From contig JAYUUO010000051.1 in assembly GCA_043754515.1 (NCBI GenBank), forward strand, positions 1 to 53,487: 53,487 bases of DNA. Reading direction: 5' to 3'. Within the stretch, counting starts at the first letter, position 1. The number at the start of each line of letters is the position of its first letter. Below the pieces are notes generated by a model, which searched no databases, was not told where the DNA came from, and saw only the letters and a program-made list of their open reading frames with translations. Below are positions 1 through 53,487 of this stretch, one piece after another. Source of the stretch: Armatimonadota bacterium (GTDB taxonomy: Bacteria; Armatimonadota; Armatimonadia; Armatimonadales; Armatimonadaceae). The position numbers and the translations under genes were made by a program.

Positions 1-653
1 TTCGGCGCGTCGGCGTTCGCGCCGAGGGCTTTGCCGTAGCCTCCGTACACCGACATCAGCACGAAGAACGGCACGGCGATCGCGAACGCCTTCGCCCAGT
101 ACTGAAACGCCTGCACGAGCGTGATGCCCTTCATGCCGCCGAGCGCGACGTTGAACGTGATCACGGAGCCGACGATCAGGATGCCGACGTAGTAGGGCCA
201 GCCCATGATCGTGGACATAGTCAGTCCGGCCCCTTTCATCTGCGGCATGGTGTAGAAGAAGCCGATACACAGCACGAACAGCACGGCGATCTTGCGGAAC
301 ATGGGCGAGTCGAACCGCCCCTCGGCGAAGTCGGGGATTGTGTACGCGCCGAAGCGACGCAGGGGACCCGCGATGAACAGGAGCAGGAACAGGTATCCCG
401 CCGCATAACCCACCGGGTACCAGAGCGCGTCATAACCGTTCTTCATCACGAGGCCCGCGATGCCCAGAAACGACGCGGCGGACAGGTACTCGCCCGAAAT
501 CGCGGCGGCGTTCAGCGCGACCCCGACCGACCGACCGGCGACGAAGAAGTCGGACGCCGACTTAGACTGGCGCGTCGCATAAATGCCGAGCGCGACGGTG
601 AGGAGCGTGATCAGCACCACGGTAAAAAGGGGAATCAGGGTGATCGGGGTCAT
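1..653 (-). CDS. actP: Cation/acetate symporter ActP-like (sodium:solute symporter family), runs off the window edge
   Basis: Manual translation from ATG 653: MTPITLIPLF...SDFFVAGRSVGVALNAAAISGEYLSAASFLGIAG...RRFGAYTIPDFAEGRF...GGMKGITLVQAFQY, the SSF/ActP signature. Start overlaps the upstream DUF485 stop (ATGA). Confidence 0.85.
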   Translation of the reverse strand, partial: MTPITLIPLFTVVLITLLTVALGIYATRQSKSASDFFVAGRSVGVALNAAAISGEYLSAASFLGIAGLVMKNGYDALWYPVGYAAGYLFLLLFIAGPLRRFGAYTIPDFAEGRFDSPMFRKIAVLFVLCIGFFYTMPQMKGAGLTMSTIMGWPYYVGILIVGSVITFNVALGGMKGITLVQAFQYWAKAFAIAVPFFVLMSVYGGYGKALGANADAP

Positions 654-985
654 CGTACTACGTCTCCTTTCACCTTCGTGTACTCCGCGACCAGATCCGC
701 CTCAATGCGATCCGACGCGCGGATGAAATAGCCGGACAGCACCCACGTGAGCGGGTAGAACAGCACGCCCAGGAAGAGCCAGGTCAGCGTGAAGCCGCCG
801 ACGCGGGTCGCGGCCAACTCCGGCAGTAGCCAGTTGACGAGCGGCAGTCCAAAGATCAGGACGAGGAACACGGACGCGACGCGCAAACTGAGTGCCGCCT
901 GCCGCCCCATGACGGCGCGGATCAGGGCGGCTTGCGCGGTAGAGTTGTCGGGTGAAACGGGGCGTGGCACAGTCGGGTCCGGCAT
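650..985 (-). CDS. DUF485 family small membrane protein (ActP partner)
   Basis: Two TM helices, ATG 985 preceded by AAGGAG, usual position directly upstream of actP. Confidence 0.75.
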   Translation of the reverse strand: MPDPTVPRPVSPDNSTAQAALIRAVMGRQAALSLRVASVFLVLIFGLPLVNWLLPELAATRVGGFTLTWLFLGVLFYPLTWVLSGYFIRASDRIEADLVAEYTKVKGDVVR

Positions 986-1150
986 CGGCGGCTCCTTCCA
1001 AGGAACGAGTTTGGTGCGTTTGTATTCGCGATGGGGGACGATGATTCCTGCTTCTTGGCTCGGGCGTTCGGGTGGGCCGGTAGTCGCGTACCCGGGGGGG
1101 AGGCACGACAACCGGCCCGCGCCCCGAGGAGCGGGGTGCCCCCTGGATCA

Positions 1151-2137
1151 TTAGATCATCTCCGCCATCATCGCGTACCGCTCCAGGTCCGGGACCAGCG
1201 TCGCCGGTGCTTCACAGACTGAGCGGAACGCTTCCGTGGCGCGGCGGACGTAGGCATTCTCGTGCCGCCCCAACTCGTAGAGTGCGCGGCCCTTCGCCAG
1301 CGTTTCGGCGAAGTCCTCGCGTTGCCACAGAATATTTTCGCCATTGTCCAGTCGGTTCCAGAGGTCGGGTGCCTGGGCGAGGATCAGGAGCGCGGTGTAG
1401 ACGGCCACGGCGGAGAAGCGGTCGAGGCGCGGCCCGAAGTCACCCGGCGCGCGAAGCGGGTGCTGGTACGCCGGGTGTCCCGCCTCGACCCCGACTCGCC
1501 CCGCGAGCGCGGGAACCCACGCCCCGTCGTAGTCGAGCAGGTGCAATACCGGGGCTTTACCGCCCCTGCCGAGGCGCACCATGACATTGCCGTGTTGCAG
1601 ATCGCCGTGCGCGAACCGCTCCCGCTCCGTCTCCATGATCAGTTTGCGCCACGCGTCCCGCAAGCGGCGCACCGCCGCCGGGTCGCTCGCGATCTCCCCG
1701 ATGTAGACGTTGAGCGGGGTCGCCTCCTGGAGCCACGGCATCTGTAGCACCGGGAACCAGTTGGTACCGATATGAATCCCCTGCTCGTGGTAGGCAAATG
1801 GCACCAACCAGGACGGGGCGGGGGACAGGCGCAACAGGTGCGTTTGCAGGGCACTGTAATGCACCGCGCGACTCGAAAGGTGGCGCAAAAATAGTTTCAC
1901 GCCCCACGTCCTGCCGTCATCCGAGCGCATCCGGTAGACGTTCGCGAACTGCCCCGATATGGGAGCGGGCAACCCGAACGGCGCGAAGTCGAGCGGGGTA
2001 CAGGTACGCAGGATTGGATCTGCGAAGCAGGAAGCGGGATGTTGCAAGGCGTCCTGGTAGGCGACCTGCGACGGCCAACGGGGGATGTGAGTGCCGGGAT
2101 TCGGCGGCGTTGGCGTTATTTGCGTTGCGTTCGGCAT
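1151..2137 (-). CDS. Ser/Thr protein kinase-like protein (YegI/TerY-P triad kinase)
   Basis: Gly-loop-like SGQFANVY, VKLF lysine, catalytic HGDLQHGN, DYDG (DFG equivalent), GHPAYQHP. Third gene of a vWA-PP2C-kinase operon. Confidence 0.85.
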   Translation of the reverse strand: MPNATQITPTPPNPGTHIPRWPSQVAYQDALQHPASCFADPILRTCTPLDFAPFGLPAPISGQFANVYRMRSDDGRTWGVKLFLRHLSSRAVHYSALQTHLLRLSPAPSWLVPFAYHEQGIHIGTNWFPVLQMPWLQEATPLNVYIGEIASDPAAVRRLRDAWRKLIMETERERFAHGDLQHGNVMVRLGRGGKAPVLHLLDYDGAWVPALAGRVGVEAGHPAYQHPLRAPGDFGPRLDRFSAVAVYTALLILAQAPDLWNRLDNGENILWQREDFAETLAKGRALYELGRHENAYVRRATEAFRSVCEAPATLVPDLERYAMMAEMI

Positions 2138-2237
2138 GACTTTTGTTGACCCTCCTTCAAGAGGCGATTGATTCGTGAGAGGCGATTGTTCGTGATCCGC
2201 TGCCTATGACAACCGACAGACAGCCCGCCGACCGGCC

Positions 2238-3002
2238 TCACTCCCCGACCCGCACCCGAGCCACGGTCACATCGTCGTCCGTTAGCCGCTTCGTATCGCG
2301 CAGGTCGCGCACCGTCGCGGACAGCAATCGGTCGCCGTCCGGCAGGTCGAGCGGGTCGAACCAACGCCATGGCGTGCGTCGCGCCTCGATCTCCCCGAGG
2401 AACCACGCCGCGAGCGCGTCCGACATCAGATACAGCACGTCGCCCGCCGTCACCACGCCCTCATGCGTCATGACGTGCCGAGGCAGGTTTACGTGCTTTG
2501 CCGCCTGCGTAGGCACCAGAATAGGTGCCCCCCCGAAGTCACCGGATCTCTCGTACGGGAACGCGGCGACCAGGGCATAGTTTTTCGCGTCCGCCGGGCG
2601 CGGGCGCAACTGGAACAGCGCGCAGTCCCCGACCGCGAGCGCGTGAAAACTGCCGGATTCCGGCGACACGCGCACGCCGAGTAGCGCGGCGTGCGAACCA
2701 TCCCGCCGCACCTTCTCCAGCGCGTACCATGGGAGCGGTTCGGACTGCGCCTTTTTTGCCCAGTCGCGCCCGAGGAACGCGAGGCGCGCCGTGATCGTCT
2801 CCATCGTCATACGACCACTCGCGAAGTCCGCCGTCAGCAGTTGCGCCCACAGCGCGGAAAAGGTAGAGCCGGTCGCGCCGTCCGCGATCGCTATGCGGAA
2901 CGGGGCACCGTCTATAGCCTCGCCGACCGCGTAGCAGTCCTCGTATTCGGCGGGCGAGTAGCCACTCTTCGGTGTCCACCACGCTTTGACGGAGAACGTC
3001 AC
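2238..3002 (-). CDS. PP2C-like protein phosphatase (YegK-type)
   Basis: Motifs ED, AIADGA, VGDC, LMSDAL, DDDVT. GTG start abuts the vWA stop. Confidence 0.85.
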   Translation of the reverse strand: MTFSVKAWWTPKSGYSPAEYEDCYAVGEAIDGAPFRIAIADGATGSTFSALWAQLLTADFASGRMTMETITARLAFLGRDWAKKAQSEPLPWYALEKVRRDGSHAALLGVRVSPESGSFHALAVGDCALFQLRPRPADAKNYALVAAFPYERSGDFGGAPILVPTQAAKHVNLPRHVMTHEGVVTAGDVLYLMSDALAAWFLGEIEARRTPWRWFDPLDLPDGDRLLSATVRDLRDTKRLTDDDVTVARVRVGE

Positions 3003-3896
3003 TTACCACATCGCCCCGGGGCGCGTCCCGATCTCCAGCGACAGCACCAGGAGCGATGGGTCGGCGTTCAACACAAAGGCGCGGGCGCGATCCGTGAGCA
3101 TCAGGCCGCTTTCCCACGCCACGTTGCGCATGAACGGGGTTAGATAAGACGAGTGCTCCCAGAGCAGTTTTGCGTACGGGTCGGTGCGCCCGCCCACCTT
3201 CGGGAGCGATTCCACGGCGTCGGGGAAGCGGAGCGGCTCGGCCTGTCGGCGGCTCGAAAGGTGGACATTGAACAGCGTCACGCGCCCATTGTGGTTGCCA
3301 AGCCCGGCAAGCGCGGCGAGGTAGGGCGCGGGGTCGCCGTCGGTCGCCTCGCCGTCGGTGATATGCACGATAACCGGGGGGAACGCCGTCGCGCCACGGA
3401 ACAGCCACTCCGAAAGCACCTGATACCCGTAGCGGAGCGCGGTACACATAAGGGTCGAGCCTTCTGCGGTCGGCTGCACCCAGATTGGGAGCTTGGTGAT
3501 GCGTGGCACCTGGACGTTGAACCCGAACCCGTCGTTCACCATGTCCACTTTATCTACCATGCCCGCGTAGTTGTTAGCGACATCGCGGATGGAGACGATC
3601 TCGCGACCGGCGAGCGCGCCGCCCCAGGCGGGTTGCACGGTCTTCCCATACCCGATCACGCAGACGTCGAAGTAGTTACGGATACCGTCCGACTTAGAGC
3701 AGGTGATGACCAGATTGCGGATTATGTTATTGAGCGCGAGCGCGACGGCTTCGGCCTTGGATTGCGGGTTGGCGCGGTCCTCGCCGTACGACTCCGCCAT
3801 CGAAGACGATTGATCCACGATAAACAGGAAGCAGGATGGGTTGTCGCGCGTGATGCCGGAGGAGGCGTAAGCAGCGGTCGGGTTGTAGGCGGGCAT
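3003..3896 (-). CDS. vWA domain protein (TerY/YegL-like)
   Basis: MIDAS motif DQSSSM, GST.M and ITDGE; AAGGAG RBS upstream. Confidence 0.85.
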   Translation of the reverse strand: MPAYNPTAAYASSGITRDNPSCFLFIVDQSSSMAESYGEDRANPQSKAEAVALALNNIIRNLVITCSKSDGIRNYFDVCVIGYGKTVQPAWGGALAGREIVSIRDVANNYAGMVDKVDMVNDGFGFNVQVPRITKLPIWVQPTAEGSTLMCTALRYGYQVLSEWLFRGATAFPPVIVHITDGEATDGDPAPYLAALAGLGNHNGRVTLFNVHLSSRRQAEPLRFPDAVESLPKVGGRTDPYAKLLWEHSSYLTPFMRNVAWESGLMLTDRARAFVLNADPSLLVLSLEIGTRPGAMW

Positions 3897-4041
3897 CGGC
3901 GTCGGCTCCTTCGTGGGATCATTTCTGGGGATGTGTACAGGCGATTATACCGCGTCAAGGCACTTTGTTCGAGGGCGACAGTAAACCCCGGCGCGCGAAG
4001 CGGCTATCTATAACGGTCATGTTCCCGAACCGGTTACGGCT

Positions 4042-4107
4042 CTTAACGAAAATATAATCTCCGCTTAATAATCCCTTAACATACCCTGGGAAAGTTTATG
4101 GTATCCT
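4042..4107 (+). promoter_or_regulatory. Promoter with 11-bp-period CTTAAC direct repeats (PhoB/OmpR-type box) and an extended -10
   Basis: Units at 4042 cttaacgaaaa, 4053 tataatctccg, 4064 cttaataatcc and 4075 cttaacatacc; TG-G-TATCCT at 4099-4107. Confidence 0.65.
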
Positions 4108-4185
4108 GGATCTGTCTCCCATCCTTTCGTTTAGGGGCGCGGGGACGGCTCTCACTTCTCACTCAGACAGTAAGGAACCCGAAAA

Positions 4186-5196
4186 GTGTCTACCGAAACA
4201 ACCCTCCCAGCCGTGCGCAACGGCTACTCGAACGTGCGCCGCGCGTTCACTCTCATCGAGTTACTTGTCGTCATAGCGATAATTGCCATCCTCGCCGCGA
4301 TCCTTTTTCCCGTGTTCGCCCAGGTTCGCGAGAAGGGCCGTCAGACCGCGTGCCTTTCTAACATGAAGCAACTCGGCCTCGCCATGGTGCAGTACACCAT
4401 TGACTACGACGAATCTTATCCCCGCCAGGACGATTGTATCAACGGCGGCACCAAAGCACCGGATGGTGCTCCCGCGACTGCGTTTGGTTGCACCGGCACT
4501 CCCGGTTATGGTGACCGCATAAACCACTACAAGTGGTGGTACTGGCTGTATCCGTACACCAGAAATACACAAATTCTGTTCTGCCCGAGCAGACCTATCA
4601 CCGACGCGCCGAAGGCTATCCAGGACGCCTGGAATCTTTCTGCTGAAAACGACTACGGTTACGCGCTGAACGCGTCCCTCACGGGCGAATTAAACACCTG
4701 GAACAAGCCCCTGCCGCTCGTCGCTCCCGGGGCAATCCGCGACTCCTTCAGCGGCGGTACCGAGGCTGGAATTCGTTCTACTGCCAGCACCATGTTACTT
4801 ATGGAACGTACCGGCGTGGCACTGGCCCCGATCGCTCAGCAGGGCGCGGGTGTGCAGACGACGATATGGCCTGTGATCGGTCAGGAGTATTGGGGGCGGG
4901 TCTTCGCTAGGAACAACGCGAGCACCGCGATCAACACCGCGGCTATGAACGCGGCGGGAATTGACAAGGGAGCGGCCCCGCATAACGAAGGGATGAACAT
5001 CGCCTACTGTGACGGTCATGCGAAATGGCTCAAGGTGCAACAGTTTATGGACAACTGCGCCCCCGTCGTTGCCAATGACATCATCAACGCCACGACCTGT
5101 GGTCCGACCGGGGCGACCTGTAGCGGCACCTTCGCGAACCCGGTTCTCTCCAAGCTGGACAAAGACTACCCGTTCTGGAACGTCTACAAGCCCTAG
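4186..5196 (+). CDS. Prepilin-type N-methylation / DUF1559 protein with H-X9-DG motif (copy 1)
   Basis: [52 protein letters not shown]. Confidence 0.9.
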
Positions 5197-5220
5197 CCTG
5201 AATGTGGGCTAGAACAGAGA

Positions 5221-5252
5221 CGAGGCCGCCAGCAAGTTACCCGGCGGCCTCG
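5221..5252 (+). terminator. GC-rich stem-loop after DUF1559 copy 1
   Basis: cgaggccgcc...ggcggcctcg 10-bp inverted repeat; no U-tract. Confidence 0.45.
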
Positions 5253-5274
5253 CCGATGTGTATAATCTCCATGA

Positions 5275-5546
5275 TGGCGCGAACTATCCGACTACCACAC
5301 CGGAATGTCGGACTTCCTATTCCTTGACATGGCCGTCAAGGCAATGAAGCCGGGCCGGACGTGGACTCGGGCTACCGCCGCGATTGTTCAGGCGAATCCT
5401 CCCTCGGTAAGCGGCGCGGCTACGCCGATCGGATCGGGGATGGGATCAACGGCGTAGACTGGTACACCTACAAGTTGAACTAGGGCACGGGATCCGTGGA
5501 CTTATGGAACGCTTGGTATCGCGGCACGCCGATCCTGTTTCCCTAG
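5275..5546 (+). pseudogene. Orphan, decayed C-terminal fragment of a DUF1559/H-X9-DG gene
   Basis: Manual translation gives YHTGMSDFLFLDMAVKAMKPGRTW (H 5296, D 5326, i.e. H-X9-D). A shifted frame continues ...DWYTYKLN*GTGSVDLWNAWYRGTPILFP*, followed by a hairpin at about 5578-5610. Confidence 0.5.
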
Positions 5547-5716
5547 GTTGAAGATACTACCTTACATAGTGAGAATGGCGCGGCGCGCTGGGTTTCCATC
5601 TCGCCGCGCTTCGTCGTTTCATGGCTCGATTTGGTGCGACGTTATATATGTTGTGATGGAGAAACGTGCAAGAATAGGAAGGGCGGGCCTATACGTATCA
5701 CATGTTTCTACTAAGA

Positions 5717-5771
5717 CTTAATATTCCCTTAACATTCCCTTAACAAAGACGCCATCGGGGTGTGGTACTCT
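5717..5771 (+). promoter_or_regulatory. Second promoter with 11-bp-period CTTAAC repeats and an extended -10
   Basis: Units at 5717 cttaatattcc, 5728 cttaacattcc and 5739 cttaacaaaga; TG-G-TACTCT at 5763-5771, same spacing as the copy at 4042-4107. Confidence 0.7.
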
Positions 5772-5974
5772 GTCATGATTATCCTGGAGCGAAACACCGG
5801 GGTGACGACAGTACATCGCAGATAAACCCGAACGTGCCCGTCTTTCGATGGAAGTTACGCCTGTAATAAGCGCGTGATTGGGAAAACCCTGAGACTATCG
5901 AAACGTTCCCGATACTGGTAGCCGATACGGAAAATTGGAGAGGCGACCGGAACCGAAAACGAAGGAATCCGACC

Positions 5975-6913
5975 GTGTCTATTTATAACAACCGCCCCGC
6001 CAGCCGTGGCGGATCTTCAAACGCATTCACGCTGATCGAACTGCTCGTCGTTATAGCAATTATAGCCATCCTCGCCGCGATCCTTTTTCCCGTCTTTGCC
6101 CAGGCCCGCGCCAAAGCACGACAGGCCGCTTGCATCTCTAATATGAAGCAACTCGGCCTCGCTGTGGCGCAGTACACAATTGATTATGACGGAGTCATTG
6201 TGCCGGCGCAACTGGTATATGCCCCTTCCCCTGCTACCGCTCCGACCGTCTCGTGGCCAACCCTGATCTATCCGTATGTGAAGAGCGCGGGCGTCTTCTT
6301 CTGTCCCAGCGCGGATGAAGGCCTGTTCAAGCCCGACGTTAGTAAGATCGCGGTGTCAGCTCGTCTTTACACAGGAGTAGCTGACCCAACGCAGGGATCC
6401 CCCAAAGGCACGACTAACGCGGGCGACGGCTCTTCCATGGCACTGTCACTCGTTCCACGCCTCTCTTATGGTCGCAACGTGATCCCCACCCAGAGCGTGG
6501 GGACGCCGCCGTGGGGTGCGGTCACCAGCGGTCGCGCGACGAATCAGAACCAGCAATACTCGGCAGCATTCATCGCGAAGCCCAAGTCGGGATTCGTGAG
6601 TACCACCACAAGCACGGAGGTCACCGATGCGGACGTCAAGGAGCCAGCTGGTACGATCCACTTCGTGGACGCGATGACGGGTGCCGTGCCCTCCGCCAGT
6701 GAGTTCGGCGATCCACGAAACAACGGGAACTCTATCCGTGGCATTCAACAGGACATACGCACTGATATGTACAACAACGCCACTGCTAGCAAAGTAGCCT
6801 ACCGCCACACTGACGGCTTCGTTATCCTTTACGGGGACGGGCACTCCGGTTGGAAGAGATGGGGTTCGACAACGCCCTGCCAGTGGACAATTCAGGAAGA
6901 TACCTGCCCTTAG
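5975..6913 (+). CDS. Prepilin-type N-methylation / DUF1559 protein (copy 2)
   Basis: [12 protein letters not shown]..., [25 protein letters not shown]. Confidence 0.9.
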
Positions 6914-6932
6914 TCAGCGGGTACCCCAATGG

Positions 6933-6972
6933 CGGGCACGACACCGGAAACGGTTTCGTGCCCGTTTTTTTG
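6933..6972 (+). terminator. Intrinsic terminator
   Basis: cgggcacga...tcgtgcccg stem followed by a T8 tract. Confidence 0.8.
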
Positions 6973-7105
6973 TGCGGATCACACCCGGTAACTATCACAT
7001 TCTCCGGATGCCTTCGTAACACGCTGTCAACGATTCGTCTGTTATACTACCCCTGCGAGCGTTTGGTCTGAAGACGAACGTGGTGCATAGAAAGTATGTA
7101 TTACA

Positions 7106-7513
7106 ATGGCTGATATCGTAGATGTTGCGGTTGGTAACGGATCGTTTGGAACCCTGGTCGCGGCAGTGACCGCAGCAGGACTCGTGGAAACCCTCAAAGG
7201 GGCTGGTCCCTTCACCGTGTTCGCCCCGACCGACGCGGCGTTCGCGGCACTCCCGGCGGGCACCGTGGAAGACCTGCTGAAGCCGGAGAACAAGGCGAAG
7301 TTGACGGCGATTTTGACTTACCACGTCGTCGCCGGCAAGGTGATGGCGGCGGATGTCGTCAAGCTAACCAGCGCGAAGACCGTTAACGGCCAGGACGTTA
7401 AGGTAAACGCGACGAACGGCGTGAAGATCAACAACGCGACCGTGGTGATCGCGGACGTCCCGGCGGACAACGGCGTTATTCACGCCATTGACGCCGTGTT
7501 GCTCCCGGCGTAG
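7106..7513 (+). CDS. Fasciclin (FAS1) domain protein
   Basis: FAS1 motifs [27 protein letters not shown]. Confidence 0.92.
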
Positions 7514-7528
7514 TCGTTCGCCTGGCTT

Positions 7529-7556
7529 GAACAGGCGGGCCATGGCCCGCCTGTTC
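7529..7556. terminator. Perfect 28-bp palindrome after the fasciclin gene
   Basis: gaacaggcgggcca|tggcccgcctgttc. Confidence 0.55.
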
Positions 7557-7681
7557 TGGTCCCCGGCAGACGTGCCTACTCCCGTCATGCAATGGCACCG
7601 CATTTAACAAACCGCGTGGTATCTCCGATAGTGCAAGGGTAAAATACCCGAACCGCACTGTATCGAAGGAAGACCACCCCT

Positions 7682-10600
7682 ATGTCCCCACGAGTCGCCG
7701 AACTACTAGCCCGCTTCGAGACCAGCACCCACCGCGAGCGTGTTCGCGAGATGATCGCCCTCGGTCAAGGTAGCACCACCGACCCGACCAACACTTCAAT
7801 ACTCGCCGAACTCGAAGGCGAGTCCTTTTACGAGCGGCTACTCGCGCTCTACGGGGCGCAGGGGGCACGCGACGGCGCGGCGGTGTTGCGCAACCTCGCC
7901 GGGGAGTCACACCTGCTCCGCAGGCTGGCGGCGATCCTGGTACCCATCGTCTGCACCGATGAACAGGCACTCGCCGCCCTCCGAAACGCGGCACGTCAGC
8001 CGCGACTCTCCCTCGCGCGTGACCTGCGGCAGGCGCGACGGCTCGCCGTGCTGGACGCCTTCGCCCGAGAACGAATGGAGGCGAGCGACACCGCGTGGGG
8101 CAAATGGCTCCCGTATTGCTCCGGCGAGTTCGCGCGCGAGTGGTTGCCGAAAGCCATCGAGCGGTTCGACGCGGACGATTGGCGGCGGCTCGCCCGCGCC
8201 CATCCGGACATCGTCGCCGAGTCACTTGATGCACTCCTGGACGCACAGACCGAACCCGACCGCCGCCTCCGGTGGCGGCTCAACGCCACGCTCCCGCCGC
8301 TATCCGAACTGCGCCCGGCGTCCGCGCTGGCACTCGTGATCAAGGCACTGCGGCACGAATCGCCGTCCGAAGTCCCGCTCGGTCACCTCGCGGAGTACCT
8401 GCCGAACGTGGTAGCCGACCTTTTGCTGGCGCACGAAGGCAGCTTCGCCGTGTCGCTAAGCGGGCAAGTTCGGCGACTCACGCCCGAGCGGTTCCTTGCC
8501 CTGCTGACGCAACGCCGGGAGTATCTGCCCGCCCCCACGTCGTACCTGCCACGCATCCCGACCGCGCTCCGCGTCGCCGCGTACGAGCAAGCAAACTTCG
8601 CATGGCGAGATAAAGACGGCGTGATCGCGGTCGCGGTGGTCGCGGCACTACCCGCCTCGATCCGCGAAACCGAGGCGCGGCGGCACCTCGCCCTGCCCGT
8701 CATGCAAACGCGCCCGCTGTCGCGAATACCCTACGCCGCGTTTCTGCCGCCGGACGAGGCGATAGCGGTGCTGAACCCGTACCTGAAAAACCCCGACGCC
8801 GACTTGCGTTCCGCCGCGCTTGCCGCCCGGATCGGCACCGCGCGCTACCACCGGGACACCCTGCCGGACGTCCTGCGTCTCGCCCTCGGCCGTAAGAACG
8901 AGCAAGACCCGGTGCGCGGCGTGCTACTACGCGCGCTTCGCGAACTGCCCCCGGCACGCTGGCAACCCGAACACCTCGACGATCTGGGGCAAGTCATCCA
9001 GGACGCGCTGGACGCCTCCGACCTATCCCACAAGACCGGGGGCGAAGCCGAGCATCTGGTGATCGCGCTGGTGCCGTTTCACCCGGAATGGGCGGCATTA
9101 TGGCTCGCCGTGCTGGTTACGGAGCGCGGGGCGGTGTCCCGATCAAAGATAGGGACTATACTCACCGATGTTGACGTGGCGCGTATCGCGCCCGCTCTGC
9201 TCCCGATATTGTCATCATGGGTTGTCCAGGAACGGGAAGTACATATAATATCCGCCGCAGGCGCGTTCTGGTCACGCCTCCGCGCTTTTACAGGAATTGC
9301 GCCGATTCTGGAATCCGTCGCTACCTCCACGAAGAGCCGACAAATGGCGCAAAGCATACTCTGTATGCTTCGGGAGCACTCGTCGGAGCGGTTCGCCGCG
9401 CTGGTACCGGGAATGATCAGTGCCGACCCGAGCATCGTCATATTATCCGTCGTCCACGAGTTCCTACACAGCCGCCGACAAGATCTGCTGACGCCGTTTC
9501 TAGGACAAAAGGCGTATGTAGGGCGGTTCAGCACTGGGCAGGCACGCTTCGTCCTCCCGTTCACATCGGGGTTCCACCGGTGGACGCGGACGCAACAGGA
9601 AACGTTCGCGCAGACCCTGATCCGCGTTTCTCGGGAAACCGACCGCGACACGCCCGCGCTCTCGACCGTGATCGTCCAACTCGCCGCTATGCCCGCCGTG
9701 AAACCGACACGCCTTATTGAACTGGCACAGACGGAGAATGACAAAGCGGCGACGCGCGACCTCGCGCTAAAGGTACTGGCTCGCCTCGACGCGGGGCAGG
9801 GCATCCCGACGCTCGTGGAGGCGTTAACCGACATCCGCGCCCGCGTCGCCATTTATGCCCTGCGCTCCGCCCTGCTTGAAATGCCTCCCTCTCTCGCGTT
9901 CGTACTCCTGCGCGGCGCACCGACCGACCAGGTGACTGTGGCGAAGGAGATACTGCGGCTCGTGGGCGAACTCGGCACGGCGGACGCGCTGCCGTACCTA
10001 CTCGAACAGGCAGCGAAGCCGCTCCACCGTGATATTCGCGTCGCGTTGCTCCGGGCGTTGTGGGATCATATCGAGTCGGATGATGCGGCTGCGGTGTTGC
10101 TCGCAGCGGCATCGGACACCGACCCGGCGGTGGCGTCGGGCGTAATCCGCATCCCGGCGGAACGGCTTATGGAACGTACCGCGGACACGCTCCGCGCGAT
10201 CTTGGCGACGTTGCTCACGCACCACGAGCCGACCGTTCGGGTTGAAACACTGAACCGGTGCGCGACGCTCCCTCTTTCCGACCCCCGGCGACAACTGCTC
10301 CCGCCGCTGTTAGATCGGGTCGCCTCGCCACTCCCGGACGAAGCGGGTGCCGCCGCGTCCGCTGTGTTCGCCACCTACGGCGAGCGGGACGCCGACGCCA
10401 TCGGCGCGGCGATAACGCGGACATTGCCCGACCGCGCCGTGCTGACCGCCGTGCTACGCGTGTTCGGGAGTCGCCTGAACAGCAGCCGGGGGCGGCTCCG
10501 CGAAACCACCCGCGCGGTGCTGAACGCGCTGTCCGCCGACCCGCTCACGGCGCGATTGCGGGCGGAGATCGCGCTCGCGGGTCTAGCCGTCGCGGACGCG

Positions 10601-10915
10601 GGGGCGTCTCTGGGCGCGCTCGCCGCGACGAACGAGCTACACGCCGAGGCAACGATGGGCGCGGTCGCCGCCGCGCAGTCGCGCCCGGCGCGGGAGGCGG
10701 AAGTTCTGGAGCAGTATCTGGCGGGGAGTGGAGATGAACGGTTGCGCCGCGTCGCGCTCGCCGCGCTGGTCGCCGTCGGGAATGAAAGCGGGTGGGACGG
10801 GGCGCGGCGCGAGCGGCACGGGGTCTACTGCCGGGACACCTCGCCGCTTGTCGCCGCCGCCGCGCAGTTTACTCTCCTGCCGCCGCTAACCGAAACGGGC
10901 GATCCGGTGGTATAA
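7682..10915 (+). CDS. Large alpha-helical (HEAT/ARM-like repeat) hypothetical protein
   Basis: 1077-aa Leu/Ala/Arg-rich ORF with HEAT-like motifs (NPDADLRSAAL, EQDPVRGVLL, HRDIRVALL, DTSPLVAAAA); no catalytic motif recognised. Confidence 0.7.
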   Translation: MSPRVAELLARFETSTHRERVREMIALGQGSTTDPTNTSILAELEGESFYERLLALYGAQGARDGAAVLRNLAGESHLLRRLAAILVPIVCTDEQALAALRNAARQPRLSLARDLRQARRLAVLDAFARERMEASDTAWGKWLPYCSGEFAREWLPKAIERFDADDWRRLARAHPDIVAESLDALLDAQTEPDRRLRWRLNATLPPLSELRPASALALVIKALRHESPSEVPLGHLAEYLPNVVADLLLAHEGSFAVSLSGQVRRLTPERFLALLTQRREYLPAPTSYLPRIPTALRVAAYEQANFAWRDKDGVIAVAVVAALPASIRETEARRHLALPVMQTRPLSRIPYAAFLPPDEAIAVLNPYLKNPDADLRSAALAARIGTARYHRDTLPDVLRLALGRKNEQDPVRGVLLRALRELPPARWQPEHLDDLGQVIQDALDASDLSHKTGGEAEHLVIALVPFHPEWAALWLAVLVTERGAVSRSKIGTILTDVDVARIAPALLPILSSWVVQEREVHIISAAGAFWSRLRAFTGIAPILESVATSTKSRQMAQSILCMLREHSSERFAALVPGMISADPSIVILSVVHEFLHSRRQDLLTPFLGQKAYVGRFSTGQARFVLPFTSGFHRWTRTQQETFAQTLIRVSRETDRDTPALSTVIVQLAAMPAVKPTRLIELAQTENDKAATRDLALKVLARLDAGQGIPTLVEALTDIRARVAIYALRSALLEMPPSLAFVLLRGAPTDQVTVAKEILRLVGELGTADALPYLLEQAAKPLHRDIRVALLRALWDHIESDDAAAVLLAAASDTDPAVASGVIRIPAERLMERTADTLRAILATLLTHHEPTVRVETLNRCATLPLSDPRRQLLPPLLDRVASPLPDEAGAAASAVFATYGERDADAIGAAITRTLPDRAVLTAVLRVFGSRLNSSRGRLRETTRAVLNALSADPLTARLRAEIALAGLAVADAGASLGALAATNELHAEATMGAVAAAQSRPAREAEVLEQYLAGSGDERLRRVALAALVAVGNESGWDGARRERHGVYCRDTSPLVAAAAQFTLLPPLTETGDPVV

Positions 10916-10923
10916 AAAGCGGC

Positions 10924-11307
10924 ATGCATGCATGGGAGTTCGGCGCGGCGGAAACCGCCGTCAATAGCGCGGTACAGTGGTTGCGGTTGCTGGTCGAAAC
11001 TACAGGCGCATTGATCGTCGCCATCGGGATGACGGTCGCGCTGCGCGAACTCGTCCGCGCGTTGCTTGCCCGAAAAAGTGGCAACTTCTCGGCGATCCGT
11101 CTGATCCTGGCGCGGTACCTCGCGCTCGCGCTGGAGTTCCAACTGGGAGCGGATATACTGTCCACCGCTATCGCGCCGACGTTCCCGCAGATCGGCAAAC
11201 TCGGCGCGATAGCGGTGATCCGCACAGCGCTCAACTACTTCTTGTCGCGGGAGATAGCGGCGGAACGGGGCGCGGTTCTCCCGCCGGATGTCGCCGACGC
11301 GCCCTAG
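10924..11307 (+). CDS. DUF1622 family membrane protein
   Basis: LALALEFQLGADILSTAIAPT...LGAIAVIRTALNYFL signature. Confidence 0.85.
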   Translation: MHAWEFGAAETAVNSAVQWLRLLVETTGALIVAIGMTVALRELVRALLARKSGNFSAIRLILARYLALALEFQLGADILSTAIAPTFPQIGKLGAIAVIRTALNYFLSREIAAERGAVLPPDVADAP

Positions 11308-11353
11308 GCTGAGTCGCCAGGGACCAACTGGTTCCCTGGCAAGTCCACTACTT

Positions 11354-12634
11354 CTACGCCGCGACCAGAAACGGCGTGTTCGCGGTCGCCGCTGTCTTGT
11401 TCGCTGCGTCGCGCACGGTCAGATAAAGCCGGTACGCGCCGGGCACGGCCGGTGCCGTGAAGTTCGCGGTGCCGTCATTTGACGCCGCGACGTGAACCGG
11501 TTCGGGTAACTTCTGGCCAGGCTCGTGCCGCGCCTCCTCGATCTTCTCCGGGCGGATGACGTACTCGTAGGTGAGCGGCGTCACGGAGCGGACCACGGCG
11601 GTGACGGTCTGTGGCGAGCTGGGCTTGACTTCTTTTTCGGCGACGCTCGTCTGGAACGCCATGATATCCGGCGCGTTCTGAACACTCCATTTGCCCGTCC
11701 ACAGGAACGAAAGGGCGTCCGTCGCGCCGAGCCGTTCCCCGGTGCCGTGGACGAACAAGCCGTACCACGTCTGCGTCCCCTCGACCTTGTCCCCCCACAC
11801 GAACGCATAGGAGCCGAGGCACGTGGGCTGGCCTTGTATCGAGCGCAGGTAGTTGCCGAGGTAAACGCGGGCTTTCTCCGTGGAACTCAGTTCGAGCGGC
11901 GCGTTCCATTTCGTCTTGCCGACCTCCCAGGTTCCGTTCGGGCCGAACTCGGTCACCATGTAGGGCTTCGTGATGCCCGCCGCTTTCAGCCGGTCTGCGA
12001 GCGACGCCAGCCCGCCGTATGAGTTGATCCCGATTACATCAATATCGGGACACAGCGTCTGAATCGCCTTCGCCTTCGCCGCGTCCGCCCCGATCTCCGC
12101 GATAACAGTCATCGTCGGGTGGTTCGGGTCTTCGCCGCGCGCCATCGCCGCGATCTGTTGCACCGCCTCCCAGACATGGGGGATGTTCCCGTCGCCCTCC
12201 ATCTCGTTCCCGATGCCCCACGCGAGGAGCGCGGGGTGGTTCTTGAACTCGCGGACTACGTTGCGGGCGGTCTCGAACTGTTCGCGCACCATCTTCGGGT
12301 CGTCGTATTTGAAGCCGTGTTCGGCGTGCCCGAGCCAGATGCCGACGGTCACGGTCAGACCGAGCGCGTGCGCGGCGTCCAGGTCACGCCGGGCGGTGTC
12401 CGCGCCCCAGGTGCGGATGGAGTTCCCGCCGAGCGACCTGAGCAGGGCGAGTTGCTCGTGCCCCCCGGCACCGCGCACGAAGTACGGCTTGCCGTCGCGC
12501 GTCATCGTGTAGCCCGCGCCGTCGCGGACAATCCGGGTTATACCGGACGACGGCACGGCTTGCGCGCCCGTGCCTTTTCCCGCCGCGACGGCAAGCGAGA
12601 CGACGCCCGCCTTGATAAGATCTCTACGGTTCAT
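11354..12634 (-). CDS. Tat-exported clan GH-A glycoside hydrolase (GH2 TIM-barrel-like) with a C-terminal Ig-like domain
   Basis: Tat signal MNRRDLIK; GGNSIRTW; WGIGNE (acid/base); VTEFG (nucleophile). Confidence 0.8.
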   Translation of the reverse strand: MNRRDLIKAGVVSLAVAAGKGTGAQAVPSSGITRIVRDGAGYTMTRDGKPYFVRGAGGHEQLALLRSLGGNSIRTWGADTARRDLDAAHALGLTVTVGIWLGHAEHGFKYDDPKMVREQFETARNVVREFKNHPALLAWGIGNEMEGDGNIPHVWEAVQQIAAMARGEDPNHPTMTVIAEIGADAAKAKAIQTLCPDIDVIGINSYGGLASLADRLKAAGITKPYMVTEFGPNGTWEVGKTKWNAPLELSSTEKARVYLGNYLRSIQGQPTCLGSYAFVWGDKVEGTQTWYGLFVHGTGERLGATDALSFLWTGKWSVQNAPDIMAFQTSVAEKEVKPSSPQTVTAVVRSVTPLTYEYVIRPEKIEEARHEPGQKLPEPVHVAASNDGTANFTAPAVPGAYRLYLTVRDAANKTAATANTPFLVAA

Positions 12635-12757
12635 TGTGCTTCTCCATATGGGAACTGGCGGGATGAAGTTGAACGTCACATCCATCCCGCCGACACCTCG
12701 TTAGGCGACCAGTTGACTCCGAATACTACGAAATCACACTGCCCTCCTCAAGAAAAC

Positions 12758-12982
12758 CTACTTGTTTTGAGTACCTTGATAACCCTTGTACGTCATTCCC
12801 TTTGGCACGACACCGGGCGGCGGGGTCGCCGTCACGCCCGTGTCGGATGGGGACGACGCGGCGGCGGCATTAGCGGATGGCGCGGTAACCGGGAGAGGCC
12901 CCGCTTCTTTTTTGCTGTCGCATCCACTGGTACCACCCGCTGTTATCGTCGCCACGGCTATCATGACATAGAAGCGCATCAT
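12758..12982 (-). CDS. Small lipoprotein downstream of DUF1559 copy 3
   Basis: Hydrophobic signal ending TSG-C; GAGGAGG RBS lies within the upstream gene end. Confidence 0.65.
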   Translation of the reverse strand: MMRFYVMIAVATITAGGTSGCDSKKEAGPLPVTAPSANAAAASSPSDTGVTATPPPGVVPKGMTYKGYQGTQNK

Positions 12983-12984
12983 AT

Positions 12985-13827
12985 TCAATCCTCCTCATTC
13001 GTGAGGAGCGGCATTATCCCCTTGGCGTTCTTCTGAGCGAGAGTTTCGAGTCGGTACCACTTGACGTGCCCGTCTACGAAGGTTGTATTCAGCCCGCCGT
13101 TGTGTCGCGCGATTACTTCCCCCAACTGTTGCGGCTTTGTTTCCGTGACTACTCGCGCGTAGGGATTGTTTTTGTTGTCCCAGGCGAACTCACCGATAAT
13201 GGGCCAGTAGTACGACGTGAATTGGGATAAACCTTGCGCCTTCCAGTCGGCAAAATGCACCGTACCGGCGGGGACGCGGACATCACTTAGCGTGATCGGT
13301 TGCGGGTTAGCCCAGTTCCCGATCCCGTATGCCGGCGCGGTCACCCCATCCGTGTGGTCATAATATGTGTTGTTCATGCCATAAGATCCGGGGTTCGTAC
13401 AGCTATTGAACTTGTTCGCCGCGTGATTGGGGTCCCCGGGAGGGGGGGTCCGGTGGAAAGTCGAGTCGTAAGGGCTTCCTCCGAGTTGTGCGTCCTCCGG
13501 GCAGTTGAAAATCTGGTCGTTTTTGGTGAAAATCCAGAGTAGATCCTGCCACCGCTGATCGCCCGGATGGCCGTTGCCCCATCCCGAGTAGCCGATCCAT
13601 GAGGGGACGAGGGTTTCGTCATAGTCCTGCGTGTACATCATCGCGGCGATGCCGATCTGCTTCATATTCGATAGGCACGCGGCCTGTCGGGCCTTGGCGC
13701 GTGCCTGGGCAAAGACAGGAAACAAGATTGCCGCCAGAATGGCGATTATCGCTATCACGACTAGCAACTCGATCAGTGTAAATCCGGTCTTTTTGCGTCC
13801 GGCTGTAGAAACAGTAGTGACTGTCAT
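12985..13827 (-). CDS. Prepilin-type N-methylation / DUF1559 protein (copy 3)
   Basis: [34 protein letters not shown]. Confidence 0.9.
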
Positions 13828-13906
13828 AGATTTGGTTTCTTTCTAAACGATTCCCGACATCGGGAGGACTATGCCGCTTTCAGGAACACGGCGGGAAATC
13901 GCACTG

Positions 13907-14956
13907 CTACGCGGTGTCTCCTTCGAGAAGATATACAGGGAGCGTTGTAACCGGGGACACCGGCTCGCGCTCCTCCGGCGCGGTAAAACGCGCTTCGATC
14001 TGATCAGCGAGTAAAGTCATCGCCAACTCGCCGATGTTGTTCCAGTTCGCGCCCGCCGTTACGAGACGGCGGGGCGTCAGGTTCGGGTCAAGTAACCCGT
14101 CGAATCCGACAACGGCTAGGCCGCCGGGCACCCGTAATCCCGCCTCCCCGCAACGCCGAATCAGGTCGTAAGCCGCCAGGTCGTTCCAGCAAAGAACGGC
14201 GGTTGGCGGCTCCTCCACTGCGCGGATGCGTGATAGCGCGGGCGATGTATCTTCAATCTCGATAGCGAATGTCGGTGCCTTGTCGCCCGCGTCCCGCGCC
14301 CGCATCTCATCCAGGAACACGCGTACGCGGCGTTCCACGGACGCGAACGGGGTGCGAGGGTGTACATAGGCCATGTGTCGGTGCCCCTTCTCCCACAGGT
14401 GCGCGACCAAGGCGCGGGTGCCCGCTTCATCGTCACAAACCACGGACGGGATGCCGGGCAGCGCGTCCGCGATAGCGACCACCGGGAGTGTTCGGTTCTC
14501 CGCGAGCCGCGCCGCAAGTGGGTCGCCCGCGTGCGTGTGGAGGAACAGGCCGTCCACGCGCCCGTCAACAAGTTCGGCGTATATATCGTCCGTGGACGCG
14601 CCCCGGAAAACGCCGTGCAGGAGGACGTCCATCCGCAGTCTACTCGCCGCCTGTTGGAGACTGCCGATTATCGCCGCGAGAAAGGCGTTGCGGGCGTCGA
14701 GGTAGCCGTAGCCCGTGTAAAACCCCACGATGTTGGTCCGGCGGCGGCGCAACGACCGCGCGACGGCGTTCGGGCGGTACTCCATCGCACGCGCGGCTTC
14801 CATGACGCGGGCGCGGGTCTCTTCGGCGACACGGTGGCCCGCCGCGCCGGTGAGGATGCGCGAAACAGTCGGCTGTGACAGCCCGAGGGCGTCGCCGATG
14901 TCCTTAGCCGTTACAGCGCTATCTTTACGTTCGCCGCGTCGCATTCCGTTGTTCAT
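13907..14956 (-). CDS. LacI family transcriptional regulator
   Basis: HTH TAKDIGDALGLSQPTVSRIL, hinge YRPNAVARSL, VVGFD. Confidence 0.93.
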   Translation of the reverse strand: MNNGMRRGERKDSAVTAKDIGDALGLSQPTVSRILTGAAGHRVAEETRARVMEAARAMEYRPNAVARSLRRRRTNIVGFYTGYGYLDARNAFLAAIIGSLQQAASRLRMDVLLHGVFRGASTDDIYAELVDGRVDGLFLHTHAGDPLAARLAENRTLPVVAIADALPGIPSVVCDDEAGTRALVAHLWEKGHRHMAYVHPRTPFASVERRVRVFLDEMRARDAGDKAPTFAIEIEDTSPALSRIRAVEEPPTAVLCWNDLAAYDLIRRCGEAGLRVPGGLAVVGFDGLLDPNLTPRRLVTAGANWNNIGELAMTLLADQIEARFTAPEEREPVSPVTTLPVYLLEGDTA

Positions 14957-14990
14957 CTTTTTTTACTCTAACGGGCTACGCAAAAGGAAT

Positions 14991-15008
14991 TGCGTATACG
15001 TATGCGCA
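14991..15008. promoter_or_regulatory. LacI-type operator palindrome
   Basis: TGCGTATACGTATGCGCA with central CG, 35 bp upstream of the LacI start. Confidence 0.7.
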
Positions 15009-15107
15009 GATTGTATACCAAGGAACGCACGCTGTCAAGGTGGGGATACTGCCACTGCGGCGGTAGCGCGACCGTTTACACGCCGCTCCACGCGGGAAAA
15101 ACGATAC

Positions 15108-16196
15108 GTGAACCACAAAGTAACATCTACGAGCGAGCATGATATTCCCAACCGGGTCGCGGCGAAAACTGCCGAGCTGTGCTATGTATCGGACGACACG
15201 TCAGGCATCCGCCGCGAAGGGGACAAAGAAAACGGGTTCCGCTACGTCGCCCCGGACGGCTCCGAAGTGACGGATGAGGCGACGCTGGAGCGGATACGGA
15301 AGATCGCGTTCCCACCCGCCTACACAGAAACATGGCTCTGCCCGCGCTCTAACGGCCACCTTCAAGCGACAGGGCGCGATGCGAAGGGGCGTAAGCAGTA
15401 TCGCTACCACGCAAGGTGGCGCGAAACGCGCGACGCGAGCAAGTATGACCACATGATGGCGTTCGGTGACGCCTTGCCGGGTATCCGCGCCCGCGTCGCC
15501 ACTGACCTTGCGCGGCGCGGTCTGCCCCGCGAAAAGGTGCTGGCGACCGTGGTGTACCTGCTAGAAACTACCCGCATCCGTGTTGGCAACGAGGAGTACG
15601 CGCAGACCAATCATCACTACGGTTTGACCACGCTCCGACACCAGCACGTCTCGGTACACGGCGAGACGTTGAAGTTCTCGTTCGTCGGGAAGGTGGGCGT
15701 CCGGCACCGGCTGGAGATCAAGAGCCGCCGGCTCGCTCGCATCGTGCGAAGCGTGCGCGACCTGCCGGGACAGGAGCTCTTCCAGTATATAGATGCCCAC
15801 ACCGGCGAAATCAGGCCGATCCACTCCGACGACGTGAACGAGTACCTGCGCGCGATCACGGGCGAACCGTTCACCGCGAAAGACTTCCGGACATGGGCGG
15901 GAACCATGCTGTGCGCGATGGAACTTGCCGCGTTCGAGACGGTGTCCACGCACGAGGCGGTTCAGGAGAACGTGATCAGGGCGATCAACAAGGTCGCGGC
16001 GCATCTCGGCAACACACCGTCGGTCTGCCGGAAGTCCTACATCCACCCGGCGATACTGGACGCATATATGGGGCCGGGGTTGCCGGACACGCTTAAACCG
16101 GGGCTGTCCGCGGTTGCCGAAGTGCCGTCCGGGGTGCTACTGCCGGAGGAACGGGCGGTGTTGCAATACCTGCGGGCGCAGTCCGTTTCTCAGTAG
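15108..16196 (+). CDS. Bacterial DNA topoisomerase IB
   Basis: HLQATGRDAKGRKQYRYH, IRVGNEEY, FVGK, AKDFRTW, HLGNTPSVCRKSYIHP (catalytic Tyr). Start placed at GTG 15108. Confidence 0.93.
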   Translation: MNHKVTSTSEHDIPNRVAAKTAELCYVSDDTSGIRREGDKENGFRYVAPDGSEVTDEATLERIRKIAFPPAYTETWLCPRSNGHLQATGRDAKGRKQYRYHARWRETRDASKYDHMMAFGDALPGIRARVATDLARRGLPREKVLATVVYLLETTRIRVGNEEYAQTNHHYGLTTLRHQHVSVHGETLKFSFVGKVGVRHRLEIKSRRLARIVRSVRDLPGQELFQYIDAHTGEIRPIHSDDVNEYLRAITGEPFTAKDFRTWAGTMLCAMELAAFETVSTHEAVQENVIRAINKVAAHLGNTPSVCRKSYIHPAILDAYMGPGLPDTLKPGLSAVAEVPSGVLLPEERAVLQYLRAQSVSQ

Positions 16197-16264
16197 CGCG
16201 ATATGGCCTGTGGGACGCCATGGGCGCGGCATCGCCGCGCCCCGCGCCATCCGACCGGTCGGTA

Positions 16265-16537
16265 TCAGCCCTTCGGTTTAGCCGCATCGCCTTTTTTGGT
16301 CTGCTCCTGGATCTGCTTGATCAGCATCTCTTTCTGAGTGTCCGGGATGTTGGGGTTCGCTTTGACCTTCGCCACCATCTCGTCGGTGCTTACGGCGGGT
16401 GCCGCCTTGCCGGGTGTTCCGGCCCCGGCGGTTCCGGGGGCAGGGGGCGATGAGCATCCGGTCATCACCCCGATGAGCGCGAATAGCAGGATGAGCGCCG
16501 CGAACGCGGCGCGGCGCGTGAATACTCTGGGTGTCAT
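16265..16537 (-). CDS. Small lipoprotein downstream of DUF1559 copy 4
   Basis: Signal RRAAFAALILLFALIGVMTG-C, Pro/Ala linker, C-terminal helix NPNIPDTQKEMLIKQI. Confidence 0.75.
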   Translation of the reverse strand: MTPRVFTRRAAFAALILLFALIGVMTGCSSPPAPGTAGAGTPGKAAPAVSTDEMVAKVKANPNIPDTQKEMLIKQIQEQTKKGDAAKPKG

Positions 16538-16656
16538 TGTTGGATATAAATTTCTGGGAGATGAGTCGCCCCCCGCCCCGCCGCTCATTCACACAGACGG
16601 GCGGGGTGGGGAGCACTGTCAGGGCGCGGGTCCGATAACTACCCGCGAAGCCGGGG

Positions 16657-17565
16657 CTACTTGTAGCCGGGGCAACCCCAAGACTGATCATAGAGCCAGT
16701 CAATCGGCCCGTTATCGTACGACTTGATCATGCCAAGGAACAGCACGTTCTTGCAGTAGTTCATCGAGCCTTTCGTCATAGACTTGGCGTGGCCGTCGGC
16801 GAACAGCATGTTGGCCGACTTGGTGTGACGGTAGCGGGGCATCAACGTGTAGAACACCTGGTTAGAGTCGGATCCGGGAACCAGATCCTTATCGAACTGG
16901 GCACCGCCGTTCACGCCGGTGAACTGCGGGGGCCAACCGCCGGGCATGAGCGGGCCACCGCCCTGCACCCACCAGTCCTCGGTCATGCCGCGGACATCGG
17001 AGACGTTGTTGTCGTCGCTACCCATTTCGGTGACCAGAATTGTGTCCGAGACGCGCGGCAGGTTTGACAAAGTAACCGCAGGCCACTCAGTCGTTTTGTT
17101 CGTGGTGAACGGGTCGTGGAAGATGGCGCTGTGCGCCCCATAGGTGTACTTCCCGTCGGCGAAACTCGGACAACTGAATACGCCACCGCTGACGCTTTTG
17201 ACCGCGCCATCACCCGCCGCGTTGTTGCTGACAGTGCCAGGGTTGCCGTTCTTGATGTAGGGAGTCAGGACGACGCGCCAGTCGGACGTCGCGCCGGTGC
17301 TGTCTACGAACTTGGAGAGGGGATACGTCTCCTCGAAGTCTTGGACATACATCATGGAAGCGGTGCCGATCTGCTTCATGTTGGAGATGCAGGATATCTG
17401 CCGCGCCTTTTCCCGAGCCTGTGCGAACACGGGGAACAGTATCGCGGCGAGGATCGCGATAATGGCGATAACAACAAGCAACTCGATCAGTGTAAAGGCG
17501 GAGCGTTTGACGCGGGTGAAAGCGTTGCGCGCGGCACGCGTCAGGGTGGTTGTATTGGTCTTCAT
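16657..17565 (-). CDS. Prepilin-type N-methylation / DUF1559 protein (copy 4)
   Basis: [38 protein letters not shown]. Confidence 0.9.
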
Positions 17566-17834
17566 TCGTTGTAGGTACTTTCCTTGGTTGTCCGGTCCCT
17601 CCGTGGGACCGTCTACGATACTTCGCGCTATCGGGTGCCGGCTTACATAATCAGCTACATGTCACTGCCGACGTCATGCCCGCGTGTTGCTTTGAGAACC
17701 GCCGCGCGGCACGCCCTTCCATGGACGACTCCGCTGATCTCCCCAAACTCTTGCCGGTATGGGGGCGCGTTCTTCACCCCGAGCACACGTCAAACAATCC
17801 GCGGTGAACCGGCTAATGCCTAATCGCGATACGT

Positions 17835-17852
17835 TGCGCATTCGTATGCGCA
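17835..17852. promoter_or_regulatory. Second copy of the LacI-type operator
   Basis: TGCGCATTCGTATGCGCA, 16/18 identical to 14991-15008; about 270 bp upstream of DUF1559 copy 4. Confidence 0.65.
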
Positions 17853-17976
17853 CATATTATCGTAAGACATGCACGTTGTCAAGGACGTCCCGAGGAAATT
17901 TGTTCCGGCACCGAGTTTGATCGCTATAGAGCCTTCAGACTGCCGATGGAAAGGGATAAGACTGTTACAATCCGCT

Positions 17977-18333
17977 ATGTACGAAACATTCCCGCGCGAC
18001 GAGAGGCCGGTGCTAGTCCTCACGTTGCCCGTGACGGAGACGGCGACCCGAGACGCCATAGCCAGGTATCTAGGGTGGCTAGCCTCGTATCCGAAGATCC
18101 AGTGCGTGGTGGGTGATCGCGAGCCGTTCGGCGACGACATCTGGATCTATTATTACCAGTCCGCTGAGTACGTTCGGACGGGAGATTTCAATACGATGCT
18201 CGTCGGGAACGCCCCGTTTCTCGTTGATGTTACGACGGGCGAAGTGTTTGTGACGGGGACGGTGGAATTACCAGAGGAGTATGTCGCGGCGTACAGGAAT
18301 GTCAGAGCGTCGAAGATGAAGATATCGAGGTGA
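17977..18333 (+). CDS. YrhB / Imm35-like immunity protein
   Basis: WIYYYQSAEYVRTGDFNTMLVGNAPFLVDVTTGEVFVTGT...EEYVAAY resembles the YrhB/Imm35 pattern. Confidence 0.7.
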   Translation: MYETFPRDERPVLVLTLPVTETATRDAIARYLGWLASYPKIQCVVGDREPFGDDIWIYYYQSAEYVRTGDFNTMLVGNAPFLVDVTTGEVFVTGTVELPEEYVAAYRNVRASKMKISR

Positions 18334-18467
18334 TTCGAGTTGCGCGGCATGATCAAAAAAATAATTTAAAATATATCTTCGCATTCGCGTGGTTTGGCAT
18401 GTATCCTGCAAACAGTGATGATCGCACGAGAAACACCATGACTAGCCCGGCTTGTGGACCGAAAGGT

Positions 18468-19376
18468 TCACGCCGGGCATTTTTTTGCGTCAGGCAACAG
18501 CGCGTTTATTCGGGTCAGCGCGTCCAGCGCGCCGAGCGGCAGACCGACCCGCGCCCCGCGCACCGGCAATACACACTCGCGCGGGTTGATCCGTATCAGC
18601 GTCCCGCTGAGTGTGTCCGCGACGCGCTCCGACAGCAGGCGCACCGTCGGGATCGCCTGACCCGCCCCGATTTCCACCACGGCTACCATCCCGCCCCTTT
18701 CCAGCACCCCGGAAAGCCACTCCTCTAGAAGGCGCGTTTGTGCTTCGGAGCGGGTGTGTTGCCACCGCCAGTCGTTGAACATCAGCACGTTGGGGCGCGC
18801 GATCGTGAGGCACTTCGGGCAACGCGGTAGGGACGTCAGCGCGGTCAGCGTCGCCTCATCCACCGCGACCCCGTCATCGTCCGCGCTCCATATGTCCCAC
18901 GAACAGCCGTAGAGACATTGCAGGTGGTGGAGCGAGCCGTGGCACTCGACGATCCGCTCCGGGTCGAAGCCAGCCTTCTGAAACTGGCCGTCCACGTTCG
19001 AGGTGAACACGAACGCGCCGAAGCACTTGGAGTCCGCCCAATGCTTCAGGATCGCGAAGCCGGGATGCGGGGTAGTGGCGCGATACAGGTTCAGCCGGTG
19101 TCCGTAAAAGCCCCACGCTAGCGTCGGCTCGTCATAGAACCGCTCCTGGGACGCGATTTGAGTAAAGCCGATACCTGCCTCTTTCAGCGGTGGGTACGCC
19201 TTCCAAAAGCCGTCGTCGCCGCGAAAATCCGGCAAGCCGGAGTCAACGCCCATCCCCGCCCCGGCGCAGATCAGTAGCGCGTCGGCGTCGCGTATCACGT
19301 CTGCGGCCCGCCGAAGATCGCCCGCGATTTTAGATTCGTCGCTCGCTGGCGGTTTTTTGGAGTCAGCGTTTGGCAT
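18468..19376 (-). CDS. Sir2/sirtuin family NAD-dependent protein deacylase
   Basis: GAGMGVDSGLPDFRG, TSNVDG, ECHGS, Zn cysteines (CLYGC, CPKC), RPNVLMF. Confidence 0.92.
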   Translation of the reverse strand: MPNADSKKPPASDESKIAGDLRRAADVIRDADALLICAGAGMGVDSGLPDFRGDDGFWKAYPPLKEAGIGFTQIASQERFYDEPTLAWGFYGHRLNLYRATTPHPGFAILKHWADSKCFGAFVFTSNVDGQFQKAGFDPERIVECHGSLHHLQCLYGCSWDIWSADDDGVAVDEATLTALTSLPRCPKCLTIARPNVLMFNDWRWQHTRSEAQTRLLEEWLSGVLERGGMVAVVEIGAGQAIPTVRLLSERVADTLSGTLIRINPRECVLPVRGARVGLPLGALDALTRINALLPDAKKCPA

Positions 19377-19478
19377 GGATATACTTTCGATCATATCACC
19401 GCCCGCTCACCCACCGCGCCTACGATAACACACCCGATTTAGCAACGGGTCTATGATGCAATAAGCCCCACGGGTGCC

Positions 19479-19508
19479 GTAGGGCGGTCTATGAGATGAC
19501 CGCCCTAC
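19479..19508. repeat. GTAG-type REP-like palindrome
   Basis: GTAGGGCGGTC-tatgagat-GACCGCCCTAC. Confidence 0.55.
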
Positions 19509-19660
19509 AGGGTGCCGCCACCGTCCGCGATTCGCCCACTGTTCAGCGGGTATATCCGCCTCCGACGGGCGGCACGGAAAAGGAGCTGACTGACCGGGGT
19601 AGGGAGTAGCCTGCTAAAACAGGCGCGACCGCGACGGGCACGCAACCCAGATAGAAACGA

Positions 19661-20627
19661 TCATTCCGTCGCCAATAGCTCGTCCCATGTTTCGACCTCT
19701 AACAACCGGTCCGCCATCCGCTCCAAACGGTCGAGCGACTCCTCCGCGTCCAGCGTGATTTCCACGGATAACGAGGGCCTGCCGAACCGCTTGTCGCCGA
19801 TGCGGCGGACCATCCGCCGCGCCTCGTCGACCTGTGCCGTCGCCGCGCCCATGGCGATTCCCCTAGCCTCGCCCAGGGCGATTCCTTGCGCCGTACCGGT
19901 GGCAATCCCTTGTGTCTTCCCTTTTGCCAGCCTGCCTACGAAACCTTCCTCCACAATCGCCTGATATGCCACTAATCCTCGCATTTGCATCACACCCTGT
20001 GGCAGTTTCTGGTTCATCGCTTTGTCGTAGCGTAAGCCCATCAACACATACGTCGCCGTCCACAACTCCCTCGCGTCCTCGGGAGTCAGTAGTTGCCCGG
20101 CCTCGGCCGCTCGCACTCATCCGGGCCCAAACATCCGGCACGTCGTCCCGCGACACCCGCGCGATAGGCGCGAGCGGCAGGAGCGACAAACCCGCCGTCA
20201 GGAACTCCTCCGCCGGAATCTGCCAGACCCACATCACCTCATACGAGAAGCGCAGGTACTCTGTTTCTCCGGGGCGCGACAGCGTGAACGTCCCGGTCAG
20301 GCGTGGGCTGTCCGCTTCGCTCGACAGCAGAACGGCGACGGAGCGCACGGGTAACTCAAGGGTGTCGTTGATCAAAACGTTGTGGCGCAGTAGCCGCGCT
20401 GCCAGACGGGTACCAGTGTGTCCCGACTCGAACTCGATATGGATCGTCTGCGGGTTGTCGCCGCCGCCGCGGAGCACGCCGTCCGCCGCAGCGCTGACCG
20501 TAGACAAGTCAGCATCCACCCGCTCCACCGGCGTGTCGGATGGCAACCCGAGAAACGCGAGCTAGTCCGCCGGGCGGGTTCCGACCAACACCCGCGTCGT
20601 GGCATTGTAAGGGGTGTTGGAAGGCAT
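19661..20627 (-). pseudogene. Rpn/YhgA-like (PD-(D/E)XK, DUF4351-type C-terminus) pseudogene
   Basis: MPSNTPYNATTRVLVGTRPAD*LAFLG (TAG 20562-20564), DADLSTV..AD, HIEFES, LLPLAP; frameshift near 20115; G-x3 repeats and a TWDELL end. Confidence 0.75.
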
Positions 20628-20764
20628 ACGTCATTATATCGCTCGCGGACTTTCCGCGTGTGGCGGGCTTTCCGCATGTGGCCCATCAGGCGTCACCCGA
20701 GGGATCTATTTAATCGCTCCCCTTTCGATTCTCGTGGAACTTCCCCCGAGCGTTTGCGGTTTTC

Positions 20765-20800
20765 TTTACCAGAACGTAAAAACATTTACCGATGAGTAAG
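20765..20800. promoter_or_regulatory. Tandem TTTAC-N6-GTAA palindromes, probable TetR operators
   Basis: tttaccagaacgtaaa (20765) and tttaccgatgagtaag (20785); the second overlaps the TetR ATG. Confidence 0.55.
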
Positions 20801-21433
20801 AATCCCCATCAGCCATGCTTCCCCACCGTCGCTTCCCTGCGCGAGCGTCAGCATGTCACCCGCGAGGATGCCATCCTGACCGTCGCGCTAATGATGATGG
20901 ACGAGATCGGCTACGGCACTATGACGATGGACGATCTGGCGGCGCGGGCGGGGATCTCGAAACCGACGCTCTACACCTACTTCGCCTCGAAGGAGGCCAT
21001 CGCGGTTCGCGCCGTGGTTCGCATGATGGAGCGCGGACGTGCTTTCGTGGACGCGCAACCGCCCACCACCCCCGCGTTCGAGCGGATCGAGGCGACGGTT
21101 GATTACCTGTGCGACGGGAAGTTCGTTCACCGCATGGCGTATCTGGGCACTGGGCATGACGCGCTCGGCCCGACCATACGGGCGCACCCCGAGTACCGCT
21201 CCGAGTACGGGAAACTCGCGGCACGAATCACCGCCCTGTTTGAGGAGGCGCGTGACGAAGGAACATTAAAACCGGGATTGGCTACCCGCGTCGCGGTACA
21301 GGCACTGTTCAGTCTGTTGCGCGACGCCGAATATACCGACCTGATCGCGCGGGGCGAGTGCGACGCGCGAGCCGTGGCGTATACGCTGAGGACAATTTTT
21401 CTGGACGGTTTGCGGACAAAGGATCGAAAGTGA
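20792..21433 (+). CDS. TetR/AcrR family regulator
   Basis: HTH TMDDLAARAGISKPTLYTYFASKE. Confidence 0.93.
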   Translation: MSKNPHQPCFPTVASLRERQHVTREDAILTVALMMMDEIGYGTMTMDDLAARAGISKPTLYTYFASKEAIAVRAVVRMMERGRAFVDAQPPTTPAFERIEATVDYLCDGKFVHRMAYLGTGHDALGPTIRAHPEYRSEYGKLAARITALFEEARDEGTLKPGLATRVAVQALFSLLRDAEYTDLIARGECDARAVAYTLRTIFLDGLRTKDRK

Positions 21434-23013
21434 AGCGAGCAGTATTAGCGATAGTAGCGGTGGTGACCGCGCTCTCGGCACCAGCGGCTTACGCGCGGCA
21501 GGGGCAGGCACCGACCGCGCCGGGGCAGGCACCGACCGCGCCGAACGCGCCCAACCCGAACACGACGCCGCAAGGCGGTGCCCCCGGCACGAACCCGTCG
21601 AACCCGGCGCAGTCTCCCGCGCCCAACCCGAACGCGCAGGCTATTTCCGGCGCGAACGGCGGCGGGGCGGACCCGTCCCCCGACTTCGACGTGAACCGCG
21701 CGATCCGCTCGTCTCTGGGAAGCAGCACCGCGCTATCTAACGCCCGCCGCTCCTTGCTGAGTGACAGGGCGCGCGAAGGGATCGCCGCGTCCGCCAGGCG
21801 GTTTAACGCGACCGCGAGCGCATCGGCGACGCGCTACGACGCGGCGACGCTGATCCGCACCTCGCCCGAGGCACCGCCCTTCATTGCTCTACGGGATCAT
21901 GCCGAGCAAGTCACAATAGCGGTATCGCAACGGCTAGATTTCACCGGGCAGATACGGGCTGCCACATCGCAGGCGCGTCTGCAAACGCTCGCGGATCAGT
22001 TCACCGTTGACCGGCTCTCGCAGGACCGCGTGTTGCTGGCGCGTACGACGTTCTACAACTACCTCCGCGCCACACACCAGGTGCAGGTAAACGCGTCCGC
22101 GCTGAGGGCCGCGCAAAGCCAGCGCGACATCGCGCAAAAACTGTACGAGGGCGGGATCGGGCAGAAGATTGACTTCCTCAGAGCCTCGACCAATGTCGCG
22201 TCCGCCGAGCAGGACGTCACCCGCGCCCAGAACAACGCCGACATCGCCCGCGCGACATTCAACGACCTCGTCGGCCGCCCGCTGACGGCACCCGTGAACG
22301 CCAAAGACGTCGAGGGCGCGACCGTGGGCGAGGGCACCGACGCGCCGACGGGGGCTACGGGAACGCCGGGTGTGGTCGGGACGGTGGGGGCGGATCTGCC
22401 CGCGCCGTACACAGTGCCCGCCGCCGACATCGACATCAACCCGGAGTCCGCGACTCAGATAGCGCAGGCACGCCGCCCCGACATTTTGCAGAACGCCTTG
22501 CTTGTCCGCGTCGCCGAGACCGGGGTCAAACTCGCCCGATCCGGTCTGGAGCCGGGTTTCACGGTTTCGGCGGCGGGTAACTACTTTCCGACGACCTCCT
22601 TCCAAACCCCGCGCCAGCGCGTGGCAGGAATCACGGCGTCTCTGGTGATCCCGCTCTACGACGGCGGGGCGACACGTGACCGGATCACGGAAGCGCGTAG
22701 TCAAGTGGAGACCGCGCGGGCGAATCTGGGATCGTCCAAATCCGACGCCGCCCTCGGCGTCCGCCAGGCGTACTTGAACCTACAAACGGCGGCGAAGCAG
22801 ATCAATTCCGCTAACGCAACCCTGTCGCAGGCGGGCGCGGCGCGCCAACTCGCGCAGATCCGTTACGCAGGGCAGGTAGGTCTATTTTTGGAAGTAACCG
22901 ATGCCCAGGCCGCTCTGGTACGGGCACAGAACGCGCAGGTGGACGCGGTGTACGATTATCTGGTCGCCCGCGCCCGCTTCGAGAACGCCACCGGGGAGCC
23001 GGTACAACCGTAG
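21430..23013 (+). CDS. TolC family outer membrane efflux protein
   Basis: Signal peptide, Pro-rich N-terminus, IPLYDGG, YEGG/YAGQVG...LEVTDAQ repeats; GTGA overlap with tetR. Confidence 0.88.
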   Translation: MKRAVLAIVAVVTALSAPAAYARQGQAPTAPGQAPTAPNAPNPNTTPQGGAPGTNPSNPAQSPAPNPNAQAISGANGGGADPSPDFDVNRAIRSSLGSSTALSNARRSLLSDRAREGIAASARRFNATASASATRYDAATLIRTSPEAPPFIALRDHAEQVTIAVSQRLDFTGQIRAATSQARLQTLADQFTVDRLSQDRVLLARTTFYNYLRATHQVQVNASALRAAQSQRDIAQKLYEGGIGQKIDFLRASTNVASAEQDVTRAQNNADIARATFNDLVGRPLTAPVNAKDVEGATVGEGTDAPTGATGTPGVVGTVGADLPAPYTVPAADIDINPESATQIAQARRPDILQNALLVRVAETGVKLARSGLEPGFTVSAAGNYFPTTSFQTPRQRVAGITASLVIPLYDGGATRDRITEARSQVETARANLGSSKSDAALGVRQAYLNLQTAAKQINSANATLSQAGAARQLAQIRYAGQVGLFLEVTDAQAALVRAQNAQVDAVYDYLVARARFENATGEPVQP

Positions 23014-23032
23014 GGACACGAGGAACACGAAC

Positions 23033-24778
23033 ATGGCAACCGCAACCGCAGAACTCAAAAACAAAAATACCGCCGACGAAGTGGCTCCGACGACCGGCGC
23101 GCCTACCCCGACACCCGGCGCGGCGACTCCTTCCGGCCCGCCCCAATCCACGCCGTCAGCGGGCGATACGCCGGGCAAACGCAACCCGCTCCCGATACTA
23201 CTCGCCGCCGCCATCGTGATCGGCGGCGGTGCCTACGGCGTCTCGTACTGGTCGTGGTCGCGGACGCACATATCGTCGGATGACGCCTACCTCACCGGCA
23301 ACATCGTGAACATTTCGCCGCGCGTCGCAGGCACGCTCGATTCGATAACCGTGGCTGAAGGTGACCACGTGAAGGCGGGGCAGTTGCTCGCGCACCTGGA
23401 GGACAGCAACCAGCAGGCCGCGCTCCGGCAGTCACAAGCCGCCTATGACTCCGCCGCGACGCAGATCCCGCAGGCGAAGTCGAACCTGGAGTTTCAGAAG
23501 ATCTCGACCGAAGCCGCCATCGCGCGCGCCCAGTCCGCGGTCCAGGCGCAGAAGGCGCGGACGCAGGGCGCGGGGGCGCAGGTGAACCTGTCGGAGGCGA
23601 CCTCCCGCTCGCAGGTGGCGCAGGCACGCAGTCAGATCGCGCAGGCGCGGGCGCAGGCGGCCCAAATTACGGCCAACATTCGCACGGCGCAGGCGCAGAT
23701 AGCGGCGAACCGACAGGCTGTGCAGACCGCCGCGTCCGGCGTCGCCGCGCTTGTGGCTCGCGTCTCGTCGGCTAAGGCGGACGTTTACCGGGCCGTCGCC
23801 GACGAAACCCGCTACGCAAAACTGCTCGCGCAGGAGGCCGTCACGCAGGCGCAGTACGACGCCGTACATGCGCAAGCGGAAGCCGCCCGCTCCGCGCTAG
23901 TCGCGCTCAACCAGCAGATCGCGCAGGCGAGGTCGCAAGAGGCGGGGGCACGGGTCGGCGTTAGTCAAGCGCAAGCCGCGCTGATCGCGACGCAACGGGC
24001 GGCGGACGCGGCGCGGGCGCAGGTGGCGGTTGTGGAGGCGGGCCTCGGACTCGCCCAGGCGGGTGGCTTGCAGGTGGGCGTGCAACAAAGCAACCTGAAC
24101 GCTACCGACGTGCAAAGCGGTCAAACACAAGCCGACCTGCAAACGGCACGCGCCGGTAACTCGCAGATCGCGCTCCGTAAACAGCAAATCCTTTCCGCGC
24201 AAGCTGACCTGAACCGCGCGCTCGCCGCCCTGAAAACGGCGCAGGTCAACTTGCGAGACACGAACATCTACGCGCCCGCGGACGGCACGGTCGTGCGCAA
24301 GGGCGTGAACGCTGGCACCAGCATCTCGGCGGGGCAGACGATCCTGTCCATGACCGAGGGCGACAAGCTGTGGATAACCGCGAACATGAAAGAAACGCAG
24401 CTGGCGAGCGTCCGCGTCGGTCAGAACGTCGAGGTGGATGTGGACGCGCTACCGGACAAAAAGTTCAAGGGCGTAATCGCGACGGTGAACGCGGCGACGG
24501 GGAGCAGCGTTTCGCTCCTGCCGCCCGATAACGCGACCGGCAACTTCACCAAAGTGGTGCAACGCATCCCCGTCAAGATCGCGCTAGTGCCGAGTTCGGA
24601 CGGCGGAAAGTGGGCCACGGCGGACGACTTCAAGCGGCTCCGGCAAGGCATGAGCACGACGGTGGTCGTGGATACGGCGGAGAAACAGGCGCATCCCGAG
24701 CGGGTTCCGGTGAACTTCGACCGTCTTCCGGGGAACGGTGAGCCGACGAAGAAGGTTGCGGTAGCCCGGAGAAGATAA
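23033..24778 (+). CDS. HlyD/EmrA family membrane fusion protein
   Basis: TM anchor, SDDAYL, long coiled coil, LLPPDNATGNFTKVVQRIPVKI. Confidence 0.92.
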   Translation: MATATAELKNKNTADEVAPTTGAPTPTPGAATPSGPPQSTPSAGDTPGKRNPLPILLAAAIVIGGGAYGVSYWSWSRTHISSDDAYLTGNIVNISPRVAGTLDSITVAEGDHVKAGQLLAHLEDSNQQAALRQSQAAYDSAATQIPQAKSNLEFQKISTEAAIARAQSAVQAQKARTQGAGAQVNLSEATSRSQVAQARSQIAQARAQAAQITANIRTAQAQIAANRQAVQTAASGVAALVARVSSAKADVYRAVADETRYAKLLAQEAVTQAQYDAVHAQAEAARSALVALNQQIAQARSQEAGARVGVSQAQAALIATQRAADAARAQVAVVEAGLGLAQAGGLQVGVQQSNLNATDVQSGQTQADLQTARAGNSQIALRKQQILSAQADLNRALAALKTAQVNLRDTNIYAPADGTVVRKGVNAGTSISAGQTILSMTEGDKLWITANMKETQLASVRVGQNVEVDVDALPDKKFKGVIATVNAATGSSVSLLPPDNATGNFTKVVQRIPVKIALVPSSDGGKWATADDFKRLRQGMSTTVVVDTAEKQAHPERVPVNFDRLPGNGEPTKKVAVARRR

Positions 24779-24784
24779 CAAACC

Positions 24785-26446
24785 ATGACAGTAGCAACCA
24801 CAAGATCAAACCAACTTGCCCCACCTGTCGCGCCCGCGCCCGACGCGCCAAGCGCGGCGGACATTGTGATGGCGAATGTGGCGAAGTACCGCTGGTTCAT
24901 CCTCGCGGGGCTGTGGGCGGCGGCGGTGATGGAGGTGTTGGACACCACCATTATCAACGTCGCACTGCCACAGATGGCGGGCAACCTCGGCGCGACGACT
25001 ACGGAGATCGCCTGGATCTCGACCGGGTACATCCTTGCGAACGTCGTTATCCTGCCGATGACCGCGTTTCTGGCGGAGCGGTTCGGGCGTAAGAACTACC
25101 TGATGTTCAGCATCGCGCTGTTCGTCGCGGCGTCGTTCTTCTGCGGCGTTTCCAAAAGTCTGGGCGAGATCGTGTTCTGGCGCATCCTGCAGGGCGCGGG
25201 CGGCGCGGCCCTGCTCTCGACCGCGCAGGGGACACTCCGACAGATCTTCCCGGCGGCGCAACAGGGGATCGTGCAAGCCATCTTCCTGCTCGGCATCATC
25301 ATCGCGCCGACGCTAGGGCCGACACTCGGCGGCTGGATTACGGATAACTATACGTGGGGTTGGTGCTTCTTCGTCAACATTCCGGTCGGTCTGCTCTCGC
25401 TGTTCCTGGTCGGGTCCTTCCTTGCGGACGTGCCGCGCAAGCCGGACGCGGCACCGCCGAAAGCCGACTGGCTCGGCATCGGTCTGCTCGCGGCGGGACT
25501 CGGCTCGCTCCAATATGTCTTAGAGGAGGGCAACAAGGACGACTGGTTTGAAAGCGTGACCATCGTTCGTTTATCGGTGCTCTCGGGCGTCGCGCTGGCG
25601 GTGCTGATCTGGTGGCAACTCTCGCCGCGCAACCTGTCGCCGGTGGTCAATTTCCGCGTTCTCAAAAACAAGCAGTTCGCCGCGTCGCTCGTGATGTTCC
25701 TCACCCTGGGATTCGGTTTGTATGGTGGCATCTACCTGTTCCCGCTGTTCACCCAGACCGTGATCCACTTCACGCCGACCCAGACCGGCCTCGCGCTTCT
25801 GCCCGGCGGTCTGTGTACGGGCGTAGTCGTGATGATCTGTGGCGCGCTCCTGAACGGTAAGGCGAAGATTGACCCGCGAATACTCATATTCACGGGCGTC
25901 GCGATCTTCCCGATCTCGATGTGGATGCTCTCGCACCTGACGACGCAGACCGGCGAGGGGGATGTCCGGCTTGCACTGATCATCCGTGGCATCGGGCTTG
26001 GGTTCCTGTTTACGCCGCTGAACCTGGTCGCGTTCAGCAGTCTGAAGGGGCCGGAGGTCCAGCAGGGCGCGGGCTTGATTAACCTGACCCGGCAAATGGG
26101 CGGCTCGTTCGGGATCGCGCTCCTCGGTACCTACGTCACCAACATGACGACGTACCACCGGCAAAGTTTGTCCCAATACGTCTACGCGGGGAATCCCCTG
26201 GTTCTAGAACGGCAACAACAGTACATATCATTGCTACTCACGAAAGGATACACGTTCGCGCAGGCACAGGCGGCGTCCATCGGGCTACTGAATCGGAACG
26301 TGACGGAGCAGGCGATGACAATGGCCTACAATAACTCGTTTACATTCATCATGCTCGTTTTCCTCGCCGCGTCGCCGGCGGTCTTTCTACTCAAGGCGGC
26401 GAAGCCGGGCGCGGCGGCGGCGGGGCCGCCCGCGGACGCGCACTGA
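24785..26446 (+). CDS. DHA2 family MFS efflux permease (EmrB-like)
   Basis: MEVLDTTIINVALP, APTLGPTLGGWITDNYTW, a DHA2-like series of TM helices. Confidence 0.93.
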   Translation: MTVATTRSNQLAPPVAPAPDAPSAADIVMANVAKYRWFILAGLWAAAVMEVLDTTIINVALPQMAGNLGATTTEIAWISTGYILANVVILPMTAFLAERFGRKNYLMFSIALFVAASFFCGVSKSLGEIVFWRILQGAGGAALLSTAQGTLRQIFPAAQQGIVQAIFLLGIIIAPTLGPTLGGWITDNYTWGWCFFVNIPVGLLSLFLVGSFLADVPRKPDAAPPKADWLGIGLLAAGLGSLQYVLEEGNKDDWFESVTIVRLSVLSGVALAVLIWWQLSPRNLSPVVNFRVLKNKQFAASLVMFLTLGFGLYGGIYLFPLFTQTVIHFTPTQTGLALLPGGLCTGVVVMICGALLNGKAKIDPRILIFTGVAIFPISMWMLSHLTTQTGEGDVRLALIIRGIGLGFLFTPLNLVAFSSLKGPEVQQGAGLINLTRQMGGSFGIALLGTYVTNMTTYHRQSLSQYVYAGNPLVLERQQQYISLLLTKGYTFAQAQAASIGLLNRNVTEQAMTMAYNNSFTFIMLVFLAASPAVFLLKAAKPGAAAAGPPADAH

Positions 26447-26541
26447 GGGGAGGCGCCCTCCTCCCCGGCCCCGGCCCCGGCGGAGCGGGGACTGTGGTCA
26501 CTCAGAGGACGCCGGGGGGCACCCGAGGAGGTTCCCCGCTC

Positions 26542-27978
26542 TCACAACGCCAGCACAAGTAGCCGTAGCGCGGTCATCTCCTCCATCGCATAGCGCACCC
26601 CTTCGCGCCCCGTGCCGGAGTCGCGCTCGCCCCCGTAGGGCATAGAGTCAACGCGGTATTGCGGCACGTCGTTCGCGATCAGCGCACCGACTTCGAGTTC
26701 GTTCCACGCGCCGAAGATCCGCCCGACATGGCTCGTAAACAGGCCGGTCTGCAAGCCGTACCGCCCTTCGTTTGCGAGCGTAAGGGCTTCCTCGAACGTG
26801 TCGAACGGCTCGACGCAGACCAGCGGGGCGAACGCCTCGGTGCTTCGTACACGCATCTCGGGGCGGGTGCCGGTCAGGATAGTAGGAGATAGGTGGGCGA
26901 ACCCGGAAGATTCTCCCCGCGATAGAATGGTCGCGCCCCCGGCTTCCGCCTCGGCGATCATGGCGAGCGCGTTTTCCCGCGCGGTCGGCGTGATCAGGGG
27001 GCCGAGGTCGGTCGCGTCGTCCGCCGGGTCGCCGACGCGTAGCGCGGACGCGCCCGTTATCAGAGCGTCGCGGAACGCCGCGAAGACGCTCCGCTCGACG
27101 AAAACGCGTTGCACCGAGATACAGACCTGGCCCGCGTTCGCGAACGACCCCGAGACCACCCGCCCGGCGGTGTGCGCGACGTCCGTGTCGGCGCAGACGA
27201 TCACCGCCGCGTTCCCGCCTAGTTCCAGCGTCACGCGCTTCTTGTTCGCCAGCGATTTCAGGTGCCACCCGACGCGATCCGAGCCGGTGAACGAGAACAC
27301 CGGAACGCGCGGGTCGGTCGCCAGCAGTTCCGCGACGGCTTTCGGCTCGTTCGGCGTCAGCACCGAGAACGCGCCCGCCGGGTAGCCGCTTCCCGCTACA
27401 AGCTCTGCCAGCCGGAGCGCGGTCAATGGCGTTCGCTCCGACGGCTTGACGATCACCGGGTTGCCAACCGCGAGCGCGGGCGCGACTTTGTGCAGGAGCA
27501 GATTGAGTGGGAAATTGAACGGCGTCAACGCGGCGACCGTGCCGACCGGGAAACGGCGCGTAAGTCCGACACGGTTTGTGCTGGCCGCGTTGATGTCGAG
27601 CGGCAATACGTCGCCGCCGAACCGACGCGCCTCCTCCGCCGCGAGCGAGAGCACCAGCAGTCCCCGTTCCACCTCGACGCGGGCGTCACGGATCGTCCTC
27701 CCCCCTTCGGCGACGATGCCCCGCGCGAACTCGTCGGCCCGCCCCCGGAGTCCCGCCTCGACGCGGCGCAAGATCTCGTACCGCTCAAAGGCGGGTAGCA
27801 GCCGCGTCCACGCGAACGCGTCGTGGGCGCGAGCGATGGCGGTTTCGGCGTCGGCGAGGCTACCGACCGTGACGCGGGCTATCGTCTCGCCGTCGTGCGG
27901 CGAGATGACGGATCGCGTTGCGCCGGTGCCGTCGCCCCATTCGCCGCCTAGATATTGCTTGTAGAACGGAGTTTCCAT
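26542..27978 (-). CDS. Aldehyde dehydrogenase family protein
   Basis: TPFNFP, KPSERTP, FTGS, LELGGNA, AGQVCIS, EAFAP. Confidence 0.93.
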   Translation of the reverse strand: METPFYKQYLGGEWGDGTGATRSVISPHDGETIARVTVGSLADAETAIARAHDAFAWTRLLPAFERYEILRRVEAGLRGRADEFARGIVAEGGRTIRDARVEVERGLLVLSLAAEEARRFGGDVLPLDINAASTNRVGLTRRFPVGTVAALTPFNFPLNLLLHKVAPALAVGNPVIVKPSERTPLTALRLAELVAGSGYPAGAFSVLTPNEPKAVAELLATDPRVPVFSFTGSDRVGWHLKSLANKKRVTLELGGNAAVIVCADTDVAHTAGRVVSGSFANAGQVCISVQRVFVERSVFAAFRDALITGASALRVGDPADDATDLGPLITPTARENALAMIAEAEAGGATILSRGESSGFAHLSPTILTGTRPEMRVRSTEAFAPLVCVEPFDTFEEALTLANEGRYGLQTGLFTSHVGRIFGAWNELEVGALIANDVPQYRVDSMPYGGERDSGTGREGVRYAMEEMTALRLLVLAL

Positions 27979-28056
27979 GGCGTTATTGTACCGGGGGCGG
28001 TTGACTCGCGCGTTTGCCACGCCCCCCCAACCGGCGTACACTACGCAGACCACCGC

Positions 28057-29175
28057 ATGAAACGAATCGTCCTCAAAGTCGGCACCTCTACCCTCACTCA
28101 CGCCGCGCACGGCGGGCCGGACCGCGTCTACATCAACGCGCTGGCGGCGCAGATCGCGGCGCAGATCGCGGGGGGGCGTGAGATTATTCTGGTGACATCG
28201 GGGGCGATACGGGCGGGCGTCGCGCGGCTGGGGCTTCCCGAACGCCCGCGCACCCTGCCGGAAAAACAGGCGGCGGCGAGCGTTGGGCAGGGCGTGCTCA
28301 TGGCACTATACGCCGACGTTTTCGCCAACTATGATCTGGCGGTCGGGCAGATCCTGCTCACGCGCGACGATCTGCGGACGCGCTCGCGTTACCTCAATGC
28401 CCGGAACACCTTCGAGGCACTGCTCCGCATGGGCGCGGTACCGGTTGTGAATGAGAACGACACCGTGGCGGTTGACGAGATCAAGGTCGGCGACAACGAC
28501 ACGCTAGCCGCTCTGGTCGCCTCGCTGACCGACGCCGACGCGCTGATCATTCTGTCCGATATATCCGGGCTGTATGACCGGAACCCGGCGTTGCATCCCG
28601 AGGCGCGGCTGGTCGAGCGCGTGGAAAAACTGGACGCGGCGACGCTCGCGATGGCGGGCGACGCGGGAACGCCGGGCGGGACGGGCGGCATGCGCACGAA
28701 GCTCGCGGCGGCGCGGATCGCCACGGCATCAGGTGTCGCTATGTGGATCGCGAACGGGCGGCGGGCGAACGTGGTCGCCGACTGTCTCGATCAGGTCGCG
28801 GGGGCGGGGACGTTCTTCGCGCCGACCGCGAAACGACCGTCCGCGAAGAAACGCTGGCTCGCTTGGGGCGGCGAGCCGAAGGGCACCCTGTTCGTGAATA
28901 CCTGCGCCCGCCGCGCCCTGGAGGACGAGGGGCGGTCGCTCCTGCCGGTCGGCGTGACCGGCGTTGCGGGAACATTCGACGGCGGCGACACGGTTCACCT
29001 GGTCGAGGATGTTTCGGGCGAGGAGTTCGGGCGCGGCGTGGTACGCTATGACGGAGTGACCTGCGCGCGGCTAGCCGGAATGGCGACGGATAACACCGTT
29101 TTCACAACGGGCGGCGCGGCTCCCACACGGGACGAACTGATCCACCGCGACGAAATGGCGTTATACGGCAAATAG
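28057..29175 (+). CDS. proB: Glutamate 5-kinase with PUA domain
   Basis: RIVLKVGTS, VTSGA, KQAAASVGQ, VNENDTV, GDNDTL, GTGGMRTK. Confidence 0.96.
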   Translation: MKRIVLKVGTSTLTHAAHGGPDRVYINALAAQIAAQIAGGREIILVTSGAIRAGVARLGLPERPRTLPEKQAAASVGQGVLMALYADVFANYDLAVGQILLTRDDLRTRSRYLNARNTFEALLRMGAVPVVNENDTVAVDEIKVGDNDTLAALVASLTDADALIILSDISGLYDRNPALHPEARLVERVEKLDAATLAMAGDAGTPGGTGGMRTKLAAARIATASGVAMWIANGRRANVVADCLDQVAGAGTFFAPTAKRPSAKKRWLAWGGEPKGTLFVNTCARRALEDEGRSLLPVGVTGVAGTFDGGDTVHLVEDVSGEEFGRGVVRYDGVTCARLAGMATDNTVFTTGGAAPTRDELIHRDEMALYGK

Positions 29176-30903
29176 ATGGCTACCGATTTCCTCCCCTTCG
29201 ACACGTTCACGCTCGCCGCCGTGGCCTCGGAGCTGAACAGCGTGCTTGAGGGCGCGCGGGTGCAGAAACTGCGCCAAACGTCGCCTTCCGAGTGGGGGCT
29301 GTCACTCTACAACGCTTCGCACGGCTCGCAACACTTGCTGCTATCCGCCGACCCGCGCCTTTTCCGCGTTCACCTGACGCAGGTCAAGCGCGAACCGCTC
29401 CCGAACGCGCCGGGATTTCTGCAGGTGGCGCGCAAATGGCTCGACGGGGCGTACTTCGTCGCGGCGACCCTGCCGACCTGGGATCGTGTCGCGCGGCTAC
29501 AGTTCCGCACGCCCGAGGGCGAGACGGTCACGGCGGTCTGCGAGCTGATGGGGCGCAACGCGAACATCGTGCTGACCACCGGCGAGGGGGACAGCGAAAT
29601 CGTGCGTGGCGTGCTCCGTAGCCCGTCCGGTGGCGAACGCTCGCTACGCCCCGGCAGTGCGTATACCGCGCCACCCGGCACCGGCGACCGGCCCGACCCG
29701 CGAACGGCAAGGGGTGACAGCTTCCCCGACGCGCCCGAGAGCGTCGCGCGTTACCTGACCACGAGCTTTTCGGGCATGTCCCGCTTCGCCGGGGCGGAAG
29801 TGGTCGCCCGCGCCGCCTACGACGGAGACGGCTACGCCGCCGCGCTCGCGTCGCTCCTCACGGACGCGGACGCCGGACGCTTCGACCCGCACCAGATGGG
29901 AGATGAGAACGGCGCGACCACCGGCGTCTGGGCGTTCGTGCCGCGCCAGGTTCCGGCGGGCTTGCGCTTCCGGCGCGAAAGTGTCTCGGTCGCGCTCGAC
30001 ACGTTCTATGCCGCCCTCGGGGAGCGGACCACGGAAGCGGGGGAGCGCGCCGCGCTAACGAAGGCCATCGAAAAGGAGGTCGCGTACCGCGTCCGCGAAC
30101 TCGCCGCCCAGCGCAAAACGCTCGCCGAAGCGGACCGTGCTGACACGTTCGAGCGGTGGGGGAACCTGATCCTCGCGTCGCCGAACGACGTCCCGGACGG
30201 CGGCGCATCCGATGTCGTGCTGGCCGACCTGTATGCCGAGGTCGAGGGCGAGACAGTCAAGATCCCACTCGACCCCGCCCGGTCCGCCCGCGAGAACGCC
30301 GACGCGCTGTTCGCCCGCGCCCGCAAAGCACGCGACGCCGCCGAGTACGCGGACGGGCAGGTCGCCGATCTGGAGGACGAACGGGAGCGGCTCGCCGCCC
30401 TGACCGCGCGCTTGGAGTCCGCCCGCACGGACGAGGATGTCGCGGATGTCCGCGCGGAACTGGAGGAGATAGTCGGCTCGGAGCGCGTCGGGGGCGCGGA
30501 CAAAAGTCCGGTGAAAAAAGCCGCGCAAAAGCCGTTCGACGGGCACAAGGTGCGCACGTACGATTTAGAAGGATACACGTTCTATGTCGGGGAGACAGCG
30601 CAGGCGAACGACCACCTGTTAACGCGCGTCGCCGCGCCGACCGACATCTGGATGCACGTCCGCGCAGGGACGGGGGCGCACGGCGTGTTGCGCACCAACA
30701 AGGAGCCGGGAAAGGTGCCGGATAAAGTAATACGCAAAGCCGCCGCCATCGTAGCCGCCAAATCGCCGGGCGTGAAGCATAGTAGCGTGGTTGCCGTTGA
30801 TATCACCGAGCGGCGGTACGTGCGCAAGCCACGCGGCGCGAAGGCCGGGCTCGCGCAGTATAGTCAGGCGCGAACCCTGGACGTGACGCCGGAACTGTTC
30901 TAA
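29176..30903 (+). CDS. rqcH: NFACT/FbpA family protein (RqcH, ribosome quality control)
   Basis: N-terminal D...L, DR, ELMGRNANIVL, IPLDP...ENA, NFACT-R ND.L...DIWMH. Confidence 0.85.
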   Translation: MATDFLPFDTFTLAAVASELNSVLEGARVQKLRQTSPSEWGLSLYNASHGSQHLLLSADPRLFRVHLTQVKREPLPNAPGFLQVARKWLDGAYFVAATLPTWDRVARLQFRTPEGETVTAVCELMGRNANIVLTTGEGDSEIVRGVLRSPSGGERSLRPGSAYTAPPGTGDRPDPRTARGDSFPDAPESVARYLTTSFSGMSRFAGAEVVARAAYDGDGYAAALASLLTDADAGRFDPHQMGDENGATTGVWAFVPRQVPAGLRFRRESVSVALDTFYAALGERTTEAGERAALTKAIEKEVAYRVRELAAQRKTLAEADRADTFERWGNLILASPNDVPDGGASDVVLADLYAEVEGETVKIPLDPARSARENADALFARARKARDAAEYADGQVADLEDERERLAALTARLESARTDEDVADVRAELEEIVGSERVGGADKSPVKKAAQKPFDGHKVRTYDLEGYTFYVGETAQANDHLLTRVAAPTDIWMHVRAGTGAHGVLRTNKEPGKVPDKVIRKAAAIVAAKSPGVKHSSVVAVDITERRYVRKPRGAKAGLAQYSQARTLDVTPELF

Positions 30904-31039
30904 TGGCGCGATTAGCCGAAACGCGGGTTAAGACCCACGTCTGTGGACGCGTTCCGCGCCGGACGTCCTTCGGACGGGGACGTTCTGGCGTCAAAAATCG
31001 TCCGACCGCGTAACACCTAAACGGTGTCAAAGGTGGTAG

Positions 31040-31318
31040 CTAGCGTTTCGCGGCTGCTTTTTGCTTGTCGTCCGCGCTTCTGTAGGGTGTATCCCACTCG
31101 AAAACGACGTCGGTGACGTCGGACCGCGATTTGAGGGTTTTATAGAGGGAGTTGATCTCCTCGTCGAAGCTACCCTCGCGTCCGGGGAGCGGACGAACCC
31201 GCCCGTAGAAATGCACCAACCCGCGCATCACGGAGACCTGTGCCTCGTTCGTGTCGAGGGCGCGCCGCACCAGTTCCTTTTTCACCATGCGCACTGTGTC
31301 TTTATCACTCGCCTGCAT
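31040..31318 (-). CDS. Small hypothetical protein, possibly BON-like fold
   Basis: 92 aa with GAAGGGA upstream; pattern V.V..G.V...G.V ... V.DVV. Confidence 0.6.
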   Translation of the reverse strand: MQASDKDTVRMVKKELVRRALDTNEAQVSVMRGLVHFYGRVRPLPGREGSFDEEINSLYKTLKSRSDVTDVVFEWDTPYRSADDKQKAAAKR

Positions 31319-31595
31319 TTACCCATCCATCCCTTCTGGGCGCGTCATCATGGACGCTTAAAATACTACAGATTTTCTACACCAGCGAATCACACGATAT
31401 GAGATTGTCGAAGCAAGAACATTATATCCGAATTCAGCCGATGGCGTGTACGAGCCGCGTGCTTTTTTATCAGCGACGACGTTCCCGCGTCGGTTACTTT
31501 TTGTTTCTGTTAGTCGCCTACCCTGTGTTATATTGTTGGGTGAGTGTTGGGCAGACCGACACGACCGACTAACAACCGTAAGGGTACACGAAACG

Positions 31596-32015
31596 ATGAC
31601 AGAGAAACTGGAAGAGCCGAAGCCAAAATTGTTCAAGGGCGTCTGCATCCACTGCGGGTCGGACGCGCTCTGAATGAACGGGACGCGCGGCGAGAAGCAA
31701 ATCTACTTCTGCAACGCGTGCGGGCGTATCATGGGCGGCTTCCCGATCCCGGCGCAAAACCTCTGTGGGCGCAAGAGCACGGTGCAAAGTCTCCACTATC
31801 CGAAGTGTCACGGCGCGGCCAGGATACGCGAGCGGGTGGACGAGTACCGGTCGCGCCTGGTTTGTAACGTCTGTGGATACTACTTCACCGACTGCTACCG
31901 GCACGCGCCGCCCGACCGCGATTCCGGGCCGTTCCTGCATCCAATCACATTCCACCTGGACCCGGGCGCGGTCCGGGGGCTGATGGAGATCTGCCGGGTG
32001 ACGCGCTTGCGGTAG
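31596..32015 (+). pseudogene. Double Zn-ribbon protein (IS1 InsA-like) interrupted by an in-frame TGA
   Basis: CIHCGSDAL*MNGTRGEKQIYFCNACGR, then YPKC...CNVC; the two ORFs are contiguous in one frame. Confidence 0.55.
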
Positions 32016-32489
32016 AAAGGGGGCGGGGAAGGGGGCCGACGATGAATCGTCCCCGTCTGCGGCTCGCAAACAGGAATCCTTCGGCACAGGTTTTTTCGCG
32101 GCGAAAAAGACCGGGTAGACGCTTCGGGTCGCGGAGGTTCATTCCAAAAACCAGCATTTTACGGGTGCCCAACGCGTTGGCTGCGGTAACCCTCGCCACG
32201 GGAGGCCAGGGATTCGCCGCCGATGTTCCCGGAGTAGGCGTCGCCCCCCACCCGTCGCCGCTCCCCGAATTCACCCTGCTCGACGAGGGCGGCATGATGC
32301 ACAACCCGCCCCCCAAAAACGGTCGCGGCGTGGCGGCGTGAGTTGGGCGGCCCCGTCGCTGATCCTGAACGGCGCGCGTCCCTGCATCTGCTCGCCGACG
32401 AGTGCGACCTCGTGCCCCGCGAGCAGCCCGAGGACGCCCTCGCCCACTTCGCGGCGGCACGCGCCCTCGCCCCCGCTCACTCGCCCCTC

Positions 32490-33237
32490 CCCGGCTATCG
32501 CCTGCGCCATGAGCAGGTAGTTTGTTCAGCGAGTAGCGGCGCAACGAGTGGAGCGTGATGGCGTCGGTGAGTTCGGCGAATGCGGTGACCCGGTGCAGTA
32601 TCTTGAGGAAACGCCCTTCGTCTATTTTCGCCCCGGTGTCGCTAATAAAAAGCCAGCCATCGTCGTCCGCTTTCGGAACGTTCCGCATGACCCGCGCCCG
32701 GACCCGGAGCCAGACTTCCATCTGCGCCGCCCATTCCGGCGACACGGGTAGTGCCCGCGGCTCCTTGCCCTTGCTCTCGCGGATCACGATCTGCCGTTCT
32801 TTGGCGCGGTAGTCGCCGACTTTCAGCGACAGCATTTCGCCGATGCGGGCGGCGGTGTCGAGCAACCCCAGGACTACCGCCATGTTCCGGTCGCGGTAGA
32901 AGATGCGGGCGGCGTGGGGCATGAAATGAATGGCCGGATTAGGCTCCGGGTCCCAGTAGCCCCGCACGCCGGCGAGCAGGGCGACAATCTCGTCGTCGGT
33001 AGGCATGTGCTTCGGGGGGCGGGGCGCGTTGTGGATCTCGTACTCGGCGAGCGGGGAGCGGTCGAGCAGGTCGTTCTTCGCGCACCAGGCGTAGAACACT
33101 TTGGCGCACATGCCGTCGTGCCGGAGCGTCATGCGGGACTTGCCTTCCCGCGAGCGGAAGGCGACGTAGCGGTCTAAATGCCGCTTGCCGAAGTTATCGA
33201 AGCGAACCTCGTTATCCTTCGCCAACCTCGCGAGCAT
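32490..33237 (-). pseudogene. Truncated tyrosine recombinase/integrase
   Basis: LLDTAARIGEML, SKGKEPR, HSLRR; frameshift after LNKL into LLMAQAIAG; second His and catalytic Tyr missing; N-terminus looks truncated. Confidence 0.8.
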
Positions 33238-33298
33238 GGAACGGCGGATAAATTACGATGTAATCGTCCTATATGCGGTTATGATTGGGATCTGAATT

Positions 33299-36200
33299 TT
33301 ACCAGTTGTAGTAACGGTAAGGATCATCGCCCAACTCGAAATCGGCGCGATAGTCGAGATGATAAAGGTTTGAGGGCGGATCAGCAGGGGATGTTTGTTT
33401 AAAGAAAGAGCCTGTTGTCATAAATCTGCCTCCTATATTCCCGATGAGTTGGCTCATTGCTCTGGTTTGACGCCAGCGGGTCAGACGCAGATAGGTTCGT
33501 TTATCGGCGTTCAACGATTCCGGATCCAATTGACAGTAAAAGATACTCCCTTTGCCGACGGTTTCGCGGGCGAACAGTCCACTCGCGCCGCTCGCAACAC
33601 CGCCCGATGTTTCACAAACAGTCCAGTCGGCGGCGGCGCGGAAACGCAGATCCGATGCCGATAGGCCCGCGCATTCCGCCCAATCAGGAACCGAAAGCGA
33701 GCCGAAAAAACCGCTTTGCCGGACAAAAGCGACGCCGGTTCCCGGCGTGTTCCGCGCCGATAGGTGGGCGAGATGGAGGACGCGCCCCCCGGTACGGGCG
33801 AATGTTCGCAATATCGTCTCGTCGAAACCCGCCCCATCACCGACGATCAGCAGGCGGTTCGCCCCGGTCGGAAGCGATGGCGCGGTGCTACGAGTGTATA
33901 GTACGCCCATTGAATCGAGCAGTTTGCTCCCGGCGTCGTTTCCGATATAGAGCGTGGTCGCGGCACGGGCGGCGGTCGCACTCTGGGCGTATCGCAGGAT
34001 CTGCCGTGTCAGCGATGCGGCGGCGGGGTCGAGCGCGGCATGATCTTCGAGATCGAACGTGCAAAGCGTCACCTGTCCCGCCCCGTCGCGCGCTGTCATC
34101 AAGGGCGAATACGCAAGGTCGAACTCGCACTCGAACACGGGTTGCCAGCCGCCGTAGTGCGGCTTTTCTATCGGCGCGCTCGACACGCCGCCACGGGTTC
34201 CCCAGCGGTAGCCGTAGTACGGCATCTCCGTGGTTGCTAGTTTAGTGTCTTCCGTGCCGCCTTTCGCGTAGTCCGGGTAGGCATCCACTAGCGAGCTTGT
34301 GCCGCTCCAGTCGCGCAAATCGTCGTCGCCGATTCCCGCGAACCATCGCTTCGCGGTCACGGACCGGACCGGAAACACCCGCCGTGCCACATGTGCCGCG
34401 ACCCGTAGCCCCCACTGCTTCCGCAAATAATCCGGCGTCTGAGACATTATGAGGAGTCGCCCGCCGCCGCGCACGAATGCCTCGAACGTCGCCGGGGCGA
34501 GGCCACCTTTCTGCGTGAACGCTTCGCGTCCGACCACTACCAGCCCGCTTTTTGCGCCACTTCTCCACGGCGAGACGGTGTAGCCGAGTGTCCTGAGCAT
34601 CGCGGACGTTTTGCCCGCGGGGTCGTACGCGGTGACGGCGCGCTCCGCGACCGGGATCGGCGGCGCACCGAACACACGAAACGCGAACCTATCGCCGTGC
34701 GTCTTGTCGCCGATTTTCGCGGTCATAGTCAGCGTCGCGTTTCGCTTTCCCACGCCTCGCGCTTTGAGCGGCACGACGACCGGCAAAAAGCGCGTTTCGC
34801 CGATGGCGATTTTACCGGAAAACCGCCCTGTTCCCAGAACCGCGCCGCTACCATCTTTCGCAGACCACGTGCCGCTGTAGGATTGTGGGGAGCGGGTGTC
34901 GTTGAGCAAGGCGATCTGCTTGCGGACGGTCTGACCGGCGCGGTAGTGGTGGTCTTTCGCCGTGAACGCCGGAGCGTCGCCCGCGATCCAGGCAAGCGTC
35001 GGCGCGTTGGCGACCGCGAACGCTTCGCCCGCCGGGGTGCGCTTGCCCTGATGCGTAATGTAGCCGCCGTCCCAGGGGATCATCCCCCCGGTCATGCCGA
35101 ACGTCCGGTACGACCGCCACGTGTTGGTTTGGAATAACGCTTGCAACGCCTGAAACGACGCGCTCGTGCTGATCGGTTCGTTGTAAAACCACCCCTGATA
35201 CTTTTGTCCCTCGATCAACTTTGACACGACATCGGCGCGGTACGCGGGCGGCTCGTTCTTGTACGCCTCCTCCCCCTGATAAATCGCGCAGTATTCGGTC
35301 AGAAACGGCTCGGACCGCATCGCGTCGCCAAACCCGTTGCGCCCGCGAAATAGCGTGGTGTTGAGCGGGGTTCCGAACTCCACGTACCAGAGCGGCATAT
35401 CGCCGTGTTTCGCCCAGTCGGAAACGAACTCCTCGCGCTCCTGGAGCGGCCTCATGCCGAGGTAATGGTTGAGCGTGTACAAGTCCCCGACGGGGCCGCC
35501 GTTATGAATAAACACCGGGCGCGTCGGGTCTTGCGCCTTCATATAGTCGACACCGCGCCGGGCGAGCGGGAACGCGCCGCGCAAATTCGGGCTACGCCGC
35601 ATGTCGTATGTCTCCGCCCGCTCCTTCATCCCGGCGTAACGCGGGTCGGCGGTCGCGCCCATCATGTTGCCGCTGGTCCCCCACATCACGATAGAGGGGT
35701 GGTTGCGATACCGACGCAGGTCGCGGCGTACCTGCGACTCGTGCGCTGCCGCCCGCTCCGGTGTCGAATAGTTGCCCCCCATCCAGTCCATGTGCGGCAG
35801 AATCCCGGTGATCGGTATGCCGCGCTCGTCGGCGTAGTCGTACCAAGCAACGTAACGTGATTCTTGAGTACGCCGCTCATGGCTGTTGGGCCACAGTTCC
35901 ACGAGGTTGAACCCGAAGCCGCGTTTCTCCTCCCAACCGCCCGGCACGTCTGTGTTGAGTAGTGTCGGGCGCATCCGGAACGGCGTGCCGTTGAGATAAA
36001 TGTCGCGTCCCCGCACCCAAAACTCCCGGAATCCGAAGGGTTGCGAGATCGCATCGGCGATGCCCGCGCCCGTCACCGTCACCTGCAATGTGTACAGATT
36101 CGGCTGGTCTAAGTCCCAGAGGCGCGGGTTGTCCCAACCCCATGTCGCCGACCCGGTCTGTTCGTTCGCGTCCGCGGATGGACCTGGAGTCAGCGTCACC

Positions 36201-37063
36201 GGCGCGAACGTTTTTTCCACCCTGCCTTTCGCGTTCACCGCCCGCGCCGTTATCGTCACCGCGCCTCTCGCCGTCCGCCCCGCGAGCGACACTTCCAGCG
36301 TCAACTCTTTTTTGCGCGTCGAAGTCCGCACGAAAACATCGGCGACCCGCGCCGCGGCCGGGCGCGTTCGTAGTGTCACCGCGCCGATAAGCCCGCCCGA
36401 ATCACGCTCCGCCTTGCGGATCGTATTCTGGCCGGGGATCATCCCCATCAACTCCCGCACCTCGCCCGCCTCCGCTGTCGACACCACATACACACGGAGC
36501 CGCATTAGTTTGCCGAACGTCACTGCGCGGGAAATGTCCACCTGCCCTTCGGGAAAACTCACCTCGCCGCACCGCGTCTCGTCCACGTACACCACGGCGT
36601 CGGTGCTGATACGCGCGAAATCCAGTAGCACCGCCCTCCCCTGGGCTGTCTCCGGCACTGTTATGCTGGTTTCGTACCATCCCGCGAATGTTTTCCGACC
36701 GGAGGTATCCCGGTCGGAAAAATCGCCCCACACAGCCCCCATCCCTTTTTGGACGATGTCGTCCGCCCGGAGCCACGAACCGGGGACCTTCTGGCTCCCC
36801 CAAACCGGGTCCCCGCTCGCGGGAGCCACAGGCGTTCCGCCGGTCGGAGGCGCGGCGGGCGCGAAACGCCAGGTGCCATTTAGCGGAACGTCGCTACGGA
36901 ACGCGTCGGCGGGCGATGGCAAAGTCTTCGGGGTGGGATTCGCTTCCCGCGACGCGGTGGGCACGGCGTTCGCCGTGCTGATCGGCGTGTTTGGGTAGCA
37001 AGCAAATCCCGCGAGACAGGACACGGCGGCGAAAGATAGGGATAGAGAGGAAGATGTTTTCAT
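33299..37063 (-). CDS. Secreted GH2-like glycoside hydrolase (1254 aa)
   Basis: Signal peptide, LNGTWRF, LWDLDQPNLY, FGFREF, NHPSIVMW, EFG. Confidence 0.85.
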   Translation of the reverse strand: MKTSSSLSLSFAAVSCLAGFACYPNTPISTANAVPTASREANPTPKTLPSPADAFRSDVPLNGTWRFAPAAPPTGGTPVAPASGDPVWGSQKVPGSWLRADDIVQKGMGAVWGDFSDRDTSGRKTFAGWYETSITVPETAQGRAVLLDFARISTDAVVYVDETRCGEVSFPEGQVDISRAVTFGKLMRLRVYVVSTAEAGEVRELMGMIPGQNTIRKAERDSGGLIGAVTLRTRPAAARVADVFVRTSTRKKELTLEVSLAGRTARGAVTITARAVNAKGRVEKTFAPVTLTPGPSADANEQTGSATWGWDNPRLWDLDQPNLYTLQVTVTGAGIADAISQPFGFREFWVRGRDIYLNGTPFRMRPTLLNTDVPGGWEEKRGFGFNLVELWPNSHERRTQESRYVAWYDYADERGIPITGILPHMDWMGGNYSTPERAAAHESQVRRDLRRYRNHPSIVMWGTSGNMMGATADPRYAGMKERAETYDMRRSPNLRGAFPLARRGVDYMKAQDPTRPVFIHNGGPVGDLYTLNHYLGMRPLQEREEFVSDWAKHGDMPLWYVEFGTPLNTTLFRGRNGFGDAMRSEPFLTEYCAIYQGEEAYKNEPPAYRADVVSKLIEGQKYQGWFYNEPISTSASFQALQALFQTNTWRSYRTFGMTGGMIPWDGGYITHQGKRTPAGEAFAVANAPTLAWIAGDAPAFTAKDHHYRAGQTVRKQIALLNDTRSPQSYSGTWSAKDGSGAVLGTGRFSGKIAIGETRFLPVVVPLKARGVGKRNATLTMTAKIGDKTHGDRFAFRVFGAPPIPVAERAVTAYDPAGKTSAMLRTLGYTVSPWRSGAKSGLVVVGREAFTQKGGLAPATFEAFVRGGGRLLIMSQTPDYLRKQWGLRVAAHVARRVFPVRSVTAKRWFAGIGDDDLRDWSGTSSLVDAYPDYAKGGTEDTKLATTEMPYYGYRWGTRGGVSSAPIEKPHYGGWQPVFECEFDLAYSPLMTARDGAGQVTLCTFDLEDHAALDPAAASLTRQILRYAQSATAARAATTLYIGNDAGSKLLDSMGVLYTRSTAPSLPTGANRLLIVGDGAGFDETILRTFARTGGRVLHLAHLSARNTPGTGVAFVRQSGFFGSLSVPDWAECAGLSASDLRFRAAADWTVCETSGGVASGASGLFARETVGKGSIFYCQLDPESLNADKRTYLRLTRWRQTRAMSQLIGNIGGRFMTTGSFFKQTSPADPPSNLYHLDYRADFELGDDPYRYYNW

Positions 37064-37094
37064 AAGAGTCGTGTCACGCCCGCGGGCGGCACCG

Positions 37095-39371
37095 CTAAAC
37101 GGCGCGTTCCAACGTCACCACCTGACCGGGTTCGCCCCGCAACCGTAGGCATTCGCCGGATTGCGCCACACCGTCCATTGTCCAGCATCGTCCCAACCCG
37201 TGGTACAAAAGCAACGGCTCCCGGCGCGTACAGGTGACGCGCACCCGCGTGGTTTGATTCTGCGCGACGGTCGCCCCGATTATGAACCCACCCTCGGTGG
37301 CTATTCGGTCGAAAGACAGTGTGCGCCACCGGTGCGGAACCTGCGGCAACACGTAAATAGCGGTTTCGGATTCGCCCGAATCGGGCTTGGGAACCGGGCG
37401 GCATTGCACCAGAAGTTCGTGTATCGCGCTCACGACGCCCATGTTCGCGTCGAGTTGCATGACCTCGAGCGCCTCGGGGTCGCGGCGGTTTTCTTCCGGC
37501 CCGCCCCACGACGCCGTGCATCCCGCAAGCCCCCCCGCGTCAATCGAGCCGCCCTCATTGGCGTGCGTTTCTATCAGCCAGTGGAGCCACGCGATCGCCG
37601 CATCGGGCTTGTCGCACCGCGAAAGTATCGTGGCCGCCCATGGTAGACACCACGCGCACCATTGTCCCGCACCCATCGCCACCCAGTGCCGCAGTGTTTC
37701 CCCGACCACCGGCGCGTGTTCGGGGGAGTGCGGGTCAACGGTTGCGAACGGATACAAACCGGCAAGGTGACTGTGATGCCTATGACTGTGTTCTAAATCC
37801 TGCACTTGCCAAAGCGCGATCCGCCGCTTGACAACCCCCGGCGTATCGTAAAACCCCGCCGGTACATGCGCGGTAGAATACGGTGGCAGCGTTCGCGCGA
37901 CTTGCGCCCAACGCGGGTCTAAAGGCTCGCCCAGTCGCCCGGCGGCGAAGGGGAGTAGGCGCGCCACGCAGTGCCACGCCGCCAGTTGGAAACTCGAATC
38001 ACGTCCCCACCCGCCGAGACCGTTTTCGCCGTATTCCGGGCTGACGCTCACCGGAAGCGACAACTGTGGCACACCGTCCGCGCCCGCGACCGTTTCCGAC
38101 ATCGCCCAGAACCCATTGAACGCCCCGCGCAACAGTGGATACGCCATGTCGCGCAGGAACACATCGTCGCCGGTGTGCCGGTAGTACCGGTACGCCATTT
38201 GCGCGATCCACGCGGTCGAGGCGTGGTCAATCGTCCCCTTCCAAAAGTTGCCGACGACCTGACACCGATCATCTACCGCATGGGGAAGCATCAAAGCGTC
38301 TTCGGTTCCCCAGAAGGCGTGTGCCGTCTCGCGCAGGCGTGGCATCCACTTCTCGATCATCTTCCAAAGCGGCGCGAAATGCTCCGGTCGTCCGCACGAG
38401 AAGAGCGGCTCATAGACCATCTGCAAATTGATATTGAAGTGATAGTCGTTGCTCCAGAGCGGAACGCGCACTTCCTCCATCCAAGCCCCTTGTAGCGTCG
38501 CGGCAATCCCGTTCGGATGCGTCAAGCCCGCGAGTTTATACAAGCCGTAAGTGTGAAGACACTGAAGCGACTCGTCCGGTAGGTCAAGGCGCGGCACCGT
38601 TTGCCAGTAGTCATGCCACCATTCGGCGGCATAAGCCGCCGCCGCCTCGCGTCCGGACGCCGTGAGTGGCACGGCGTCCGTGCCAAGCGCGGTCGTGATA
38701 CAAAAAACGCCGTTCGCTCTATGCCACGCTACGGTGAGCGCGGGGTCGTCGGGCAGGGTTTGTCGGAATCCGCCCGCGTTCGGCGCGGTGAAGTACTCCG
38801 GCGCGGCGCACCCGGTCGCGTCGAGTTCTTTTTTCACCCACGGCGAAGCGTCGTAGGACGCCACCACTGAAACCGTGACCGCTTCGGCAACCCGGTCGGG
38901 CATCTCGATCCAGAACGATTCGCTGTCCACGGCTTGCCGCAGAACGATCCCGGCACGGCTTGATTCGTCCCCTTGTAGCGTGATAGTCAGTGCGCCGGTC
39001 GGTAGGCAAAGTTCGGCGTGAAGGGGGCGAAAACCGTCTGCGAAGCGCAGTTCGATGCGTCCCCCGGCGAGTTGTCGCGGTTCGACGGGTTGCCCCGGCA
39101 CATTCGTTTGCGACGAGAAACGGGCGATTACCTCGTCCTCGCGTCCTGCTTCGAGCAGGAAACGCATTTCTGCGTACGTGATGTGGTTGGTGAACGTGTT
39201 TCCGCCCCGGTGATCCCAGAACCCCGCTCGCGCCACGGTGAGGCATAGGCAATCGTCGCCCCAAACCAGCACTCCCTGCGTACCGTTCGCCATCGCAATA
39301 CCGGTGTGCGGACGCTGCAAGGGGAACTCCCACCGCAAAGTATCGTCAGAACGGGATGGATTTTCTATCAT
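37095..39371 (-). CDS. GH95-like alpha-L-fucosidase / (alpha/alpha)6 glycosidase
   Basis: LQGAW, DYHFNINLQM, SVSPE, HRHHSHL, QLDANMG. Confidence 0.82.
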   Translation of the reverse strand: MIENPSRSDDTLRWEFPLQRPHTGIAMANGTQGVLVWGDDCLCLTVARAGFWDHRGGNTFTNHITYAEMRFLLEAGREDEVIARFSSQTNVPGQPVEPRQLAGGRIELRFADGFRPLHAELCLPTGALTITLQGDESSRAGIVLRQAVDSESFWIEMPDRVAEAVTVSVVASYDASPWVKKELDATGCAAPEYFTAPNAGGFRQTLPDDPALTVAWHRANGVFCITTALGTDAVPLTASGREAAAAYAAEWWHDYWQTVPRLDLPDESLQCLHTYGLYKLAGLTHPNGIAATLQGAWMEEVRVPLWSNDYHFNINLQMVYEPLFSCGRPEHFAPLWKMIEKWMPRLRETAHAFWGTEDALMLPHAVDDRCQVVGNFWKGTIDHASTAWIAQMAYRYYRHTGDDVFLRDMAYPLLRGAFNGFWAMSETVAGADGVPQLSLPVSVSPEYGENGLGGWGRDSSFQLAAWHCVARLLPFAAGRLGEPLDPRWAQVARTLPPYSTAHVPAGFYDTPGVVKRRIALWQVQDLEHSHRHHSHLAGLYPFATVDPHSPEHAPVVGETLRHWVAMGAGQWCAWCLPWAATILSRCDKPDAAIAWLHWLIETHANEGGSIDAGGLAGCTASWGGPEENRRDPEALEVMQLDANMGVVSAIHELLVQCRPVPKPDSGESETAIYVLPQVPHRWRTLSFDRIATEGGFIIGATVAQNQTTRVRVTCTRREPLLLYHGLGRCWTMDGVAQSGECLRLRGEPGQVVTLERAV

Positions 39372-39378
39372 CGCTGGA

Positions 39379-40146
39379 TCACTGCTTCACCACTATGGGC
39401 TTTGGTAGCGCGGCTTGAATCGCCCGAAACCATGCATCGCCCACGCGGGCATAGCCGTCTTTTTCCCCGGCAACTCCGTAGCCCGTCGGGTGAACCCCGT
39501 CGCCAATATAATCGTTCGTCGCCGGAAGCGCGGCGTGAATATCCACAAGATGAACCCGTGCATCGCGCTTTCGCAGAGCGGCGACCATGGTACAAACCTT
39601 TGCGTTATAAATATCTACGTCGCCGCTATGCTTGCTGTAGCCGTCAAAAGCGTTCGGCATGATCGTCGGTATCGTGCCGACGAAAATATGTGCTTTCGGC
39701 TTCACACGGCGTACCTGCTGCAAAAGCACACCGAGGCGATCCGCCGCCCCCGCGACATACCCCTGCCCGACATCATTGGTTCCAAGCATGACCAGTATGA
39801 TATCCGCTTGGAACCGGTCTAACGTCCCGGTGCTTGTGGCGGTCAATTTCGCCGCGACATCGGCGATTTTGCAACCGGGGTAGCCCTCATGTTCGCCGTC
39901 CGTGAAACCGCCTTCCGGGTTCGCACCAAACTGCGACCCGACAAAATCCGTGCGATAACCGCCCTTGTCGAGATTCGTTTTCAGCCGCCGCCGCCCCCAC
40001 GGAGCCGCCGTTATCGAATCGCCAACGCATAGTATGGTAAGCGTCTTGACGGAAGCCGTTGACTTTTTTTGTGCCGAAGCCGTGGTCGTCATACCGGCAA
40101 GGAAAGCCACTCCCCCGATTATCATACGTCGCCGCGTTGTTGTCAT
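39379..40146 (-). CDS. Tat-exported SGNH/GDSL esterase (CE3-like)
   Basis: RRR signal, GDSIT, FVGS, HEGYPG, GTND, DGVHP. Confidence 0.88.
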   Translation of the reverse strand: MTTTRRRMIIGGVAFLAGMTTTASAQKKSTASVKTLTILCVGDSITAAPWGRRRLKTNLDKGGYRTDFVGSQFGANPEGGFTDGEHEGYPGCKIADVAAKLTATSTGTLDRFQADIILVMLGTNDVGQGYVAGAADRLGVLLQQVRRVKPKAHIFVGTIPTIMPNAFDGYSKHSGDVDIYNAKVCTMVAALRKRDARVHLVDIHAALPATNDYIGDGVHPTGYGVAGEKDGYARVGDAWFRAIQAALPKPIVVKQ

Positions 40147-40232
40147 AGTATTTTAAGATTCTGCGCCTGTAACTTCCCGGCAAGTTCGCGGCGACATAAT
40201 CGTCGCCACGAACTTGTTTAGGGTGCAAGGGA

Positions 40233-42908
40233 TCAGCGCGAGAACAGTTCAATCTCCGACAGTTGTGTCATGTTGGAACCGCCGTTCGCCGTGATGGATA
40301 AGACATAGTTCTTATACACGATTGTGTTGCTGAAGGTGAATGTCTTCTTCTGAAACCGGCTGGTGAAGGTCTGACCGGACTGCGAATCGAGGGTTGTCCA
40401 GTTCGTTCCATCGTTCGAGCCTTGCAGTAGCCATGTGCGCGGATCACGTTCGGGCGAGTCATTCGCGGAGGTGATTGTATACTGTTCCACTGCGTACCCG
40501 GCGTTTGCAAACTGATACACGACCCAACAGGAGTTGGTGGCGTTTGGTACTCCCGTGTTATCCAACCATTTCGTGTTTGTGTTATCGTCGAACGCCTTGG
40601 GACCATCCTCGAAGGAATTGATACTTCCTCGCACGTATATGTTGCCGCCACCGGGCGTTGTCGTGCGGTCAATCAGCGCACCGGTCGGCGGTGGCGTGAC
40701 CGTGCCGCCCGCGAACGGTGATAGTTGCGAACCGGGAATCACTTCGCTTGGTGTTACTGTACCTTGCCCCGGTTTCGCCCAACCAACCGCCATGTTATCG
40801 CCGCCGCCGCCCTCTTTGTGTAGGACTTCGACATAATACCTTTGACCGGCGACGAGGGGAATAACGACTGATTTTTGCGTGGCATACTTGTTCCACTCGC
40901 GTGAGTTCGTCCAGTCGGGAACATTGGCGATTCGTACCTTGCTTCCCGGCTGATCGTTTGTCGAGAGCCACAACTCGCAGTTATCGTCTCCGGCAACCCA
41001 GAATGTATAGTTCCCGGTCGTGGGAGCGGTGATATAGCCGCGAACCCGTGTCCCGTAGTTGTCCCCGGCATTGGAAGCGATTTCCAAACTGGTGAGGGTG
41101 TCGGATGTTTGCGGAGTGGTCGTCACAGGAATCTGCGATACCTGCGTTCCCGGAACATTTGTCCACACTTCGCGGCTAATCGCGCCGGAGCCGGTTGCCG
41201 GAGGCGTTGTACCGCCTGCCCATTCGTAGACACCGATGTCGGGTGCACTACCGGAAAACCCGGAGAGAGTGATTCCCGGCGCGATATTCACCGTTCCCGC
41301 GTTGACTACCAAAGACGATGCGGAAGCGGGGGCGTAAAACGGATTGGGCAGTGCGCCGCTCAGGTTCAACCCGGAAGCCGACGCCGAGGCGAGGCTTGCC
41401 GTATTGCCGGGCAGATTATTCGCAAAAACCACATTCGCGGAAGCGTTCGGTGCCGGGTTTATGTCGAAGCCGACCGTGTAGTGCCAAACGCTGTTCGTGA
41501 AATTCGAGTTCCTAATAGCGGCGGTGGGATAGCCCCAGTTCACGATGCGGTCGTTGTTCAAAAACACGTTGTTCTTTGCGTTCAGGTTATTGATGAAGCC
41601 GCCGCCGTCCAGCATATAGCCTTCCGTGAAGCCCCGGAACACGTTATTGTAGATCGCCCAGTTGTTCGCGGTGGTGTTGGTGCTGTTACGAAAAGCCACC
41701 CCGTGCGATGGGTACGGGGTGTTCGGAAACATCCGGCTAAACACGTTGTTGAACACGCGCACGTTGTTCACATCGCTCCGCGTGTCTCCCGCGCTGACCG
41801 CGCCGGGGTCGGTAAGAAGGCCGATCTGGGTGTTCTCGAAGTAGTTGTTGTAAACGTCGCTATCGTTGAACATCAACTCAATACCGGACCCCGACACATT
41901 GCTGGGGAAGTACACATAGTTGTCGTGAAACTTGAGGATCTTATCGTACCCGTTCAGCGACGTAGACCCGACGAACGAAGTCCACTGGGAAAGAACGTTG
42001 TTATCCACTTCGTTCCCGCCGGAGGCATAAAACAGACAGATAGTGTCCTGGGTGGGCTGTTGCTTCCACCCCGTGAACGGCGACACGAAACTGGGGGCGT
42101 ACATCGTGTTGTGGTGGATGCGCGTGCTGCCGACGTAGTTGAGGCGCACGGAGTCGCCCCAGGGCGAGGGGTTGGAGGCACTGGCACCCGGAGCGTCGGA
42201 GTTGTCCATCAGGTTGTGATGGATGGACGAGTCCAGCCACCCGTCCCCGTTTATACAGGGACCTTTCGTCTTAAAAAAGAACGAGTCTTTAACCTCCAGA
42301 TTAGTAACGTCTCCGGCGCGCGTGCCGTCCCCGGTCACCGCCAGCCGCAGGGCGTTCCCCGACAGGTTCCGGAAAGTACAGTTAGCCACCGTGAAGTAGC
42401 TGATCTTGAGGGTACTGAGACCGCCGGTGCCGACATAGTTGTCGCCATCTATGGTCAGGTTGCGGATGCCCCCGGGACTCGTTTCGGCACTGCCCGTCGA
42501 AACGTTGATGCCGAACCCGGGGAAGTCATCGTTCTGATGCGTCAGAATCACCGTCCTTGTGTTATCCGTCGCGGTGTTCTCGCCTTCAATGAAGATGCCA
42601 GGATTGATCCAGACCGCAGCGCGAGTGCCGAAGTTGTTAAGGGACGCGTCAAGGACGTAGGTCCCCGCTTTGAGGTGGATAACGTGTCCCTGTCGCGCGG
42701 GCACTGCCTGCCCCGCCTTGTACAGGGTTTTCCACGGGTTGCTCAAAGAGCCATCGCCCGTGGCGTCGTTCCCGATAGGGTCGAGGTAGTAGGTCGCGGC
42801 ATCCGCGCGGACGGTGACCCCCACAAGTATCGCGCCGGAGGCGATGAGCCCCGCCCACAACGATAAACGCGACATCGCAGTCGCTCGGTTCTTCGTAGAT
42901 CGTAACAT
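40233..42908 (-). CDS. Secreted right-handed beta-helix protein with PA14 and discoidin/CBM32-like domains
   Basis: TYY.DP.GND..GDGS..NPWKT start; Asn-rich beta-helix repeats; PA14 GYITAPTTGNYTFWVAGDD; AFDDNTNTKW...SAND...LSEIEL. Confidence 0.8.
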   Translation of the reverse strand: MLRSTKNRATAMSRLSLWAGLIASGAILVGVTVRADAATYYLDPIGNDATGDGSLSNPWKTLYKAGQAVPARQGHVIHLKAGTYVLDASLNNFGTRAAVWINPGIFIEGENTATDNTRTVILTHQNDDFPGFGINVSTGSAETSPGGIRNLTIDGDNYVGTGGLSTLKISYFTVANCTFRNLSGNALRLAVTGDGTRAGDVTNLEVKDSFFFKTKGPCINGDGWLDSSIHHNLMDNSDAPGASASNPSPWGDSVRLNYVGSTRIHHNTMYAPSFVSPFTGWKQQPTQDTICLFYASGGNEVDNNVLSQWTSFVGSTSLNGYDKILKFHDNYVYFPSNVSGSGIELMFNDSDVYNNYFENTQIGLLTDPGAVSAGDTRSDVNNVRVFNNVFSRMFPNTPYPSHGVAFRNSTNTTANNWAIYNNVFRGFTEGYMLDGGGFINNLNAKNNVFLNNDRIVNWGYPTAAIRNSNFTNSVWHYTVGFDINPAPNASANVVFANNLPGNTASLASASASGLNLSGALPNPFYAPASASSLVVNAGTVNIAPGITLSGFSGSAPDIGVYEWAGGTTPPATGSGAISREVWTNVPGTQVSQIPVTTTPQTSDTLTSLEIASNAGDNYGTRVRGYITAPTTGNYTFWVAGDDNCELWLSTNDQPGSKVRIANVPDWTNSREWNKYATQKSVVIPLVAGQRYYVEVLHKEGGGGDNMAVGWAKPGQGTVTPSEVIPGSQLSPFAGGTVTPPPTGALIDRTTTPGGGNIYVRGSINSFEDGPKAFDDNTNTKWLDNTGVPNATNSCWVVYQFANAGYAVEQYTITSANDSPERDPRTWLLQGSNDGTNWTTLDSQSGQTFTSRFQKKTFTFSNTIVYKNYVLSITANGGSNMTQLSEIELFSR

Positions 42909-43155
42909 GGTAACCTTTCCGCTACCGGGAATACCCGGCAAACGAGCCACAGGGGCTATGTCCAAGAAGCACACGACATGTTGGACTGAGTTGGTTGATG
43001 CGTGACACTGCTTTCGCGCGCTGGCTGTGTGAAGATGGGAATGAACATCGCATCCGCGAGAGCCTGGCGCGGGCGGGCGGGAACGCTGCCACGACCGAAG
43101 GGTGCGTATACGCCTTCGAACGTTCCCGCGCGACACAAGGACTACGACGCCGGTG

Positions 43156-43464
43156 TTAGGGCTTCGTGGGCCTCGACTCCAACTGTTTTTTTATCGCCGC
43201 TTTTTGCTCGGCGGTCATGCTCGGGTTGTCGTCAATAGAGGACATCGCTCTCGCTTTGTTTTCTACGGCGGTCGGCCGCGGTACGCTGGAAACATCCGTC
43301 TCGGTCGCGACGGCCCCTTTCGGCGACTCGGCGGATGTTTCCGTCCTCGCGGTGCATCCCGGCGCGAGAATCACCCCCGCCAGTAGGGTCGCTGTGGCGA
43401 CCCTGCTGGCGGTAGTCACGCGCCATGAAATCACACTGCGGTATTTCACGTCGGTAAGGTTCAT
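43156..43464 (-). CDS. Small lipoprotein downstream of DUF1559 copy 5
   Basis: LLAGVILAPG-C lipobox; C-terminal NPSMTAEQKAAIKKQL. Start uncertain (43464 or 43482). Confidence 0.7.
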   Translation of the reverse strand: MNLTDVKYRSVISWRVTTASRVATATLLAGVILAPGCTARTETSAESPKGAVATETDVSSVPRPTAVENKARAMSSIDDNPSMTAEQKAAIKKQLESRPTKP

Positions 43465-43474
43465 CGGTGTTGCC

Positions 43475-44380
43475 TTAATCACCCGTTCCGAGCGTCCAAT
43501 AACCGCCGTCAGGCCATCGGGAGTAAATGCCTCTTTTGCCCATCGTGCCTTCGGGGCGTAGCCACTTCACGTGCCCGTCGGCGAACGCGTAGTTCCATCC
43601 CCCGTTATGGGCGGGCTTTACCGATTTGTAGCAAGCATCGAACTGCGTCTGCGACCCGCCCCAGAAAATACTGTCGCATGCGTCGCCGCTGTTAGGGTGT
43701 TGGTTGTATTGACCGAGCAACCCATAGTTGACGCCCTTCTGCGGCTCCATAACTATGTTGGTATCGTTGTGTGCTTCCACGATCATGAACAGTTCGCTCG
43801 GTGCCGGGATGGATGCTATTGTTCGCGGTTCGGCCAGGAAGATGGGCAGGAACCCTTTCGCCGGGTCGTTCGGGTCATTGTAAGCGGGACCCCAGGCCGT
43901 CGTGCCAGAAAGGGCGTACGAGCGCGTCGCTATCGGCCCCGTTAGAGTGATCATTCCTTCCCCTGCGGCACCGGCGTCGACCACCGTCTTGCGTTCTATC
44001 GTGTCGCTCGGACAGGCATAAACTCCGGCGGCCCCTTTGCCCATATTCGCGGTGAGGGTGCCGCCCTTCTGCCCCATGCTCGTGTAGGGGTTGATCATGG
44101 TGTCCCACGAGATCCTGTTGTCTATCTGGCCCATCACGTAGCACTCGTCGTAGTCCTGCGCGTACGCCATCATGCCCAGCCCGAGCTGCTTCATATTAGA
44201 CAGGCACGCGGCCGACCGCGCCTTCTCCCTGGCCTGGGCGAAGACGGGAAATAGGATCGCGGCGAGGATGGCGATGATCGCGATTACCACGAGCAACTCG
44301 ATTAGTGTGAACGCCCCAGATTTGCGCCCGGTGTAACCGGAGTTCTTCCGAACGATAGAACGATTGGTGTTTTCAGTCAT
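43475..44380 (-). CDS. Prepilin-type N-methylation / DUF1559 protein (copy 5)
   Basis: [36 protein letters not shown]. Confidence 0.9.
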
Positions 44381-44516
44381 CTATTTTCCTTTCGGCACGC
44401 CCCCGATGGGTCCGTGCTGCGGCATCAATGCCATGACGCTTCCTGCGTCGGTGTGCTTTCTACACACACATTCCGCGCGGCGACCGGAGCCGCCGCGCAA
44501 CATATCGGCGTGGGCG

Positions 44517-45665
44517 TCACTCCAGCAGGAGCGATACGACATCCGGCATGCGCACCGCCCAACCCGCTTCCGAGGTGATACGCGGTAACAATACCATAGG
44601 GATCCGTCGCAGGATCGGCGTCGGATCTTTGATTTTCCCGAGCCAACGCTCCCAGAGAATGTCCGCCGCCACCGCCCCGACCTTGTCGAGCGGGCGATGT
44701 AGCGAAGTCAGTATCTGTCCCTTCGCGTTAGGCAGGTTGTCATAGCCGACCAGTGCGGGCCATCGCTCGACCGGCACGCCCAGTTCGTGAAGCATTCTTA
44801 CGTAAGCGATAGCGGCGTCGTCATTGGCGGCGACAACCGCCGTGATGTCGGGGCGCATCGCCATGTGCCGCGCCGCGCTCGCCGCCGCGTTCGTTAACGA
44901 CCAGAGGCAGTCCAACTCCTCCGGTGGTGCCTGCGCCTCGTCCGGGTGGAAAGCAAGGCCGTCGGCAGGAAACCCCGCGTCTTCCAGCGCGGATCGCCAT
45001 CCCGCCTCACGACGCTCCGACCAAGCCGTGTGTCCCGGCGCGGGACGACCCGCCGCGTGAACACCCAGAAACGCGATGCGACGGTGCCCCAACCGTAGTA
45101 GGTGTGAGGTGGCCTGTTGCCCGCCGTCCACGTCGTCTACGCCGACACCATCCATGAAATCGGGGTCCTCCATGTATCCGAAATGACCGACACGCGCCAC
45201 TTCGCGTCGCCGAGGCCCCCACGGCAGATCATCCGCTACCCCTTTGGTACAGTCCCAAACCCCCGCGAGAGACGGGAGCGCGTAAACCCGGTTCCGGACA
45301 CGAATCTCATCGAGCGAAAGACTCAAACTCGCCCCGCCCAGAACCGCGATTCGTTGCGCAAACCCGACATCGAGAGGGTCACTTATTCCGTGACTCGCAT
45401 ATGTCACCAACAAAAAAAAGTCGCTCGTCTTCGTCGGCGGCGTGCCGATGAACGTACCCGACCCCGGCACGCTATACAGCAGGCCTTCCTCGACAAGGCG
45501 TTGCACTTCCTGGTGCGCCACCTGATTCGACAAGCCGAACCGGACGGCCAACTCGCGGACCGACGGGACCAACATCCCGGCGCGGAGTATCCCTTTCTTG
45601 TGCGACACCCGGATGTCATTCCGGAGCGCGTCACAGCGTTCTCTCACTTCTTTGCGGGTAGCCAT
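44517..45665 (-). CDS. GntR-HTH / LacI-type sugar-binding regulator (AraR-like architecture)
   Basis: PSVRELA...LVEEGLLYSVPGSGTFI; LGHRRIAF; VGYDN. Confidence 0.9.
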   Translation of the reverse strand: MATRKEVRERCDALRNDIRVSHKKGILRAGMLVPSVRELAVRFGLSNQVAHQEVQRLVEEGLLYSVPGSGTFIGTPPTKTSDFFLLVTYASHGISDPLDVGFAQRIAVLGGASLSLSLDEIRVRNRVYALPSLAGVWDCTKGVADDLPWGPRRREVARVGHFGYMEDPDFMDGVGVDDVDGGQQATSHLLRLGHRRIAFLGVHAAGRPAPGHTAWSERREAGWRSALEDAGFPADGLAFHPDEAQAPPEELDCLWSLTNAAASAARHMAMRPDITAVVAANDDAAIAYVRMLHELGVPVERWPALVGYDNLPNAKGQILTSLHRPLDKVGAVAADILWERWLGKIKDPTPILRRIPMVLLPRITSEAGWAVRMPDVVSLLLE

Positions 45666-45695
45666 AGTGGTTAGTCAACTTCAGCGTAAAAAAAT

Positions 45696-45712
45696 ACACT
45701 TTCAGTACAGTT
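45696..45712. promoter_or_regulatory. Putative operator, repeated at 50050-50066
   Basis: ACACTTTCAGTACAGTT versus ACACTTTCAGTACGGTT (16/17 identical). Confidence 0.55.
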
Positions 45713-45844
45713 ATATATGAAGTATAACACAGTATCCGGCCTGCCGCAAGTCCATTCGCCATTATTTTTCACGCGCCCGCTTCGTGAAATTTACCGCCCA
45801 TATGGGCATTCCTCCCAGGGACAATCCGTTCCCGCGCGTCGCGG

Positions 45845-47893
45845 CTATTCCCCGAATACTATAACGGCGTAGGCATCCACCCGCGGCACGATGACGGATA
45901 CTACCGCGCCCGCGACGGTGAACGATAACGCTTCTCCCGAAAGAGCAACGAACACACGGCCTGTCGGCTCATCGCGACGCAACGCCACCACGACATCGCG
46001 CAAGGGGACCGGTGCATCGAGTATTTCGATATGACACGTCGGGCGGCGTTGCGGGCTGTAGTTGACGATGTAAACGATGTGTCGCCCCGTTTCCGCTTGA
46101 TGCAACACCGTCACCTCCGCCTGCGGGGGCGCGTTGGTTACAAGGATGGGAGACGGGTACAGGGCGGCGAGACACCCCCGCACTATCGAGCGCAATGTCA
46201 GCGCGCCATGGCGTTGGTACGACGCGAAGAACGCCCCATACAGATATATGACGTTGTCGTGCCGCATGATCGCCGGGTAATCACCCGCCGCGTCGTCGCC
46301 CGCGAGCGGCGGCGTAAAGCCGTGCGAGCAGAATTGTTCCGGGGCGCGGTCGAAATAGGTGCCGCGCGCCACGCCTAAAACACGGGTCCCGGCGCGGGGC
46401 GATACGTGGCAGGCGGGTCCTTCGTACAGCGAATACCAGAAGCTCGCCCGCGCCACCGTGCTTTGCAAGGCGGCGTCCGTGACCGTGAAATAGTCCGGGT
46501 TACTCCGCGCCGCGCCGATGTAGTCGAGTCCCATCTCGTCTGCGAGCGCGAAGTTCCCGCCGTCCAGTAACGCCCTGTGCGAAAGAAGGATTTTCCCGCC
46601 GTTTCGCACGTAGCGGCGCAGTCGTGCAACCGTCTCCGGCCCCGAGATCGCGTGGTCGGGTATCACGAGAAGGGCGTACCGGGAGAAATCGTCGCACGTC
46701 CGGTCGGAAACGACGTCGAACTGCGCGTGACACTCCAAAAGCATCCGCGCCGCGCCCTCCACCGCGTCCGACGTTTCCGATACCATGCCCGCCACGGATT
46801 GGTTCGCCTTGTCCGCGTCCGGGCTGAGCAGAAGAAGCGCGACATCCGCGACCGCTTTCGCCCCGATTAGAAACGGCTCCAGTGCCTCGATCTCAGCGAA
46901 CACTTCGCCGATGACCGCGTAGACCGGCCGGCTGAGTCGTCCGGACGGGTGCAACTGATCGCCGATCGACACCGCGCCGCCGTTCGCGAGAATGCCGCCG
47001 CACTCGAAGCGCAGGGCGTCGGGATGCTTCAGACCGCCCCAGTCCGCCCACGAGCGGTGAAACCGCCCGGTCATCCCGAGCATCGGCAGGTCGAAATGCC
47101 GCCCGTAGCGCGACCAGAGCGGATAGAAACCGTATCCCCAGCCCCCGGTCGGGAGTGATTCGATCTCGACCTGCGTATAATACTCGCTTTCATCGGCGAA
47201 ATGCGCCCCCCAACGCGAGTTGAAGAAAATCGAGGCATCCGGCAGGCGGGAGCGGATCAGATCGCTCGCCCTCTTCAAAAATCGCCGCGCCGTGACATTG
47301 TTGTTGCTCTTGCGGTGCGCGGGATTGAGCGGGTCCAAGCCCCCGGCGCGTAACTGCTTCAGGCAAGACGGGCAGACGCAGGCGTCCTCGTGGTACATCA
47401 CGATGTCGTAGAAAAAGCCGTCACACTCGCTACCGTAACGGTCAATGATCTCCTCGGTCTGCGCGAGCAACTCGTCGGCATACGCACCACCGCCCGCCCC
47501 GACGCAAAGCCACGGCCACCCGGCTGCCGTGATATTACCGCCGACAATCCTGCCGTCGAACGTGCGCTGGAACCATTCCGGGTGACGTCTGGCGGCGGAC
47601 ACATTCCACGCCACGGTCAGGTAAATAGGGCAGCGAATCCCGACCCCGTGCATCGCCCCGATCTGCGCGCCGAGCAGATCAAACGTCAATGACGGGTGCA
47701 TCGGCGCGACATGACTGGGGTAGTAGTACATCCCGTGATGGCACATGGCGAACGTCGTCACGGAGCTGACGTGTGCCGCCTGAAGCGTCGCGGCGAACGC
47801 GGCGGCGTCGAATTCCGCGCCGACGCCGGGAATATCTGGGCTGGTGTGAAAATCCAGATGTATCTGGCGCATAGGGAAAAGAGCACTGTCCAT
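45845..47893 (-). CDS. GH151-like alpha-L-fucosidase with beta-galactosidase trimerization domain
   Basis: RQIHLDFHTS, FAMCHHG, DGFFYD, EIESLPTGGWGY, GMTGRFHRSWADWGG, IGDQLHP. Confidence 0.8.
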   Translation of the reverse strand: MDSALFPMRQIHLDFHTSPDIPGVGAEFDAAAFAATLQAAHVSSVTTFAMCHHGMYYYPSHVAPMHPSLTFDLLGAQIGAMHGVGIRCPIYLTVAWNVSAARRHPEWFQRTFDGRIVGGNITAAGWPWLCVGAGGGAYADELLAQTEEIIDRYGSECDGFFYDIVMYHEDACVCPSCLKQLRAGGLDPLNPAHRKSNNNVTARRFLKRASDLIRSRLPDASIFFNSRWGAHFADESEYYTQVEIESLPTGGWGYGFYPLWSRYGRHFDLPMLGMTGRFHRSWADWGGLKHPDALRFECGGILANGGAVSIGDQLHPSGRLSRPVYAVIGEVFAEIEALEPFLIGAKAVADVALLLLSPDADKANQSVAGMVSETSDAVEGAARMLLECHAQFDVVSDRTCDDFSRYALLVIPDHAISGPETVARLRRYVRNGGKILLSHRALLDGGNFALADEMGLDYIGAARSNPDYFTVTDAALQSTVARASFWYSLYEGPACHVSPRAGTRVLGVARGTYFDRAPEQFCSHGFTPPLAGDDAAGDYPAIMRHDNVIYLYGAFFASYQRHGALTLRSIVRGCLAALYPSPILVTNAPPQAEVTVLHQAETGRHIVYIVNYSPQRRPTCHIEILDAPVPLRDVVVALRRDEPTGRVFVALSGEALSFTVAGAVVSVIVPRVDAYAVIVFGE

Positions 47894-47932
47894 GAGAAAT
47901 GATCCTTACGGAGGCGGAGTTAGAATGTCACT

Positions 47933-49981
47933 TTACGTAGGCAGGAACGGCGGGCAGGCGATCCCGGTCAGCAGTCCGAACGCGGCGGCGAGTCCGGCGA
48001 AAACCGCCTCGCCGACGATCAGGCCCAAAAAGAAAGGCGTGGCTTGGCCGTAGCCTTTCGCCCCGCCCCACCGCAGAACAAGCGATTTGGAGAGCCAGCC
48101 TAGAAACACGGAAAAGAAAAAGCGGTCCATGGCATAGGTCCCAGCGAGCGCGAGTCCGATGGGGGCGAGCGGCCAGCCTAAGAAGTTAGAGCGCAACACG
48201 CCGAGTAGCACGGTTAAGCCCGCGCCGACACCCGCCCAGCCGAGAACCCCCGGTGCGCCGCCCCTGCCCCCGCCGGGGGCGAGTGCCTGCCCGTAACTCG
48301 CCGCGGTACGCAAACCGTAACCGCTGCCGAGGCCGCTCCACGAGTCCAGACTGACTTCGCCATACTTGTAGGCGAGCGACAGGTTTGCCGCGCCCCCGAC
48401 CAGATAGCCCACGAGCATCGCGAGGGCCGCCCCGATGGCGAAGTAGACGGGGAGGATGCGGTGCCGCCCGTCGCCCTCTCCCGCGGAGTTCGCCAGCGAG
48501 AACCCGTTCGTGAGCGCGGGGATCGGATGCTCGCGCACGTCGCCCGCCAGCACGAAATTCGCGAGATGCGCCGTCCCGACCGCGTCGTGAGGAATGCCCA
48601 ATCCGCCCAGTGCCCGCTGGGCGTCCAGCAGACCGAACGGGATCATGAGGAACAGCATGCCGGACTCCGCCATGATGCGTGACAGCACGAAAACGACCAC
48701 GGCGATGGAGACCGTGATGGCTACCCCGCCGCCGAGCGGCGGAAGTCCCGCCGCCCATAGCCAAGCGACCAGCCCGAAAAATCCCGACCCGGTGAGCAGA
48801 AACGCGGCTCTGTACGGCATCACCTCGCCACTTTCGGTGTCGTCCTCCGCAGCGAGGGGTGTCCGATGCCGGGTTCCCGCCGCTTTACCCGCGAACGCGG
48901 TGAGCCACGCGGCGCGCAGATGATGACGCGCTCCCCAAAGCAGTGTCGCCGTCCACGCGAAAAAGACCCCGATACCCACCGCGCCCTCCTGGTTCACGGG
49001 TCCCGGCATGATCGGTTCGAAACCTACGGCGACCCGTAACACGCGAAACAGATGAAACAGCAGATACATAAACCACAGCGAGAACGCGATGTCCGACGGC
49101 AACAAGAATACCGCGCCGATAGCGGCGAAGAAAATCTCCAGCGAACCGATCCCTACCGCGTTCCACGGCGGACCGGGCGGACTGCCGATCGCGATCACCG
49201 TGGGGGCGTCGGGGAGTGAAGGGTATAAGACATGCGCCGTACCGAAGGCGTGATGTACCAGAACCACGGCGACGCCGAAGGAGAGGGCGGCACGGGCTCT
49301 CCCTTTTTTATCCCCCGTCATCGGCTCCATATGCTCGGCGAGCACCATCGGGATCCGCGCGAGCGGGTACGAAAGTCGCTCAGCTTCCTGCCACCGTTTT
49401 CGCAGCAGGGACGACATGCCGATTCCGAACGCCGCGAGGCATCCGAAGCCCGAACCCCACCCCAGGAGCACGGGAAGCCACGCGAGCCACGGCACGGAAC
49501 CGTCCGCGGAACCGTTCCAGTAACGCAGCATGTTGGGATCGCTCGGGTCACGCGACAGAAGGAACCACGAGGGGGCACCGGCGAAAATAGCCAATGCGGA
49601 GCCGTCCCCCAGGCCGGCGAAATAAGCGGGCGCGGCGGCGGCGGGCGCGAGCATACGCCACAGACCGGAGCCGGCAAGACACGCCCCCGCCGTCCACATC
49701 GCCCATATAAGGAGCAGTTCGACGCTCGTCAGCGCAAGCCGCGGCGTGAACCGCCGCAAAAGAGGGTTGACCAGTCGGCCCAGAACAAGCCAGAGGAATA
49801 AGGCCCCGACGGGGAGGTGGTTGCCGTAAAGGAATGTGCCTTTCAGATAAAAGTTATTATAGGGAGTTACCGCGCAGAGTAGGGCGACGCCGATAAGCCC
49901 GATAGCGAGGGGTTTCACAGCACTACGGAACGGGGTGCGATCCCCTCGATCGTGAGCGGAGAATGTCTTCTGATTCATCAT
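47933..49981 (-). CDS. DUF6785/DUF6784-type polytopic membrane protein (putative transporter)
   Basis: Many TM helices; PW.AW..., ERLSYPL, F..WPL.PIG, RWGG..GY...PFFLGLIVGE. Confidence 0.7.
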   Translation of the reverse strand: MMNQKTFSAHDRGDRTPFRSAVKPLAIGLIGVALLCAVTPYNNFYLKGTFLYGNHLPVGALFLWLVLGRLVNPLLRRFTPRLALTSVELLLIWAMWTAGACLAGSGLWRMLAPAAAAPAYFAGLGDGSALAIFAGAPSWFLLSRDPSDPNMLRYWNGSADGSVPWLAWLPVLLGWGSGFGCLAAFGIGMSSLLRKRWQEAERLSYPLARIPMVLAEHMEPMTGDKKGRARAALSFGVAVVLVHHAFGTAHVLYPSLPDAPTVIAIGSPPGPPWNAVGIGSLEIFFAAIGAVFLLPSDIAFSLWFMYLLFHLFRVLRVAVGFEPIMPGPVNQEGAVGIGVFFAWTATLLWGARHHLRAAWLTAFAGKAAGTRHRTPLAAEDDTESGEVMPYRAAFLLTGSGFFGLVAWLWAAGLPPLGGGVAITVSIAVVVFVLSRIMAESGMLFLMIPFGLLDAQRALGGLGIPHDAVGTAHLANFVLAGDVREHPIPALTNGFSLANSAGEGDGRHRILPVYFAIGAALAMLVGYLVGGAANLSLAYKYGEVSLDSWSGLGSGYGLRTAASYGQALAPGGGRGGAPGVLGWAGVGAGLTVLLGVLRSNFLGWPLAPIGLALAGTYAMDRFFFSVFLGWLSKSLVLRWGGAKGYGQATPFFLGLIVGEAVFAGLAAAFGLLTGIACPPFLPT

Positions 49982-50049
49982 TATTTACCGTCGGCCGCTT
50001 GAGGGAATCGCCTTGCGGCGTCAGTTGGCAAGATGGTATCATGTAAAAG

Positions 50050-50066
50050 ACACTTTCAGTACGGTT
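50050..50066. promoter_or_regulatory. Putative operator in a divergent promoter region
   Basis: Matches 45696-45712. Confidence 0.55.
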
Positions 50067-50097
50067 TATGTACGTATATAGTACGATTTATTCGACC

Positions 50098-50826
50098 ATG
50101 AGAACCGACACCGCCGACTATGAGACCCTCAAGCGTGACCTCGCTCGTGGCTGGAACACCTGGAACACGAGGAGCGTTCTGTCCCACGTCCTCCTGCCTG
50201 ATGGGGTCGCCGTCAATCTCGGCATCAAGGAATATCGGGATCGTTCGTACCTCAAGGAATCGCTCATCGGACGGCGTGGGGGGGAGGGGGAAGTCATCCT
50301 GCCCGGGGTGCGTTCTTATGACGGGCGGTATACCGACCTGGTCGTGTGCTGGAAAGAGATAACGCTCCGTGTCCAGAGCGCGACGGTGGAGGGCGATCTG
50401 TTGCTCCTGATAACCCCCCTCGCGGGGCAAGCCTACAAGCCAGCGACGCTCGTCGTCGAGGCGGGAGTTCTGTGGAACCGGGAAGGCCACGCCGAGCGGA
50501 TCGGGGACGCCTTGCACTGGGCGACGCCGGGCTCGGCGAATCCATGCCATCTGTTTGTCGGCTTCAGTGGCAATATGGTGGAAACTGATCCCCAAAATGC
50601 GGTCAGTGCCACATCTTACATAGTGCACTGGCCCGGGGAAGGTGCACCTTTAAAAATCACAGTGATACAGTACCAAAACTTCGTGACAGTAGGGTACACG
50701 GGAACGACTTTCGCTTCCCATGGTGAGTTCAAGGGCAGTATCGGAGCGAGGACACAGTACAAAGTGGCAGGAAGGCGGTATGGCGTGAACAACCCAGAGA
50801 CGGTGTTTGCCACGCAAGGCTTCTAA
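50098..50826 (+). pseudogene. N-terminal fragment of a trehalase/GH63-like glycosidase fused to an unrelated tail
   Basis: LARGWNTWNTRSVLSHVLLP...SYDGRYT resembles N-termini of about 600-aa trehalase-family glycosidases; no catalytic barrel; base composition drops after about 50530. Confidence 0.5.
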
Positions 50827-50886
50827 TTGTGACCGGTAGCGGGGCGTGATCCGCCCCGCCGCCAAATATGCAGGGGAGAAATAACT

Positions 50887-52185
50887 ATGACGCGACGTTG
50901 CTTTCTAAGAGTAGGGGGAACCGCTGTGCTCGTTCCCGCATGGCTTGGAAATGCCGGTGTATTGCTTGCCTTCGGTTCGGACACACCGGGTGCGAACGCG
51001 CCCCGCGCCGTTGATTCGGTGTCGCTAACAACGGGCGAACGCTACGCCCCGTTGTCCAAACAGTTTGCGATTCTTAACAAAACCGCGAAGACTACCCACT
51101 CTGTCCCGTCCGTCAAAGATGACCGTTCCGTATTTCTATCCGTGAACAATGTTCCTGCGGGACAATTTCGTGAGCAGGTTGGTCTTCTCCTCAGCGACGC
51201 CAGCAAGCGGTTTGTTTGGTCGCCAAAATCAAGCGGTGCTTTGGCGTATGCGCTTCGCTCGGAGGTAATCACGGACAAGGAGGTACAAGAACAGCAAATC
51301 AAGGCAGGATGGGAACGGGTTGATTATCTGAAGAAGGTTTTCGCCGCATCGCCGGAGCAGTTTCGAGAAATGATGAAAGACGACCCCGATGCAGCCGACC
51401 ATTTAGCAAGTGACTCCATTGGACGTAAGCATATGAAGTTCTTCTTTGCACTTCCGCCCGAAGTAATGAGCGAAGCGATTCGCGGCAAGAATATCCGCAT
51501 TCCAGTGGCATCAATGCCGGAATCGTTGAGAGAGTTGCTTCACGAATGCTTTAATGGGCAGGTGGATGAGGAGGTAATCAATACCACGGGTGAGTATGTT
51601 GTTATGAATGCGCCCTATCGTCGAGGATTTCCCGATCTACTAATGGGACTAAAAGAGGGTGGCGTTATTACTGGAATGGGTCTGTTTCATGACGGTCGGT
51701 TCGAGGAAAATGAGCCGTTGCTTCAGGCTATCCGCGAACGCAAGGAGCGGGAAAAGAACGCGGAACTTGCCAAGAAAAGCCGTTTGCCGGTGGTCACGAT
51801 TGACCGGGACGGGTACGACATTGAAGGCGAGGAGTCGCCGCTGTCCGGGTATCTGCGCTCGTTCGCCAAGCAAACCGGCTACAGTGTGTACGGAACTTGG
51901 TCGCCAGCAGACAAAGTGCACAAAAAACCACTTAAACGCTCGATCGTCCGAAAGCCGCTTGCGGAGGCGTTGAACATTCTGTGCCGATACTACAAGGACA
52001 CGCGCTGGATTGCCGACGAGACAGCGGTGCGATTTTGGACGGAGCCAGAGCAACCGCCTTTGTTTGACCCGGTAAAGCAGCGGAAGAAAGGATACATCAA
52101 GCCTGTGTTCAACCCGTTCGCCCCCGTGAAGCCGGTATCGGACGGCGACGGCGCAAAGCCGAAACCCACAGAGATAAAACTTTGA
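50887..52185 (+). CDS. Secreted hypothetical protein (Tat-like signal)
   Basis: MTRRCFLRVGG... signal, GGGGAG RBS, 432 aa, lower GC. Confidence 0.7.
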   Translation: MTRRCFLRVGGTAVLVPAWLGNAGVLLAFGSDTPGANAPRAVDSVSLTTGERYAPLSKQFAILNKTAKTTHSVPSVKDDRSVFLSVNNVPAGQFREQVGLLLSDASKRFVWSPKSSGALAYALRSEVITDKEVQEQQIKAGWERVDYLKKVFAASPEQFREMMKDDPDAADHLASDSIGRKHMKFFFALPPEVMSEAIRGKNIRIPVASMPESLRELLHECFNGQVDEEVINTTGEYVVMNAPYRRGFPDLLMGLKEGGVITGMGLFHDGRFEENEPLLQAIRERKEREKNAELAKKSRLPVVTIDRDGYDIEGEESPLSGYLRSFAKQTGYSVYGTWSPADKVHKKPLKRSIVRKPLAEALNILCRYYKDTRWIADETAVRFWTEPEQPPLFDPVKQRKKGYIKPVFNPFAPVKPVSDGDGAKPKPTEIKL

Positions 52186-52216
52186 AAGAAACGTGATAAC
52201 AGAGACCAAAAATACC

Positions 52217-53083
52217 ATGAATAGCGATTATACACTGATTACCGGCGCGAGCGGCTATATCGGGGACGCGCTCGCGAAGACACTCGTCACGAAGCGGCGG
52301 CTGATCTGCCTGTCGCGCAAAAAGCCCCATGGGGACGTCAACTACGTCCAGGGCGAGTTCCATTCCTTTGAGGATTTGCGTCAACTCGATGGGGTAAACA
52401 TATCGTGCGTGGTTCATCTGGCGGCGGTGACCGGGGGATGTTCGGAGGAGGAGGGGCTGGCCATCAACGTGCAAGGGACGCGCCGACTTCTACGTTATGC
52501 CCTCGACCGGGGCTGTCGTAAGTTCGTCCTCGCCAGCTCCATCGCTGCCACGGGGTGTCTCGGCGATGCGTTCCTCCCCCTCCACCTGCCCATCTCGGAG
52601 GAGCACCCCTGCCTAGCCGGGGACGCCTACGGTCTTTCTAAATCGATGATGGAAGACGTGACCCGCTATTTCCAGCGTCTCTTCCCGGACGGCGATTTCA
52701 TCAATCTGCGCATCGGTCTTGTGAATAACACACGGGAGCCGCCGCCGCAACACGGGGTCGGCGAACCGCTGGGTCTGCCGTTCGTTAACCTCGCTTACGT
52801 CATGCTGGGCGATGTTCTGCGCGCGCTGGAGTGTGCCGTCGCCGCGCCGCGCCACCCCGGAGTGCGCGTCTTCAATGTGGTCGGGCCGGACACGAATTGT
52901 AGCGATCCCGTGTCCACCGTCTTGCGCTCGTGCCTCGGTAAACGCGGCGATCTACTCGATTTGTCCCACTACGGGGACCCCCGAAATTCGTTCGACGCCT
53001 TGTATTCGATGGATAAGATCGAAGATGCGCTGGGCTTCCGCCCGGAAGAATCAACCCGTAGCGGGCATTTATCGGAACCGTGA
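52217..53083 (+). CDS. NAD-dependent epimerase/dehydratase (extended SDR)
   Basis: ITGASGYIG, HLAA, INVQGT, YGLSK. Confidence 0.9.
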   Translation: MNSDYTLITGASGYIGDALAKTLVTKRRLICLSRKKPHGDVNYVQGEFHSFEDLRQLDGVNISCVVHLAAVTGGCSEEEGLAINVQGTRRLLRYALDRGCRKFVLASSIAATGCLGDAFLPLHLPISEEHPCLAGDAYGLSKSMMEDVTRYFQRLFPDGDFINLRIGLVNNTREPPPQHGVGEPLGLPFVNLAYVMLGDVLRALECAVAAPRHPGVRVFNVVGPDTNCSDPVSTVLRSCLGKRGDLLDLSHYGDPRNSFDALYSMDKIEDALGFRPEESTRSGHLSEP

Positions 53084-53487
53084 CCGGCCCGTGATGAACG
53101 TGTGCGTCTTAATCAGGTCAAGAACACCACGCGAGTGGAACATAGTCGCCATTGGCATACGTTGCAACCAACCGAAGAAGCCGTCCCGAAAACCGCTGAT
53201 CGCTATGACCCAATCCCGTGCTCAACCCTATCCCACCCTGTAGCTGAAAAGATATCCCGACTTGGCACGGAAAATGCAAATTGGGTGGGCGGCGGTGTAA
53301 AATTTTTCGCACCGCTCGTTTTTTCCGAGGGATAATCTCATGAGTTACCGCGACCGCAAAGACGGCCCCGCAGCACCGCAGTTCGTACGAGGCGGTCGGG
53401 CAGACGCTCTAGAGAACTGGAAGATCTGAAGGAGGAGGGCCTGTTCGGGTTCGCCCGCCTGCGCTGGGAGGCGTGGCTCGCCGACCG

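Follow-up and report, generated by a model that had tools for sequence, protein, structure and literature searches.

The window analysed, a stretch of 53,487 nucleotides from an Armatimonadota bacterium, carries five intact DUF1559 genes, and we confirmed that a short lipobox ORF comes immediately after three of them, as the original prediction had it (Table 1). A sugar-sensing regulator was also verified ahead of two of these pairs, LacI in unit 1 and GntR/LacI at unit 3. Secreted CAZymes had been placed right after the same two pairs, which holds for GH158 in unit 1 but only in part for unit 3, where the product of 40233-42860 is a probable CAZyme: it carries PA14 and F5/8 modules, but no catalytic domain was recognised in it, and its N-terminal part had no match in PDB or NCBIfam. 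The GH158 protein showed full-length similarity to solved GH158 enzymes and a twin-arginine-like signal peptide as read from its sequence, and we take it to be a beta-1,3-glucanase from knowledge of the family. Unit 2 consists of DUF1559 protein 2 and lipoprotein 2 with no enzyme of its own, and neither lipoprotein, regulator nor CAZyme lies beside the DUF1559 genes at 4186 and 5975. The window ORFs scanned included no gene for a TonB receptor, SusD or a sugar ABC transporter, in line with the first description. Neither Rfam elements nor tRNAs were found in the window, the 270-nt leader of unit 2 matching no Rfam element; an integrase in the window may mark an island boundary, but no tRNA accompanies it.

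Table 1 Features of the window (coordinates of the whole stretch; strand in brackets)
Feature	Unit	Position	Evidence or remark
DUF1559 gene		4186..5196 (+)
DUF1559 gene		5975..6913 (+)
GH158 beta-1,3-glucanase, predicted	1	11354..12634 (-)	PDB 9oro E 1.7e-83, 6pal E 4e-56
Small lipoprotein 1, low-complexity, 74 aa	1	12758..12982 (-)	lipobox ORF
DUF1559 pilin-like protein 1, beta-glucan-linked subfamily	1	12985..13827 (-)	profile matches, structure model, orthologues
LacI-family repressor, inferred owner of operator	1	13907..14956 (-)	PF00356 + PF13377
Palindromic operator 1, 18 bp, predicted		14991..15008 (-)	just downstream of sigma70-type promoter 15038-15010
Small lipoprotein 2, 90 aa	2	16265..16537 (-)	lipobox; short predicted C-terminal helix motif
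DUF1559 pilin-like protein 2, under operator 2	2	16657..17565 (-)	profile matches
Palindromic operator 2, predicted		17835..17852 (-)	downstream of sigma70-type promoter 17882-17854
GH2-family hydrolase	3	33299..37063 (-)	signal peptide
GH95-like hydrolase	3	37095..39371 (-)	PF22124 E 6.8e-41
GDSL esterase	3	39379..40146 (-)	twin-arginine-like signal
Secreted protein with PA14 and F5/8 modules	3	40233..42860 (-)
Small lipoprotein 3	3	43156..43464 (-)	helix motif as in lipoprotein 2
DUF1559 pilin-like protein 3	3	43475..44380 (-)	profile matches
GntR-HTH / LacI-sensor regulator		44517..45665 (-)
GHL6 putative glycoside hydrolase		45845..47893 (-)	PF14871 E 3.5e-28; no signal peptide seen
DUF6785/DUF6784 multi-pass membrane protein, candidate inner-membrane importer		47933..49981 (-)

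The operator proposed ahead of unit 2 was recovered as a palindrome that matches the one in the LacI promoter. Both predicted sites are CG-centred and lie downstream of a TTGACA-17 bp promoter, one at LacI's own promoter and the other at a target promoter. No further site was found in the genome within 2 mismatches, and window shuffles gave 0/100, so that units 1 and 2 share what is predicted to be a private operator. Operator 2 was absent upstream of 14 relatives of DUF1559 gene 2 and looks recently acquired; a generic scan for CG-palindromes upstream of all DUF1559 copies gave nothing informative. Unit 1 is the more widely traced, its set of LacI, DUF1559, lipoprotein and GH158 recurring across six genera, and orthologues of its LacI (59-75% identity) with the operator upstream occur in six genomes. 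Within the subfamily of its DUF1559 protein, LacI was upstream in 7/7 genomes, the operator in the 6 with an orthologous LacI, the lipoprotein in 6/6 genomes with room for it and GH158 in 4/6. One genome (G261) has a different LacI and an esterase in place of GH158, and another (G361) has no same-strand GH, indicating that the substrate assignment of this subfamily is not strict.

Pilin traits of the DUF1559 proteins and their small lipoproteins

All five window copies matched N_methyl (PF07963) and PF07596 and exceeded the cut-offs of TIGR02532 and, for H-X9-DG, TIGR04294. The common N-terminus and divergent middles described earlier were both evident, with residues 16-41 identical and 38-39% identity overall. 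A class III signal with Glu+5 was present in 55/55 genomic copies where the motif was read, with Gly (29), Ala (25) or Val (1) at residue -1, and Ala-1 was also present in the host's short pilins. The stem, the cleavage site and Glu+5 hardly vary between copies and are similar to those of the short pilins, whereas the loops carried by this constant pilin stem vary and are specific to subfamilies. The middle region of protein 3 had no match at E 1e-10 in 70 other genomes of the order, and a metagenome scan with a DUF1559 middle region found nothing. A metagenome motif scan yielded 109 loci, three of them members of the unit-1 subfamily, one of which had the same score as L281 and was counted a single time.

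The structure model of DUF1559 protein 1 (pLDDT 91) has one long helix (18-68), a small sheet (strands at 190-195 and 245-259) and loops. In the fold search with this model, pilins ranked 1-14 (best Z 5.0 against the tool's mark of 8, rmsd 3.3, 118 aligned), ComP (5hz7) was a weak match with Z 3.9, and no solute-binding-protein fold was among the VIA-align matches listed. Foldseek against PDB returned nothing at E 0.001 (best E 0.37). The predicted fold is likely pilin-like, with a weak match. Elsewhere the genome encodes 4 PilT over the cut-off, 3 strong PilB-type ATPases, 5 secretins, peptidase A24, PilC-type genes and short pilins, and its type IV pilus kit looks complete from these genes.

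The lipoproteins offered a different picture. The three in the window belong to a set with mature lengths of 30-68 residues, consisting to 64-82% of P/A/S/G/T/Q/K/E with bulky hydrophobic residues at <=15%, and had no match in NCBIfam. A short Pro-rich motif of lipoprotein 1 was also found in its G351 orthologue, lipoproteins 2 and 3 share the same short predicted helix motif, and lipoproteins similar to lipoprotein 2 follow 10/14 relatives of DUF1559 gene 2. In this genome a lipoprotein was the next gene after 18/62 DUF1559 genes vs 53/3278 other genes; in other genomes it followed only about one third of LacI-linked copies, and the vitamin-controlled copies of this genome lack it. Complex prediction of DUF1559 protein 1 (residues 38-280) with lipoprotein 1 gave a score of 0.01 against a mark of 0.32, which is evidence neither way. 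The idea that pilin and lipoprotein form a joint recognition unit was not supported, the lipoprotein being tiny, low-complexity and missing beside most LacI-linked copies of other genomes and the vitamin copies of this one, and on the same features (30-68 mature residues, low complexity, optional presence) a SusD analogue was ruled out. By its sequence, it is a short, low-complexity, optional accessory and not a binder of SusD type.

Regulators and riboswitches ahead of DUF1559 genes

The genome contains 62 gene-called DUF1559 copies and 81 after six-frame rescue, many of these 81 loci being fragments or free of context. LacI was found within 700 nt upstream of 18/62 DUF1559 genes vs 2/3278 other genes. 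Conversely, 21 of the 28 LacI-type regulators are followed by DUF1559 in tandem and one more is divergent, and in four other genomes from four families DUF1559 adjoins 33/57 such regulators. In a broad cross-phylum sample, tandem LacI was seen at 1/19 and a lipobox ORF at 1/26 Armatimonadota-titled loci. A same-strand GH followed within three genes after 8/20 LacI-linked vs 2/52 unlinked copies (Fisher p 3e-4; control, 4 GH in 123 genes), while with GH counted on either strand the unlinked copies stood at background (4/52, p 0.74). Of the 81 copies, about a quarter are linked to LacI. The expected enrichment near sugar regulators, lipoproteins and CAZymes was thus obtained for LacI and the lipoproteins, but for CAZymes among LacI-linked copies and not among the rest, and a general DUF1559-CAZyme link was ruled out, most copies not lying beside CAZymes. 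No carbohydrate gene was recognised downstream in 7/20 LacI-linked copies, and one LacI-DUF1559 unit runs into a sugar ABC transporter. PEP-CTERM identity was ruled out for the recurring downstream proteins, which are membrane-anchored CBM-like proteins. The recurrent order is LacI-type repressor, DUF1559, an optional small lipoprotein and then glycan enzymes or an ABC transporter; these counts support the view that, far more often than chance would give, DUF1559 is the leading gene of sugar-regulated operons and occupies the place of an uptake gene.

Riboswitch scans of 46 DUF1559 loci (about 20, mostly LacI-linked, were left out) detected only TPP and AdoCbl elements. The sole TPP riboswitch match in the genome precedes a DUF1559 gene followed by thiamine pyrophosphokinase, and the sole cobalamin match precedes a DUF1559 gene followed by a BtuF-type binding protein. 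In the phylum sample, DUF1559 was the first gene behind the B12 switch in 35/49 loci from 17 families; among the other 14, the first gene encoded a TonB receptor (5), ExbB (1) or a BtuF-type protein (2). A TonB-barrel match was absent in 15/35 genomes with DUF1559 behind the B12 switch. Behind the TPP switch, DUF1559 came first in 21/50 loci and thiamine synthesis genes in 27. In a tree built by a quick fallback method, with nine loci lacking a complete protein left out, the B12 copies formed one group (33 rows, SH-aLRT 94) and the TPP copies two, all separate from the sugar copies; these vitamin groups go back to one or two origins and do not reflect dozens of separate events. The riboswitch data point to a role in import. 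They also make the earlier proposal of a glycan utilization system too narrow, which fits the LacI-linked copies but not a family that also serves B12 and thiamine loci.

TonB receptors are few in this organism. SusD (PF07980) had 0 matches in the genome (92.7% complete), and neither of its two TonB barrels lies inside a LacI unit; one DUF1559 copy sits two genes ahead of a TonB receptor and ExbB, indicating that both systems can coexist. Across 61 genomes of the phylum there are 0-6 TonB receptors each. The suggestion that DUF1559 fills the SusC/D role gains from the sugar operons, the missing SusD and the two TonB receptors, but its restriction to glycans is too narrow.

A proposed role in nutrient capture and its rivals

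By a slight balance of probability, DUF1559 proteins at the head of sugar-regulated operons are nutrient-specific binders that feed the cell in place of a TonB receptor, and are probably minor type IV pilins. On the best reading of the sequences, they would be pilins that each capture a specific ligand for import, probably as part of retractile type IV pili. The inducing sugar would lift LacI-type repression, prepilin peptidase would mature the DUF1559 protein, and the matured protein would join the host pilus, where its loops may bind the ligand, which would be beta-1,3-glucan in unit 1 and B12 or thiamine in the copies under a riboswitch. Retraction would carry the ligand to or through the secretin, from where it would reach periplasmic enzymes, binding proteins and inner-membrane transporters. 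The lipoprotein may serve as an optional, probably disordered tether or chaperone inherited with its pilin. No pilus is known to import vitamins.

The same uptake role could be played without a filament, which we consider rather unlikely: the pilin stem would do no more than hold the head that binds ligand, either in the inner membrane or in a short pseudopilus of the periplasm, so that ligand arriving through porins is concentrated for transporters of ABC, OPT-like or other kinds. Indeed, the genes directly behind some copies encode an ABC binding protein and permeases or BtuF-type proteins, and DUF6785 genes, whose DUF6785/DUF6784 products resemble OPT/peptide transporters at 0.78-0.80 (a lead only), lie near three DUF1559 loci (3/6 genomic copies). 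The large loop-rich head of the model may not pack into a filament, and the DUF1559 proteins of a planctomycete appeared in both detergent-soluble and SDS-soluble fractions in the excerpted report (PMC8567305). Nevertheless, the near-invariant stem, cleavage site and Glu+5 exceed the needs of a simple anchor. B12 is too large for porins and 15/35 genomes with a B12 copy lack a TonB barrel, so something else seems to be required for passage across the outer membrane.

Substrate-induced adhesins, minor pilins that would fix the cell to particles of the inducing glycan without transport, are improbable. Lectin pilins are known in streptococci, and sugar regulation would fit equally well; glycan-binding pilins and pilus attachment to glycans also appear in the available part of one source (PMC13174399). 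What adhesion leaves unexplained are the copies that follow B12 and thiamine switches, which occupy the receptor position beside BtuF-type and thiamine kinase genes. We give still less credence to cargo-selective type II secretion pseudopilins that export neighbouring enzymes. Export signals occur on GH158 and several neighbours (five neighbours were left out of this reading), there are five secretins, and a verrucomicrobial pseudopilin with 67 homologues in an alginate cluster was read in this way in the excerpted study (PMC13274419). However, window unit 2, the ABC unit and the vitamin units have no enzyme, other units have only enzymes without a visible signal peptide (GH43, GH30, GH38), and all five window copies fall far under the GspG cut-off (TIGR01710, 27-41 bits vs 88.85). 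Envelope sensors, or selfishly expanding paralogues that landed behind regulated promoters with no transport role, are the least credible: fragments and context-free copies abound and operator 2 is seemingly recent, but the B12 pairing is kept over 17 families and unit 1 over six genera, and no signalling partner recurs among the neighbours.

Relation to known systems

In Bacteroidota, SusC/SusD loci include beta-1,3-glucan loci with GH158. The DUF1559 units resemble them in uniting a sugar sensor, a substrate-specific first gene, a lipoprotein and hydrolases under one regulation, with the regulator and CAZymes co-located and many paralogous units per genome. They differ in that the units lack a SusC-type receptor, the genome shows no match to SusD, a pilin stands first, and the lipoprotein is tiny, low-complexity and not of the folded, glycan-binding type. 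Cobalamin-switch operons of the established kind run riboswitch, btuB, btuFCD, and TPP-switch thiamine uptake operons are also known; the vitamin copies keep the switch, the first-gene slot and the BtuF-type or thiamine kinase gene behind it, whereas a pilin-like protein of about 250-300 aa replaces the 22-strand barrel. Ligand-binding minor pilins include Neisseria ComP, for DNA uptake, and the modular pilins of Streptococcus sanguinis, with which DUF1559 proteins share the class III signal peptide, a predicted long first helix and the variable head. Ligand capture by a retractile pilus, as in ComP, is proposed here too, and unlike these pilins DUF1559 proteins are dozens of dispersed paralogues with an H-X9-DG motif, each under its own nutrient regulator, whose ligands would be glycans and vitamins.

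According to its excerpted description, Akkermansia MUL2 is a type IV-like pilus locus associated with the use of glycans in a lineage that lacks SusC/D; compared on that description, it differs from the DUF1559 units as one four-gene locus with an archaeal-type pilin (PMC13174399). The planctomycete DUF1559/SBP_bac_10 family is expanded, often flanked by signal-peptide or lipoprotein genes, and was earlier labelled solute-binding; the excerpts give no LacI, CAZyme or riboswitch links for it (PMC8567305, PMC2754498, PMC4807772). In the main texts of a mostly open-access literature, we found no description of DUF1559 linked to sugar regulators or riboswitches.

In several abundant phyla that degrade glycans and have few TonB receptors, DUF1559 ranks with the largest families to which no function has been assigned, and how large nutrients are taken up there is the question that capture pilins would address. 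The regulators name a candidate ligand for single copies (beta-1,3-glucan, B12, thiamine), hence one binding assay or knockout can test the idea. More tentatively, and with somewhat less than even confidence, interchangeable, ligand-specific receptor pilins and one shared retractile type IV pilus and secretin may replace the entire TonB-receptor repertoire in Armatimonadota and probably the PVC phyla, which, if true, would be a second general route across the outer membrane for glycans, B12, thiamine and other nutrients. If DUF1559 proteins do act as capture pilins, nutrients would cross the outer membrane by a route that resembles neither SusC/D nor TonB, and the diet of an organism could be predicted from the DUF1559 subfamilies in its genome.

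Association of DUF1559 genes with LacI regulators and CAZymes

The host genome (G000; 5.13 Mb, 92.7% complete), of which the window is contig C51, contains 81 DUF1559-type loci, counted by gene calling plus six-frame rescue and including fragments; the split or frameshifted copies in the table reflect decay or assembly error. The host's phylum is deduced from its proteins, whose named relatives mostly carry the Armatimonadota label and in part other ones. The window's five DUF1559 genes were confirmed at the predicted positions, as were its three small lipoproteins, both regulators and the enzymes, and the five DUF1559 proteins indeed share the H-X9-DG motif and their N-terminus (identical at residues 16-41) but diverge in the middle. 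Of the 28 PF13377 regulators, 21 have a tandem DUF1559 gene within 1 kb, one has a divergent DUF1559 gene and two lie at contig ends. A lipobox ORF comes next after 18/62 called DUF1559 copies versus 53/3278 other genes and, among copies with room, after 11/18 LacI-linked copies (those beside a LacI-type regulator) versus 7/38 unlinked ones. The small lipoproteins, proposed as one half of a recognition pair, are however too short and too polar for a folded binder.

For the neighbourhood test, 249 neighbours and 123 control genes were scanned with Pfam, and nine loci without room were left out. A same-strand glycoside hydrolase was found at most three genes away at 8/20 LacI-linked versus 2/52 unlinked copies (p = 3e-4), with 4/123 among control genes; looser carbohydrate labels gave 13/20 versus 4/52. 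Therefore, the CAZyme link is confined to the LacI-linked quarter of the copies and is not family-wide. The genome-wide count proposed earlier thus revealed glycoside hydrolase enrichment at LacI-linked but not at unlinked copies, and the original proposal of a polysaccharide utilization system is partly supported, for the former and not for the whole DUF1559 family.

In eight host proteins a CBM-like domain (PDB 7t7y, E 1.4e-11; CBM30-like atlas matches, 0.92) is combined with a linker, a single membrane helix and a conserved start of the ILKP type. For five of the eight genes, a DUF1559 gene of the LacI-linked set is at most 1.4 kb away, and these proteins are possibly a real glycan-binding accessory.

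Coordinates of features in the host genome (C, contig; L, single DUF1559 locus)
Feature	Contig	Position	Remarks
Unit 1: LacI; DUF1559-1; lipoprotein 1; GH158	C51	13907-14956; 12985-13827; 12758-12982; 11354-12634	minus strand
Unit 2: DUF1559-2; lipoprotein 2	C51	16657-17565; 16265-16537	minus strand
Unit 3: regulator; DUF1559-3; lipoprotein 3; enzymes	C51	44517-45665; 43475-44380; 43156-43464; from 33299	minus strand
Palindrome 1	C51	14991-15008	18 bp
Palindrome 2 (operator 2)	C51	17835-17852	18 bp
Leader	C51	17566-17834	270 nt; no Rfam match
Topoisomerase IB gene	C51	15108-16196	opposite strand
Tyrosine integrase-like ORF	C51	31945-33237	directly after unit 3
Low-GC stretch	C51	40001-42000	GC 0.55; within unit 3
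Genes resembling vWA protein, PP2C-like phosphatase, kinase	C51	1151-3896	adjacent; divergent from DUF1559 pair at 4186
TetR, outer-membrane efflux protein, HlyD, MFS	C51	20792-26446	ordinary tripartite efflux operon
ORF resembling truncated hydrolase start	C51	50098-50826	242 aa; low-GC DNA; no family match
TPP riboswitch, DUF1559, thiamine pyrophosphokinase	C309	2114-3970	L040
Cobalamin match, DUF1559, BtuF-type protein	C71	3553-5408	L044
DUF1559, TonB-dependent barrel, ExbB	C150	54304-59257	L035; DUF1559 two genes upstream, same strand
ILKP-start CBM-like	C98	30160-30882	L020
ILKP-start CBM-like	C112	22616-23290	L019
ILKP-start CBM-like	C157	22983-23669	L018
ILKP-start CBM-like	C194	27782-28387	L060
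ILKP-start CBM-like	C232	9926-10606	L017
ILKP-start CBM-like	C35, C103, C105		
Split or frameshifted DUF1559	C19	9403-10015	
Split or frameshifted DUF1559	C30	13210-14214	
Split or frameshifted DUF1559	C48	5491-6417	
Split or frameshifted DUF1559	C118	6446-7283	
Split or frameshifted DUF1559	C150	86527-87409	
Split or frameshifted DUF1559	C197	4262-5079	
Split or frameshifted DUF1559	C254	23018-23934	

A probable two-unit regulon and conservation of its parts

Each palindrome lies downstream of a TTGACA-17 bp promoter, and no third copy occurs in the genome at up to two mismatches. Because the palindromes match, both stand at promoters and are otherwise absent from the genome, units 1 and 2 likely belong to a single small regulon, each contributing its own, distinct DUF1559 gene. 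Operator 2, separated from its DUF1559 start by the leader, is absent upstream of 14 relatives of DUF1559-2. The topoisomerase IB gene separates the two units; a similar ORF lies upstream of a LacI gene in genome G270 (L284).

The unit-1 DUF1559 subfamily was found in seven genomes, all with LacI upstream; the operator is present in the six with orthologous LacI. A lipoprotein follows in 6/6 genomes with room, and GH158 comes next in four of those. One member genome (G261) has a different LacI plus an esterase, and another (G361) has no same-strand hydrolase. Short lipoprotein motifs travel with the DUF1559 subgroup. In four genomes from four families, 12/16, 8/14, 7/12 and 6/15 LacI genes adjoin a DUF1559 gene. 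Of these 33 DUF1559 genes, 11 were flagged as having a small lipoprotein, or else a membrane peptide, behind them (one of the 11 probably spurious). Two counts from 78 cross-phylum DUF1559 loci speak against generality: where there was room, 1/19 Armatimonadota-titled and 4/19 Lentisphaerae loci showed a tandem LacI, and 1/26 Armatimonadota-titled loci had a lipobox ORF.

No close relative of DUF1559-3 turned up in 70 genomes of the order. Given the integrase-like ORF beside it and the low-GC stretch inside it, unit 3 may have been acquired; no tRNA was found near the integrase-like ORF. Elsewhere in the window, the putative vWA/PP2C-like/kinase trio resembles a TerY-P-like triad, for which Pfam gave nothing beyond a weak APH match.

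DUF1559 genes behind vitamin riboswitches

The vitamin lead came from the neighbours of two DUF1559 copies without LacI, which follow the only TPP riboswitch and the only cobalamin match (AdoCbl, 53 bits, cut-off 50) of the host genome. We surveyed 60 other genomes of the phylum, examining the 30 best matches of each class and 20 hand-picked ones. DUF1559 came first behind the cobalamin riboswitch in 35/49 loci with room from 17 families (50 of 81 matches examined) and behind the TPP riboswitch in 21/50 loci (50 of 56 matches examined; one further weak case excluded). Among the remaining cobalamin loci, the first gene is a TonB receptor in five, ExbB in one and a BtuF-type gene in two, and 27/28 TPP loci without a leading DUF1559 gene lead into synthesis genes. 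No TonB barrel match was found in 15/35 genomes with cobalamin-linked DUF1559. In a quick tree the B12 copies formed one group and the TPP copies two, which points to few origins, long kept. Vitamin genes under feedback repression are synthesis or uptake genes.

Structure and proposed role of DUF1559 proteins

DUF1559-1 was modelled (pLDDT 91) as a helix of 51 residues with long loops and a small sheet carrying H-X9-DG, and the top fold matches of the model are pilins, though weak (Z 5.0, rmsd 3.3, 118 aligned). Subfamily-specific loop residues, including W156, Y198, W208, E213 and N218, may form a ligand-binding site. The host genome encodes four PilT, three strong PilB-type ATPases, five secretins, short pilins and a prepilin peptidase adjoining a PilC-type gene; it also has two TonB barrels and six SBP_bac_1 matches, with no SusD match in this 92.7% complete genome. 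ComP and streptococcal pilins are comparison systems.

Given the invariant stem and the pilus machinery genes, we lean towards display of DUF1559 proteins on a retractile pilus, with a secretin as the gate. Its chief rival, a binder that is anchored in the membrane and works in the periplasm, is credible but rather unlikely. Family expansion, flanking signal-peptide genes and a solute-binding label appear in the available parts of PMC8567305, PMC2754498 and PMC4807772. A role as adhesin only seems improbable, and a secretion adaptor more so: an alginate-cluster pseudopilin was interpreted as a secretion component in the accessible portion of PMC13274419, but the vitamin loci hold no enzyme for secretion. 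A MUL2 pilus is described in the available part of PMC13174399. The parts available of these five papers contain no tie of DUF1559 to LacI regulons or riboswitches, and our literature search found no paper connecting them.

Since a pilin occupies the receptor slot of vitamin loci that offer nothing to secrete, ligand-specific capture for import is the simplest common role of DUF1559 proteins. DUF1559 operons would work like a PUL or btuB operon, although they do not belong to the SusC/D systems; for each ligand, regulator and loops would be swapped while the pilin stem stays constant.
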